The translations under genes and the position numbers were made by a program. DNA of 32,000 nt from Propionibacterium ruminifibrarum (lineage in GTDB: Bacteria > Actinomycetota > Actinomycetes > Propionibacteriales > Propionibacteriaceae). Where the stretch lies: contig NZ_OMOH01000005.1 in the NCBI RefSeq assembly GCF_900289195.1, positions 90,001-122,000 on the forward strand. The letters are read 5' to 3'. Shown here in pieces: positions 1-32,000 of this stretch. The notes under the pieces are model-generated. The model did not search any database and had not been told where the DNA came from. It saw only the letters and a list, made by a program, of their open reading frames with translations. Every line of letters starts with the position of its first letter. The first letter of the stretch is position 1.

Positions 1-130
1 GACCGCTCCGATCGGCGGGCGCATGGTCGACGACGAGGAACTCATCGCCTGGGCCACCGGTTTCGTCACCGCGATCTTCGCCCCCGACGAGCCGCGCGCC
101 GCTGTCGGGTCTGTCAGAGGAACGGTGTAA
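1..130 (+). CDS. 3' end of an unidentified protein-coding gene (partial; 5' part lies outside the window)
   Basis: Frame 2 is open from nt 2 to TAA at 128-130 (TAPIGGRMVDDEELIAWATGFVTAIFAPDEPRAAVGSVRGTV*). Third codon positions are strongly G/C-biased. It is too short for the ORF track. No family assignment is possible. Confidence 0.4.
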   Translation, partial: TAPIGGRMVDDEELIAWATGFVTAIFAPDEPRAAVGSVRGTV

Positions 131-500
131 GTGGCCCGATTGCCCGTTGGGGCAGAGAAGCCATGTTGACCGAGATCGCTACCGGCGCTGTCGAGCTCGT
201 CGAGGGATTAGCCGGAGAGGATACCGTGCTCGAGCAGCTTCATCCTCATCACCTGAGTTGGCCGAGTTGGATAAGGCCCAGCGAGAGACGATTGCCGAGC
301 TGGTGCGTCAGTGGCAAGGACGCTGGTATGGTCTTTACCGGTCCCGGGCGGGCTGTATGCAGGCGTTGACCGCTCAAGTGGTTGAGGCCACCTCGGGCGT
401 GTTTGAAAGTACTGTGTTAAGGGTGTGCTTGTGAGTGTGTCGGTGTTGGTTGGGGGGCTCCCGTCTGGACGGGTTTGGTGTCGAATCGCTCCTATCTTCA

Positions 501-520
501 CCGGGAGGGTTATTCAAAAC
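501..520. repeat. Left terminal inverted repeat of the IS5-like element
   Basis: ccgggagggttattcaaaac matches the reverse complement of 2865-2884 (cccggaggggtattcaaaac) at 18 of 20 positions. Similarity stops immediately outside. Confidence 0.7.
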
Positions 521-836
521 TGTTTTTGTAGAATTCTGGTGCGATGATTGCTGTGATGGTTTGTGGGAGGGTGTGGATGGGCCTGCGGTAGCCGGTGTGG
601 AGTGTCTTCCAGGTTTTCAGGTGGGCGATTGCTCGTTCGACTGGGGCTCGTAATGAATTGGTGGCGTGGTTGTATTGTTTCTGCCAGTCTGTGAGCTCGC
701 CGCCTAGTGGTTTGCGTATCGGGGTTGTCATGCCCAGCCCGGTGTAGCCCTTGTCACCCAGTGGTGGGGTGTCCGGGAAGCCGTCAAGAAAACCCGTGGA
801 TTGGATGGCTTTCGCGTCGTGGGTCGATCCGGGGGG
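510..836 (-). pseudogene. C-terminal fragment of the IS5-like DDE transposase (split by IS110 insertion)
   Basis: It translates to PPGSTHDAKAIQSTGFLDGF...PLGDKGYTGLGMTTPIRKP...WQKQYNHATNSLRAPVERAIAHLKTWKTLHTGYRRP. This is the typical HD...DKGY...R..VE..I..LK.W..L core of DDE_Tnp_4 / IS5-type transposases. The TTG 'start' at 857 in the ORF track lies inside the IS110 element and is an artefact. Confidence 0.75.
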
Positions 837-853
837 TGTCCCTATGTTTCTTG

Positions 854-2080
854 TCAAGCGGCGAGGGGTGTTGGGGCTGGTTTGGGTGTCTGGTAGGTTT
901 CTTGGTTCTTGATCATGGCGAACAAGACGTCACAGCGGCGGCGGGATAGACAGATCAGGGCTGCGTTGTGTTTTTTGCCTTGGGCTCGTTTGCGGTCGTA
1001 GTAGGCCCGTGAGACGGGGTCTGCTCTCAGCGCGGCGAAGGCTGACAGGAACAGGGCTCGTTTGAGGTGTTTGTTGCCTGACCGGGCGGGGAACTCGCCG
1101 CGGATACTGGTCCCTGAACGACGGGTGATGGGGGCGAGTCCGGCGTAGGCGGCAAGGTGTCCAGCGGTCGGGAACTGTGAGGCGTCACCGACGTCGAGCA
1201 GGATCCGCGCTGCGGTCCTGACCCCGACGCCTGGCATCGAGATCAGGACCTCGGCAAGAGGGTGAGCATCAACAACCTTCTCGACCTGGCTGGCGAGCTC
1301 GGCCCGCTGGTCCAGGACCTGGCGCAGGGATGCCGCCAACTTGGGTAGGACCTGCTCGGCTGCAGCCGTCCCGGCGACGACAACGGTCTGTTCTGCCAGC
1401 GCTGTGGTGATCGCGTTGGCGAAGTCGGCCGCGCCGCGCGGGTTGGCCTTGTTGATCACTCGAAGCATGCGGCTTTTCGACGCGGCTGTCATGCCTTGAG
1501 GCCCGCCGAGTTGCTCGATGACGGCCAGGCCTTGCTTGGTGGCCAGCCTGGGCCCGATGACGCGTTCTAGTGCGGGATGGATTTGTGTCAGCAGGCCGCG
1601 GATACGGTTCGACAAGCGAGTCGCTTCGGCGGCGAGGTCCTCGTCAAAGCCGACCAGTACCTTCAACTCCGCCAAAGTGTCCTCACCGGCATCGACGCGA
1701 CGTAGTGTGTGGGGCATGCTCCGGGCGGTCTCGGCGATGACGAACGCGTCACGGGCATCGGTCTTCACGTTGCCTGGGTAGAGGTCGGCTGCGCGGCGCA
1801 TCGCCAGCCCTGGAAGATAGGCGACAGTGATGCCCATCGACCTGGCGACCGCGATTGGTAACGCGCCGATCGTGTTGGGCTGATCAACGATCACCAACAT
1901 CTGGCCAAGGCCCTCAAGGCGGGTGAACAGTTCCTCCAAGCGCTTCTGGTCTTGTGGCAGGGGCTTGTCGAACACTCGTCTGCCAGCAGCATCCAGAGCG
2001 CAGGCGTGATGGGCTTGTTTACCCACATCCAGTCCGCACCAGATGTCGTAACCGGTGTTCTGGTCCATGACGGTCACCAT
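854..2080 (-). CDS. IS110-family (DEDD / RuvC-like) transposase
   Basis: The N-terminus reads YDIWCGLDVGKQAHHACALD (the IS110 N-terminal DEDD domain). The C-terminal part reads MPGVGVRTAARILLDVGDASQFPTAGHLAAYAGLAPITRRSGTSIRG...GNKHLKRALFLSAFAAL (the IS116/IS110/IS902 C-terminal domain). The ORF is open to 2134. ATG at 2080 or 2068 gives the family-typical ~405-aa length, so the start is ambiguous. Confidence 0.9.
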   Translation of the reverse strand: MVTVMDQNTGYDIWCGLDVGKQAHHACALDAAGRRVFDKPLPQDQKRLEELFTRLEGLGQMLVIVDQPNTIGALPIAVARSMGITVAYLPGLAMRRAADLYPGNVKTDARDAFVIAETARSMPHTLRRVDAGEDTLAELKVLVGFDEDLAAEATRLSNRIRGLLTQIHPALERVIGPRLATKQGLAVIEQLGGPQGMTAASKSRMLRVINKANPRGAADFANAITTALAEQTVVVAGTAAAEQVLPKLAASLRQVLDQRAELASQVEKVVDAHPLAEVLISMPGVGVRTAARILLDVGDASQFPTAGHLAAYAGLAPITRRSGTSIRGEFPARSGNKHLKRALFLSAFAALRADPVSRAYYDRKRAQGKKHNAALICLSRRRCDVLFAMIKNQETYQTPKPAPTPLAA

Positions 2081-2305
2081 CCTCCCATCGAAGCGACGGC
2101 CGTCGGGCACTGGTGACGCGTCAGCTGCCAGCACCCACGTTACGAAGAGACCTCAATGCTGGGCCGTGTCCCTATCAGCGGTCGGCTGGCGCCACCAGGC
2201 CCGGTGACAACACCCCCCGGATCATTCATGCGACAGGGCAGACCAGTCATGCCGGGCCCGGCGACCGTGACCCCAACCAAAGGGGCCACCAACAAGGTAA
2301 CGGGC
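2081..2305 (-). ncRNA. Candidate IS110 bridge (seek) RNA locus in the 5' non-coding end of the element
   Basis: The 225-nt stretch upstream of the transposase is non-coding. Positions 2210-2223 are the exact reverse complement of 826-839 (target flank plus CA core). Positions 2166-2175 are an exact direct copy of 836-845 (core plus IS right end). The RNA itself, its ends and its fold were not verified. Confidence 0.35.
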
Positions 2306-2737
2306 TGGGTCGGGTACCCATACGAGTCGTCTGGTGAGGGTGCAGGCGATCTGGAGGTTCAACCCGGTGGTGTGGTGCTTGCCCGAGTACAGGCCTTGGG
2401 CGTGTTTGCAGTCCCAGCAGGGCACGAGGGTGCCGTCCACGATCAGGGTCTGGTCCAGGTCGTCTGTGGTGGGTACGAGGTCTGCGAGGACCTCGACGAT
2501 ACGGGCCGTCCACTGGGCGATGGCTCGGCTGGTCGAGGACTGGCTGGCTCCGAAGGACTCGGCCTGTTTGGTTTGGGCGCGGTTGGGTCGCTGGTAGGTC
2601 AGGGTTGCTCTGATTTCTTCTACCTGGCTCAGTGCTGGTGGCTGGCCGGTGGTCTGTGGGGTGCGGGGGTAATTGTGGACGAGGGTCTGGTAGCAGATTG
2701 CGATTGCTTCGGCGGGCAGGCCTGTTGTATGGTACAT
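2306..2737 (-). pseudogene. N-terminal fragment of the IS5-like DDE transposase (split by IS110 insertion)
   Basis: MYHTTGLPAEAIAICYQTLV...SQSSTSRAIAQWTARIVEVLADLVP...TLIVDGTLVPCWDCKHAQGLYSGKHHTTGLNLQIACTLTRRLVWVPDP contains an HTH region plus the first catalytic Asp region (DGT). After codon 2308-2306 the frame runs into IS110 sequence and stops at 2222. Confidence 0.75.
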
Positions 2738-2864
2738 GCGAGGACTTGTTCTGAGAATAATTGTTGTGTTCGATAAGCCAATTGTCTCAGTGGCAGGTCC
2801 TCGCCTTTCACCCAGACACGCCCACACCAGCAGAGCAGATTCCAAGATCACCCCTCAAACCAAG

Positions 2865-2884
2865 GGTTTTGAATACCCCTCCGG
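2865..2884. repeat. Right terminal inverted repeat of the IS5-like element
   Basis: This is the partner of 501-520. It lies 29 bp downstream of the stop codon (2913-2915) of the last PKS-cluster gene. Confidence 0.7.
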
Positions 2885-2912
2885 GAGTGGACTTCTCGAA
2901 ACCGGTGATTTT

Positions 2913-3914
2913 TCAGACTCTGTCCACGTCCTCAACCGTGAAGAGCCCCTTCTTCCTCTCGTAAGATTGCAGTCTCTGTATGTCTGATCCGAAGGGTGAC
3001 AACAGGGCTACGATACCCGAATCCGTCCGGGCGTCACGCTTCAGGGTTTCCTTGACCGGTCGAGTGTACAGTCCCGTCGGACTGAGATCGGTGAACATTA
3101 TATCATTATGATGGGACAGCCTCGTCAATCCTGCTTGGAAGTCAAAAGGGCGTCGCAGGATGTCGAAGAGCATGCCAGGGCCAGGCTTCTCGTGTCGGCC
3201 ATCTACACAGCTCTGCACAACGATGGGTGAGCATCTACTTGAAACCGGGGGGCATCTCTCGAGGAAGGGCGATCGGATTCGTTCCATTAATTGGCTGTGG
3301 AAGGCATACGCCACCGACATACGTTGTGCGAGGATCCCGTTCCGGTGGCAGAATTCCATGATACGGTTCAGCACGGGTCGCATCCCCGTGAACACGAGCG
3401 TGTCGCTCCCGACCCGTCCGGCAAGAGCGCTCTCGAAGGTACTCAGCTGCTCTAAGGCTTCGTCATTAGGGGCAACGACGCTGATCATACCCTGTCCGTA
3501 AGGGTCCTTGTCTGCGGATGCGAATGTTGACTTCAGTAAAGTTACCTGCAACGCAAGGATCTCAAAAAGAGCCTCGACGGAGATTTGGCAGGACACTGTC
3601 AGAGCGACATACTCTCCTAGGGATGTACCCATGACGATGTCGGGTTCATACCCCCGGAACATGAGCATATCCGTGAGGGCTAGTTGGATGGCGGGGATGG
3701 CGAAATGTGTTTCGGCCAGAGAATCGAAGGTGTCGCTGGGGTGCCTCGCCGGATCGTAGATCACCTCTGAGACAGACCGTCCGCCAAGGTCCAACACTAT
3801 GCGTGCATAACGTTCGAGACACGCGTGAAACACGATGTCGTTCTCGTACAGTTGGCGCCCCATCTGATAGTACTGGCTCCCCTGACCTGAATATAGGAAT
3901 ACTCGCTTCACCAC
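2913..3914 (-). CDS. Atypical acyltransferase-like protein (FabD/AT fold; possible acyl hydrolase or non-malonyl acyltransferase)
   Basis: The N-terminus VFLYSGQGSQYYQMG carries the GQGSQ loop. The nucleophile elbow reads MGTSLGEYVAL (Thr codon 3626-3624, Ser codon 3623-3621) instead of GHSxGE. YAFHSQLM retains the catalytic His. The position of the malonyl-binding Arg (xxRGxxM) reads ALQVTLL. Confidence 0.85.
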   Translation of the reverse strand: MVKRVFLYSGQGSQYYQMGRQLYENDIVFHACLERYARIVLDLGGRSVSEVIYDPARHPSDTFDSLAETHFAIPAIQLALTDMLMFRGYEPDIVMGTSLGEYVALTVSCQISVEALFEILALQVTLLKSTFASADKDPYGQGMISVVAPNDEALEQLSTFESALAGRVGSDTLVFTGMRPVLNRIMEFCHRNGILAQRMSVAYAFHSQLMERIRSPFLERCPPVSSRCSPIVVQSCVDGRHEKPGPGMLFDILRRPFDFQAGLTRLSHHNDIMFTDLSPTGLYTRPVKETLKRDARTDSGIVALLSPFGSDIQRLQSYERKKGLFTVEDVDRV

Positions 3915-3919
3915 GACGC

Positions 3920-4609
3920 CTAATCGGTAACGGGCAAGCTTGAAAAGGTGAAGAGATTCTTCTGTCCCCGTCTCATTCTGAACTTGCAGAACTGATCAAC
4001 CTTGTCGATTTGTAGGTAGATATTCGTCTTCTTCGCTTGGGCGAAGGTCAGGCCGTTCGCCACCTGGTAGGAATGCCCGGAGAGAATCCGCACGTCGTCG
4101 GCCATCAGCGTTACTAGCCTCCTGAGGCTGTGGAATAGCTCTGTTGCCCATTCCATGGACTCGCAAATTCCGCAACCATCCGGGAACAAGGTGTCTCCTG
4201 TGAACAGGTCGCGGCCCCACTGGTAGCAGGCGCTCCCAGGGGTGTGTCCTGGTGTCATAAAACACGTGACGTGGTTGCGCCCGATGACAAGTCTTTGTCC
4301 TTCGCAGACCAGAAGCGATGAGTAGCCTTGTCCATAACCGCTCCACTGGTGCTCCAACTCGGACACCACCAGCTGAGCACCGTATCGTTTAACGAAACGT
4401 TCGGCCAAATTCGTATGGTCTAGATGGGAATGGGTTATGAGCACATATCTCAACCGCACACGGAGGCCGTCTAGGACCGCTGTGATCTTGTCCATCTGCC
4501 ATGCAGGATCTATGATCGCGGCTTCGCGACTCACTTCATCGACCAAGATATAACAGTAATTGATGAAGGGGCCGAAGCTGGTCTCGACGGGGATAGTCGT
4601 CGTGGTCAT
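3920..4609 (-). CDS. Metallo-beta-lactamase-fold hydrolase (glyoxalase II-like; PksB/BaeB-like context)
   Basis: It has the HxHxDH motif in VLITHSHLDHTN, followed by TPGHTPGS, TGDTLF and LSGHS metal-ligand motifs in the canonical order. Its start overlaps the PPTase stop by 4 nt. Confidence 0.85.
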   Translation of the reverse strand: MTTTTIPVETSFGPFINYCYILVDEVSREAAIIDPAWQMDKITAVLDGLRVRLRYVLITHSHLDHTNLAERFVKRYGAQLVVSELEHQWSGYGQGYSSLLVCEGQRLVIGRNHVTCFMTPGHTPGSACYQWGRDLFTGDTLFPDGCGICESMEWATELFHSLRRLVTLMADDVRILSGHSYQVANGLTFAQAKKTNIYLQIDKVDQFCKFRMRRGQKNLFTFSSLPVTD

Positions 4610-5427
4610 CGAAAATCCTCTTTATTAGACACAATCTCGATTAGCTCCTTTGTTGGACTCCAATTCTTAGGGTGGGCGAGTGACATGACCCATCTGTTTG
4701 CGAAGATGGTCTCGCACTCGAATTGCGTGAAAGTGCTGAATGTGGACCGCAGGCATTGTGTATGTGTATCCCATGCAGCGTGAGCCAAGGTATAGGCCGT
4801 TTCGGGGGCGGTCAGGCCGATCCGGATGGCTTTACCGAGGGCTTCACGCTGGGTCCACAGAGAGAAGAGCGCCATTTCGTATGGCAGTTCAACCCCAAAT
4901 TCCGTCAGCTGTGCCATTCCGGCTGTGAGTACGCGCTCAAGGGCATTGGACCGTCGGGGATCGAGTACCTCGATATCGAGACCTAACGGACATTCAGCAT
5001 CACATGCAACGGCTGCAATGTGATTGCCTGTATGACTCAGCGATAGTCCCACCGCTGTGCTTCCATGCACCACCGGTTGTCCGAATACACCGGAGGTGAT
5101 CGCAACCTCACAGGGTTCAGCAACTATCCCCCATTCGGACAGTGCAGCCTTGGCCACCATGCGTCCAAAAAGGAAACTTCGCTGACGTCGATTTACAGGC
5201 AGGTGAGCATAACGATCAAGTTCATAGGGATGCAGCCATGCGCGTGCAATCTCGTTCATAACCTTAGGAGCTATCGCGGGTGCAACCCACGTCGCTAAGT
5301 GTGCCTGGAATTGCCTGGCGTCTCTGGAAAAGGCGATAGAATCTATAACTGGACCACCGGTCTCTCCTGGCCATATCGAATCGATCCGATGGACGTCGTC
5401 CATCGTTGTTGCACCATCTGTGATCAC
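4606..5427 (-). CDS. Sfp-type 4'-phosphopantetheinyl transferase
   Basis: It has PLGLDIEVL (the G-x-D-x-E Mg site) and FSLWTQREALGKA (a W/F-x-x-K/R-E-A-x-x-K motif). The GTG start at 5427 overlaps the KS stop (GTGA). An alternative ATG lies at 5403. Confidence 0.85.
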   Translation of the reverse strand: MITDGATTMDDVHRIDSIWPGETGGPVIDSIAFSRDARQFQAHLATWVAPAIAPKVMNEIARAWLHPYELDRYAHLPVNRRQRSFLFGRMVAKAALSEWGIVAEPCEVAITSGVFGQPVVHGSTAVGLSLSHTGNHIAAVACDAECPLGLDIEVLDPRRSNALERVLTAGMAQLTEFGVELPYEMALFSLWTQREALGKAIRIGLTAPETAYTLAHAAWDTHTQCLRSTFSTFTQFECETIFANRWVMSLAHPKNWSPTKELIEIVSNKEDFR

Positions 5428-6668
5428 GACACATAGCCATTCTCAGTTGTGTCCGGAGCCGAGAGGACGACGCTAGCGTTCACACCGAAGAAGGCGAAGG
5501 TGTTACACAGTGCGTGGGAAACAACTCCATGACGCACGGTGGACTTAGGCGCCCATGAAAACTCTTCAATTGGTGAAGTCAGACCCGGGGTAGAATGAAG
5601 GAATCCATTATTAATTTGCAGAGCAGAAGCGACGATTCCAACCAGTCCAGCAGCGTTGAAGCCATGTCCCAAGAGTGCCTTTGTGGCATTGATAACAGGT
5701 GGCATTTGACGCCTTCCGAACAGGTTTCGAAGCGCAGACGCTTCGCAAGAATCGCCCTGGGGCGTACCGGTCGCATGGGCGTTGACATAATCGATGTCCT
5801 CGGGCCCGATGCCCGCATCCGCAAGGGCGAGCTTCATCGTGATGATCTCAGCCTCCAGATCCGGTTCGGCGCCAGTGGTCGGGTGCTGGCATCCTCCGAC
5901 TCCAGACAGGCGGATTCCTCCGCTAGGTTCCATCGCAGGGTTGCTGATCATCACTGCAGCCGCCAAAGGAACGGGGACGGTCCCCGCGTGACTGTTGTCA
6001 AAGGGACGGATGGGTCCGGAATCGGTGACTCGAGACAGGATGCCTAGATTCGAACACATAGCCAAGAATGACTCCGATGGCTCGAAAGCCGGTGCAACGA
6101 CAAGGCAGTAATCCAACAGTCCTGCACGTATCATCGCCACGGCAACAGCCACAGCTGAATTCGATGCTGCAGATTGGGTCCCAATAACCGACCCATAGCC
6201 ACGGAACCCGAGGGCCCGTGAAAGCAGCCCTAGTATCCAAGGGTCGAGGCGCGATAGACGTCTTCCCGGCGTTACTATTTGAGGACTCACGGCGTCCTGA
6301 CGGATCAAGGCTTCCAACGTTGAGTCTTGGTGATTATTGGCGGCCACTATGCAGCCGACACGGTCGAGTTTCGTATTCAACTCAACGGTGCCCCATGCTT
6401 CTAGGGCGGCCACCAATGTTGCCCTCAAGGGGGTTGACAGGCGCCGACCGGTGCATGCCGCACGTCCTGCAGCTTCTGAGGAAGCACACAGCTTTTCTAT
6501 GGAATCCCGGAAGCCGGACTCTGCCATGCTGGGTACTGGTTCCTCCGCGTCGACGAGTTGTAAACTCTCACTCTCCTCCAAACGGCGCGCCAATTCGTCG
6601 GTTCCAACGATATCAGGGCCAACGAATCCCATTCCGGAGATGATCGGATCGGTGGCTCGATTAGGCAC
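5424..6668 (-). CDS. Free-standing decarboxylating ketosynthase (active-site Cys->Ser) of the HMGS beta-branching cassette
   Basis: It is a 414-aa KS fold with N-terminal IISGMGFVGP. The active-site position reads GTQSAAS (Ser codon 6173-6171) where PKS/FAS KSs have TACSS. Both catalytic His motifs are kept (NAHATGT, LLGHGF). It sits next to a discrete ACP, and the HMGS lies across the divergent region. Confidence 0.85.
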   Translation of the reverse strand: MPNRATDPIISGMGFVGPDIVGTDELARRLEESESLQLVDAEEPVPSMAESGFRDSIEKLCASSEAAGRAACTGRRLSTPLRATLVAALEAWGTVELNTKLDRVGCIVAANNHQDSTLEALIRQDAVSPQIVTPGRRLSRLDPWILGLLSRALGFRGYGSVIGTQSAASNSAVAVAVAMIRAGLLDYCLVVAPAFEPSESFLAMCSNLGILSRVTDSGPIRPFDNSHAGTVPVPLAAAVMISNPAMEPSGGIRLSGVGGCQHPTTGAEPDLEAEIITMKLALADAGIGPEDIDYVNAHATGTPQGDSCEASALRNLFGRRQMPPVINATKALLGHGFNAAGLVGIVASALQINNGFLHSTPGLTSPIEEFSWAPKSTVRHGVVSHALCNTFAFFGVNASVVLSAPDTTENGYVS

Positions 6669-7026
6669 GTTGCGCCGCCAAAATCTCTGAGATCTCGCCG
6701 ATCGAGCGTGCCTCTTGGAAACTCATCAGATCGCATCTGATGCCCAGGTTATTCATGGCCGTGATTATGATATCGACACGGTCGATCGAATTCGCACCCA
6801 AATCCTTGAGAAGAGTGTCGTCATTCGCCAAACTGAGGTCCGTCTCGTAGAGTACATCCTCGACGGCAGTCATCAGAGCCTTGCGTGCTTCATCCATGTA
6901 GTTCATTCCTCTTCTATACATCTTATTGGTTTCTTCGACCATGCGCCATGCACGCTGCCACGGTTCATCATCGTCGTGATTATCAGAATTAGATACCAGT
7001 GACTCTCGTGAATGACTTGCGGTCAT
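6661..7026 (-). CDS. Discrete acyl carrier protein (donor ACP of the beta-branching cassette)
   Basis: LLKDLGANSIDRVDIIITAMNNLG carries the phosphopantetheine Ser at codon 6789-6787. The ORF from ATG 7026 (TAATG overlap with the permease stop) gives 121 aa with an acidic 40-aa N-terminal extension. Internal ATGs at 6906 or 6897 (the latter ~9 nt after AGAGGA) would give a canonical ~80-aa ACP. Confidence 0.85.
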   Translation of the reverse strand: MTASHSRESLVSNSDNHDDDEPWQRAWRMVEETNKMYRRGMNYMDEARKALMTAVEDVLYETDLSLANDDTLLKDLGANSIDRVDIIITAMNNLGIRCDLMSFQEARSIGEISEILAAQRA

Positions 7027-8423
7027 TAAGGGTCATTAGATGCCATTAGGTGAACATCGATCGGGCGCGCCCTAGCGTCCGCATCGAAAGATGCATTAAC
7101 GACGCGTCGGGCGTTCCTCCGCTGGCGTGCCGTCTTTGCATTTTGATGCATCATGTCGACGATTATCTGATTGATCACGCCTAAGCCTGGCTGGATTGTT
7201 GCAAGTAGGGCAAACAATATCATCATCCCGAGCACCACGAAGACCTGACCTGCCCTCACGAACGGGAAAAAGTACTGACCGCCGAACAGAGTGGAGGCCG
7301 CCACTCCCACATAGATACCGTTAGTGCTGAAAACCGCTGCGAACAGCAGAGCCAAGATCACCGCTGGTATGAAGGCAAAGATCGTCAGAAAGAATGTTTC
7401 GGCGAAGATCATCGCATAGATCTTCGTCTTGGAGAAGCCAATGGCGCGCATGGCACCCAATTCTCCCAGTCGTTGGTGGAGGCTCAGCTTGATGGACGAC
7501 TGCATACCCAAGGCAATGAGTAAGAGGATGAATCCACTAAACACGGCAAAAGTTATCCGGACCAGCTTGGGGGCGTTGTTATAATAATAATTCGCCTCAA
7601 GATAGGACTCGGCGCGGAGCTCCGCACCCGCTTGGGTCAGTTTCGCGTCGAGATCATCGGCAGTTTCCTGCGCTTTGTCCTGATTTGTGAGGAAGATGAG
7701 ATCCGAATCGAAATGGTCCGCAGGAACCGCGTAGAGATCATGGGCCATATCCCCGTCGACAAATCCATAAAAATTGTCAAAGAAGGCACCGTCAGAGTAG
7801 ATGCCGCTGATAGAGAGGGATGTCGTCGTAGTTTCGTTACCATCAGTCTTTGTCACGACATCCACGGTGTCACCGACGCTCACGCCCATGCTGTCAGCCT
7901 TGGATTTGCAGATTGCCAGCTCGTGGGTACCTGCCTGGGGTAGTTCACCCTCGGCCATGGTGATGGACGCGTTGTCCAGCAGGAATTTATCCTGGCCATG
8001 GGCTAAGCCGTAGATGATGAACGAGAGGTCCTGTTTCTCATCCGTCTTCAACGTCGCATTGCGCCGGATGATTGGGAACTCGTGCTCGATGTCTTGTTGG
8101 TGCTCATCGATCCAGATACGTGCTGTGCTCAATGCCTTTTCGTTTCGCTCCTCCTCGTCAGTGTGGTAAGTTAATGTCTTGCTGACGTTAATAAACCTTT
8201 GAGGGGATGTCTTGTCAGTGCTTGCAAGATCATCCCAGAGCATGAGAACATGACCAGCCTGGATGGTCGTGTAGCTCTTGAGCATCTGTGTCTGGGCGCC
8301 ATTGAATGAAAAAAATGTGATCAGGAGGATGAGGGTACAGAGGAAAATTGCGCCGGCAAGAAATGCCGAACGTCTGATGTTTTTGCCGAGGTTTCTGAAT
8401 GCGATCTTCACGAGTACGGGCAT
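7026..8423 (-). CDS. ABC transporter permease, FtsX/MacB-type (permease 2)
   Basis: It has an N-terminal TM helix (FLAGAIFLCTLILLITFF), a ~250-aa extracytoplasmic domain, then three C-terminal TM helices. The FtsX signature region is LGAMRAIGFSKTKIYAMIFAETFFL. A GGGAGG Shine-Dalgarno lies upstream of ATG 8423. Confidence 0.85.
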   Translation of the reverse strand: MPVLVKIAFRNLGKNIRRSAFLAGAIFLCTLILLITFFSFNGAQTQMLKSYTTIQAGHVLMLWDDLASTDKTSPQRFINVSKTLTYHTDEEERNEKALSTARIWIDEHQQDIEHEFPIIRRNATLKTDEKQDLSFIIYGLAHGQDKFLLDNASITMAEGELPQAGTHELAICKSKADSMGVSVGDTVDVVTKTDGNETTTTSLSISGIYSDGAFFDNFYGFVDGDMAHDLYAVPADHFDSDLIFLTNQDKAQETADDLDAKLTQAGAELRAESYLEANYYYNNAPKLVRITFAVFSGFILLLIALGMQSSIKLSLHQRLGELGAMRAIGFSKTKIYAMIFAETFFLTIFAFIPAVILALLFAAVFSTNGIYVGVAASTLFGGQYFFPFVRAGQVFVVLGMMILFALLATIQPGLGVINQIIVDMMHQNAKTARQRRNARRVVNASFDADARARPIDVHLMASNDP

Positions 8424-8439
8424 CTTGGATTCAACCTCC

Positions 8440-9702
8440 CTAGTCTTCGTTCAGCGCTTCGGCGGGATTCCTAGAGGATGCTTGAGCTGATGGTATAAGA
8501 GATGACAAACCAACGATCATCAGGATAACCAGTGTTCCCGGGAGCCCTGCCAACGGGCTGTAGTGAAGGGTGAAGGTACTTCCTATTACGTCATCCGCTG
8601 GCGACCCGACTGCGAACTCGTGAGTTCTCAAGGCTGCACCGATGAGCCAAGCCAAGAGGGCCGCTACTATTGCACCCGCAGCGCCACAAGCGAGAACTTC
8701 AATCAAGAATATCATGATGATCCTTGTCTTGTCATACCCAATTGCGCGCAGTGTCGCGATTTCCTTACTTCGTTCCAACGCGACTCCAGCGACCATATTC
8801 ACGATGAGAATACAGACGATGACCATGAGGATCAGCAAGAAGACGTAGAAGATACCAGTGAACGCCGTGCTGATGCCACTGATGAATCCGCCTTGGGTAG
8901 TCCAATCAGTCACCAAGAATTCGTCGCCAAGTGTTTCGTCAACGTTCCCACGAAGGCTCTTTGCGCTAGCAATGCTATTTCCGAAGGCCATGACCTCGGT
9001 GGCTTCACCTTGAGCCAGCCCCTTGAGCTGTTGTCCGACATTGAAGGAGATATAAGCGAGGTTGTCTTCAAAGCCGGATAGGGACTGGGCGTCACCAATG
9101 CCTACCAAGGTCGCGCGCAAGGTAACCACCGTTCCGTTTATGGCCTCGGCGCTCAGCGTAACGGGATCCCCAGGGGAGACCCCCAGTTTTGAAGCAGTGC
9201 TGCTACTGAGCACAACTTCGTCGTTATGACCCGAACCCAGACCAGACCCAGTTTCGAGTTTTAAATTCTGCAGATAGTGGTCGATTTCCCCCCTGAATCC
9301 AATAGCAACCACTCCAACTTGTTCCCCTCCGTCACGCACGGTCGTCTCGTTGCTCACCTGCCCGACGAGCATGTTGAGTCGGATAACCGGTGTGGCCTCA
9401 ACGTTAGTGAGGCGATCAAACACGTCGAGTGCAGTGTCGACCTGGGTAGAGGTGAAGTGATTGGACGTGCCCCAGTCGGCGCTCATGTCGATGATGGGTG
9501 CCACATCATCAGTGTTGGGCCTGACTTGGACATGGCCAAGCAGGGAATCAGTGATTGCCTCGCTCGTCTTGTTCTGTGCGGTGGACACGAATGCGTTGAG
9601 TAGCAGATAGACTAGGACCGAGACGCCTACGAACATCGCGATCGTGATGGATCTGTTCCTGTTATGCTGCGCATTGCGTAAGGACAGTAGGAAGAATCTC
9701 AC
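8440..9702 (-). CDS. ABC transporter permease, FtsX/MacB-type (permease 1)
   Basis: The topology matches the neighbouring permease, and the FtsX region is IATLRAIGYDKTRIIMIFLIEVLACG. The GTG start at 9702 is preceded by AGGAGA at an 8-nt spacing. Confidence 0.85.
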   Translation of the reverse strand: MRFFLLSLRNAQHNRNRSITIAMFVGVSVLVYLLLNAFVSTAQNKTSEAITDSLLGHVQVRPNTDDVAPIIDMSADWGTSNHFTSTQVDTALDVFDRLTNVEATPVIRLNMLVGQVSNETTVRDGGEQVGVVAIGFRGEIDHYLQNLKLETGSGLGSGHNDEVVLSSSTASKLGVSPGDPVTLSAEAINGTVVTLRATLVGIGDAQSLSGFEDNLAYISFNVGQQLKGLAQGEATEVMAFGNSIASAKSLRGNVDETLGDEFLVTDWTTQGGFISGISTAFTGIFYVFLLILMVIVCILIVNMVAGVALERSKEIATLRAIGYDKTRIIMIFLIEVLACGAAGAIVAALLAWLIGAALRTHEFAVGSPADDVIGSTFTLHYSPLAGLPGTLVILMIVGLSSLIPSAQASSRNPAEALNED

Positions 9703-9726
9703 TTGGTTGTCTCCTAACGAGTGGGG

Positions 9727-10464
9727 TCAGCCGGTGTATTTGCCCGCCGACTCGATCTTGTCAATGATGGAGACGTCTCTGCCCGCGTTGTCGACGATTT
9801 CGATTATTCGGCCATCCTCGAGTCGCACCAGCCGATCAGCACGATTCATAACCTTCGGATCGTGAGTCGAGAAAATGAACGTTGTGTTCTCGTCGCGGCT
9901 GATTTGATGCATCAGGTTAATAACCTCGATGCCAGTATGGCTGTCCAGGTTGGCCGTCGGTTCATCGGCAAGAACGATGCCGGGGCGAGTGGCCAGTGCG
10001 CGCGCTACTGCAACACGTTGACGTTGCCCTCCAGATAGTTCATGAGCCTTGTTACGGCGGCGGTCAGCGAGCCCGACCTTCTCGATAAAGGTGTTTACTC
10101 TCGTACGACGCTCGTCAGCCGACACATCTTTACGGATCAGCAGTGGCAACTCGATGTTCTCGTAGACAGTCAAGGATGATATCAGATTGAACGCTTGGAA
10201 GATGAACCCAATATTATTGAGACGAACCGAATTAAGTCTCTTCTCGCTGAGCTGATCTGTGCGTTGTCCATCGATCACGACCGTACCCTTGTCAGGTCTG
10301 TCGAGACAACCAATAATGTTGAGCAACGTAGACTTGCCGCTACCCGATGACCCGCCCACTGCCAAGAATTCGCCGGTCCGGACGTCTAGACTGACATTGT
10401 CGATAGCCGTGATTACCGTGCTTCCCAGTGCATAGCGCTTGGTCAGGCCGTGTACCGAAATCAT
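9727..10464 (-). CDS. ABC transporter ATP-binding protein (MacB/LolD-like)
   Basis: Walker A is GGSSGSGKSTLLN, the ABC signature is LSGGQRQRVAVARAL, Walker B is IVLADEPTANLD, and the H-loop is STHD. AAGAAGG lies upstream of the ATG. Confidence 0.95.
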   Translation of the reverse strand: MISVHGLTKRYALGSTVITAIDNVSLDVRTGEFLAVGGSSGSGKSTLLNIIGCLDRPDKGTVVIDGQRTDQLSEKRLNSVRLNNIGFIFQAFNLISSLTVYENIELPLLIRKDVSADERRTRVNTFIEKVGLADRRRNKAHELSGGQRQRVAVARALATRPGIVLADEPTANLDSHTGIEVINLMHQISRDENTTFIFSTHDPKVMNRADRLVRLEDGRIIEIVDNAGRDVSIIDKIESAGKYTG

Positions 10465-10533
10465 GCGGGAACCTTCTTAATATGGTAGGGCGGGAAACGA
10501 GATCTGCCTTAGGCAACTCGTCCGGTTGGGCGA

Positions 10534-12801
10534 TCAAGGGTGAAAAAGGTTGAGAGTGTGGGCGGCTCTGTCGAGCAGCATCGTTGCGATTTCCGAGGTG
10601 CGGCGTTTGCGCCAATCTTCCAAGGGAGTTCCCTTGATAAAGTTGTTGAATGCACCCATTGCGGGACCGCATTGGACTTGATAGTCCAGACGCCATTCGC
10701 GATCTCCCGTTAAGGCAGCAGAAGTCGATTTCATAAAGTACCACTTGAACACAGCGGCCATTTCACTTCTGGGGCTTAGTTCATTTTTTGAACCTTTGTG
10801 GGTTAGCACTTCGGCGCGAACGTCGGCAAGAGGCCTCTTGAAGAACTTGTCCTCCAGCTGCTTGATCGTCTCGGCTGGAACCTGGTCGAGGGAATCGTAC
10901 TGACGATAGATCTCATACAGTTTGTTCGCGCGGGTAGCGAAGAAGGTGCCTTTCCGTACCACTTGTATCTGTGCGCCGAGTTCGAACATGTCACCGCTGA
11001 CCGCCAACTTGGTGTCTTGAACAGCTACTCTACTCAAGAGATCCTTGACAGCTTCTGACGTGTCCGCCTCCACTGTGCATTGGTTCACTGAACCGGTGAC
11101 CACATAGTCAGCTCCGAGCAGGAACGCGGCAGCCATGGCTTCAGGTGTACCTATGCCGCCCGCAGCACCTATGAGCATAGACTTCGTGCCGAAGGATTCA
11201 TATTCAGCATCCTTGACATGACGCCGGATAGTGGGTAGCAGCACAGCCATGGCACCCCCGTCGGTGTGTCCACCAGAATCCGCCTCAATGGTGATCGCAT
11301 CAGCCATGGGTACACTAGCGACGAGCTCGGCCTGATCCTGAGTTATGCTGCCTTCTGTAACCAGCTGGTTCACTAACCGCTGCGGGGCAGCCGATGCGAA
11401 CGCCCTTGCCACCTCGGGATGAGAAAGCTTGGCGATAACCCGATGCCCGATGATCGGACGACCGGTCGAGTCCTTGGTCATACCTGTCGCACGGTACCTC
11501 ACCAACGGCGCTGTCATCGACATGAAGGCGGATGCCTCGACAAGGTCGACATCCTCTTGAAGGAGGACATCAACGAAAGCGTTCTCATGATCGGGCATCT
11601 CAGGCGAAGCGATGTAGTTCACCGCGAAGTGTCCTTTGCCGACACGCCGGGTCAATTCGCGCACTGCATCGCGCACAGCGGCAAAGTCCACGCCCCCCGC
11701 TCCGTAGACGCCGAGCATTCCCGCCTCAGCCATAGCGACAGCCATGGCGACTGAGGAGATCCCCTTGTACATCCCTCCCGCCATGCAGGCGTAGCGCAGC
11801 CCAAATTGCTCTCGAAAAGCAGCAGCTCCTAAGTTATCGGATGACCATGCCCGTGTGCCACGCGTCGGTGGCTTTGTTGTGTTGGGATCGGCGGGTCTCT
11901 GTGACCGGTCCTCCACCTCCATCTCCTCAGCAGCAAGCGGGCTGCAGAGTTGCATGATCTTTTTCGTCAAGCCATTGATCGTATTGCCGGGGCCGACTTG
12001 GATGAACTCATCAACCCCTCTAGCCATGAGATATCTAATGGAATCCACCCAGTTCACAGGACTCACGATTTGGCGTGATAGCAACTTTGCGGCACGGGAA
12101 CCCTCGTAGGGGCGAGCCGTGCAGTTCGAGATCACCTCGATGTGACCGTCGCTGAAGCGCACTCTGGCGAGGTCTCGGTCGAAATCTTTCCTTGCATCCT
12201 CCATATACCTGGAGTGAAAAGGGCCACTGACGTTCAGCGGGACACAACAACACCCCTCGACCTCCGCGAAACGCTCAGCGGCACAGGACAGGTCAACACG
12301 TCGTCCCGATAGAATCGTCTGAACGGGCGTGTTGTAATTCGCGACGTCGATCCCAGTTAGGTCAAATTCGGTCAAGTGGGCGACAATTTTATCACGATCA
12401 ATACCCATGACGGCAAGCATGCCCCCATCGGTGACACGCGCCATCAGTGCTCCGCGCTGCTTCACTAACCGGAGCGCACTTTCGAAATCGAGGATCCCCG
12501 AGGCAACCAAGGCATTGTATTCCCCCAGACTGTGCCCGGCTACGAAGTCTGGCACGGCACCAGATTCCACATAATCAAGGTACATGAGGTGGTTGACCAC
12601 GAACAGTGCAGGCTGTGTGAAAGCAGTGTTCCCGAGTTCCTTGCGGGGATCTTCTTCACACAGCATCCTGATCGAATACCCCAAGATCCGATCGGCGACT
12701 TCCACGAGGTCGGGGTGTCGCAGGAACTGTTGGGTTCCCATGGTGACGAATTGGGACCCTTGGCCAGGGAACAAACATGCTTTCACACCGTTGCCAATCA
12801 T
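10534..12801 (-). CDS. Discrete trans-acting acyltransferase fused to an FMN-dependent enoyl reductase (AT-ER didomain, PksE-like)
   Basis: The AT part has FPGQGSQF, AGHSLGEYNAL (Ser codon 12531-12529), LVKQRGALM (malonyl-binding Arg) and SGPFHSRYM. The ER part is a nitronate-monooxygenase/PfaD-like TIM barrel (GGMYKGISSVAMAVAMAEAGMLGVYGAGG, GGIGTPEAMAAAFLLGADYVVTGSVNQ). The ORF is open to TTG 12882. ATG 12801 (MIGNGVKACLFPGQGSQ) gives the family-typical N-terminus, so the start is uncertain. Confidence 0.9.
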   Translation of the reverse strand: MIGNGVKACLFPGQGSQFVTMGTQQFLRHPDLVEVADRILGYSIRMLCEEDPRKELGNTAFTQPALFVVNHLMYLDYVESGAVPDFVAGHSLGEYNALVASGILDFESALRLVKQRGALMARVTDGGMLAVMGIDRDKIVAHLTEFDLTGIDVANYNTPVQTILSGRRVDLSCAAERFAEVEGCCCVPLNVSGPFHSRYMEDARKDFDRDLARVRFSDGHIEVISNCTARPYEGSRAAKLLSRQIVSPVNWVDSIRYLMARGVDEFIQVGPGNTINGLTKKIMQLCSPLAAEEMEVEDRSQRPADPNTTKPPTRGTRAWSSDNLGAAAFREQFGLRYACMAGGMYKGISSVAMAVAMAEAGMLGVYGAGGVDFAAVRDAVRELTRRVGKGHFAVNYIASPEMPDHENAFVDVLLQEDVDLVEASAFMSMTAPLVRYRATGMTKDSTGRPIIGHRVIAKLSHPEVARAFASAAPQRLVNQLVTEGSITQDQAELVASVPMADAITIEADSGGHTDGGAMAVLLPTIRRHVKDAEYESFGTKSMLIGAAGGIGTPEAMAAAFLLGADYVVTGSVNQCTVEADTSEAVKDLLSRVAVQDTKLAVSGDMFELGAQIQVVRKGTFFATRANKLYEIYRQYDSLDQVPAETIKQLEDKFFKRPLADVRAEVLTHKGSKNELSPRSEMAAVFKWYFMKSTSAALTGDREWRLDYQVQCGPAMGAFNNFIKGTPLEDWRKRRTSEIATMLLDRAAHTLNLFHP
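10537..11775 (-). other. trans-ER domain (FMN-binding, PfaD/PksE type) of the AT-ER protein
   Basis: It has Gly-rich FMN-binding TIM-barrel motifs and shows no Rossmann GxGxxG of MDR-type ER domains. Confidence 0.8.
11890..12790 (-). other. AT domain of the AT-ER protein (malonyl-type by motif)
   Basis: The GQGSQ / GHSLGE / RGxxM / xFHS motifs are all present in canonical order. Confidence 0.85.
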
Positions 12802-13232
12802 GAGGAGTACGGTCACTTGACAATCAGCCAATGTCGTCCAACTTGTGTACGCGCTATGGCGATATAACATCTGACCCGTCAATCTTACCCGATGTTAGGG
12901 GTGCTCCTGTCAATGGTGGCTGGAGGGGTGGGATCCCTGAATCGTCCCGGAGTGGCAGGCCACTCCGGGACGATTCAGGGATCCCACCCCTCCAATTGGC
13001 ATCGGCGTCGAAACTAAGCTTGGTGCGAGCTTGGCTCATGCGTCATGATATTGTGCGTTCGACGTGCATATTTAGCGGAACATGTGGTCAGGGTCTCGAC
13101 GGTATGGTAATCACGTATGATCGAACAATTCAGCTGTGTTCTTCTGCTGTCGGGGACGCGCTCGAATGAGCGTCGAGCCTGGAGGCATGGCCTTGCTGTT
13201 TATAGTGTGTGCCTAGGGAATGGAAAGGATAG
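12802..13232. promoter_or_regulatory. Divergent intergenic control region between the accessory (minus) and assembly-line (plus) operons
   Basis: This is the only sizeable non-coding gap inside the cluster. The first genes of both operons face away from it, and it contains the 35-bp-arm palindrome. No convincing -35/-10 pair could be called by eye. Confidence 0.5.
12921..12994. repeat. Perfect palindrome: 35-bp arms separated by 4 nt
   Basis: The left arm is tggaggggtgggatccctgaatcgtcccggagtgg (12921-12955), the spacer is cagg, and the right arm is ccactccgggacgattcagggatcccacccctcca (12960-12994). The right arm is the exact reverse complement of the left, 35/35. The palindrome is flanked by caat...attg. 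Confidence 0.95.
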
Positions 13233-14474
13233 ATGATGCCTGACCGGGTCGGTATCGAATGTCTCAACTTCTATGGCGGTAGTGCCTATGTAGATGTGGA
13301 AGAGTTGTTCGAATACCGCGGGCTGGACAAGTCTCGTTTCGGCAACCTCATGCTGTATCGCAAGTCGGTTGGTATGCCTTGGGAGGACCCGGTTTCGAAT
13401 GCCGTTAATGCTGCAAAACCGATTATCGATTCTCTTTCAGACGAGAAGCGGAACCGGATCGAACTGGTCGTTACGGCAAGCGAGTCCGGACTTGATTTCG
13501 GCAAGTCTATGAGTACATATGTTCACGATTTGCTCGGGCTCAGCCGGAACTGCCGTGCATATGAAATCAAACAGGCATGCTTCGGTGGTACCGCCGCGCT
13601 GGAGGCGGCCAGCACCTTTGTCGCCTCGGGGATGTGTCAAGGGGCGACGGCATTGGTTTTGGCGACCGATGTGGTCTACTCTACTGCTCGTGGAACCTAC
13701 GCTGAGCCCTCTCAGGGCGTGGGTGCAATCGCAATGCTTGTGAGTGACAATCCGGTTGTTTTTGACTTGGATTTCCAGGCCTACGGAAGTTTGTGCTACG
13801 AGGTCATGGACACATGCCGCCCGGTCGACAATGTCGAAACCGGAGATTCGGATTTATCTCTGCTGTCGTACCTAGACTGTCTGGAGAATTCGTACGCTGA
13901 TTACGCCGCTAAGGTTCAGGGTGCTGACTTTGCAACCACCTTCGATTACTTCGCTTTCCACACACCATTCGCGGGCATGGTCAAGGGTGGGCATCGCAAG
14001 ATGATGCGTGATCTCTATGGAATGAAAAGTCGCGACATCGACACTGACTTCCAGAAGCGGGTCGCCCCGTCGCTACGCTTCTGTAGCGATGTTGGCAACG
14101 TCTACTCCGCCACAGCCTACCTCGCACTATCGTCGCTGGTTTCCAATGCCCCGCTTCAAGGCGCGAGTCGCGTGGGGATTTTCTCCTATGGGTCTGGGTG
14201 TTCTTCGAAATTTTTCAGCGGAATCGTCACCCCAGAATCCCATGCTAGCATCTCACAGATGTGCATACAGGACCGTCTGGATTCGCGATATCGCCTGACA
14301 ATGGCGGAATACGATGAAGTGATCGATGCTAATGAATCATGGGGATTTGGAATCCAGAACAAGGATTCTGATTTCACGCTTCCTAGGGACATCTATGATG
14401 AGCAGTTCCGGGGGACCGGCCGCTTGGTGCTCGATCGGATCAGGGGTTTTCACCGTGAGTATCGGTGGGCTTGA
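13233..14474 (+). CDS. HMG-CoA synthase-like beta-branching enzyme (HMGS; PksG/CurD/MupH type)
   Basis: It has EIKQACFGGTAAL with the catalytic Cys (codon 13578-13580), FAFHTPFAGMVKG (catalytic His region) and SYGSGCSS near the C-terminus. AAAGGA lies upstream of the tandem ATG ATG. Confidence 0.9.
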   Translation: MMPDRVGIECLNFYGGSAYVDVEELFEYRGLDKSRFGNLMLYRKSVGMPWEDPVSNAVNAAKPIIDSLSDEKRNRIELVVTASESGLDFGKSMSTYVHDLLGLSRNCRAYEIKQACFGGTAALEAASTFVASGMCQGATALVLATDVVYSTARGTYAEPSQGVGAIAMLVSDNPVVFDLDFQAYGSLCYEVMDTCRPVDNVETGDSDLSLLSYLDCLENSYADYAAKVQGADFATTFDYFAFHTPFAGMVKGGHRKMMRDLYGMKSRDIDTDFQKRVAPSLRFCSDVGNVYSATAYLALSSLVSNAPLQGASRVGIFSYGSGCSSKFFSGIVTPESHASISQMCIQDRLDSRYRLTMAEYDEVIDANESWGFGIQNKDSDFTLPRDIYDEQFRGTGRLVLDRIRGFHREYRWA

Positions 14475-15268
14475 CGATGGGCTTAGAAAGCGAATTCACC
14501 ACCCTTGATCTCGTCGTTGTCGGCGACATCGCTACCGTAACGCTCGACAGGCCAGAGCATCGCAACAGTTTTAATTTTACGCTGCTTTCGGAGGTGCATC
14601 GTGCACTCGACCTGATCGAGGCGGACGGGCGCATGCGGGCATTGGTGTTGCGTGGTAACGAATCACACTTCTGCACGGGAATGGATTTTCAAGCCTATTC
14701 ATTGGCAGGTTCGAACGCGGCAGGTGGTGAGCGGGGCACTCGGGAATACATGAAGTTGCTACGCCGCCTTTCCATGTTTCCAAAGATCGTCGTCAGCGCT
14801 GTTGAGGGTTTGACGCTAGCTGGTGGCGTGGGTCTGGTAGCAGCTAGCGACTTGGTGGTGGCTTCGACCCGTGCTTCCTTCGGCTTGCCTGAGGTGATGT
14901 GGGGGCTGCTCCCATCGATGGTGCTTCCCCATCTGATCTGGAAGGTCGGGCACCAATCGGCCCGCCGCATGACGATGCTTGGGGGTACCATCTCCGCGCA
15001 GGAGGCGGCGGGAATGGGGCTCGTGGATCAATGTGTTACCCCTGAGCGAATCGATTCGGCGCTGTCTTCGCTGATGATCCGTGTGCGACGCATTCATCCA
15101 CCTGTCGTGGGTGTGATGAAGGAGTATTTCCGAACCCTGTCAGGAATCACTGACAAGGTCGAGGAGGCGGCGGTCTCCATGACCTTCGAATTGGCAAGTA
15201 GGGAAGACGTACGTCAGAACATCGATGGTTACCTGCGGTCCGGTAGGTTGCCTTGGTTAGCCAACTGA
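14465..15268 (+). CDS. Free-standing enoyl-CoA hydratase/crotonase-family protein (ECH1-type dehydratase of the HMGS cassette)
   Basis: It shows the crotonase fold: VTLDRPEHRNSFN, FCTGMDF, and VEGLTLAGGVGLVAASDLVVAS (the oxyanion-hole Gly region). GTG 14465 overlaps the HMGS stop. ATG 14477, 3 nt after that stop, is an equally good start. Confidence 0.85.
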   Translation: MGLTMGLESEFTTLDLVVVGDIATVTLDRPEHRNSFNFTLLSEVHRALDLIEADGRMRALVLRGNESHFCTGMDFQAYSLAGSNAAGGERGTREYMKLLRRLSMFPKIVVSAVEGLTLAGGVGLVAASDLVVASTRASFGLPEVMWGLLPSMVLPHLIWKVGHQSARRMTMLGGTISAQEAAGMGLVDQCVTPERIDSALSSLMIRVRRIHPPVVGVMKEYFRTLSGITDKVEEAAVSMTFELASREDVRQNIDGYLRSGRLPWLAN

Positions 15269-15289
15269 GTCGTTCGTGACGAGGAGTAT

Positions 15290-18200
15290 GTGAGGAAGAT
15301 GAGCGGTATAGAGTTCAGGCCTTCCCAGGACATCGCGATCATCGGCATGTCGGCGAGAACCTCGTTGGGATCCGATTGCGATGAGCTGTGGCAGGCACTT
15401 GTCGAGCAGCGCAGCGCCGTACGGCCGCTCACTCGCGATCACTTGGAGACGGACGCGATCTATCGTGCTGATCCCGACCAGTTTGGTGGAATTGAAGAAT
15501 CCTTGTTCAATGCCCCGGTGCCTGAGGCGGACAAGTTCGATGCAGGTTTTTTTCGGATCACTCCACGTGAGGCTCGCACGATGGATCCGCAGCAGAGGCT
15601 TCTCCTAGAGGAGACCCAGCACTGCATCGATGACTCAGGTGTGGGGATCGCTGAACTGCGCAGGGGAGACACCTGCGTGTATGTCGGTGCGACGGGTAAC
15701 GACTACGCCCTGCTGGCCTTCCAGCAGGGCGTAGACACGGATCCCTACGCCCCACTTGGCAATTTCAGTTGCATGCTGGCGAATCGTATTTCGCATACCT
15801 TTGGGTTGCAGGGCGAGTCGATGAGCCTTGACACTGCCTGTTCCTCATCCTTGGTTGCGATTGATCTTGCCTGTCGTCAACTGAGGTCTGGTGCAGGAAA
15901 CTACGGTGTTGCAGCGGGTGTGTGTCTGACTAATCATCCGTGGCGTTTCGTCTCCTTCTCCAGAGCACACATGATGTCGCCGGACGGTGTGTGCCGGGCG
16001 TTCGATGCCCAGGCAAATGGTTTCGTCCAAGGCGAGGGAATCGGTGTTCTCCTGTTGGAGCGCCTTGAGGACGCTCAGCGCAAGAAGCATCGGATCCTTG
16101 GCGTCATCAAGGGTGGCGCGGTTAGTTTCGGTGCAGGTGTGGCCAGTGTTAGTGCTCCCAATCCGGCCGCACAGCAGCGGGTCGTTGGCGCCGCACTCAC
16201 CCGTGCGGGCATTGATCCTGCCATGGTTGGGTTCATTGAGGCACACGGGACTGGCACCAGTCTTGGTGATCCAATCGAGATCGAATCGCTGACTCGTGCG
16301 TTTCGGAACATTAATCCGGACACGCCGGATCAGATCTGTGGTGTCGGGTCGATCAAAACCAACGTCGGGCATCTAAGTTCGGCAGCCGGGGTAATCGGTG
16401 TCATCAAGGTCCTGATGATGATGAGAGAGAGGACCTTGACTCCCAGTAGGAACCTGATCGAGGAGAATCCTCTAATCGGCTTCTCCCACACCCCGTTCTA
16501 TCCGGTGCGTGAAGTATCCAGTTGGACTCCCGTCACAGGGCAGGAGGTACTTGTCGCCGGCGTCAGCGGATTCGGTTTCGGGGGCGTGAACGGGCATCTC
16601 GTGATCACGTCTGCGCCGACAAGACCCCCGTCCACGCCGCCCCGTCGATCGGTGCCGCTGTTAGTCTCCGCTCATACCCCCGGGAGTCTGAAGCGTCTCG
16701 AAACTGCATGGGCCGACTTCGCTCGAGCTCCACGCGGACGTGACGCGGACCATGAAGCGGTGGTGCGCTCCGCCATGGTGGGGCGGGAGCCGCAGCCGTT
16801 TCGCCGTAGCGCGATGATGGGTCCGGCGGATTCTCTTTCAGACGTTGTTGCCGACTTGACGGGTCCCAGCGAGGAGAACGTCCAGGAACCTCTCGGACTC
16901 ACGCTCGGCCCGGTCGCCTGGGGATCGCTGGCGCCCGACCCCGGCGAGGGATCGTCCGTGCGCCGCGTGCGTGATATGCTCCGCGAATCACATCTGGACG
17001 AGCTCGCTGACGAGGTCGTCGGCGGGTTGTTTGCTGGGATGATTCTCCTGGAGAACGTCGAGGGAATCTCATATGTGGTGTGCGGCCGTGATCAGGGGCT
17101 GATCGGACTCATCCTGTGTGGTGCTTTGAGCCCGGCGGATGGGTTCATTGCGTACCGTGATCGGTCAGCCTGGTCCGACCTGCAGGTCAACCGCCCTGAT
17201 GTTGAGTTGCGTTCGGGGGACGGCCGACCCTGGCTGCGTCCCACCGAGTTGCCTGTGGGATACTTGGCTGATCTCGTATCGGCGGTTCGGGAGGACATCG
17301 CGGTGTCCAGCGCTGACACCGATGCCATCCTCCAGATGTTCAACCACCAGTTCACCTACCAGCGTTTCGTGAAGCAGTGGCTGGAATCCCTGCGTGCGGT
17401 CGCCTCCGTCGACAGTCCGATCGGCCAGCTTGCCACCGACCACCGTGGCTTGGTGGTTCAGCTTGCGGGAACGGAAGCGGGCAGGCTGGCGCTGGGCGTG
17501 ATCCATGAGTCCTCTCGGCGCCGCATACAGCGCAAGTGGGCCCTGCACGAGGCTGACTCCGCGACGGCCATCGCCGAGCTCGGCCGACTGGTCGACGGTG
17601 GCCATCTTGGCATGGATGCCGTCATGGAACTTCTTCTTGCTGACGTCGATGCGAACGATATTTCCTTGTCAGGTCTGGAATCTCTGACGCCAGCAAGGAT
17701 CTCCGAGGACTTTCCGATGCTGTACGCTGCCCAACAGGCGCCCGGCTCCCTCGACCAAGTGATGGCGCGCCTCGATGGACACAGCCCGGCAGGTGCGACC
17801 GCATTGTGCGTGGGCGACGGACAGCGAATCGTATCCAGCGTTGGTGCATGCGACGATCTCGCGCAGGCGATCACGACGTTGTGGACCGCAGGTGCGCAGG
17901 TTCACTGGGACACGCTGTACGAGTTCGTGACGGAACCGGCATCGATACCGATGACCCAATTCGATAGACAACGGTATTGGATTAACCCGGCTGTTATCCC
18001 CTCGCCGGGATCCAATCAGCGTACCTTTCCTTTGCTGGGCTCTCCAGCAGAGTCATCCGTTGACAGCGCCTCCGGTGCGTCGGTGGTGGTCACAACGATT
18101 AGCGCTGAGCAGTCGGTGGTGCGTGACCATGTGGTCGGCGATGTCGCTATCCTCCCCGGGACAGCGTACGTAGAACTGGCCATGGAGGCTTTCGAGGCTG

Positions 18201-21200
18201 TGACCGGAGCTAGGGCAGCGGGGGTGCGCAAGGTCTCCTGGCTACGCCCCATGGAGTTTGGCCAGGGAGTCGGGTCACGTAAGGTGAAGGTTTTCTTGGC
18301 GCACTCTGATGGGGGCGAGCATCATTTCAGCGTCTCTTCGTACCAGTCGAATGAGTGGACGGAGCACGCCAAGGGAATGGTTCACGGGCACTCGCAGACG
18401 CAAGAGGTCAGCCAGACTCCCGCACTGGATGTGACCACGCTCCTGGGACAGGCACACTTTAGCTTCACCAAGCAGCAGGTGTACGGCACCGTGTTCTCCG
18501 AGGCAATCGGATTCGACTACGGTCCCGCCTTCCAGATGACCGGTAGTGCCCACGGTCTTGGGGATCGTTCCGTCGAGGTGCTTGACACCGCTGATGCTCT
18601 CCTCAAGAGCCCGCAGGGCTACAGGGCTCATCCCGCGGTCCTGGATGCGAGTCTTCGGGCCGTCAACTGGCTGGGATCGCAGGAGGACTGCACCTCCCTG
18701 GTGATGCAGGTTCCGTTCTCCATGGAAGAGTTCAGGATCGCTGGCGACCTTGTAGGCGCCAAGTACGTCGTGGCAAGGATGTCGCCGCAGGCGTGCTCGT
18801 CGTCGGTTCGCGTACACGACATCGACGTGTTCGCTACTGATGGACGATGCGTCGCCCAGGTCCGTGGCTTCGTGCTGAGGCCCTTGGCTGTCGGGCACCG
18901 GGTCGACGGGCTCGAGGTCTTCACCCGCGAACTCTCCCCGGTGGTCGGTGATCGGGCGCGTCCACTGACTTCACCCGACGCGGTGTTCCTAGTGGCCGAC
19001 GCAGCATGCGACCCGGGTCTTCGTGACGTAGCCGACACCATGGCCCGGCACCGCGCCTCCGCGGGAGCCGATCTGCGCATTGTGACCGATCTTCCGGCGC
19101 TGCTGGAGACGGTGGATGTCGGTGCGGGCACGCGGATCGAGGTGATCCAGTGCGCCCCCGGCGCGTCGGAAGCGGCAACCCCCGACACCGCGCCCGTGCT
19201 CGACATCAACGACTGGTTCAAGCAGGTTGCTGACCACGAATGGGTGGTCCGACACGTTGTGCTGGCCAGGGATGACATTCCGGTTGACCCGTTCATCGGC
19301 TGTCTGGACGTGTTCACCAAGTCTATTCGCTTCGTTTACCCGGAGTTCACGGTCGGCGTGATCGCGGTCGAGGCGGATACTTCGGGCGGATTGGTGCAGT
19401 TGAGTCAGGAGACCATGGATGCCGCACTGGCTCGGATAGCCGATGTCGCCTATCAGGTGGTGGGGTCCGAAGGCATTCGCGCCCATCGTTTCGTCCCAGC
19501 GGAGGCCAGCCCGATTATCGACGCGCAGGTCATCAGGCCGGGTAGCACCTATCTCGTCTCGGGTGGAGCAGGTGGGATCGCTCTTGAGCTTGTGCGTCAC
19601 TATCTGTGCGAGGTCGACGCCCATTTCGTGCTCTTGGGGCGTCGCGATCCCGAGCAACTTCCCGATGAGGTCAGGCAGGCGCTCCGAGACCTGGGATCGA
19701 CCGTCGAATACCGCGCCTGTGACGTCACCGATAGCGCAGCGTTGGACATGGTTGTGGACGACATCATCGCCGGTCCACGCCCCCTTGCGGGAGTGTTCCA
19801 CCTTGCCGGGGGCATCGTCCCCTTGAATGCACGAGAACTCGGACGTGATGCGCTCCACGACGCACTTGCGGCCAAGGTGATTGGTGCCCACCATCTGGAC
19901 CGGGCTACCTCACATCTTAAGCTCGACTTCTTCGTGGTCTTCTCATCCCTGTCCGCCGTCGTCGGGGATTCGATGGGATCCGGCTACGCCTTGGCTAACC
20001 AAGCGCTCAATACTTTCGCGGAACTGCGTTGTCGTCGTGTCGCTGCAGAACGGGGATCGGGTAGGACTTGCTCGGTGATGTGGCCTGTGTGGGCTTCCGG
20101 CGCGCTGCGGCCCACCGATGACCAAGACGTGGTGCTCAAGAAGTACTTTGGACTACGTGAGTTGGAATCGGGTGAGGCGTTCTTGGCCCTCAATAGGATC
20201 ATCGCCAAGGGAATCACGGTGAGCATGGTCCTAGATGGGGATCCCACTCGTTACGACGCCCTTGTTGAGCGCCCGGATGCCCAGAAATCTGCCCGGCCGG
20301 TTGCCGAGTTGGTGACGGATCGAGCTGCAGTGCCTTCCGCAGGCAAGGGCCGCTCGCAGGTAACCGAGTGGATTCGTGGACTGATCTCCGAGGAGTCCGG
20401 GATCGATGCATCCGCAATCAGTGACAGTGCAGATCTTGGTTGCTATGGCATCGACTCCATCATGATAATTAACCTCCTCGAGAAGATGGGTGCTCGTTTT
20501 GTCGACCTTCCCAGCACGCTGTTCTTCGAGCGCCAGACAATCAAGGAAATCACGGACTATCTTGAACAGCACGACCCGAGCGCATGTGAAGGATTCATGC
20601 ACGCAGCAGGGGCCGAGGCGCCCGAGCAACCCTGCGTGGTGTCGGACGCGCCGTGCGCCAGCTCTCAATCACCTGTAGCACCCTCGCCGGTTGATGAGCC
20701 CATTGCCGTCATCGGACTGGCTGGTGTCTATCCGCAGTCGGATGATCTCGAGGAATTCTGGCGCCACCTCTTGGCAGGTGATGATTGCATCGAAGTCGTC
20801 CCAGCGAATCGTTGGGATCATGGTCAGTATTTCTCCGCTGGGGGAGGAACTGATCGTGTCAACGTGCAATGGGGTGGATTCCTGAACGACGTCCGGGGGT
20901 TCGACGCGAGATTCTTCGGGATCTCGTACCGCGAGGGTAAGTCGATGGATCCGCAGGAGCGTTTGTTCCTGGAAACCGTCTATCACGCATTCAACGACGC
21001 CGGGTATCCGCGTCAACGCATCCAGGGCACCGACACCGCCGTCTACGTCGGGGTCATGAACGGCCTCTACCAGATGATCGAGGCGGAGGAACTGGCCGTG
21101 GGACATGTGGTAGAGGCGCGATCCACCTATGCGGCGATCCCCAACAGGGTGTCGTTCGTCTTCGACCTGCGTGGACCGTCGATGGCACTCGACACCATGT

Positions 21201-24200
21201 GTTCGTCGTCGTTGACTGCCCTGCACTTGGCCTGCGAAGAGTTGCGGCGGGGCTGCAGCCACATGGCGGTGGCCGGTGGTGTGAATCTCATCACGCATCC
21301 GGCCAAGTATGTCTTCCTCAGCGAGCAACACTTCGGGTCGACGGAGGGTAAATGTAGAGCCTTCGGTGATGGTGGCGACGGATATGTTCCCGGCGAAGGA
21401 GTCGGTGCCGTGATTCTCAAGCCACTGTCGGCAGCCCTCGCTGATGGCGACCGGATCCACGGGGTCATCAGGGCCACCGGACTGAACCATGGCGGGCGTA
21501 CGAACGGTTTTACCGTCCCCAATCCGCGCGCCCAGAAGACGCTGGTGGCCTCGGTCTTGGATCGAGCGGGCGTCGTCGCCGGCGAACTTGGTTATGTGGA
21601 GGCGCACGGTACAGGTACGGTCCTCGGTGATCCGATCGAGGTCACCTCCCTGGTAGGTGCGTTCAGTCAATGTGGGCTCGATTTCGGTGAGCGTGGCGTC
21701 CCCATTGGATCGGTCAAGGCCAACATCGGGCACACCGAATCGACTGCCGGCATCGCCTCCCTGACCAAGGTTCTTCTTCAGATGAAGCATCGTCGCATCG
21801 TCCCATCAATCCACGCTGATCCGCCGAATCCTCGCCTCAGGCTCGAGGAGACCCCTCTGCGGGTTCTCAGGGATTCGGCACCGTGGGACGTGAACGCACA
21901 CCCCACCGCGCTTATCTCGTCCTTCGGCGCAGGCGGATCCAACGCCCATGTGGTGCTTAGCGCACTACCCGGGAACCTGGACCATGGAAATCGCATTTCG
22001 TCCGACAACGGCCAATTGATCATCCTTTCGGCAGTCTCCCGGGAAGCCCTCGACGAACAGGTCGAGTCCCTGCTCGGCTGGCTACGTGAGCGAAGTGTTG
22101 GCGAAGGATACGCGCGGATTCTGTTGGTGGTCGTCGGTGCTGTTGCTGCCGTGCTCGGTGTGACTGACGATGACGTGACCAGTGACCAGTCTCTCCGCGA
22201 TCTGGGCTTCGTGAGCGACGATTTCGGCCGCTTGTGGAATGAACTCGAGGCTAGGGCCGGGCGGGCGATCCGGTTCTCGCTTGCGGAGGACACGACGGTG
22301 GGGGACATCGCACGTCAGCTCAATGAGCAGGGGTCATCGGGATCGGGAAGTGTCGAGTATGCTGCCGACGACTCCGGGGCGATGCTTGCTAGCATCGCAC
22401 GCACCCTTCAGCAGCATCGTGAACCGCTTGAGGCCCGTGCGGCATTCGTGGCTCGCTCACTGGGTCACCTTGAGGGGCTGCTGCGCGCCTTCCTGGACGG
22501 GCGGAGCGATCTGGACGTGTCATTTGGCATGGTTGATCGTTATCGGACGCAGACTCCCATCGCGAATGACCTGTTGTCCGCAGCCGCGGCCAACGGCGCC
22601 TGGCATGACGTGGCTCGAGGGTGGGTATCCGGTCAAGATAGCGACTGGTCGATTCTTTACACCGATGACGCCGTGCCATTCCTCGACGATCTGCCGGGCT
22701 ACCGGTTCCATCACACCCCGCTGTGGATTGACCGCCGAACGGTCACTGGGATCCGTCATGGTGTGGGCTCTGACCTTGCCCCGCTACGCGCCCGGGTGAT
22801 GGTGCCGGAGGACGGATCGCCGACACGCTTCAGATGGGGTCTTGACCCGCAAGACCCGGTCGTCGCTGACCACGTGATCGGGGGGCACCCTCTCGTGCCT
22901 GCGGCGGCTCAGATCATGGCTGTGCGAGGATGTATGCGGATGCTCGGCGAGCAGCAGATGACTACACTCTCAGACATCACCTTTGTGGCACCCATCCAGG
23001 TTACATCCCATACCGAAGTGGAGATGTCCCTGCACCGGCAGGGAAGCGCCATCGCGGCAACCGTCGAGACTATCCGACCGGATGGGGAAAGGACGCTGCA
23101 CAGTCGGATGGTTCTCGGCAGTGGCTGCCTTGATGGGGCCCGATCACCGATCAGTCTTGCTGTTCGGGGTGATCAGCTCAGCAGGAACGACATCTACGCA
23201 GCCTTTCAGAATGAAGGCATCGACTACGCGGGGTCCTTCCGCTCGTTGGAGTCTGTGACCCGTGGGGTCGAGGTGGCCACGGCGGTGCTGGACGGCGCTC
23301 TAAGTTCGATCCCAGATCCTGAGTTGGCGGCCGTGTGCCGTCTCGATGCAGCGCTGCAGTTGTCCAGTGTCTTCGTCGGCCCGTTAGCGGGAGGCGTGGC
23401 CCGTCCGCACGTGCCTGCAGGGCTAGAATCCATCACTTTTATCGACGCCACGGGCATACCGACGACCGCAGTCGTGCAACGTCGTAGCGAGGACGTGTTC
23501 GACGCCCGGCTCTGTTCTGCATCCGGTGAAGTCGTCCTCGTGGTTTCGGGCCTGCGAGTCGCGCCTTTGTGCGGGCATGACAGCAGGCCTGATCCGGAAT
23601 GCTCGCAGCAGGAGGTTCTGGAGGCTGACGGCTTGGATTCGTGGGTCAGGGAAGAGATCCGGGGAGACATCCTGCGCGTGCTCGCTTCGAAGGTCGAGAT
23701 GCCGCTGGATCAGATCAACCCCGATTGGACGTTCGTCGATCTGGGTGTGGATTCCGTTGTTGGGCTGCAGATCATCGACGAACTCAACGAACTGTTCCAG
23801 TGTTCGATCCGATCGACTGCGCTGTTCGATCTCCCTACTGTCGGTCAGCTTGCCGATCACCTGTCACAGGACGAGCATGTCGTTTCTGTTGTGTCACGCC
23901 GCGTCCATTCAGGCACGCAGACCCGCGTGCCTGAGTCGACCGATCACGCCCTCGCGACCGTCGTTGTCCCCGACTCAGTAGCAACGCCGAACACCGAGAG
24001 GGAACCGATCGCGGTGATCGGGATGTCGGGCAACTTCCCCGGCGCCCGGACACCTGAGGCGTTCTGGGAGTTGCTGAGCGAGGGGCGCTCGAGTGTCAGC
24101 GAAGTTCCGGTCGATCGATGGGATGCCGAGAATCTCCATAGGGACGACGTCGGTGACATGGCTGGATGCGTCAGCAAGTGGGGAGGCTTCATCGCTGGGC

Positions 24201-25798
24201 CCGACCTCATGGACCCCGAGTTCTTCCACCTGACAGGCTACGAGTCGAAGTGGCTGGACCCGGAGCAAAGAATAATGCTCACGCAAGCTTGGCACGCCCT
24301 TAACGACGCCGGATACGCCGAGCACAATCCGCATGCGGCCCGCACCGGTGTCTTCGTAGGCTGCTGCCCCGGTGACTACCAAGACTTGGTACTCGAGGCG
24401 AAGGTTCCTCTCGAACCGCAGGTCTTCTGGGGCACTTCGCCGTCCGTTGTGGCTGGCCGCATCGCCTACGCCCTCGACCTCCAGGGGCCTTGTGCCTCCT
24501 TCGACACGGCCTGCAGCTCGGCGCTCACCGCAGCGTACTTCGCATGCGAAAGCCTGTGGTCCGGAGCATGTGACATGGCACTGGTCGGGGGGGTCTCTCT
24601 CATGCTCTCACCGAAGTACCACCTAATGGCCAGTCATGTGGGCATGCTGTCGCCTTCCGCGCGATGCGCGTCTTTCTCGGACGATGCAGATGGTTTCGTG
24701 CCGAGCGAAGGGGCAGGGGCCTTCGTCCTCAAGCCATTATCGCGTGCGATGCAAGACAGTGACCAGGTGTTGGGGTTGATCCGGGGCATCGGGATCAACC
24801 AGGACGGGCGTACCAACGGGCTTACCGCGCCGAATCCCCGTGCCCAGACTGCACTGATCAAGGGCATCCACGAGAAGTTCTCCATCGATCCGTCGTCGGT
24901 CAGTTACATCGAAGCGCATGGAACCGGAACCCCATTGGGGGACGTGGTCGAGGTCCAGGCGTTGACGGAGGTTTTCGGTGCCGGGCCGACCCGGGAGCGT
25001 TGCGGGTTGGGCAGCGTAAAGAGCAACATAGGTCATGCCTCGGCGGCTTCCGGTGTGGCCGGGCTCCTGAAGATTCTGCTGTCCATGCGGCATCGAATGC
25101 TTCCGGCCTCGCTGAACCTCCATGCAATCAATCCCAAGATCGACATGGATTCCAGCCCCTTCGAGGTCATCACGGAACTGCGTCCGTGGCGCAGCCAAGG
25201 GCCGCTGAGAGCTGGTCTCAGTTCGTTTGGTTTCAGCGGAACGAACGTCCATGTCGTCGTCGATGAATCGCCAACGGCAGCCCGTATTGGACACGCCGCC
25301 ACCGATGGCGGGGACTACCTGTTCCCGATCACTGCCCGCAATGCTGAACTCCTGCGCGTCACGATTCGTGATCTGGTGGATCACCTGGAGAGGCAGCCGG
25401 GCGGTTCGATCGTGGACCTGAGTTACACCCTGATCTCACGCAGGACACGCTTCCAGCAGGCTCAGGTGGTTGTGAGCGCCTCTTCCGCCAAGGAGCTCAT
25501 CCAGTCGCTGAGGCGTGTTATGAACGATCCTGTCTTGGGCACGCGGCCGGCGGATATGCCTGATCCCGATGTCGCACGGGGGGAGCGCTACCGAGGAGCG
25601 CGGCTGGTGCACGTGCCGAGCGCTCCGTTGGCAGAACGTCATTTATGGTTCTCAGCCGAATCCGCTGTATCGACCGAGCAGAGGAGTACTGCCATCCCAG
25701 ACGGCGATCTGCTCGGGGTGTTCACCTCGTTGAGAGATGGGGACGTCTCGCTGGAGGCCGTCGAAGAGTTGCTGAAAGGAATGCCCGATGTCCGCTGA
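15290..25798 (+). CDS. trans-AT polyketide synthase 1: KS-AT0(relic)-DH-KR-ACP-KS-(ACP-like insert)-DH-ACP-KS
   Basis: It is a 3502-aa ORF containing three KS domains (DTACSSS, DTMCSSS, DTACSSA, each with HGTGT and N/SxGH). It has two DH (HxxxGxxxxP), one KR (GGAGGIA...YALAN) and two ACPs (GIDS, GVDS). The start is GTG 15290 or ATG 15299, after GAGGAG at 15281-15286. Confidence 0.95.
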   Translation: MRKMSGIEFRPSQDIAIIGMSARTSLGSDCDELWQALVEQRSAVRPLTRDHLETDAIYRADPDQFGGIEESLFNAPVPEADKFDAGFFRITPREARTMDPQQRLLLEETQHCIDDSGVGIAELRRGDTCVYVGATGNDYALLAFQQGVDTDPYAPLGNFSCMLANRISHTFGLQGESMSLDTACSSSLVAIDLACRQLRSGAGNYGVAAGVCLTNHPWRFVSFSRAHMMSPDGVCRAFDAQANGFVQGEGIGVLLLERLEDAQRKKHRILGVIKGGAVSFGAGVASVSAPNPAAQQRVVGAALTRAGIDPAMVGFIEAHGTGTSLGDPIEIESLTRAFRNINPDTPDQICGVGSIKTNVGHLSSAAGVIGVIKVLMMMRERTLTPSRNLIEENPLIGFSHTPFYPVREVSSWTPVTGQEVLVAGVSGFGFGGVNGHLVITSAPTRPPSTPPRRSVPLLVSAHTPGSLKRLETAWADFARAPRGRDADHEAVVRSAMVGREPQPFRRSAMMGPADSLSDVVADLTGPSEENVQEPLGLTLGPVAWGSLAPDPGEGSSVRRVRDMLRESHLDELADEVVGGLFAGMILLENVEGISYVVCGRDQGLIGLILCGALSPADGFIAYRDRSAWSDLQVNRPDVELRSGDGRPWLRPTELPVGYLADLVSAVREDIAVSSADTDAILQMFNHQFTYQRFVKQWLESLRAVASVDSPIGQLATDHRGLVVQLAGTEAGRLALGVIHESSRRRIQRKWALHEADSATAIAELGRLVDGGHLGMDAVMELLLADVDANDISLSGLESLTPARISEDFPMLYAAQQAPGSLDQVMARLDGHSPAGATALCVGDGQRIVSSVGACDDLAQAITTLWTAGAQVHWDTLYEFVTEPASIPMTQFDRQRYWINPAVIPSPGSNQRTFPLLGSPAESSVDSASGASVVVTTISAEQSVVRDHVVGDVAILPGTAYVELAMEAFEAVTGARAAGVRKVSWLRPMEFGQGVGSRKVKVFLAHSDGGEHHFSVSSYQSNEWTEHAKGMVHGHSQTQEVSQTPALDVTTLLGQAHFSFTKQQVYGTVFSEAIGFDYGPAFQMTGSAHGLGDRSVEVLDTADALLKSPQGYRAHPAVLDASLRAVNWLGSQEDCTSLVMQVPFSMEEFRIAGDLVGAKYVVARMSPQACSSSVRVHDIDVFATDGRCVAQVRGFVLRPLAVGHRVDGLEVFTRELSPVVGDRARPLTSPDAVFLVADAACDPGLRDVADTMARHRASAGADLRIVTDLPALLETVDVGAGTRIEVIQCAPGASEAATPDTAPVLDINDWFKQVADHEWVVRHVVLARDDIPVDPFIGCLDVFTKSIRFVYPEFTVGVIAVEADTSGGLVQLSQETMDAALARIADVAYQVVGSEGIRAHRFVPAEASPIIDAQVIRPGSTYLVSGGAGGIALELVRHYLCEVDAHFVLLGRRDPEQLPDEVRQALRDLGSTVEYRACDVTDSAALDMVVDDIIAGPRPLAGVFHLAGGIVPLNARELGRDALHDALAAKVIGAHHLDRATSHLKLDFFVVFSSLSAVVGDSMGSGYALANQALNTFAELRCRRVAAERGSGRTCSVMWPVWASGALRPTDDQDVVLKKYFGLRELESGEAFLALNRIIAKGITVSMVLDGDPTRYDALVERPDAQKSARPVAELVTDRAAVPSAGKGRSQVTEWIRGLISEESGIDASAISDSADLGCYGIDSIMIINLLEKMGARFVDLPSTLFFERQTIKEITDYLEQHDPSACEGFMHAAGAEAPEQPCVVSDAPCASSQSPVAPSPVDEPIAVIGLAGVYPQSDDLEEFWRHLLAGDDCIEVVPANRWDHGQYFSAGGGTDRVNVQWGGFLNDVRGFDARFFGISYREGKSMDPQERLFLETVYHAFNDAGYPRQRIQGTDTAVYVGVMNGLYQMIEAEELAVGHVVEARSTYAAIPNRVSFVFDLRGPSMALDTMCSSSLTALHLACEELRRGCSHMAVAGGVNLITHPAKYVFLSEQHFGSTEGKCRAFGDGGDGYVPGEGVGAVILKPLSAALADGDRIHGVIRATGLNHGGRTNGFTVPNPRAQKTLVASVLDRAGVVAGELGYVEAHGTGTVLGDPIEVTSLVGAFSQCGLDFGERGVPIGSVKANIGHTESTAGIASLTKVLLQMKHRRIVPSIHADPPNPRLRLEETPLRVLRDSAPWDVNAHPTALISSFGAGGSNAHVVLSALPGNLDHGNRISSDNGQLIILSAVSREALDEQVESLLGWLRERSVGEGYARILLVVVGAVAAVLGVTDDDVTSDQSLRDLGFVSDDFGRLWNELEARAGRAIRFSLAEDTTVGDIARQLNEQGSSGSGSVEYAADDSGAMLASIARTLQQHREPLEARAAFVARSLGHLEGLLRAFLDGRSDLDVSFGMVDRYRTQTPIANDLLSAAAANGAWHDVARGWVSGQDSDWSILYTDDAVPFLDDLPGYRFHHTPLWIDRRTVTGIRHGVGSDLAPLRARVMVPEDGSPTRFRWGLDPQDPVVADHVIGGHPLVPAAAQIMAVRGCMRMLGEQQMTTLSDITFVAPIQVTSHTEVEMSLHRQGSAIAATVETIRPDGERTLHSRMVLGSGCLDGARSPISLAVRGDQLSRNDIYAAFQNEGIDYAGSFRSLESVTRGVEVATAVLDGALSSIPDPELAAVCRLDAALQLSSVFVGPLAGGVARPHVPAGLESITFIDATGIPTTAVVQRRSEDVFDARLCSASGEVVLVVSGLRVAPLCGHDSRPDPECSQQEVLEADGLDSWVREEIRGDILRVLASKVEMPLDQINPDWTFVDLGVDSVVGLQIIDELNELFQCSIRSTALFDLPTVGQLADHLSQDEHVVSVVSRRVHSGTQTRVPESTDHALATVVVPDSVATPNTEREPIAVIGMSGNFPGARTPEAFWELLSEGRSSVSEVPVDRWDAENLHRDDVGDMAGCVSKWGGFIAGPDLMDPEFFHLTGYESKWLDPEQRIMLTQAWHALNDAGYAEHNPHAARTGVFVGCCPGDYQDLVLEAKVPLEPQVFWGTSPSVVAGRIAYALDLQGPCASFDTACSSALTAAYFACESLWSGACDMALVGGVSLMLSPKYHLMASHVGMLSPSARCASFSDDADGFVPSEGAGAFVLKPLSRAMQDSDQVLGLIRGIGINQDGRTNGLTAPNPRAQTALIKGIHEKFSIDPSSVSYIEAHGTGTPLGDVVEVQALTEVFGAGPTRERCGLGSVKSNIGHASAASGVAGLLKILLSMRHRMLPASLNLHAINPKIDMDSSPFEVITELRPWRSQGPLRAGLSSFGFSGTNVHVVVDESPTAARIGHAATDGGDYLFPITARNAELLRVTIRDLVDHLERQPGGSIVDLSYTLISRRTRFQQAQVVVSASSAKELIQSLRRVMNDPVLGTRPADMPDPDVARGERYRGARLVHVPSAPLAERHLWFSAESAVSTEQRSTAIPDGDLLGVFTSLRDGDVSLEAVEELLKGMPDVR
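15329..16610 (+). other. KS1 domain
   Basis: DIAIIGMS...DPQQRLLLE...SLDTACSSSLVA (Cys codon 15839-15841)...EAHGTGTSLGDPIE...KTNVGHLSSAAG...GFGGVNGHLVI. Confidence 0.9.
16640..17990 (+). other. Degenerate cis-AT-like region (KS-AT linker + inactive AT relic + post-AT linker)
   Basis: About 450 aa lie between KS1 and DH1. The region is collinear by eye with AT landmarks, but the nucleophile elbow reads CGRDQG (Asp codon 17090-17092). The GQGSQ and xAFHS motifs are lost. The region ends in the post-AT-type motif QFDRQRYWI (17959-17988). Confidence 0.7.
18030..18875 (+). other. DH1 domain
   Basis: It has HVVGDVAILPGTAYVE (His codon 18128-18130), GFDYGPAFQ and HPAVLDASLR. The last motif is D-x-x-x-R rather than the usual D-x-x-x-Q/H. 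Confidence 0.85.
18930..20240 (+). other. KR1 domain (structural plus catalytic subdomains)
   Basis: TYLVSGGAGGIALEL, ACDVTD, VFHLAGG, SSLSAVVGDSMGSGYALAN (Tyr codon 19984-19986). The LDD position reads IVP. Confidence 0.85.
20357..20585 (+). other. ACP1 domain
   Basis: SADLGCYGIDSIMIINLLEKM; Ser codon 20456-20458. Confidence 0.9.
20694..21965 (+). other. KS2 domain
   Basis: EPIAVIGLAG...DPQERLFLE...ALDTMCSSSLTA (Cys codon 21200-21202)...EAHGTGTVLGDPIE...KANIGHTESTAG...GAGGSNAHVVL. Confidence 0.9.
22110..22330 (+). other. Carrier-protein-like insertion inside the KS2 flanking linker (DS motif replaced by VS)
   Basis: GAVAAVLGVTDDDVTSDQSLRDLGFVSDDFGRLWNELEARAGRAIRFSLAEDTTVGDIARQL follows the PKS ACP pattern VAxVLGxxxxxIxxDxxFxDLGFDSLxAVELxxxLExxxGxxL...xxxLAxxL. 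The Ser codon is 22214-22216. The segment sits between the post-KS helix (SREALDEQVESLLGWL) and the usual linker core (LASIARTLQQHREPLEARAAFVA). Confidence 0.55.
22787..23585 (+). other. DH2 (DH-like) domain in a module without KR
   Basis: HVIGGHPLVPAAAQ (His codon 22871-22873), GIDYAGSFRS, CRLDAALQLS (DxxxQ). Confidence 0.8.
23642..23867 (+). other. ACP2 domain
   Basis: WTFVDLGVDSVVGLQIIDELN; Ser codon 23753-23755. Confidence 0.9.
24002..25271 (+). other. KS3 domain (module continues on PKS2)
   Basis: EPIAVIGMSG...DPEQRIMLT...SFDTACSSALTA (Cys codon 24512-24514)...EAHGTGTPLGDVVE...KSNIGHASAASG...GFSGTNVHVVV. Confidence 0.9.
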
Positions 25799-28700
25799 AC
25801 TCATCCGCGAATGGATACTCAAGGGGATCCGCAGTGGACTTCTCGAGCCGGCTCGGGGCGTTGAACTGATTAATTCCGGAGCCCATCTCAATACCCGTCT
25901 GGGACGCCTCGTCCGCGTTCCCGCCCCGCTGTCGGGATCCCACTCGCGATCGGTGGGCCGTCGTCTCGATATCTCGGGATCGCGTGCCAGCACGTGGGAC
26001 GACGCCCTGCGGGCGGCACGCGAACGTGACGGAGCGTATCCCCAGACTGTGGTGATCCGGGGTATCGATGATGCCGACCGTGCGATGCCGTTGGTCGTAT
26101 TCGACGCCTTGAGGCGTCTGATCACTCAGTCACTCGAAAACAGTCGCGGCGAACAACTGCGATTGATATGCGCAGTGGACAATGATAGTGCTCTCGCGGA
26201 GGGTCTGGCAGCGATGTTTGCCTCAGCCAACAGCGAGGAGAACTTGCTGGCCGCGACCGTGGTGTCAGGCAACTGGACCGAGGACATCCTCACGGCAGCC
26301 GCCTGCATGCAAGGTCCGGTCGATGCACATTGGACGGTCGACGCAATGCAGATCTTTGGAGATCGACTGGAGATGCGTCGGCTCGATACCGCTCCACTCG
26401 AGGGCATCGTGCGGACCGGGGGAACCTACGTCATCGCCGGTGGGCTCGGGGCACTGGGATTCGCGCTGTCGCGTCACCTCAGCCGCACATACCAGGCCCG
26501 GCTGGTGCTCATCGGCACACGCCCGAAAGCTGACGTTGAGACGCGGATGGAGGCGCTCAGGAAACTGGGTGGCGATCCTGAATACATGGTTGTCGATCTC
26601 AGTCGCGAAGACGCCACAGGACGCCTTCTGGAAGCGTTGGAAGGTCATAGCGAGGTGCGTGGTGTCGTCCAGTGCGCTGGTGTGACCTCCGATGCCTTGC
26701 TCAGGCAGGCACCTGCCGAGTCCGTCGCACAGGTGATCAACACCAAGGTGCGCGGGGTTGCCGCTCTCGACGCGGCTACGGCGGGTTGCCAACTGGACTT
26801 CTTCGCCGCCTTCTCGTCGATCAGTGGACTTCTGGGTAACTTCGGGCAGTCTGACTATGCATTCGCTAATGCCTACCAGATGGGCTGGATGCGTGAGCGC
26901 GCTGCTCGCGTTGCTGCTGGCGACAGGCACGGCCGAAGCGTTGCCATCGCTTGGCCATTCTGGGAGGACGGCGGTATCAGCGCTCCCCGGCAGGCCGTCA
27001 ATCGGCTGACACGCGATCTGGGTATCGAACCCTTGCAGACCTGGTTGGGAATGGGCCTGTTCGAGACGGCGCTGACCAGTGATGAGCCGGTGTTCGCGCC
27101 GGTCACGGGTTCCGATCTGCGTATCCCGACCGGCATTCCCGCAGAAGCTCCCAAGCAGCCGGTGTCCAGGCAGGAGGCGGCGGATGTCCGATCACGATTT
27201 GTGAGCCATCTTGTCCAAGTCTATGCGACAGTTTACGAGGTCCCTGCTGATGAGATTCGCCCCGAGGTGAACCTGCAGTCGTACGGACTCGACTCCGTAC
27301 TCGTGTCGAAAGTGGCAGCGAGGCTGGTCAGGATCATCCCTAACCTCCCTACCTCGGTCTTCTTCGACTGCTCAACGATCGATGAGATTGCTGATCGCCT
27401 TCTGGATAAATTCCCGGAGCAGCTTGCCGATCAGTTCGGGTCAATGGCGTCGATTCCTGCGGAGCAGCCTGTGACCGAGCCTGCACATGACGTGACCTCC
27501 GAGGTCCCGGCCGGTTCGCCACTGTGCACCAATGTCATGGCGTCTGACATGGACCTGGTCACAGCACCCGTCGATGATCGTGGCTCCGGGAAGTGCCACC
27601 GCACAGTCCATCAGAATCGCAGGGGCATCGCCATTGTGGGCTACGCCGCGCAGATGGCCGGAGCGGACAATGCCGAGGAGATCTGGCAGACCCTGGCCGA
27701 GGGATTAGACCGGGTGAGCACGTTCCCGGCTTCCCGACGCACTGATCTGGTTGGGAACAACAGCGTGCCGCTCCAGTTCGAACAGGTCGCCGAGGTTGAC
27801 TGGCACCAGCCGGGAAGTTTCATTGACGACCCTTGGGGATTCGATGCTCGCTTCTTCGGGGTTTCCGCGAGGGAGGCCCGATGTATGGATCCCCAGGAGC
27901 GAGTGGCGCTAGAGAAGACGTGGCAGGCGTTCGAGGACGCCGGTATCACTCCCGAAGCGGCCGCCGAGAGCACGGATGGTGACGTCGGTGTCTTCGCGGC
28001 CATGACGAACTTTACCCACTACCTTCTCGGTGCCCATGGGATCGCCTCGGATTCCTACATCCCGCAATCCTCCGGGTGGTCGCTGGCGAATAGGATCTCT
28101 TCCGCATTCGATTTCCATGGTCCTAGTCAATGCGTCGATACTGGTTGTTCATCCTCCCTGTACGCGTTAGTGCAGGCATGCCAAGCGCTGACGCAAGGTG
28201 ATTGCCGCATGGCTGTCGTCACTGCAGCCAATCTCTATCTCCATCCCCTGAAGTTTGCCATGCTCAGGGAGCGTAATATGTTGTCCGACAAGGGGAGATG
28301 TTTCACATTTGGTGCGAATGCCGACGGTTTCGTCCCCGCTGAGGGAGCAGCTTCGTTGATCCTGCGTCCGGTAGAAGACGCTGAACGTGATGGCGACGAC
28401 ATCAAGGCAGTCGTGTGGTCTTGGGCTGTGAATCACGGCGGGTCGACGCACGGGTACACCGTTCCGTCGCCGAAGCTGCAGGCATCTGTTATCAGGAAGG
28501 CGCTCGAGGCTGGAGACCTGAGCGCGGACCAAGTGAGCCTCATTGAAGCGCACGGCACCGGCACACCATTGGGTGATCCGATCGAGATAGAGGGTCTGAC
28601 CGATGTTTTCAGCGACGTGGCGAGGGAGACCCCCCTGTTCGTCAGTTCGATCAAATCGAATTTCGGCCATGCGGAATCCATGGCGGGACTGGCATCGGTG

Positions 28701-31160
28701 ATCAAGATCATGAAGCAGATGGAGCATCGTCAGATGGCTGGGTCCCTGCATTCGCAGGACGTGAACCCGCGCATCCAGTTGGCAGGTACCGGGCTGGAAA
28801 TCGTCCAGTCACTAACGTCATGGACTGCCGAGCCCAAGTTTGCCGGCACCAGTTCATTTGGTGCTGGTGGTTCGAACGCCCACGTTATTCTGCGGGAGCC
28901 ATTCCCGAGGCTGCTGGCAGCGGACGACCCTGAAGAGTTCGAGGACCGCCATTTGTGGCCCTTCCTGCTCAGCGCAGCCGATGAGAAGGCACTTGGGCAG
29001 GTTGTGGACCAGTTTATTAGTTGGGTCCGCGACAACGACCACGATCTACGAACCATCGCTCTCGAACTCGACGCATGTCGAACTGCCTTGGACGAACGTC
29101 TGTGCGTGTTCGCGGCGGATCGTCAGGGACTCGTGAGTGCGCTCGAATCCATGCGGTCCGGTGTCGTTGGTGACACCGTGCTCAGGGGTTCGGTGCGGGA
29201 CATCAATCCGGTGGATGCATCCACGGTGGGTCGTGGCATCCCGGCTGCTGATCTGCGTCGAGGGTTGGACTGGATCCGAGGGGTGGACGTGGACTGGCGC
29301 CTTGGGGAACTGCCCCGCCATTCCCGTCTCAATCTGCCGCTGTATCCCTTCCAGCACAAGCAATATCACGTCACCTTGTCCGCTCAACCACCACAGTCTG
29401 GAGACCAAGTCGTGACCAGGACGATTCAACGAATTAACTTCCTTCGTGACATCCCCCGTGGTGCATACGGTCACAATGCGGACGGATCCGAGGTACTCGT
29501 CCAGGAACGCCCCCACGACGGGGTGACCGTGCTGAGGATGAACAACGTTGCCCAGTCGAACCTGCTCGACTCACCTTTGTATCTCGCACTGTCCGAAGCA
29601 TTCCACAGGATCAACCAGGATGATACGGTCAAGGTCGTCGTCCTCACAGGAACCGACAGGGTCTTCTGTATGGGAGGCGTTCAGCAGTACCTCGACGAGA
29701 TCGTGTCGGGTGACGTCACCTGCTCAGAGGCGCGAATGATCTACCTTGGGTTACCTTCGGTGAGGGTGCCCGTGATTGCAGCGGTTTCCGGTCATGCTCA
29801 TGGGGGTGGACTCACCTTGGGTCTGTCAGCGGACATTCCGGTGCTTGCCGAGGAATCCCTGTACGCGGCTCCGTTCATGAATCTCAACTTAACCCCTGGT
29901 GCCGGGTCGACATATTTCTTCGCCAAACGTTTTGGCCAGGAGTTGGCCAACGAGATGTTCTACACCGGTCGGGACTACACCGGCGCCGAGATAAAGCAAC
30001 TGTGCCCATCGATGAGGGTGATGCCAAAGGCTGCGGTGATGGACGAGGCGATGAGAATCGCCCGCGGAATCTCGAAGAAATCCTTGAAGGCGCTGTTCCT
30101 GCTTAAGCGTACACAGAGTGACAAGGTGTTCGAGGAATTGCCCGATCACATCGCCCGTGAAGCTGCGATGCAGCAGGAACTCTTCTCCGCTGAGCAGATT
30201 GAGGTGGCGCGTGACAAGATCGCCAAGGCCTTCCGGATACCGGATCGACTAGTCGAGGAGAACGGCCTGCACGCAGCCTGTGGTGCAGCCACCGTTCCAG
30301 CGCCCACCGCTGCGGAGGATCGTTTGCCCGGTCAGACCGTGTCGTTGCGTCCGCTGACGGCCGCAGGGGGTCCTGTTCGGATGTCTACCCAGGGCGCGTC
30401 CGGCGTTCGTCTGGCTGAACTGCGAGTTGCGAAGGCCGTCGCTGATGAGTCCCAGCAGCCGCGGACCGTCGAGGTACGACACATCGAATCGAATCAGGAA
30501 GCTATGGGTCGGATTCTGGCGCAGATACTGCGCGAGGACTTGCGCGCTTTGGACTTGCGTCGCAGCGTGACTGACCTTGGGCTCGATTCTGTAGGGGCGA
30601 TCGAATTTATCCAACAGGTTAACCAGCGTTTCCACTCGTCCTTCGATACCACTGTTATTTACCAGTACCCGAGGGCCATGGACTTGCTCGAGGGGATCGC
30701 CGCCGCCGTGGCAGCAGACGACATCTCACTCGAACATGTCGATGTCGAACTGAACCGTGATGGCGTGCAGTCGATCTCCCCATCAAGGTCCGGTGCATCA
30801 GCGAAACTTCAGGAGGACGGCATTCGAAACCATGTTTTGGAGGCGCTGCGCGTGGTGTTGCGTCTTGATGCTGACGAGGCTCTCGACCTTCGGAAGAACT
30901 TCCAGGAACTGGGGCTGGACTCGGTGTCGGGCATCGAATTCGTCAGTGCCGTCAACACTAAGCTTGGAACTGCTATGCAGGCGGCCGATCTGTACGGCTA
31001 CGGCAGTGTCTGGGAGTTCATCACTGACATCACCGTTGCCGTACCGGCCGGTGACGCCCTGACCGCACAGCGTGACGACGAGATCGGTGCAGTGCTTGCG
31101 GCCCTCACTGATAATCGGCTCAGTATTGAGGGTGCTATCTCTGCGATGGAGCAAAAATGA
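25788..31160 (+). CDS. trans-AT polyketide synthase 2: KR-ACP-KS-ECH-ACP-ACP
   Basis: It is a 1790-aa ORF. ATG 25788 lies 7 nt after AAAGGA and overlaps the PKS1 stop by 11 nt. The domain motifs are listed under the sub-features. Confidence 0.95.
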   Translation: MSAELIREWILKGIRSGLLEPARGVELINSGAHLNTRLGRLVRVPAPLSGSHSRSVGRRLDISGSRASTWDDALRAARERDGAYPQTVVIRGIDDADRAMPLVVFDALRRLITQSLENSRGEQLRLICAVDNDSALAEGLAAMFASANSEENLLAATVVSGNWTEDILTAAACMQGPVDAHWTVDAMQIFGDRLEMRRLDTAPLEGIVRTGGTYVIAGGLGALGFALSRHLSRTYQARLVLIGTRPKADVETRMEALRKLGGDPEYMVVDLSREDATGRLLEALEGHSEVRGVVQCAGVTSDALLRQAPAESVAQVINTKVRGVAALDAATAGCQLDFFAAFSSISGLLGNFGQSDYAFANAYQMGWMRERAARVAAGDRHGRSVAIAWPFWEDGGISAPRQAVNRLTRDLGIEPLQTWLGMGLFETALTSDEPVFAPVTGSDLRIPTGIPAEAPKQPVSRQEAADVRSRFVSHLVQVYATVYEVPADEIRPEVNLQSYGLDSVLVSKVAARLVRIIPNLPTSVFFDCSTIDEIADRLLDKFPEQLADQFGSMASIPAEQPVTEPAHDVTSEVPAGSPLCTNVMASDMDLVTAPVDDRGSGKCHRTVHQNRRGIAIVGYAAQMAGADNAEEIWQTLAEGLDRVSTFPASRRTDLVGNNSVPLQFEQVAEVDWHQPGSFIDDPWGFDARFFGVSAREARCMDPQERVALEKTWQAFEDAGITPEAAAESTDGDVGVFAAMTNFTHYLLGAHGIASDSYIPQSSGWSLANRISSAFDFHGPSQCVDTGCSSSLYALVQACQALTQGDCRMAVVTAANLYLHPLKFAMLRERNMLSDKGRCFTFGANADGFVPAEGAASLILRPVEDAERDGDDIKAVVWSWAVNHGGSTHGYTVPSPKLQASVIRKALEAGDLSADQVSLIEAHGTGTPLGDPIEIEGLTDVFSDVARETPLFVSSIKSNFGHAESMAGLASVIKIMKQMEHRQMAGSLHSQDVNPRIQLAGTGLEIVQSLTSWTAEPKFAGTSSFGAGGSNAHVILREPFPRLLAADDPEEFEDRHLWPFLLSAADEKALGQVVDQFISWVRDNDHDLRTIALELDACRTALDERLCVFAADRQGLVSALESMRSGVVGDTVLRGSVRDINPVDASTVGRGIPAADLRRGLDWIRGVDVDWRLGELPRHSRLNLPLYPFQHKQYHVTLSAQPPQSGDQVVTRTIQRINFLRDIPRGAYGHNADGSEVLVQERPHDGVTVLRMNNVAQSNLLDSPLYLALSEAFHRINQDDTVKVVVLTGTDRVFCMGGVQQYLDEIVSGDVTCSEARMIYLGLPSVRVPVIAAVSGHAHGGGLTLGLSADIPVLAEESLYAAPFMNLNLTPGAGSTYFFAKRFGQELANEMFYTGRDYTGAEIKQLCPSMRVMPKAAVMDEAMRIARGISKKSLKALFLLKRTQSDKVFEELPDHIAREAAMQQELFSAEQIEVARDKIAKAFRIPDRLVEENGLHAACGAATVPAPTAAEDRLPGQTVSLRPLTAAGGPVRMSTQGASGVRLAELRVAKAVADESQQPRTVEVRHIESNQEAMGRILAQILREDLRALDLRRSVTDLGLDSVGAIEFIQQVNQRFHSSFDTTVIYQYPRAMDLLEGIAAAVAADDISLEHVDVELNRDGVQSISPSRSGASAKLQEDGIRNHVLEALRVVLRLDADEALDLRKNFQELGLDSVSGIEFVSAVNTKLGTAMQAADLYGYGSVWEFITDITVAVPAGDALTAQRDDEIGAVLAALTDNRLSIEGAISAMEQK
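26030..27100 (+). other. KR2 domain
   Basis: TYVIAGGLGALGFAL, VVDLSRED, VVQCAGVTSDALL (Asp retained at the LDD position), SSISGLLGNFGQSDYAFANAY. Confidence 0.85.
27190..27420 (+). other. ACP3 domain
   Basis: VNLQSYGLDSVLVSKVAARL; Ser codon 27294-27296. Confidence 0.9.
27621..28899 (+). other. KS4 domain
   Basis: GIAIVGYAA...DPQERVALE...CVDTGCSSSLYA (Cys codon 28146-28148)...EAHGTGTPLGDPIE...KSNFGHAESMAG...GAGGSNAHVIL. Confidence 0.9.
29490..30240 (+). other. Integrated enoyl-CoA hydratase (crotonase) domain, ECH2-type
   Basis: VTVLRMNNVAQSNLLDSPLYLALSEAFHRINQDDTVKVVVLTGTDRVFCMGG...VSGHAHGGGLTLGLSADIPVLAEESLYAAPFMNLNLTPGAGSTYF. It lies after the KS4 linker (LPLYPFQHKQYHV) and before the tandem ACPs. 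Confidence 0.85.
30480..30707 (+). other. ACP4 domain (first of tandem pair)
   Basis: RRSVTDLGLDSVGAIEFIQQVNQRF; Ser codon 30588-30590. Confidence 0.9.
30816..31037 (+). other. ACP5 domain (second of tandem pair)
   Basis: RKNFQELGLDSVSGIEFVSAVNTKL; Ser codon 30921-30923. Confidence 0.9.
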
Positions 31161-32000
31161 ACCAGGAATTGGCTAGGTCTATCCTTGAGAAGGTCCGTGA
31201 TGGCCGACTTGATTCTCAGGTAGCGGCTGAATTATTGAGGGCAACCGCCGTCGCGCCCGAACCAGTTGGGGATCTTGATTCCTCACCGGGAACTGACGAG
31301 CCGATCGCCGTGATCGGAATGTCGGGGGTATTCCCGGACTCGCCTGACATCGATTCGTTGTGGGACCACCTCGTGAACCATCGAGACATGGTGCGCGAGG
31401 TGGAACCCTGGCGTTGGGACCCGAGTATCCACTATTCGCCCGAGCGTCCCGGTACCAGCGGCCCCGACTGCAAGTGGCAGGGCATGGTGCCTGATGTCGA
31501 CAGGTTCGATCCGCTGTTCTTCTCGATCTCCCCCAAGGAGGCCGAGGTTATGGATCCCCAACAGCGACTCCTCCTCCAGGAGGCCTGGCGGGCGGTCGAA
31601 GATGCGGGGTACACACCCACGCAACTGAGCAGTGGGACGTGTGGGGTGTACATCGGGGCCAATCACGGCGACTACGAGTTCAGGCTGGATCACAGTGCAT
31701 CCGAGCTGGCCGCACAGACGATGACAGGCTCACTGACATCAATCCTGGCAGCTCGGGTCTCGTACCACATGAACCTTACCGGCCCGAATCTTGCGATCGA
31801 TACCGCCTGCTCCTCATCACTAGTGGCACTGTGCCTGGCTGCGGAGGCGCTTCGCAAGGGAGAATGCGACACGGCTCTGGCTGGCGGCGTTGCGATCTTT
31901 ACAACGGAGCGCCTGTTCGTCATGGCTAGTCGAGGAGGCATGCTCTCCCGCACTGGGCACTGCCATGCCTTCGACGATGACGGCGATGGATTCGTCCCCT
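31157..32000 (+). CDS. Polyketide synthase 3 (5' partial; N-terminal docking helix plus KS5; continues beyond the window)
   Basis: It is not in the ORF track because no stop is reached. ATG 31157 overlaps the PKS2 TGA (ATGA). My own translation reads MNQELARSILEKVRDGRLDSQVAAELLRA...DEPIAVIGMSGVFP...FFSISPKEAEVMDPQQRLLLQEAW...AIDTACSSSLVALCLAAEAL (Cys codon 31808-31810)...HCHAFDDDGDGFVP. Confidence 0.9.
   Translation, partial: MNQELARSILEKVRDGRLDSQVAAELLRATAVAPEPVGDLDSSPGTDEPIAVIGMSGVFPDSPDIDSLWDHLVNHRDMVREVEPWRWDPSIHYSPERPGTSGPDCKWQGMVPDVDRFDPLFFSISPKEAEVMDPQQRLLLQEAWRAVEDAGYTPTQLSSGTCGVYIGANHGDYEFRLDHSASELAAQTMTGSLTSILAARVSYHMNLTGPNLAIDTACSSSLVALCLAAEALRKGECDTALAGGVAIFTTERLFVMASRGGMLSRTGHCHAFDDDGDGFVP
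31295..32000 (+). other. KS5 domain (truncated by window end)
   Basis: It has the EPIAVIGMSG, DPQQRLLLQ and DTACSSS motifs. The HGTGT region lies beyond nt 32000. Confidence 0.85.

What the first reader, a model, noticed from the sequence alone, without database searches (positions are those of the whole stretch)
2081..2305. IS110 5' non-coding end carries exact matches to its own target flank and to its own right end, as expected for a bridge/seek RNA
Seen:
- Read on the minus strand, the 225-nt non-coding left end contains two exact matches.
- (i) 2223->2210 reads gatccggggggtgt, identical to plus-strand 826-839. This makes it the exact complement of the insertion-site sequence. That site comprises 11 nt of IS5-like coding DNA for PPGS (826-836), the CA core (837-838) and the first IS base.
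- (ii) 2175->2166 is a same-orientation copy of 845->836 (atagggacac in minus sense). That sequence comprises the last 7 nt of the IS110 right end, the CA core and one flank base.
- A specific 14-mer or 10-mer is not expected by chance in 225 nt.
- Segment (i) cannot be a terminal repeat of the element, because most of it lies outside the element in conserved transposase codons.
- On the putative transcript the target-matching segment lies ~35 nt 5' of the donor-matching segment.

Established: IS110-family recombinases (shown for IS621 and relatives in 2024) use an element-encoded bispecific RNA from the non-coding end. One loop of that RNA base-pairs with the target DNA and the other with the donor (IS end) DNA, around a shared core dinucleotide.

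Inference:
- This copy encodes such an RNA programmed for a site inside the IS5-like transposase gene, with CA as the core.
- I found only weak (6-nt) candidates for the guides to the left target flank and the IS left end.
Basis: partly seen in the sequence, partly recalled or inferred. Interest (0 to 1): 0.65.

Follow-up and report, generated by a model that had tools for sequence, protein, structure and literature searches.

The report
IS110 element with its bridge RNA
A small mobile element of the IS110 family carries, ahead of its recombinase gene, the guide ("bridge") RNA already known for this family, which matches its own ends and the run of C's it landed in; it is an ordinary new member of a known system.

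Summary
Both repeats are real: rc(2210-2223) = 826-839 (14 nt) and 2175->2166 = 845->836 (10 nt). Chance is unlikely (P about 5e-5 and 0.012).

The region is the 237-nt left end of an intact IS110-family element (2305->839, minus strand), nested in an IS5-like element (501-2885). Intact homologues show that CCCCCCGGATC is genuine target DNA.

Comparison with about 110 related loci supports a bridge RNA of the IS621 type:
- a 5' hairpin;
- a long covarying stem enclosing the right target guide (2223->2211);

All three guides covary with their DNA partners. For example, guide GAAAAGGUG goes with flank CACCTTTT.

Three corrections apply:
- The target guide is conserved across the clade and reads CA plus a run of six C's. 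Most copies match exactly 8 nt; only this one matches 13, so it is not programmed for the IS5 gene.
- No left target guide could be shown, and left flanks are unrelated.
- CA is rarely present at left junctions, so its role as the core is unproven.

The closest named relative, ISRhosp7, already falls in a cluster that Durrant et al. assigned a left-end bridge RNA. This is a new member of a known kind.

The parts
839..2305 (-). IS110-family insertion sequence (1467 bp), reading 2305->839: left end 2305->2069, transposase, right end 853->839
   Evidence: Homology to more than 20 related elements runs from query position 2 to 1467 and stops there. A second copy with an identical protein and an identical left end lies in a different left flank (L035).
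854..2068 (-). DEDD/serine recombinase (transposase) gene, 404 aa, intact; ATG at 2068, TGA at 856-854
   Evidence: Pfam PF01548 DEDD_Tnp_IS110 (E 9e-49, profile positions 1-155 of 155) and PF02371 Transposase_20 (E 1e-23).
2127..2305 (-). Putative bridge RNA coding region within the 237-nt non-coding left end. The transcript ends were not determined.
   Evidence: Blocks at least 90% conserved alternate with stems that vary by compensatory change across 38 diverse left ends.
2267..2289 (-). 5' stem-loop (GUGGCCCC / GGGGUCAC)
   Evidence: Helix 1: 84.6% of cells paired; 6 of 8 pairs show changes on both sides.
2246..2265 (-). 5' strand of the target-binding-loop stem (GUCGCCGGGCCCGG, then CA, then UGAC)
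   Evidence: Helix 2: 18 pairs, 94.9% paired, 8 pairs with changes on both sides. The stem is also present in the single-sequence minimum-free-energy fold and in RNAalifold.
2236..2244 (-). Candidate position of a left target guide (GGUCUGCCC), assigned by analogy with IS621; unproven
   Evidence: It lies where IS621 has its left target guide. Its match to the element's own left flank is no better than to other flanks (permutation P 0.06-0.10).
2211..2223 (-). Right target guide GAUCCGGGGGGUG, complementary to the element-sense strand of 838->826. The proximal 8 nt (GGGGGGUG, 2218->2211) are the part consistently matched in relatives.
   Evidence: Variant guides match their own flanks over 8-10 nt, against 3-4 nt for the majority guide.
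2209..2210 (-). UU at the position of the IS621 handshake guide. It can pair with A839 and G840 (wobble), the last bases of the IS right end, which accounts for the 14th matching base.
   Evidence: Position assigned by analogy with IS621 nucleotides 81-82. The pairing is not conserved in relatives (GU, AA and CU variants), so the assignment is weak.
2191..2208 (-). 3' strand of the target-binding-loop stem (GUCA, then CCGGGCCUGGUGGC)
   Evidence: helix 2.
2166..2175 (-). Left donor guide AUAGGGACA(C), same sense as the IS right end plus CA (845->837)
   Evidence: Four right-end haplotypes (ATAGGGAC, ATAGAGGC, ATAGGGGC, ATAGAGAC) each go with the matching guide. The 10th base varies in relatives.
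2149..2165 (-). Small hairpin between the two donor guides (GGCC, variable loop, GGUC)
   Evidence: Helix 4 (85.5% paired). The loop varies in length and sequence.
2132..2143 (-). Right donor guide GUAACG(U)GGGUG, complementary with one bulged U to CA-(N)CCC-GTTAC, i.e. the core plus the start of the left end (2307->2296)
   Evidence: Read from the sequence. Compensatory changes: CGTTAC/GUAACG, CATTAC/GUAAUG (L079, L083, L086, L101) and CGTTATG/CAUAACG (L111, L113, L114).
839..853 (-). Short right end (CAAGAAACAUAGGGA); the TTGACA hexamer (857->852) overlaps the stop codon
826..838 (-). Right junction: CA (838-837) plus right target flank CCCCCCGGATC (836->826), which are codons of the interrupted IS5-like gene
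2306..2318 (-). Left junction: CA (2307-2306) preceded by left target flank GTACCCGACC; no guide matches it
501..2885 (-). Host IS5-like (DDE_Tnp_4) element that the IS110 interrupts. Terminal inverted repeats at 501-520 and 2866-2885; gene fragments at 2740->2306 and 836->510.
   Evidence: (I1, 20 nt, 90% complementary).

Best explanation
The 237-nt non-coding left end of this IS110-family element encodes a bridge RNA of the IS621 type.

Architecture (minus strand):
- a 5' hairpin;
- a long stem (2265->2246 with 2208->2191) enclosing a target-binding loop;
- a second, donor-binding loop.

Guides:
- In the first loop, GGGGGGUG (extendable to GAUCCGGGGGGUG, 2223->2211) pairs with the element-sense strand of the target to the right of the insertion point: CA plus a run of six C's.
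- In the second loop, AUAGGGACA (2175->2167) pairs with the bottom strand of the IS right end.
- GUAACG(U)GGGUG (2143->2132) pairs with the top strand of the IS left end. Together these two hold the joined right-end/left-end donor.

Mechanism: the DEDD/serine recombinase (2068->854) then exchanges strands next to the CAC/C-run that donor and target share.

What happened here: the element landed in the Pro-Pro-Gly-Ser codons (CCC CCC GGA TCG, or GCC CCC GGA TCG) of an IS5-like transposase gene. These codons happen to offer the C run and five further complementary bases.

Status of the steps:
- Shown: the sequence matches, the element boundaries, the pre-existence of the target sequence, the covarying stem, and the covariation of three guides with their DNA partners.
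- Inferred from the family: that the region is transcribed, that the recombinase binds the RNA, and that pairing is RNA-DNA.
- In this clade recognition appears to rest on the right half-site only.
For: - Family and anatomy: Pfam domains; long left end (237 nt) and short right end (15 nt).
- Chance is unlikely for both matches.
- The target sequence was present before insertion. Intact IS5-like homologues, including Propionibacterium australiense DNA GACCCGGCCCCCGGATCG, align without a gap to the rejoined flanks.
- Right target guide versus flank, across 54 independent right junctions:
  - GATCGAAAAGGTG goes with CACCTTTTT, CACCTTTTCG and CACCTTTTC;
  - GATCCAGGAGGTG goes with CACCTCCT;
  - GATCTGGGTTGTG goes with CACAACCC;
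  - GATCTGGTGGGTG goes with CACCCA;
  - the three classes with 8-10-nt own-guide matches give only 3-4 nt against the majority guide.
- Left donor guide versus right end: four haplotypes, each matched.
- Right donor guide versus left end: three kinds of compensatory change.
- Structure: 88.4% of cells paired against 34-53% with partners slid; 18 pairs with changes on both sides against 9.2 +/- 2 in shuffles; conserved loops and variable stems.
- The order and strandedness of the guides equal those of IS621 (PMC11208158; PMC11208160).
- The nearest named relative, ISRhosp7, has the same guides and the flank CACCCCCCGG. Its ISRhosp7/8 cluster is tabulated with 'LE' and 'IS110' in a supplementary table of Durrant et al.; I read this as a predicted left-end bridge RNA.
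- A second copy with an identical protein and left end lies in another flank, which suggests recent activity.
Against: - No transcript, promoter or RNA-protein binding was shown. The sigma-70 scan finds nothing in 2000-2500.
- The fold energy of the single sequence is not unusual (z = -1.2).
- No Rfam family matches.
- One of the four guides of the IS621 model, the left target guide, could not be demonstrated. Left flanks of 58 insertions have no consensus.
- The dinucleotide CA is absent from more than 90% of left junctions, which a simple conservative exchange at a shared CA core does not predict.
- The outer stem of the donor-binding loop is only 75.8% paired.
- Covariation of the donor guides with the IS ends would also arise if they were repeated protein-binding sites.
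Confidence: 0.85

Rival explanations
1. The RNA is specifically programmed for this site in the IS5-like transposase gene, with a 13-14-nt guide and a CA core.
For: - This copy has the only 13-nt contiguous match among 54 junctions.
- CA is present on both sides of this copy.
- In IS621, lengthening the complementarity of the right target guide improves recombination.
Against: - The same guide sequence is kept by elements from about 57% to 100% protein identity, in more than 50 unrelated sites that share only CA plus the C run.
- The distribution of matches beyond 8 nt (9 nt in 8 junctions, 10 nt in 4) is close to what chance gives.
- AUGAUC is invariant even where the 6-nt guide body differs, which suggests a structural role.
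- The second copy of the same IS (L035) sits in a different left flank.
- CA is present at only 3-4 of 58 left junctions.
Confidence: 0.08
2. The two repeats are DNA-level features with no RNA involved. They would be sub-terminal repeats or recombinase-binding sites that include part of what looks like the flank.
For: - IS1111-group relatives have sub-terminal inverted repeats of 7-17 bp.
- CACCCCC follows the right end in nearly all copies.
- Covariation of repeated binding sites within an element would also be expected.
Against: - The C run plus GGATC is needed to keep the IS5-like gene in frame and aligns with intact homologues, so it is target DNA.
- Flanks with the same guide diverge at different points, after 7-10 nt.
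- The C run at left junctions varies from 3 to 9, as if target runs were split.
- A long stem with compensatory changes encloses the segment.
- The family mechanism is established experimentally.
Confidence: 0.05
3. The matches are chance in G+C-rich DNA.
For: Shuffles often give 7-9-nt matches; the direct 10-mer alone has P about 0.012.
Against: The 14-mer has P about 5e-5. The matches are conserved and covary across about 80 loci.
Confidence: 0.01

Closest known systems
IS621 bridge RNA and recombinase (IS110 group; Durrant et al. 2024, PMC11208160; Hiraizumi et al. 2024, PMC11208158)
   Same: - DEDD plus Tnp-domain recombinase.
- Long left end 5' of the gene and a short right end.
- A 5' hairpin followed by two stems with internal loops.
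- In the first loop, a right target guide complementary to the top strand of the core plus right flank.
- In the second loop, a left donor guide of the same sense as the right end.
- A right donor guide that pairs discontiguously, with bulged U, with the core plus left end.
- The same 5'-to-3' order of guides.
   Different: - The consistently used right target guide is 8 nt (potentially 13), against 4 nt in native IS621.
- No left target guide or left-flank consensus is detectable, whereas IS621 uses 9 nt.
- There is no obvious hairpin between the two target-guide positions.
- The invariant dinucleotide at the right junction is CA, not CT, and it is mostly missing at the left junction.
- The target is a homopolymeric C run rather than a REP sequence.
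- The target loop is highly conserved across the clade, whereas in the IS621 set it is the less conserved loop.
ISRhosp7 / ISRhosp8 (Rhodococcus; ISfinder names as used in RefSeq annotation), in the same protein cluster as IS110 of Streptomyces in Durrant et al.'s supplement
   Same: - About 68% nucleotide identity over the whole element.
- The same GAUCCGGGGGGUG, AUAGGGACA and GUAACGUGGGUG segments.
- The right flank is CACCCCCCGG.
- Its cluster is tabulated with 'LE' and 'IS110' in Durrant et al.'s supplement, which I read as a predicted left-end bridge RNA in the IS110 group.
   Different: The host lineage differs: the relatives of the window's element are mostly Propionibacteriaceae. The window's element is about 81% identical to its nearest genomic relatives and, as far as these tools show, is unnamed.
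Half-match recombination by IS621 (bioRxiv 10.64898/2026.08.31.748434)
   Same: A partner site complementary across the core and only one flanking arm is enough for insertion in vitro, and it explains off-target insertions. The natural sites of this clade look like matches to the right target arm only.
   Different: In IS621 this is a minority off-target route. Here it would be the normal mode. That is an inference from insertion sites, not a test.

Membership tests
IS110 family, IS110 group (bridge-RNA-guided insertion sequences) | Recombinase with an N-terminal DEDD RuvC-like domain and a C-terminal Tnp domain | tested here: met
   PF01548 (positions 1-155 of 155, E 9e-49) and PF02371 (2-86 of 87, E 1e-23) in an intact 404-aa ORF.
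IS110 family, IS110 group (bridge-RNA-guided insertion sequences) | Long non-coding left end upstream of the gene, short right end, no long terminal inverted repeats | tested here: met
   The left end is 237 nt (2305->2069) and the right end is 15 nt (853->839). The ends were fixed by homology to more than 20 relatives. No terminal inverted repeat appears.
IS110 family, IS110 group (bridge-RNA-guided insertion sequences) | [quoted passage not shown] | tested here: met
   - 88.4% of cells paired against 34-53% with partners slid; 18 pairs with changes on both sides.
- The first large stem is very well supported (94.9% paired).
- The outer stem of the second loop is weaker (75.8% paired).
IS110 family, IS110 group (bridge-RNA-guided insertion sequences) | Right target guide complementary to the top strand of the core plus right target flank, covarying with it | tested here: met
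   - 13 nt of complementarity in the window.
- 8 nt in most of the 54 junctions.
- The four minority guide classes with a changed guide body match their own flanks: three over 8-10 nt (against 3-4 nt for the majority guide) and the fourth, L098, over 6 nt.
IS110 family, IS110 group (bridge-RNA-guided insertion sequences) | Left target guide of the same sense as the left target flank plus core | tested here: inconclusive
   - Left flanks of 58 insertions have no consensus.
- Self versus non-self matching is equal.
- The register-specific test gives P 0.06-0.10.
- A few loci match well: L081 has 4 exact bases beyond the C run.
IS110 family, IS110 group (bridge-RNA-guided insertion sequences) | Left donor guide (same sense as the right end) and right donor guide (complementary to the left end, discontiguous) in the second loop | tested here: met
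   AUAGGGACA matches the right end plus CA. GUAACG(U)GGGUG is the reverse complement of CAC CC(C) GTTAC. Both covary with their partners.
IS110 family, IS110 group (bridge-RNA-guided insertion sequences) | A core dinucleotide shared by donor and target and present at both junctions | tested here: inconclusive
   - CA flanks this copy on both sides.
- Across the clade, CA is nearly invariant at the right junction but occurs at only 3-4 of 58 left junctions.
- A C directly precedes CCCGTTAC in 74% of left junctions.
- Right-end/left-end junctions in L004, L060 and L072 read ATAGGGACA-CCC-GTTACC; L064 has CCCC.
- CA, AC or a CC inside the run all remain possible.
IS110 family, IS110 group (bridge-RNA-guided insertion sequences) | [quoted passage not shown] | tested here: inconclusive
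   A perfect TTGACA lies in the right end (857->852), but the best -10-like hexamer of the left end (TACCTT, 2298->2293) would be 21-22 nt away. The scan of the linear sequence finds no promoter.
IS110 family, IS110 group (bridge-RNA-guided insertion sequences) | RNA is expressed, binds the recombinase and is required for recombination | not testable with these tools
   No expression or biochemical data are available.
IS1111 group (seekRNA / bridge RNA in the right end) | Long right end carrying the RNA, and sub-terminal inverted repeats of 7-17 bp | tested here: not met
   The right end is 15 nt. The inverted repeat found here joins the interior of the left end to target DNA, not the two ends of the element.

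The most novel reading that the evidence does not exclude
This actinobacterial IS110 clade (ISRhosp7-like) may normally use one-sided target recognition. It would rely on an extended, clade-wide conserved right target guide that reads a homopolymeric C run, with no functional left target guide and no need for a matching core dinucleotide in the target. It would then be a natural system living on what was described for IS621 as off-target half-match recombination. Its junctions, which keep the target's own dinucleotide on the left and the donor's CA on the right, would fit transfer of the top strand only.
Probability: 0.3. Interest if true: 0.45.

Novelty: new member of a known kind. Interest (0 to 1): 0.25.

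Why it matters
For annotation, this explains a nested insertion (IS110 inside IS5-like) next to a trans-AT polyketide gene cluster. It also gives exact coordinates for a non-coding RNA that no Rfam model finds.

For the bridge-recombinase field it adds little that is new in kind, because bridge RNAs had already been predicted for most IS110 elements, apparently including the nearest named relatives. Two things may be useful:
- A set of more than 50 natural insertions with a long, conserved right target guide and no visible left-flank requirement. This is natural evidence bearing on half-site recognition and on where strands are exchanged.
- A naturally long (8-13 nt) right target guide, a property that was engineered into IS621 to raise efficiency.

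Tried and rejected
- Rfam scan of 1-4000 at permissive E-values: only a chance sRNA hit outside the region; no bridge RNA family.
- Single-sequence fold of 2305->2069: it contains the long stem, but the energy is not unusual (z -1.2), so it was not used as evidence.
- RNAalifold on 16 sequences pairs the C-rich segment with the G run of the guide and gives a poor second loop. I replaced it with a structure drawn by analogy with IS621 and tested that.
- Left target guide:
  - a search by eye;
  - longest common substring, self versus non-self;
  - a register-fixed comparison with and without G-U wobble;
  - all negative or borderline.
  - An apparent enrichment of GCCGA in left flanks was dropped. 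The matching RNA bases (AGCCGACC) are not conserved in relatives, and the motif sits at varying distances.
- Fixing the crossover point:
  - A CA core fits this copy without any assumption, except that the left end starts with G. The second copy, L035, shares that G.
  - An AC core, or a CC core inside the run, fits the population of left junctions better. For this copy it requires either Ala (GCC) in the target or a frameshifted target.
  - No intact near-identical copy of this IS5-like element exists in the protein database; the best is 83% identical. The empty site could therefore not be read, and the question is left open.
- Promoter scan: nothing found.
- Look-up of the 426-aa (GTG start) version of the transposase: not on record.
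- L019, L025 and L029 are degenerate or truncated copies and were not used for junction statistics.

Full report
**1. The observation**

Both matches are in the sequence as described.
- Minus-strand 2223->2210 (GATCCGGGGGGTGT) equals plus-strand 826-839. This is an exact 14-nt inverted repeat that does not extend.
- Minus-strand 2175->2166 (ATAGGGACAC) equals minus-strand 845->836, an exact 10-nt direct repeat (13 of 15 if extended).

In 20,000 Markov shuffles of the left end against a 45-nt window at the right junction, an inverted match of at least 14 nt arose once (P about 5e-5). A direct match of at least 10 nt arose with P about 0.012. The best matches to the left flank (6 and 5 nt) are at chance level.

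**2. Anatomy of the locus**

- The minus strand carries an intact 404-aa ORF (2068->854) with full-length DEDD_Tnp_IS110 and Transposase_20 domains.
- BLAST of 2305->839 against 33 related genomic loci, mostly Propionibacteriaceae at about 81% nucleotide identity, aligns from position 2 to 1467 and stops there. The element therefore runs 2305->839, with a 237-nt non-coding left end and a 15-nt right end.
- It sits inside an IS5-like (DDE_Tnp_4) element bounded by 20-nt inverted repeats at 501-520 and 2866-2885.
- Rejoining the two gene fragments gives ...VWVPDPPPGSTHD.... Twelve intact homologues read WVSDPxPGSTHD with no length difference.
- The DNA of the Propionibacterium australiense homologue (GACCCGGCCCCCGGATCG) aligns without a gap to the rejoined flanks (GACCCACCCCCCGGATCG).
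- The run of C's followed by GGATC was therefore in the target before insertion.

**3. What the left end is**

The IS621 work defines the expected layout: a 5' stem-loop, a target-binding loop and a donor-binding loop.
- The target-binding loop holds the left target guide (same sense as the left flank plus core) followed by the right target guide (complementary to the top strand of the core plus right flank), then two handshake bases.
- The donor-binding loop holds the left donor guide (same sense as the right end of the IS plus core) followed by the right donor guide (complementary, discontiguously, to the core plus left end).

The window fits this layout.
- Segment (i) is complementary to the element-sense strand of CA plus CCCCCCGGATC. 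It is followed by UU, which can pair with the last two bases of the right end; this accounts for the 14th matching base.
- Segment (ii) has the same sense as ATAGGGA plus CA.
- Segment (i) lies 34 nt 5' of segment (ii).
GUAACG(U)GGGUG (2143->2132) is the reverse complement of CA-CCC(C)-GTTAC, the junction core plus the left end, with one bulged U. The IS621 right donor guide likewise has flipped-out U's.

**4. Evidence from relatives**

A second scan gave 80 metagenomic loci at 56-88% protein identity. A look-up by exact protein gave a second copy of the same IS in another flank (L035).

a) Structure.
- On 38 diverse left ends, a structure drawn by analogy with IS621 is 88.4% paired, against 34-53% when partners are slid.
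- It has 18 pairs with changes on both sides, against 9.2 +/- 2 in shuffles.
- The stem enclosing the target loop is 94.9% paired.
- Columns conserved at 90% or more are the loop segments (ATGACT, CCC.GTC, ATGATC..GGGGGTG.TGTC, GCTGATAGGG, CGTAA.GTGG.TGC) and the terminal CCC.TTACCTT, while the stems vary.

b) Right target guide.
- GAUCC-G6-UG is the majority form.
- The four variant classes with a changed guide body each match their own right flank:
  - GAUCGAAAAGGUG with CACCTTTTT, CACCTTTTCG and CACCTTTTC (L018, L081, L104);
  - GAUCCAGGAGGUG with CACCTCCT (L066);
  - GAUCUGGGUUGUG with CACAACCC (L112);
  - GAUCUGGUGGGUG with CACCCA (L098).
- For the first three classes the own guide gives 8-10 contiguous nt, against 3-4 nt for the majority guide.

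c) Donor guides.
- Four right-end haplotypes (ATAGGGAC, ATAGAGGC, ATAGGGGC, ATAGAGAC) each occur with the matching guide.
- Left-end variants CATTAC and CGTTATG occur with GUAAUG and CAUAACG.

**5.

a) Specificity.
- Among 54 independent right junctions, the contiguous match to the element's own guide is 8 nt in 32, 9 nt in 8, 10 nt in 4, and 13 nt only in this window.
- The tail beyond 8 nt is close to a chance distribution.
- The AUGAUC part of the guide is invariant even where the guide body differs.
- The functional guide is therefore CA plus six bases, and the clade as a whole targets runs of C.
- Some targets are C10-C11 runs split by the insertion, and the C run at left junctions varies from 3 to 9.
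- The IS5 site is simply an unusually good instance, created by Pro codons.
Other copies with the same 2210-2223 sequence sit in flanks that share the proximal 8 nt and differ beyond them.

b) Left flank.
- 58 independent left flanks show no consensus.
- They match their own RNA no better than other RNAs.
- A register-fixed test of the segment where IS621 has its left target guide (window 2244->2236) gives P 0.06-0.10.
- This fits recognition of a single half-site, which was recently shown to suffice for IS621 in vitro and in off-target events. Here, however, it is only an inference.

c) Core.
- CA is nearly invariant at the right junction but occurs at only 3-4 of 58 left junctions. A C directly precedes CCCGTTAC in 74% of left junctions.
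- Tandem right-end/left-end junctions read ATAGGGACA-CCC(C)-GTTACC (L004, L060, L064, L072).
- For this copy a CA core is the most economical reading. It requires that the left end begins with G, which the second copy L035 shares.
- Exchange at AC or within the C run cannot be excluded. In that case the target would have read CCA GCC CCC GGA, as in the P. australiense homologue, and pre-existing complementarity would be 10 contiguous nt rather than 13.

**6. Comparison with what is known**

- The element works like IS621 and passes the tests for membership of the IS110 group, except for the left target guide, the core and the junction promoter. Those three tests were inconclusive.
- Its closest named relative, ISRhosp7 of Rhodococcus jostii RHA1 (68% nucleotide identity), has the same three guides and the flank CACCCCCCGG.
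- A supplementary table of Durrant et al. tabulates the ISRhosp7/ISRhosp8 cluster with 'LE' and 'IS110', which I read as a predicted left-end bridge RNA in the IS110 group. Another supplementary file places ISRhosp7 in the same protein cluster as IS110 itself.
- No Rfam model covers this RNA.

**7. Verdict**

It is wrong or unproven in detail (site-specific programming, guide length, the CA core).
- This is a new member of a known kind and of modest interest.
- The only potentially novel aspect is the apparently one-sided, C-run-directed targeting of the whole clade.

Noticed in passing
window 2913-31160: The nested insertion sequences lie at the edge of what looks like a trans-AT polyketide synthase cluster.
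- It includes a discrete acyltransferase, an AT plus enoyl reductase (NMO) protein, a ketosynthase, HMG-CoA synthase with enoyl-CoA hydratase (a beta-branching cassette), a phosphopantetheinyl transferase, a metallo-beta-lactamase-fold protein and two FtsX/MacB-type permeases.
- Two giant ORFs of 3502 and 1790 aa were not examined.
- G+C is 51-56% over 3-15 kb, against 60-65% in the IS elements and the giant ORFs.
   Followed up: partly
window 501-2885: The host IS5-like (DDE_Tnp_4 with HTH_Tnp_4) element has 20-nt terminal inverted repeats (CCGGGAGGGTTATTCAAAAC / GTTTTGAATACCCCTCCGGG). It has no intact near-identical copy in the protein database; the best is 83% identical, from a metagenome and from Propionibacterium australiense.
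   Followed up: partly
L004:2715-2787, L060:60-110, L064 (right junction), L072:680-730: Four loci carry a right end joined directly to a left end (ATAGGGACA-CCC(C)-GTTACC). They are either tandem copies or assemblies of the circular form. They give the donor junction, but they disagree on 3 versus 4 C's.
   Followed up: partly
L008, L009, L010, L024, L041: The same insertion, with identical left flank ...GGATCGGCAG and right flank CCCCCAAGAGCGG, is found in Brachybacterium, Bowdeniella and a Tessaracoccus genome bin. In all of them the right junction lacks CA (ATAGGGA-CCCCC). This suggests that a larger mobile segment carries the IS between genera, and that there is a 2-nt difference at the junction.
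   Followed up: no
window 2213-2218 and the same position in L003, L008, L009, L016, L017, L020, L028: The G run of the right target guide varies from 5 to 9 G among close relatives. The C runs at both junctions vary too. This could be homopolymer slippage or sequencing error, and it blurs any exact reading of guide-target register.
   Followed up: no
L007 and L026 flanks: In two relatives the split C run lies in the loop between long inverted repeats (for example GGAAGCCTCC ... GGAGGCTTCC), i.e. inside terminator-like hairpins. Target structure might matter, as reported for ISPpu10 (bioRxiv 10.64898/2026.03.19.712850; only the abstract was seen).
   Followed up: no
window 2293-2298 and 852-857 (minus strand): The invariant left-end terminus CCCGTTACCTT contains a TANNNT-type hexamer (TACCTT) about 7 nt upstream of the 5' hairpin. 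The right end has a perfect TTGACA overlapping the stop codon. In the circular form the two hexamers would be 21-22 nt apart, too far for a standard sigma-70 promoter. The -10-like box alone might drive the RNA in actinobacteria.
   Followed up: partly

What the first reader, a model, noticed from the sequence alone, without database searches (positions are those of the whole stretch)
2913..32000. trans-AT PKS cluster with an HMGS beta-branching cassette, built as two divergent translationally coupled operons; product not recognisable
Seen:
- Five KS domains have intact Cys (codons at 15839, 21200, 24512, 28146, 31808). None is followed by a functional AT.
- A discrete AT-ER protein (10534-12801) carries GHSLGE and the malonyl-type Arg.
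- Protein breaks fall directly after KS3 and after the tandem ACPs.
- Genes abut or overlap: ATGA at 31157-31160, 11 nt at 25788-25798, 4 nt at 4606-4609 and 5424-5427, 8 nt at 6661-6668, and TAATG at 7024-7028.

Established: AT-less modules served by a free AT(-ER), modules split across polypeptides, and integrated crotonase domains define trans-AT PKSs (the bacillaene, pederin and mupirocin families).

Inference:
- The module string reads enoyl module (KS1-AT0-DH-KR-ACP), KR-less DH module, split beta-hydroxy module (KS3 // KR-ACP), beta-branching module (KS4-ECH-ACP-ACP), then KS5.
- I cannot match this order plus the accessory set (two FtsX permeases, MBL hydrolase, GTSLG AT-like protein) to a characterised pathway from memory. 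The product may therefore be unknown.
- Neither a loading module nor a release domain is in view, and the line continues past 32000.
Basis: partly seen in the sequence, partly recalled or inferred. Interest (0 to 1): 0.7.

Follow-up and report, generated by a model that had tools for sequence, protein, structure and literature searches.

The report
Orphan trans-AT polyketide cluster, rumen Propionibacterium
This is a real, intact gene cluster for a large "trans-AT" polyketide assembly line with a methyl-branching toolkit, carried by the rumen bacterium Propionibacterium ruminifibrarum; its product is unknown, and its only close relatives are uncharacterised clusters in related bacteria.

Summary
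The window comes from Propionibacterium ruminifibrarum.

It encodes a trans-AT PKS with a full HMG-synthase beta-branching cassette, arranged as two divergent, tightly packed operons.

- **Accessory set:** this is the standard bacillaene-type toolkit. The "GTSLG AT-like protein" is a PksD-type acyl hydrolase, and the MBL protein is glyoxalase-II/SolJ-like.
- **"AT0" after KS1:** a catalytically dead AT remnant, detectable only by profile-profile comparison. It belongs to a Pfam-blank domain family found after N-terminal KSs, including in a Myxococcus fulvus PKS.
an ACP-like domain nested in the KS flanking subdomain of the KR-less DH module.
- **Downstream:** the line continues at least 23 kb past the window, with KS5 to KS9 and a second beta-branching module. 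All ORFs are intact. About 20 kb of the contig stayed out of reach, so no release domain was seen.
- **Relatives:** no characterised pathway is close. The best non-self matches are 45-59% identical orthologues in Brooklawnia cerclae and unnamed assemblies; everything else seen is 53% or less over part of the query.

Verdict: a genuine orphan cluster, a new member of a known kind, of moderate interest.

The parts
2913..3914 (-). Acyl hydrolase (AH, PksD-like 'proofreading' AT homologue), 333 aa; GTSLG nucleophile, Gln at the FabD-Arg117 position, xFHS His
   Evidence: Pfam Acyl_transf_1. Best PDB hit is PksD 8avz, E 2.7e-34, nearly full length. Motifs read. AH criteria taken from bioRxiv 10.1101/2023.08.11.552765.
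3920..4609 (-). MBL-fold hydrolase (glyoxalase-II-like, SolJ-like), 229 aa; THSHLDH metal motif
   Evidence: Pfam Lactamase_B. NCBIfam SolJ 191.5 bits, below the 350-bit cut-off. PDB hits are glyoxalase II enzymes.
4606..5427 (-). Sfp-type 4'-phosphopantetheinyl transferase, 273 aa
   Evidence: Pfam ACPS + 4PPT_N.
5424..6668 (-). Free decarboxylating KS of the HMGS cassette (PksF type), 414 aa; active-site Cys replaced by Ser (GTQSAAS), both His kept
   Evidence: Pfam KS N+C. NCBIfam PRK07103 polyketide KS at 235 bits, below its 445-bit cut-off, so similarity only. Motifs read.
6661..7026 (-). Free donor ACP of the HMGS cassette (AcpK type), 121 aa (LGANS)
   Evidence: Pfam PP-binding. NCBIfam PRK07117 at 55 bits, below its 79-bit cut-off, so similarity only.
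7026..8423 (-). FtsX-family ABC permease 1, 465 aa
   Evidence: Pfam FtsX. Weak LolCE/DevC similarity.
8440..9702 (-). FtsX/MacB-type ABC permease 2, 420 aa
   Evidence: Pfam FtsX + MacB_PCD.
9727..10464 (-). ABC ATPase (LolD/DevA/MacB-like), 245 aa; probable exporter with the two permeases
   Evidence: Pfam ABC_tran. NCBIfam LolD/DevA/MacB-type hits, all below their cut-offs.
10534..12882 (-). Trans-acting AT-ER didomain protein (malonyl-type AT + PfaD-family enoyl reductase); ATG at 12801 or TTG at 12882
   Evidence: Pfam AT + NMO. NCBIfam fabD 300 bits and pfaD_fam 547 bits, both above cut-off. PDB hits: DfnA and MlnA for the ER; PksE, PksC and DisD for the AT. GHSLGE, Arg and GPFHS read.
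12921..12994 (.). Perfect 74-bp palindrome (36-nt arms, 2-nt spacer) in the divergent promoter region; function unknown
   Evidence: the repeat finder. Unique in the window, with 0 matches expected by chance.
13233..14474 (+). HMG-ACP synthase (HMGS), 413 aa; Glu/Cys/His catalytic residues present
   Evidence: Pfam HMG_CoA_synt N+C. PDB hits CurD E 2.7e-136 and PksG E 5e-131. Residues read.
14465..15268 (+). Free ECH1 (dehydrating crotonase, PksH type), 267 aa
   Evidence: Pfam ECH_1. PDB hits 4nnq E 1.7e-46 and PksH 3hp0 E 1.5e-32.
15290..25798 (+). PKS1, 3502 aa: KS1 - degenerate AT remnant - DH - KR - ACP | KS2 - nested ACP-like - DH - ACP | KS3
   Evidence: Pfam. Motifs.
17012..18025 (+). 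'X' domain of PKS1 (aa ~575-912): dead AT remnant (GHSLGE -> GRDQGL) fused to a helical region with no PDB fold match; the last ~40 residues match the end of KS flanking subdomains of trans-AT PKS structures
   Evidence: No Pfam hit. Flanking-subdomain ends match PksL/PksJ structures. About 34 homologues, each after an N-terminal KS. hhalign against 60 ATs gives 93.7% probability, E 1.9e-7. AF2 model pLDDT 80, with no PDB match.
22130..22318 (+). ACP-like domain (PKS1 aa ~2281-2343, LGFVS) nested inside the KS2 flanking subdomain, before the KR-less DH
   Evidence: Pfam PP-binding 22.9 bits, lying between the two halves of the linker profile. Aligns full-length with the cluster's ACPs and is conserved in orthologues.
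25788..31160 (+). PKS2, 1790 aa: KR - ACP | KS4 - ECH2 - ACP - ACP (beta-branching module)
   Evidence: Pfam. ECH domain best hits are PksI E 1.4e-36 and CurF E 2e-31. 100% identical to SPF68545.1 / WP_119715698.1.
31157..32000 (+). Start of PKS3 (2443 aa in full: KS5 - DH - KR - ACP | KS6 - ECH2); only KS5 N-terminal part is in the window
   Evidence: Pfam. The full gene is seen in L002/L006, which match the window with 0 mismatches over 16,213 nt.

Best explanation
The region 2913-32000 is the left half of an intact, probably functional trans-AT polyketide synthase cluster of Propionibacterium ruminifibrarum.

**Shown from sequence and homology**
- The minus-strand operon supplies the trans-acting parts:
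  - a malonyl-type AT fused to an enoyl reductase;
  - a PksD-type acyl hydrolase;
  - a glyoxalase-II-like MBL hydrolase;
  - a PPTase;
  - the donor half of the beta-branching cassette (an ACP plus a Cys-to-Ser decarboxylating KS);
  - an ABC/FtsX exporter.
- The plus-strand operon starts with HMG-ACP synthase and ECH1, then the megasynthases.
- Visible modules:
  - M1: KS-[dead AT remnant]-DH-KR-ACP
  - M2: KS-[nested ACP-like]-DH-ACP
  - M3: KS//KR-ACP
  - M4: KS-ECH2-ACP-ACP
  - M5: KS-DH-KR-ACP
  - M6: KS-ECH2//ACP-ACP
  - M7: KS//DH-KR-ACP
  - M8: KS-DH-KR-ACP
  - M9: KS-[nested ACP-like]-DH...
- All nine KSs keep Cys-His-His.

**Inferred mechanism**
- The free AT loads malonate on every module ACP.
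- At M4 and M6 the beta-keto intermediate on the tandem ACPs is attacked by acetyl-ACP. That acetyl-ACP is made by the KS(Ser) from malonyl-ACP, and the attack is catalysed by HMGS.
- ECH1 then dehydrates the adduct and the in-line ECH2 decarboxylates it, leaving a beta-methyl branch.
- The DH-KR modules give enoyl units, so the chain should be a methyl-branched, largely unsaturated (polyene-like) polyketide carrying at least one hydroxyl.
- The AH probably removes stalled short acyl groups, and the ABC/FtsX system probably exports the product.

**Not determined**
- The starter unit, the sites where the ER acts, the chemistry of M2 and M9, and chain release.
For: - **Source.** PKS2 and the MBL protein are 100% identical to P. 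ruminifibrarum proteins SPF68545.1 and SPF68534.1. The species lies in Propionibacteriaceae.
- **Domains and catalytic motifs.**
- **Cassette parts typed against solved structures.**
  - HMGS matches CurD and PksG.
  - The free ECH matches PksH.
  - The in-line ECH matches PksI and CurF.
  - The AH matches PksD.
  - The AT-ER matches DfnA, MlnA, PksE and DisD.
- **Downstream continuation with intact ORFs.** PKS3 is 2443 aa, the next protein 768 aa, and PKS4 3599 aa.
- **Other assemblies.** The locus is found in two further assemblies (SRR7030480 and MAG GCA_040307615.1) with no stop codons.
- **Orthologous syntenic clusters at 44-58% identity.** They occur in Brooklawnia cerclae and in three unnamed assemblies, which argues that the architecture is maintained by selection.
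- **KS similarity tracks the upstream module type,** as expected for a collinear trans-AT line.
Against: - No release domain, loading module or regulator was seen. About 20 kb of the cluster contig could not be reached.
- M2 and M9 lack a KR, so their DH has no obvious substrate.
- DH1 and DH5 have DxxxR instead of DxxxQ/H.
- The acceptor ACPs lack the Trp flag: Phe in M4, Ile/Val in M6. Phe is tolerated in virginiamycin (PMC10006238).
- The left border is a nest of IS elements.
- Assemblies of other strains or samples show a locally divergent tract, so the cluster is mobile or mosaic.
- No expression or metabolite data exist.
Confidence: 0.85

Rival explanations
1. It is a known, already characterised pathway (for example a bacillaene-, myxopyronin-, kalimantacin- or bongkrekic-acid-type cluster) that the reader simply failed to recognise.
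For: - The accessory set is the same kind as in bacillaene.
- Module 1 (KS-X-DH-KR-ACP-KS) is collinear, at 34-36% identity, with the N-terminus of Myxococcus fulvus PKS AGS77291.1.
Against: - Search of 5.8 billion proteins with PKS2: the best non-self hit is 45% identical (unnamed Logan contig), and all the rest are 40% or less over partial coverage.
- Search with the ACP-ACP-KS protein: the best hits are 55-59% identical (Brooklawnia cerclae and unnamed assemblies), none from a named pathway.
- No plasmid match.
- No paper in the searched library links P. ruminifibrarum or Brooklawnia to a polyketide.
- No NRPS module appears in the visible modules, unlike bacillaene or kalimantacin.
Confidence: 0.04
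2. It is a decaying relic: a horizontally acquired, IS-flanked cluster that is no longer functional.
For: - Nested IS110 and IS5-like transposases directly abut the left end.
- There is a perfect palindrome between the operons, at which three assemblies break.
- One AT remnant is dead, and some DH motifs are atypical.
- The release function was not seen.
Against: - About 45 kb of continuous ORFs without a stop or frameshift.
- All nine KS triads, the HMGS triad, the AT and AH dyads and the ACP serines are intact.
- ORFs are intact in two further assemblies.
- The dead AT remnant and the nested ACP-like domains are conserved family features, not fresh damage.
Confidence: 0.07
3. The cluster is functional, but its product is a cell-associated polyene pigment or protective lipid rather than a secreted antibiotic or toxin.
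For: - Runs of DH-KR modules with beta-methyl branches predict a conjugated, methyl-branched polyene segment.
- The transporter components most resemble LolCDE/DevCA/MacB-type systems, which move lipids and lipoproteins as well as antibiotics.
Against: - The sequence says nothing about where the product ends up.
- From my own knowledge, MacB/FtsX exporters are also common self-resistance or export genes in antibiotic clusters.
- ER sites are unknown, so the polyene may be interrupted.
Confidence: 0.25

Closest known systems
Bacillaene synthase cluster (pks/bae) of Bacillus subtilis / B. velezensis
   Same: The same trans-acting toolkit is present:
- AT-ER: PksE is the best AT hit.
- AH: PksD.
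- An MBL-fold hydrolase; equating it with PksB/BaeB rests on my own knowledge.
- Donor ACP and KS(Ser).
- HMGS: PksG.
- ECH1: PksH.
- ECH2: PksI.

Both lines are polyene-forming, with many DH-KR modules and split modules.
   Different: - No NRPS modules are visible here.
- ECH2 is built into the PKS, twice, rather than being a free protein.
- There are two beta-branching modules.
- PKS identity is 40% or less.
- The host is an anaerobic actinobacterium.
Myxococcus fulvus PKS AGS77291.1 (probably MxnK, western chain of myxopyronin; identity with MxnK not verified here)
   Same: - It starts with the same module block, KS-X-DH-KR-ACP-KS. This block is collinear over about 2200 aa at 34-36% identity and includes the Pfam-blank X domain.
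- The myxopyronin pathway also uses an AT-ER (MxnA) and an HMGS cassette (PMC12728655).
   Different: - Its second KS has lost the HGTGT His (ECQATGT), whereas KS2 here is intact.
- The downstream modules, total length and host differ.
- Myxopyronin is a two-chain alpha-pyrone. No MxnB-type KS was seen here.
Curacin/jamaicamide-type beta-branching modules (CurF ECH2 with tandem ACPs)
   Same: An ECH2 decarboxylase is embedded in the megasynthase next to tandem acceptor ACPs. CurF ECH2 and CurD HMGS are among the best structural relatives.
   Different: From my own knowledge, those are cis-AT systems with a halogenase and cyclopropane or vinyl chloride chemistry. No halogenase is present here, and the ACPs have no Trp flag.
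Orphan trans-AT PKS clusters of Brooklawnia cerclae and of unnamed assemblies (SRR17497097, SRR29667955)
   Same: - True orthologues with the same protein boundaries and domain order.
- PKS1 is 50% identical, PKS2 44-45%, PKS3 52-53%, the ACP-ACP-KS protein 58% and PKS4 53%.
- Both the X domain and the nested ACP-like domains are conserved.
   Different: - Their GC is 69%, against 58.5% here.
- In SRR29667955 the donor ACP and KS lie directly upstream of HMGS on the same strand, not in a divergent operon.
- None is characterised.
Orphan ~70-kb trans-AT PKS of some Streptococcus mutans strains (Liu et al. 2016, PMC5116633)
   Same: - It is described with a PPTase, a hydrolase, an HMGS cassette, 14 AT-less modules and three transporter genes.
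- An S. mutans ACP-KS fragment is 42% identical over 80% of the ACP-ACP-KS protein.
   Different: - The relationship is distant, and module order was not compared here.
- Its product is not given in that paper.

Membership tests
trans-AT (AT-less) modular PKS | KS-containing modules without a functional in-line AT | tested here: met
   Pfam finds no Acyl_transf_1 domain in PKS1-PKS3, the 768-aa protein, or the domains listed for PKS4. The only AT-derived segment (PKS1 aa ~575-630) has GRDQGL in place of GHSLGE.
trans-AT (AT-less) modular PKS | Free-standing malonyl-type AT encoded in the cluster | tested here: met
   The AT-ER protein scores 300 bits against fabD (cut-off 261). It has GHSLGE, the Arg and GPFHS. 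Its best structural relatives are PksE, PksC and DisD.
trans-AT (AT-less) modular PKS | KS followed by a flanking subdomain (KS-AT linker remnant), and modules split between proteins | tested here: met
   RhiE-like and CurL-like linker hits follow KS2-KS6. KS1's flanking ends match PksL/PksJ structures. Splits occur at KS3//KR, KS6-ECH//ACP-ACP and KS7//DH.
HMGS beta-branching cassette | HMG-ACP synthase with the Glu/Cys/His triad | tested here: met
   CurD E 2.7e-136 and PksG E 5e-131. ASESG, QACFG and AFHTP read.
HMGS beta-branching cassette | Donor ACP plus decarboxylating KS with Cys replaced by Ser | tested here: met
   The free ACP has LGANS. The free KS has GTQSAAS and keeps both His residues.
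HMGS beta-branching cassette | ECH1 (dehydratase) and ECH2 (decarboxylase) | tested here: met
   The free ECH resembles PksH. The in-line ECH resembles PksI and CurF. A second in-line ECH sits in PKS3.
HMGS beta-branching cassette | Acceptor ACPs (often tandem) carrying the Trp flag six residues after the Ser | tested here: not met
   The ACPs are tandem in both modules, but the flag position is Phe, Phe (M4) and Ile, Val (M6). Phe occurs in the functional virginiamycin ACP5a/5b, and the Trp is not essential (PMC10006238). This weakens the flag as a criterion, not the assignment.
Acyl hydrolase (AH, PksD/PedC type) | Ser-His dyad kept; the malonyl-binding Arg replaced (usually by Gln or His); the His before the Ser not conserved; a C-terminal latch | tested here: met
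   GTSLG; Gln 25 residues after the Ser; YAFHS. The alignment to PksD covers residues 9-316 of 327. Criteria come from bioRxiv 10.1101/2023.08.11.552765.
Acyltransferase domain (for the 'AT0' region of PKS1) | GHSxG nucleophile, xFHS His, and an AT fold | tested here: not met
   There is no Ser or His at these positions. No Pfam hit. BLASTP E>1. The AF2 model (pLDDT 80) has no PDB match. Local homology to the AT elbow region is real at the profile level: 93.7% probability, E 1.9e-7. It is therefore an AT-derived remnant, not an AT.
A characterised polyketide pathway (any) | Same gene order with high protein identity across the PKS proteins | tested here: not met
   The best non-self hits are 45-59% identical, and none is named as part of a characterised pathway. 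MIBiG, antiSMASH and TransATor were not available, so the test is by sequence search and literature only.
Complete, functional assembly line | Loading function and chain-release domain (TE, R or C) | not testable with these tools
   The last ~20 kb of the contig could not be fetched. PKS1 starts directly with a KS. X-bearing modules in other PKSs also sit at protein N-termini.

The most novel reading that the evidence does not exclude
This cluster and its Brooklawnia and metagenomic orthologues form a Propionibacteriaceae-specific family of trans-AT assembly lines. On this reading the family makes a structurally new, doubly beta-methyl-branched polyene-type polyketide in an anaerobic rumen actinobacterium. 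Its conserved 'KS-[ACP nested in the flanking subdomain]-DH-ACP' unit would then be a previously undescribed module type with its own chemistry, for example dehydration or double-bond shift without an in-module KR.
Probability: 0.4. Interest if true: 0.6.

Novelty: new member of a known kind. Interest (0 to 1): 0.45.

Why it matters
- **Unusual host.** From my own knowledge, trans-AT PKSs with HMGS cassettes are mostly studied in Bacillus, Pseudomonas, Burkholderia, myxobacteria and symbionts. An intact example of about 60 kb or more in a rumen Propionibacterium, with orthologues in Brooklawnia, extends the class to fermentative Propionibacteriaceae. It is a concrete genome-mining lead for a new polyketide from the rumen.
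- **Two architectural oddities bear on how trans-AT modules evolve and are read.** One is a conserved dead-AT/helical 'X' domain after N-terminal KSs. The other is ACP-like domains nested in KS flanking subdomains.
- **Caveat.** Orphan trans-AT clusters are numerous, and nothing here breaks the known rules.

Tried and rejected
1. **Exact look-up of the HMGS protein:** not on record.
3. **Megablast of 22 kb against plasmids:** no match.
4. **Walking downstream:**
   - A homologue search with the 117-aa start of PKS4 found nothing.
   - A metagenome scan with the last 330 aa seen found nothing.
   - An exact 41-mer scan found nothing.
   - As a result, the last ~20 kb of the contig and any release domain stay unseen.
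5. **'AT0' as a recognisable AT:**
   - Rejected at the single-sequence level by Pfam, BLASTP and phmmer against the PDB. It was also rejected at the fold level by Foldseek.
   - It was retained only as a remnant after hhalign.
6. **Literature searches** for P. ruminifibrarum, Brooklawnia plus polyketide, and rumen/Propionibacteriaceae trans-AT: nothing relevant. The transPACT paper does not mention these taxa.
7. **X domain equated with the 'X' drawn in myxopyronin schemes:** plausible but not verifiable from the texts held.
8. **Sigma-70 promoter scan of the divergent intergenic region:** no site. This is uninformative for an actinobacterium.
9. **GC content as evidence of horizontal transfer:** considered and not used, because the host genome's GC was not available.


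Full report
**Observation.**
- The ORF map gives nine closely packed genes on the minus strand (2913-12882). On the plus strand it gives HMGS, ECH, PKS1 (15290-25798, 3502 aa), PKS2 (25788-31160, 1790 aa) and the start of PKS3 (31157 onward).
- The five KS active-site Cys codons lie exactly at 15839, 21200, 24512, 28146 and 31808. Each KS seen whole (KS1-KS4 in the window, KS5 via the downstream locus) also keeps both catalytic His motifs.
- The junctions read from the sequence are as stated: ATGA at 31157-31160, 11 nt at 25788-25798, ATGA at 4606-4609, GTGA at 5424-5427, 8 nt at 6661-6668 and TAATG at 7024-7028. The other same-strand gaps are 5-69 nt.
- Pfam finds no AT domain in any PKS protein.
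- The free AT-ER has GHSLGE, the malonyl-binding Arg and GPFHS. It scores above the curated cut-offs for fabD and the PfaD-type ER family.

**Source.**
- PKS2 and the MBL protein are 100% identical to SPF68545.1 and SPF68534.1 of Propionibacterium ruminifibrarum, on a 291-kb contig. The species belongs to Actinomycetota, Propionibacteriaceae.
- The same locus occurs in Logan assemblies ERR1938110 and SRR7030480 and in a Propionibacteriaceae MAG.
- The Logan locus matches the window with 0 mismatches over 16,213 nt. I therefore used it to read downstream.

**What the accessory genes are.** They form the ordinary trans-AT toolkit, not an unmatched set.
- HMGS is closest to CurD and PksG, with E 1e-136 to 1e-130. 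Its Glu/Cys/His triad is present.
- The free ECH is PksH-like, so ECH1. The in-line ECH of PKS2 is PksI/CurF-like, so ECH2.
- The free KS has Ser for the active-site Cys (GTQSAAS) and keeps both His residues. This is the decarboxylase type that makes acetyl-ACP on the free ACP.
- The 333-aa "GTSLG" protein is an acyl hydrolase:
  - Its best solved relative is PksD, at E 2.7e-34 and nearly full length.
  - It keeps the Ser-His dyad.
  - It has Gln exactly 25 residues after the Ser. ATs have the malonyl-binding Arg there, and that substitution is described as diagnostic of AHs.
- The MBL protein is glyoxalase-II-like. Its best named family is the solanimycin hydrolase SolJ, but it scores below that cut-off.
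- A PPTase and an ABC ATPase with two FtsX permeases complete the operon.

**The assembly line.** Modules visible in the window and in the downstream loci:

| Module | Domains | Protein |
|---|---|---|
| M1 | KS1-X-DH-KR-ACP | PKS1 |
| M2 | KS2-(ACP-like)-DH-ACP | PKS1 |
| M3 | KS3 // KR-ACP | PKS1 / PKS2 |
| M4 | KS4-ECH2-ACP-ACP | PKS2 |
| M5 | KS5-DH-KR-ACP | PKS3 |
| M6 | KS6-ECH2 // ACP-ACP | PKS3 / 768-aa protein |
| M7 | KS7 // DH-KR-ACP | 768-aa protein / PKS4 |
| M8 | KS8-DH-KR-ACP | PKS4 |
| M9 | KS9-(ACP-like)-DH... | PKS4 (3599 aa, of which 3330 were read) |

- There are thus two beta-branching modules, not one.
- All nine KSs have Cys-His-His.
- KS similarity follows the upstream module type:
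  - KS2, KS6 and KS9 all follow DH-KR modules and share 50-55% identity.
  - KS5 and KS7 both follow beta-branch modules and share 48%.
  - KS3 sits nearest to that pair, at 42-46%.
  - KS1, KS4 and KS8 stand alone.
- The inferred product is a largely unsaturated chain with two acetate-derived beta-methyl branches and at least one hydroxyl.
- The starter, the ER sites, the chemistry of M2 and M9, and chain release are all unknown.

**"AT0".**
- The 467 residues between KS1 and DH1 give no Pfam hit. Only their two ends match the flanking subdomains of solved trans-AT KSs.
- The inner ~330 residues therefore sit where an AT would sit.
- A search of 1.84 billion representative proteins found about 34 PKS proteins with a homologous domain. 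It nearly always lies at residues ~580-960, straight after an N-terminal KS and before a DH. The sampled members have no Pfam annotation there and no AT anywhere.
- One member is Myxococcus fulvus AGS77291.1, whose first ~2200 residues are collinear with PKS1. It is probably MxnK of myxopyronin, but I could not confirm this.
- An AlphaFold model built from 18 homologues (pLDDT 80, pTM 0.72) has no PDB fold match. The best hit has E 0.74 and TM of 0.16 or less.
- Profile-profile comparison with 60 AT domains aligns the first ~53 columns to the AT nucleophile-elbow region, at 93.7% probability and E 1.9e-7. GHSLGE is replaced by GRDQGL.
- So it is an AT-derived, catalytically dead remnant fused to a diverged helical region.

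**Nested ACP-like domains.**
- In M2 (PKS1 aa ~2281-2343) and M9 (PKS4 aa ~3060-3130), a PP-binding-like domain lies between the two halves of the KS-linker profile.
- Both align full-length with the cluster's ACPs.
- Both are conserved in the orthologues. The Ser is kept in four of five sequences and is Thr in one.
- Both occurrences fall in the KR-less DH modules.
- I found no description of this arrangement, though I did not search the literature for it specifically. Its role is open.

**Is it known?**
- PKS2 searched against 5.8 billion proteins: self, then a 45%-identical full-length orthologue from an unnamed assembly, then hits of 40% or less over partial coverage.
- The ACP-ACP-KS protein: 55-59% identity to Brooklawnia cerclae and unnamed assemblies.
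- These relatives are syntenic, but none is characterised.
- Literature searches gave nothing for these taxa.
- An orphan S. mutans trans-AT cluster is described with a similar accessory set: PPTase, hydrolase, HMGS cassette and three transporters. It is a distant relative at best, with 42% identity on one fragment.
- MIBiG, antiSMASH and TransATor were not available.

**Is it a relic?** Probably not.
- For function:
  - About 45 kb of ORFs are uninterrupted.
  - The catalytic residues are intact.
  - The ORFs are also intact in two further assemblies.
- Caveats:
  - I could not reach the last ~20 kb of the contig, so no release domain was seen.
  - The left border is a nest of IS elements.

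**Verdict.**
- This is a new member of a known kind: an orphan trans-AT/HMGS cluster in an unusual host, with two conserved architectural oddities.
- Interest is moderate, 0.45. It is a good genome-mining lead but not a surprise in kind.

Noticed in passing
window 12921-12994: A perfect 74-bp palindrome (36-nt arms, 2-nt spacer) lies between the divergent AT-ER and HMGS operons and is unique in the window. By my coordinate arithmetic, three assemblies of this locus (Logan ERR1938110_2, Logan SRR7030480_10625 and MAG contig JAWRJE010000086.1) all end at window-equivalent ~12965-12977, the centre of the palindrome. This could be an assembly artefact of the hairpin, an operator, or a rearrangement junction. 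In the orthologue L009 the donor ACP and KS lie co-directionally upstream of HMGS instead.
   Followed up: partly
window 510-2851: An IS110-family transposase gene (854-2134) sits between the two halves of a DDE_Tnp_4 (IS5-like) transposase. The C-terminal part is at 510-857 and the weak N-terminal part at 2222-2851. These nested IS elements directly abut the last cluster gene.
   Followed up: partly
window 28492-31816 (L006 1-3325) versus downstream: Against Logan ERR1938110 (L006), the MAG (L004) and Logan SRR7030480 (L005) differ at about 2.3% of positions across the PKS2 C-terminus and the start of KS5. Over the next 19 kb they differ at only ~0.05%. About half of the changed codons in the divergent tract are non-synonymous. 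This looks like a recombination tract boundary inside KS5.
   Followed up: partly
window 22130-22318; L006 ~21500-21700 (PKS4 aa ~3060-3130): ACP-like domains are nested inside the KS flanking subdomain of the two KR-less DH modules. They are conserved in the orthologues, with the Ser kept in four of five sequences.
   Followed up: partly
window 17012-18025 and proteins P0244-P0322: A Pfam-blank domain family of ~300 aa (a dead AT elbow plus a helical region with no PDB fold match) recurs right after N-terminal KSs in about 34 representative trans-AT PKS proteins. These include a Myxococcus fulvus PKS and proteins from Paenibacillus and Tumebacillus.
   Followed up: yes
window as a whole vs L003, L007, L008: The cluster here has 58.5% GC: ~52-55% in the accessory operon and ~60-62% in the PKS genes. 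The orthologous clusters in Brooklawnia cerclae and SRR17497097 have 69%.
   Followed up: no
PKS1 aa 947-956 and 1114-1123; PKS4 aa 1865-1874: DH1 has HVVGDVAILP, with the Gly shifted by one position. DH1 and DH5 both have DxxxR where DxxxQ/H is usual. DH2, DH3 and DH6 have the canonical His motif (HxxxGxxxxP), and DH2 and DH3 also have DxxxQ; the Asp motif of DH6 lies beyond the sequence read.
   Followed up: no
L010 (Logan SRR28693986_41): A more distant trans-AT cluster also has a stand-alone ACP-KS protein and a 1228-aa ACP-KS-DH protein. The latter stands for 24 member sequences. The cluster appears uncharacterised.
   Followed up: no

What the first reader, a model, noticed from the sequence alone, without database searches (positions are those of the whole stretch)
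16640..17990. Full-length but dead cis-AT-like domain (GHSxG -> GRDQG) inside module 1 of a trans-AT assembly line
Seen: about 450 aa separate KS1 from DH1, against roughly 170-260 aa after KS2, KS3 and KS4 in the same proteins. By eye the stretch is collinear with a cis-AT KS-AT linker, AT and post-AT linker:
- LLVSAHTPGSLKRLETAWADF is the linker helix.
- AVVRSAMVGREPQPFRRSAMMG lies at the position of xxLxxGRxxFxHRA.
- LGLTLGPVAWGS lies at the position of FxFxGQGxQW.
- FAGMILLENVEGISYVVCGRDQGLIGLILCGALSPADGFIAYRDRS lies at the position of QPALFAxxVAL...VxGHSxGExAAAxxAGxLSLxDAxRxVxxRS.
- LWTAGAQVHWDTLYEF...MTQFDRQRYWI lies at the position of the post-AT YPFQRxRYW.
- The nucleophile position is Asp (codon 17090-17092). 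The GQGSQ loop and the AFHS His motif are unrecognisable.

Established: the GHSxG Ser and the downstream His form the AT catalytic dyad. Trans-AT modules normally retain only a short flanking/docking remnant after the KS.

Inference: module 1 also has the cis-AT-like order DH-KR(with structural subdomain)-ACP. It probably descends from a cis-AT module whose AT decayed once a trans-AT took over, or it is a recombination hybrid. The relic may now act as a docking platform for the AT-ER or the GTSLG protein.
Basis: partly seen in the sequence, partly recalled or inferred. Interest (0 to 1): 0.65.

Follow-up and report, generated by a model that had tools for sequence, protein, structure and literature searches.

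The report
Conserved dead acyltransferase-like domain after KS1
The extra 320 residues after the first ketosynthase of this trans-AT polyketide synthase are a conserved but catalytically dead domain derived from an acyltransferase, shared with the first module of the myxopyronin synthase MxnK, and it looks like two broken acyltransferase half-copies under selection, not one intact decaying one.

Summary
The quoted strings, coordinates and the Asp at codon 17090-17092 are correct. KS1 is followed by 457 aa before the post-AT linker motif, against 129-256 aa after KS2-KS4.

The window sequence alone gives no significant acyltransferase (AT) match: no Pfam hit, and -1.7 bits with my own AT HMM. 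It does belong to a rare family of nine proteins in about seven lineages. Members include MxnK of Myxococcus fulvus, three actinomycetes and a gammaproteobacterial MAG. In all eight complete proteins the insert follows the N-terminal, chain-starting KS.

Family profiles match AT profiles specifically, but in two separate segments:
- aa 576-628 matches the GHSxG elbow (P about 3e-6).
- aa 672-814 matches the AT N-terminal half a second time (P about 4e-6).

Nothing matches the small subdomain or the His motif, and no member keeps a conserved Ser in either copy. An insert-only AlphaFold model finds no AT fold.

The insert is as conserved as the catalytic domains: 89% identity with no gaps between close MxnK orthologues. 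The family's KS1 domains form their own clade.

"Dead and AT-derived" is therefore supported. "Full-length, collinear, recently decayed" is not. The likely role is a selected non-catalytic scaffold tied to chain initiation; that role is inferred, not shown.

The parts
15323..16609 (+). KS1 (PKS1 aa 12-440). It is N-terminal with no upstream ACP. Cys-His-His is intact: DTACSSS aa 181-187, HGTGT aa 319-323, NVGH aa 358-361.
   Evidence: Pfam ketoacyl-synt and Ketoacyl-synt_C; motif positions. It groups with the KS1 domains of the other insert-bearing proteins: 404-660 phmmer bits against 319 or less for any other KS.
16643..16873 (+). KS-flanking linker, the N-terminal half of the KS-AT-type linker domain (aa 452-528). 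Includes LLVSAHTPGSLKRLETAWADF and VGREPQPFRR.
   Evidence: phmmer against PDB aligns aa ~431-530 with 5erb 455-556 and 4wky 422-501. The family profile matches the linkers of 7zma and 5erb. Pfam RhiE-like_linker or CurL-like_PKS_C hits in 4-5 of 6 family members.
16874..17272 (+). AT-like segment 1 (aa 529-661). It holds a beta1-like LGLTLGP (aa 535-541), the nucleophile-elbow remnant GRDQG (aa 599-603, Asp601 in place of Ser), the SPADGF helix (aa 614-619), then NRPDVELRS...VGYLADL (aa 634-662).
   Evidence: The family profile against PDB hits cis-AT PKS ATs at the elbow in 14 of 16 matches, best E 0.0019. hhalign of the N-part against an 81-sequence AT profile: P 2.8e-6, Prob 88, AT columns 80-132. 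Block shuffles score at most 31 against 38-43 observed. Aa 630-661 weakly matches AT columns 224-256 (PxIPFxS...YW), P 0.013. If real, the small subdomain has been deleted from this copy.
17303..17731 (+). AT-like segment 2 (aa 672-814), mostly helical. It carries the family's conserved motifs: HQFTYQRFVKQW (aa 686-697), RKW (aa 748-750), AELGRLVDGGHL (aa 762-773) and FPML (aa 808-811). It aligns with the AT N-terminal half. The GHSxGE position reads ATAIAE, so there is no Ser.
   Evidence: hhalign of the C-part against the AT profile: P 4.1e-6, Prob 87, 138 columns, AT columns 19-159. Block-shuffle null 13.1 +/- 2.0, maximum 18.6, against 33.7 observed. hmmsearch --max gives two AT-N-half hits per protein in 6 of 9 members. 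Not reproduced by an HMMER profile search against PDB sequences.
17732..17842 (+). Poorly conserved tail (aa 815-851) predicted with low confidence.
   Evidence: pLDDT below 50 for the last ~20 residues of the insert-only model. No profile match.
17843..17989 (+). Post-AT linker (aa 852-900) with LWTAGAQVHW and PMTQFDRQRYWI.
   Evidence: phmmer against PDB: 5erb 594-637, 7s6b 886-935. NCBIfam Pks13 976-1019.
18032..20569 (+). The rest of module 1: DH (HVVGDVAILP aa 947-956), structural KR subdomain, KR (aa 1419-1602) and ACP (aa ~1685-1760).
   Evidence: Pfam PKS_DH_N, PS-DH, KR and PP-binding. The same KS-insert-DH-KR(-ACP) order occurs in P0002, P0004/MxnK and P0006. Window PKS1 and P0001 align domain for domain through the ACP.
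10534..12882 (-). Free-standing AT-ER, the functional trans-acting AT of the cluster. GHSLGE and GPFHS are intact.
   Evidence: Pfam Acyl_transf_1 88 bits, NMO and FabD_helical_ins; sequence.

Best explanation
Aa ~529-851 of PKS1 form a conserved, non-catalytic pseudo-acyltransferase domain. It sits at the AT position beside the chain-starting KS of a particular trans-AT module type. That type is KS-pseudoAT-DH-KR-ACP here and in MxnK, and KS-pseudoAT-ACP in the actinomycete members.

The domain descends from AT sequence but is no longer a single AT. It reads as two tandem, heavily eroded copies of the AT N-terminal half. Copy 1 keeps the nucleophile elbow without a Ser and seems to lack the small subdomain. 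Copy 2 is truncated just after the elbow helices.

Malonyl loading is done by the free-standing AT-ER. The pseudo-domain is kept by selection as a folded scaffold or interaction surface. Because it always accompanies the first KS, which has no upstream ACP, its role is most likely in chain initiation or in holding module 1's architecture.

Shown: the position, the AT ancestry of both segments, the loss of catalytic residues, family-wide conservation, and the link to N-terminal KS domains.

Inferred: the tandem-duplication history and the non-catalytic scaffold or docking role.
For: Family.
- A phmmer search of 1.84 billion cluster representatives with the insert found five true relatives, each with the insert directly after an N-terminal KS. 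One of them, P0004, is a Myxococcus fulvus polyketide synthase (AGS77291.1, 6045 aa). I identify it as MxnK from its module order and the published myxopyronin scheme (PMC5724707).
- Three actinomycete proteins cover 98% of KS1 plus insert.
- The Lentzea locus is a small trans-AT PKS with a discrete AT.

AT ancestry.
- The insert-only profile against PDB hits almost only cis-AT PKS ATs, all at the elbow.
- hhalign against an 81-sequence AT profile gives P 2.8e-6 for the N-part and 4.1e-6 for the C-part.
- Controls: shuffled and reversed versions score far lower. DH, structural-KR, KR and KS alignments from the same proteins give P 0.12-0.54.
- hmmsearch finds two AT-N-half hits in 6 of 9 members.

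Dead.
- The nucleophile position reads D, D, Q, K, G, K in the six proteobacterial or unassigned members. The actinomycete members read GNS or GNG, so the Ser there is not conserved.
- There is no conserved His or Arg, and no Pfam AT hit.

Under selection.
- MxnK against its Corallococcus terminator orthologue: insert 89% identical with 0 gaps, against KS 90% and DH 86%.
- Window against P0001: insert 29-37%, similar to the structural KR region (35%) and the flanking linker (36%).
- Conserved motifs are QxTFxRxxxxW, W-x-L and EL..L.

Co-evolution with KS1: the family's KS1 domains are monophyletic in a small neighbour-joining tree.
Against: - The window's own sequence gives no significant AT signal. 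Everything rests on a nine-member, fairly shallow family alignment.
- The insert-only AlphaFold model (pLDDT 68.8) finds no AT or any other fold in PDB.
- The AT-containing Foldseek hits to the longer model may come largely from the linker.
- Segment 2's AT similarity appears only in profile-profile comparison and in low-scoring hmmsearch hits. An HMMER profile search against PDB did not find it.
- Direct comparison of the two copies with each other is only P about 0.05, although the alignment is in register.
- Conserved polar residues (Gln, Thr, Arg, Glu) could mark a new active or binding site, so "non-catalytic" is not proven.
- No data bear on docking or initiation.
Confidence: 0.6

Rival explanations
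1. One reading: a single full-length AT fold that lost its catalytic residues fairly recently, after a trans-AT took over, and is now drifting as a relic.
For: The insert is 317-350 aa, about the length of a cis-AT (305-332 aa). A low-confidence collinear hhalign path exists, pairing FNHQxTF with AFHSxxM and RRIxRKW with YWxxLRxxVRF.
Against: - The collinear C-terminal alignment is not significant: score 12.6 against a shuffle mean of 11.4 +/- 1.3.
- The same residues match the AT N-terminal half at P about 4e-6.
- There is no Foldseek AT hit for the insert alone.
- Conservation equals that of catalytic domains, with no indels between close orthologues.
- The family spans distant phyla and has its own KS1 clade, so the loss of activity is ancient and the domain is maintained.
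Confidence: 0.12
2. A domain with a new function that binds or transfers something. One example would be handing an acetyl or propionyl starter from acyl-CoA directly to the Cys of the N-terminal KS, using a new site built from the conserved Gln, Thr, Arg and Glu residues.
For: The domain is strictly linked to chain-starting KS domains that have no loading domain or upstream ACP. The conserved polar residues lie in QxTFxR and EL motifs. The domain is under purifying selection.
Against: No nucleophile (Ser or Cys) is conserved in either copy. Most invariant residues are hydrophobic or aromatic (W, L, F), as expected for a folding core. There are no biochemical data, and no similarity to any known transferase site.
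Confidence: 0.15
3. Not AT-related at all: a novel helical insert in the KS flanking region whose AT resemblance is a coincidence of helix patterns.
For: No Pfam or NCBIfam family matches the insert. Foldseek on the insert-only model returns only random helical proteins. The HMMER C-part profile finds no AT in PDB.
Against: Two independent segments reach P about 3-4e-6 against the AT profile. Reversed, shuffled and unrelated-domain controls stay at P >= 0.06. PDB hits for the insert profile are almost exclusively ATs aligned at the same motif. The insert lies exactly between the two linker pieces that flank ATs in cis-AT PKSs.
Confidence: 0.08

Closest known systems
Integrated AT domains of cis-AT modular PKSs (for example Lsd14 7s6b, PikAI 8czc, DEBS 2hg4)
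   Same: The position between the KS-AT linker and the post-AT linker. The strand-elbow-helix-helix sequence pattern (G-x-x-x-G...SG.LS.ADA). Overall length of about 320 aa.
   Different: No Ser, His, Arg or GQGSQ. No detectable small subdomain. The second half repeats the N-terminal half instead of completing the fold. Below every curated AT threshold.
KS flanking subdomain of trans-AT PKSs, also called the linker domain or AT-docking region (for example 5erb, PksJ 4na1, 7zma)
   Same: Both linker pieces are present and align. The cluster is a genuine trans-AT system with a free-standing AT-ER.
   Different: Those structures join the two pieces with a few tens of residues (about 38 in 5erb). 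Here about 320 conserved residues lie between them.
Module 1 of MxnK, the western-chain synthase of myxopyronin (Myxococcus fulvus AGS77291.1), and its Corallococcus terminator orthologue
   Same: The same KS-insert-DH-KR-ACP first module, a homologous insert (24-26% identity to the window, with the same motifs), and a cluster with a beta-branching cassette and a trans AT/ER (PMC5724707).
   Different: Only distantly related. The downstream assembly line differs, and no MxnB/CorB-type pyrone-forming KS is seen in the window. The published scheme's domain legend lists no AT-like domain. It does list an "X" domain that I could not map.
Structural pseudo-domains of megasynthases, such as the structural KR subdomain of PKS/FAS and the pseudo-methyltransferase of animal FAS (from general knowledge)
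   Same: A once-catalytic fold retained without its active site and conserved as architecture.
   Different: Those are single recognisable folds with solved structures. This one derives from an AT, seems to consist of two fragments, and has no structure.
Tandem AT-AT free-standing proteins of trans-AT systems (from general knowledge)
   Same: Two AT-type units in a row, which offers a possible origin for the two-copy layout.
   Different: Those are complete, active or hydrolytic ATs on separate proteins. Here both copies are fragments fused inside a module. This origin was not tested.

Membership tests
FabD/PKS acyltransferase family (Pfam Acyl_transf_1, PF00698) | Match to the family HMM above the curated threshold (32.7 bits) | tested here: not met
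   No hit at E<=1 for PKS1 or for the excised region. Only 1 of 6 family members hits, at E 1.4. My own AT HMM scores the window at -1.7 bits and the best member at 19 bits.
FabD/PKS acyltransferase family (Pfam Acyl_transf_1, PF00698) | GHSxG nucleophile Ser | tested here: not met
   Copy 1 reads GRDQG in the window, and D, Q, K, G or K at that position in relatives. Only one actinomycete member has a possible Ser (GNSAA), and its two close relatives have Gly. Copy 2 reads ATAIAE.
FabD/PKS acyltransferase family (Pfam Acyl_transf_1, PF00698) | Catalytic His in the (Y/H)A(S/F)HS motif | tested here: not met
   No segment aligns significantly with the AT C-terminal half (P 0.14-0.46). The only candidate position reads H, H, S, G, H, N across the family.
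FabD/PKS acyltransferase family (Pfam Acyl_transf_1, PF00698) | GQGSQ oxyanion loop and the carboxylate-binding Arg after the elbow helices | tested here: not met
   PGEGSS occurs only in the window sequence. The Arg of RDRS is not conserved in relatives.
FabD/PKS acyltransferase family (Pfam Acyl_transf_1, PF00698) | Two-subdomain fold: an alpha/beta large subdomain plus a ferredoxin-like small subdomain | tested here: inconclusive
   The linker-plus-insert model (pLDDT 62.7) hits only AT-containing PKS structures, but with TM about 0.24 over about 215 columns. The insert-only model (pLDDT 68.8) hits nothing, best E 0.5. Both models rest on a shallow six-sequence alignment.
FabD/PKS acyltransferase family (Pfam Acyl_transf_1, PF00698) | Remote sequence homology to the AT large subdomain, as evidence of descent and not of membership | tested here: met
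   hhalign P 2.8e-6 and 4.1e-6 for the two segments, with clean controls. PDB profile hits are almost all ATs.
trans-AT KS flanking subdomain | N-terminal linker piece and C-terminal post-AT motif, both present | tested here: met
trans-AT KS flanking subdomain | The two pieces are joined directly, so that KS end to post-linker motif spans roughly 130-260 aa | tested here: not met
   457 aa here, against 129, about 159 and 256 for the other three KS domains in the window. 5erb has about 38 aa between the pieces.
MxnK-type initiating module (KS-insert family defined here) | Insert homologous over its full length, placed after an N-terminal KS of a trans-AT PKS, with the QxTFxRxxxxW and EL..L motifs | tested here: met

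The most novel reading that the evidence does not exclude
The insert defines an unrecognised pseudo-enzyme domain class: a tandem pseudo-AT that is an obligatory partner of chain-starting KS domains in a subset of trans-AT PKSs, including the myxopyronin synthase. In this reading it takes an active part in initiation, for example by binding the starter acyl-CoA or the trans-AT and presenting it to KS1/ACP1. It would also be a molecular fossil showing that at least one trans-AT module lineage arose from an AT-containing ancestor.
Probability: 0.2. Interest if true: 0.75.

Novelty: new variant of a known kind. Interest (0 to 1): 0.5.

Why it matters
Trans-AT PKS modules are usually described as lacking any AT, with only a short flanking subdomain after the KS. 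The evolutionary relation between trans-AT and cis-AT systems is still debated.

This result describes a conserved AT-derived pseudo-domain that has no Pfam or NCBIfam model. It is tied to the first KS of several assembly lines, one of which makes the RNA-polymerase inhibitor myxopyronin.

It gives three things:
- A concrete trace of AT ancestry inside a trans-AT module.
- A new domain boundary for engineering and for annotation tools, which currently leave about 320 aa blank.
- A testable handle on how N-terminal KS domains without a loading module are primed.

If it turns out to be only architectural, it is still a modest and useful addition to the list of megasynthase pseudo-domains.

Tried and rejected
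- Word-indexed homologue searches with the insert alone and with the insert alignment found nothing.
- Pattern-based locus scans of genome and metagenome contigs added only a near-duplicate MxnK orthologue, L001. The other loci matched only the post-AT linker. I reused four of them as a source of cis-AT sequences.
- BLASTP of the insert against the cluster's own two ATs was not significant.
- Pfam and NCBIfam on the whole region and on each half gave nothing.
- Foldseek on the insert-only model gave no fold assignment.
- An HMMER profile of the C-part against PDB returned only noise: Ssr1 and RTEL1.
- Collinear mapping of the second half onto the AT small subdomain and His motif was rejected as not above shuffles.
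- KS1 against PDB does not place KS1 with either cis-AT or trans-AT KS domains. Bit scores are 309 for PksJ, 308.6 for CurL and 297 for Lsd14.
- I could not find the source organism. The window's HMG-CoA synthase is not on record.
- I could not obtain the original myxopyronin cluster paper. I also could not map the "X" domain of the published MxnK/MxnI/J scheme. No phosphoglucomutase-like hit appears in the MxnK or MxnJ orthologues.
- Literature searches for vestigial, pseudo or inactive ATs in trans-AT PKSs found no description of this domain.
Full report
**Setting.** The window carries a trans-AT polyketide synthase cluster.
- A free-standing AT-ER lies at 10534..12882(-), with GHSLGE and FHS intact.
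- A second AT-like protein with GTSLG lies at 2913..3914(-).
- The beta-branching set comprises an HMG-CoA synthase (13233..14474), an ECH (14465..15268), a Cys-to-Ser KS (5424..6668) and a discrete ACP (6661..7026).
- There are also a PPTase, a metallo-beta-lactamase-fold protein and ABC transporter genes.
- The synthases are PKS1 (15290..25798, 3502 aa), PKS2 (25788..31160) and the start of a third PKS.
- By Pfam, PKS1 reads KS1-[gap]-DH-KR-ACP-KS2-...-DH-ACP-KS3. No Acyl_transf_1 hit appears anywhere in it.

**The observation.**
- The distance from the end of each KS to the Trp of the post-linker motif is 457 aa for KS1. It is 256 aa for KS2, 129 for KS3 and about 159 for KS4.
- phmmer against PDB sequences shows that the two ends of the region are ordinary. 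Aa ~441-530 is the KS-flanking linker and aa ~855-900 the post-AT linker (also NCBIfam Pks13).
- The trans-AT structure 5erb joins these pieces with about 38 residues. PKS1 has about 330 residues there, close to the roughly 355 of the cis-AT Lsd14.
- So a domain-sized insert sits at the AT position. By itself it has no significant similarity to ATs. Pfam finds nothing at E<=1. BLASTP against the cluster's own ATs gives E 1.3-5, although the top alignment pairs PGEGSS with PGQGSQ.

**A family exists.** A word-indexed search found nothing. A full phmmer scan of 1.84 billion cluster representatives with aa 520-885 found five real relatives.
- P0001 is 35% identical over the whole insert. Its domains align one for one with PKS1 through the ACP.
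- The others are P0002, P0004, P0006 and the partial P0008.
- P0004 is a Myxococcus fulvus polyketide synthase, AGS77291.1. By size (6045 aa), module order and the published scheme it is the western-chain synthase MxnK of myxopyronin (PMC5724707 and PMC12728655).
- P0008 comes from a gammaproteobacterial MAG. A Corallococcus terminator orthologue of MxnK was recovered as L001.
- A later search with KS1 plus insert added three actinomycete proteins at 98% coverage: Streptomyces, Lentzea and Actinophytocola, each KS-insert-ACP-KS.
- The Lentzea locus is a small trans-AT PKS with a discrete 279-aa AT.
- In all eight complete proteins the insert follows a KS at the extreme N terminus, with no upstream ACP. 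P0008 is truncated at its N terminus. In the window, P0002, P0004 and P0006 the next domains are DH and KR. P0001 aligns with the window over the same span.

**Catalytic residues.** In the nine-member alignment the GHSxG position reads as follows:

| Member | Elbow sequence |
|---|---|
| Window | GRDQG |
| P0001 | GTDQG |
| P0002 | GRQQG |
| P0004 | GEKHG |
| P0006 | GCGEG |
| P0008 | CAKGG |
| Actinomycetes | CGNS / CGNG |

- No Ser is conserved. No His or Arg equivalent is conserved either.
- What is conserved is family-specific: Q-x-T-[FY]-x-R-x-x-x-x-W (window aa 686-697), a Trp in RKW (aa 748-750), E-L-x-x-L (aa 763-767) and a Pro-Leu motif.
- Pfam finds no AT in any member at a meaningful E-value.

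**Is it AT-derived?** Yes, but only profile methods can see it.
- An HMM of the six-member insert alignment, with the linkers removed, hits 16 PDB sequences at E<=10. Fourteen are ATs of cis-AT PKSs, all aligned on the nucleophile elbow. The best is 7s6b residues 658-703 at E 0.0019.
- With the linkers included, cis-AT KS-AT chains align as one continuous stretch from the linker to the elbow.
- hhalign against a six-sequence AT alignment scores 36-39. The reversed alignment scores 16.7, column shuffles 12.9 +/- 2.0, and 15-column block shuffles 18.7 +/- 2.5 with a maximum of 27.
- With nine family members and an 81-sequence AT profile, the N-terminal part reaches P 2.8e-6 and Prob 88, matching AT columns 80-132.
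- DH, structural-KR, KR and KS1 alignments from the same proteins give P 0.12-0.54 against the same AT profile.

**It is not a full-length collinear AT.**
- The part after the elbow does not match the AT C-terminal half, which holds the small subdomain, the His motif and the C-terminal helices. Its score of 12.6 sits within the shuffle range of 11.4 +/- 1.3, with P 0.14 using nine sequences.
- Aa 672-814 matches the AT N-terminal half a second time. The match covers AT columns 19-159 over 138 columns, at P 4.1e-6 and Prob 87. Block shuffles give 13.1 +/- 2.0 with a maximum of 18.6, against an observed 33.7.
- In that alignment the motifs pair off as follows:

| Family motif | AT motif |
|---|---|
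| LF.HQ.TF.R | LY...PVF |
| LLLFVAVESAF..L..KW | PALFAVEYALA.LW..WG |
| E-L..LV.DGVL | GE..AA..AGVLSL |

- An AT HMM run with --max gives two separate hits, both to AT positions ~20-125, in six of nine members.
- The two halves compared with each other give only P about 0.05, but the alignment pairs elbow with elbow.
- A third, weak match (P 0.013) pairs aa 630-661 with AT columns 224-256, the PxIPFxS...YW motif. HMMER and hhalign both found this pairing. It would mean copy 1 lost its small subdomain.
- The simplest reading is two tandem, eroded AT fragments. I hold the two-copy history with moderate confidence. The evidence is profile-level only, and an HMMER profile of the second half found no AT in PDB.

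**Structure prediction does not settle it.**
- The model of linker plus insert plus post-AT linker has pLDDT 62.7. Its top 40 or so Foldseek hits are all AT-containing PKS structures (E 9e-6 to 1e-3). However, TM is only about 0.24 over about 215 columns, and much of that could come from the linker.
- The insert-only model has pLDDT 68.8 and pTM 0.57. It shows a small alpha/beta N-terminal part followed by a helical region. It has no significant PDB match, and AT hits appear only at E 2.7-4.3.
- Both models rest on six sequences.

**It is under selection, not decaying.**
- Between MxnK and its C. terminator orthologue the insert is 89% identical with no gaps. The KS is 90% and the DH 86%.
- Between the window protein and P0001 the insert is 29-37% identical. 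That is similar to the structural KR region (35%) and the flanking linker (36%).
- Against MxnK the insert (25-30%) is as conserved as the DH (27%) and the ACP (26%).
- The KS1 domains of the family score 404-660 bits with each other, against 319 or less for any other KS examined. They form one clade in a small neighbour-joining tree, apart from the other trans-AT KS domains of the same proteins and from a few cis-AT KS domains.
- PDB bit scores do not place KS1 with either class.
- The KS-insert unit is therefore an old module type, not a local accident in this cluster.

**Mechanism.**
- Shown: the domain cannot work as a Ser-His acyltransferase, and a functional AT-ER is encoded nearby.
- Inferred: it is a retained scaffold or interaction surface at the lateral AT position of a chain-starting module. 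That KS1 has to be primed without a loading domain.
- Whether the insert docks the trans-AT, positions ACP1, or binds a starter acyl-CoA was not tested here. I give the non-catalytic scaffold reading about 0.6 and a new binding or transfer function about 0.15. A drifting full-length relic gets about 0.12 and a non-AT origin under 0.1.

**Novelty.**
- I found no description of this domain in the papers I could search.
- The published MxnK scheme lists KS, DH, KR, CP, MT and an unmapped "X", but no AT-like domain. The original cluster paper was not available, so I cannot exclude that the insert was noted there.
- Dead or structural relatives of catalytic domains are a known kind in megasynthases. 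An AT-derived one, apparently in two pieces and tied to initiating KS domains of trans-AT PKSs, is a new variant of that kind.

Noticed in passing
window ~22130-22320 (PKS1 aa ~2281-2343), inside 21959-22870: The flanking linker after KS2 is split in two by an ACP-like insert. Pfam PP-binding scores 23.3 bits, above its 20.8 cutoff, and the motif reads LRDLGFVSDD where DLGxDS is expected. The RhiE-like/CurL-like linker hits fall on either side of it. This nested carrier-protein-like domain explains the 256-aa spacing after KS2.
   Followed up: partly
window 2913-3914 (-): A second free-standing AT-family protein has GTSLG in place of GHSxG. GQGSQ and AFHS are intact, and Pfam Acyl_transf_1 scores 105 bits. 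It may be an acyl hydrolase or a second AT. Its role was not examined.
   Followed up: no
window 5424-7026 (-): A KS with its active-site Cys replaced by Ser (GTQSAAS) lies directly downstream of a discrete 121-aa ACP. Together with the HMG-CoA synthase and ECH genes, this is the usual beta-branching donor pair.
   Followed up: partly
window 854-2851: An IS110-family transposase lies at 854..2134(-). GC drops from about 0.62 to about 0.55 near 2.8 kb, at the left edge of the cluster. This may mark a mobile or recently acquired boundary.
   Followed up: no
window ~31150-32000 (+), frame 3: A third PKS gene starts right after PKS2. A docking-like N terminus is followed by a KS (PIAVIGMSG...DTACSSS) that runs off the window end.
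   Followed up: no
P0010 aa ~585-600; also P0013, P0017: The actinomycete family members read CGNSAAA or CGNGAAA at the elbow. One of the three keeps a Ser that could sit at the nucleophile position, depending on a one-residue gap. Their first module is KS-insert-ACP, which resembles a KSQ-AT-ACP loading module with a Cys-containing KS.
   Followed up: partly
L002 and L004 (Thermoanaerobaculia and Holophagales MAG contigs): These large PKS proteins have four or five KS domains. Only one KS in each is followed by a GHSxG-containing AT within ~420 aa. They may be mixed cis/trans-AT assembly lines. I used them only as a source of cis-AT sequences.
   Followed up: no
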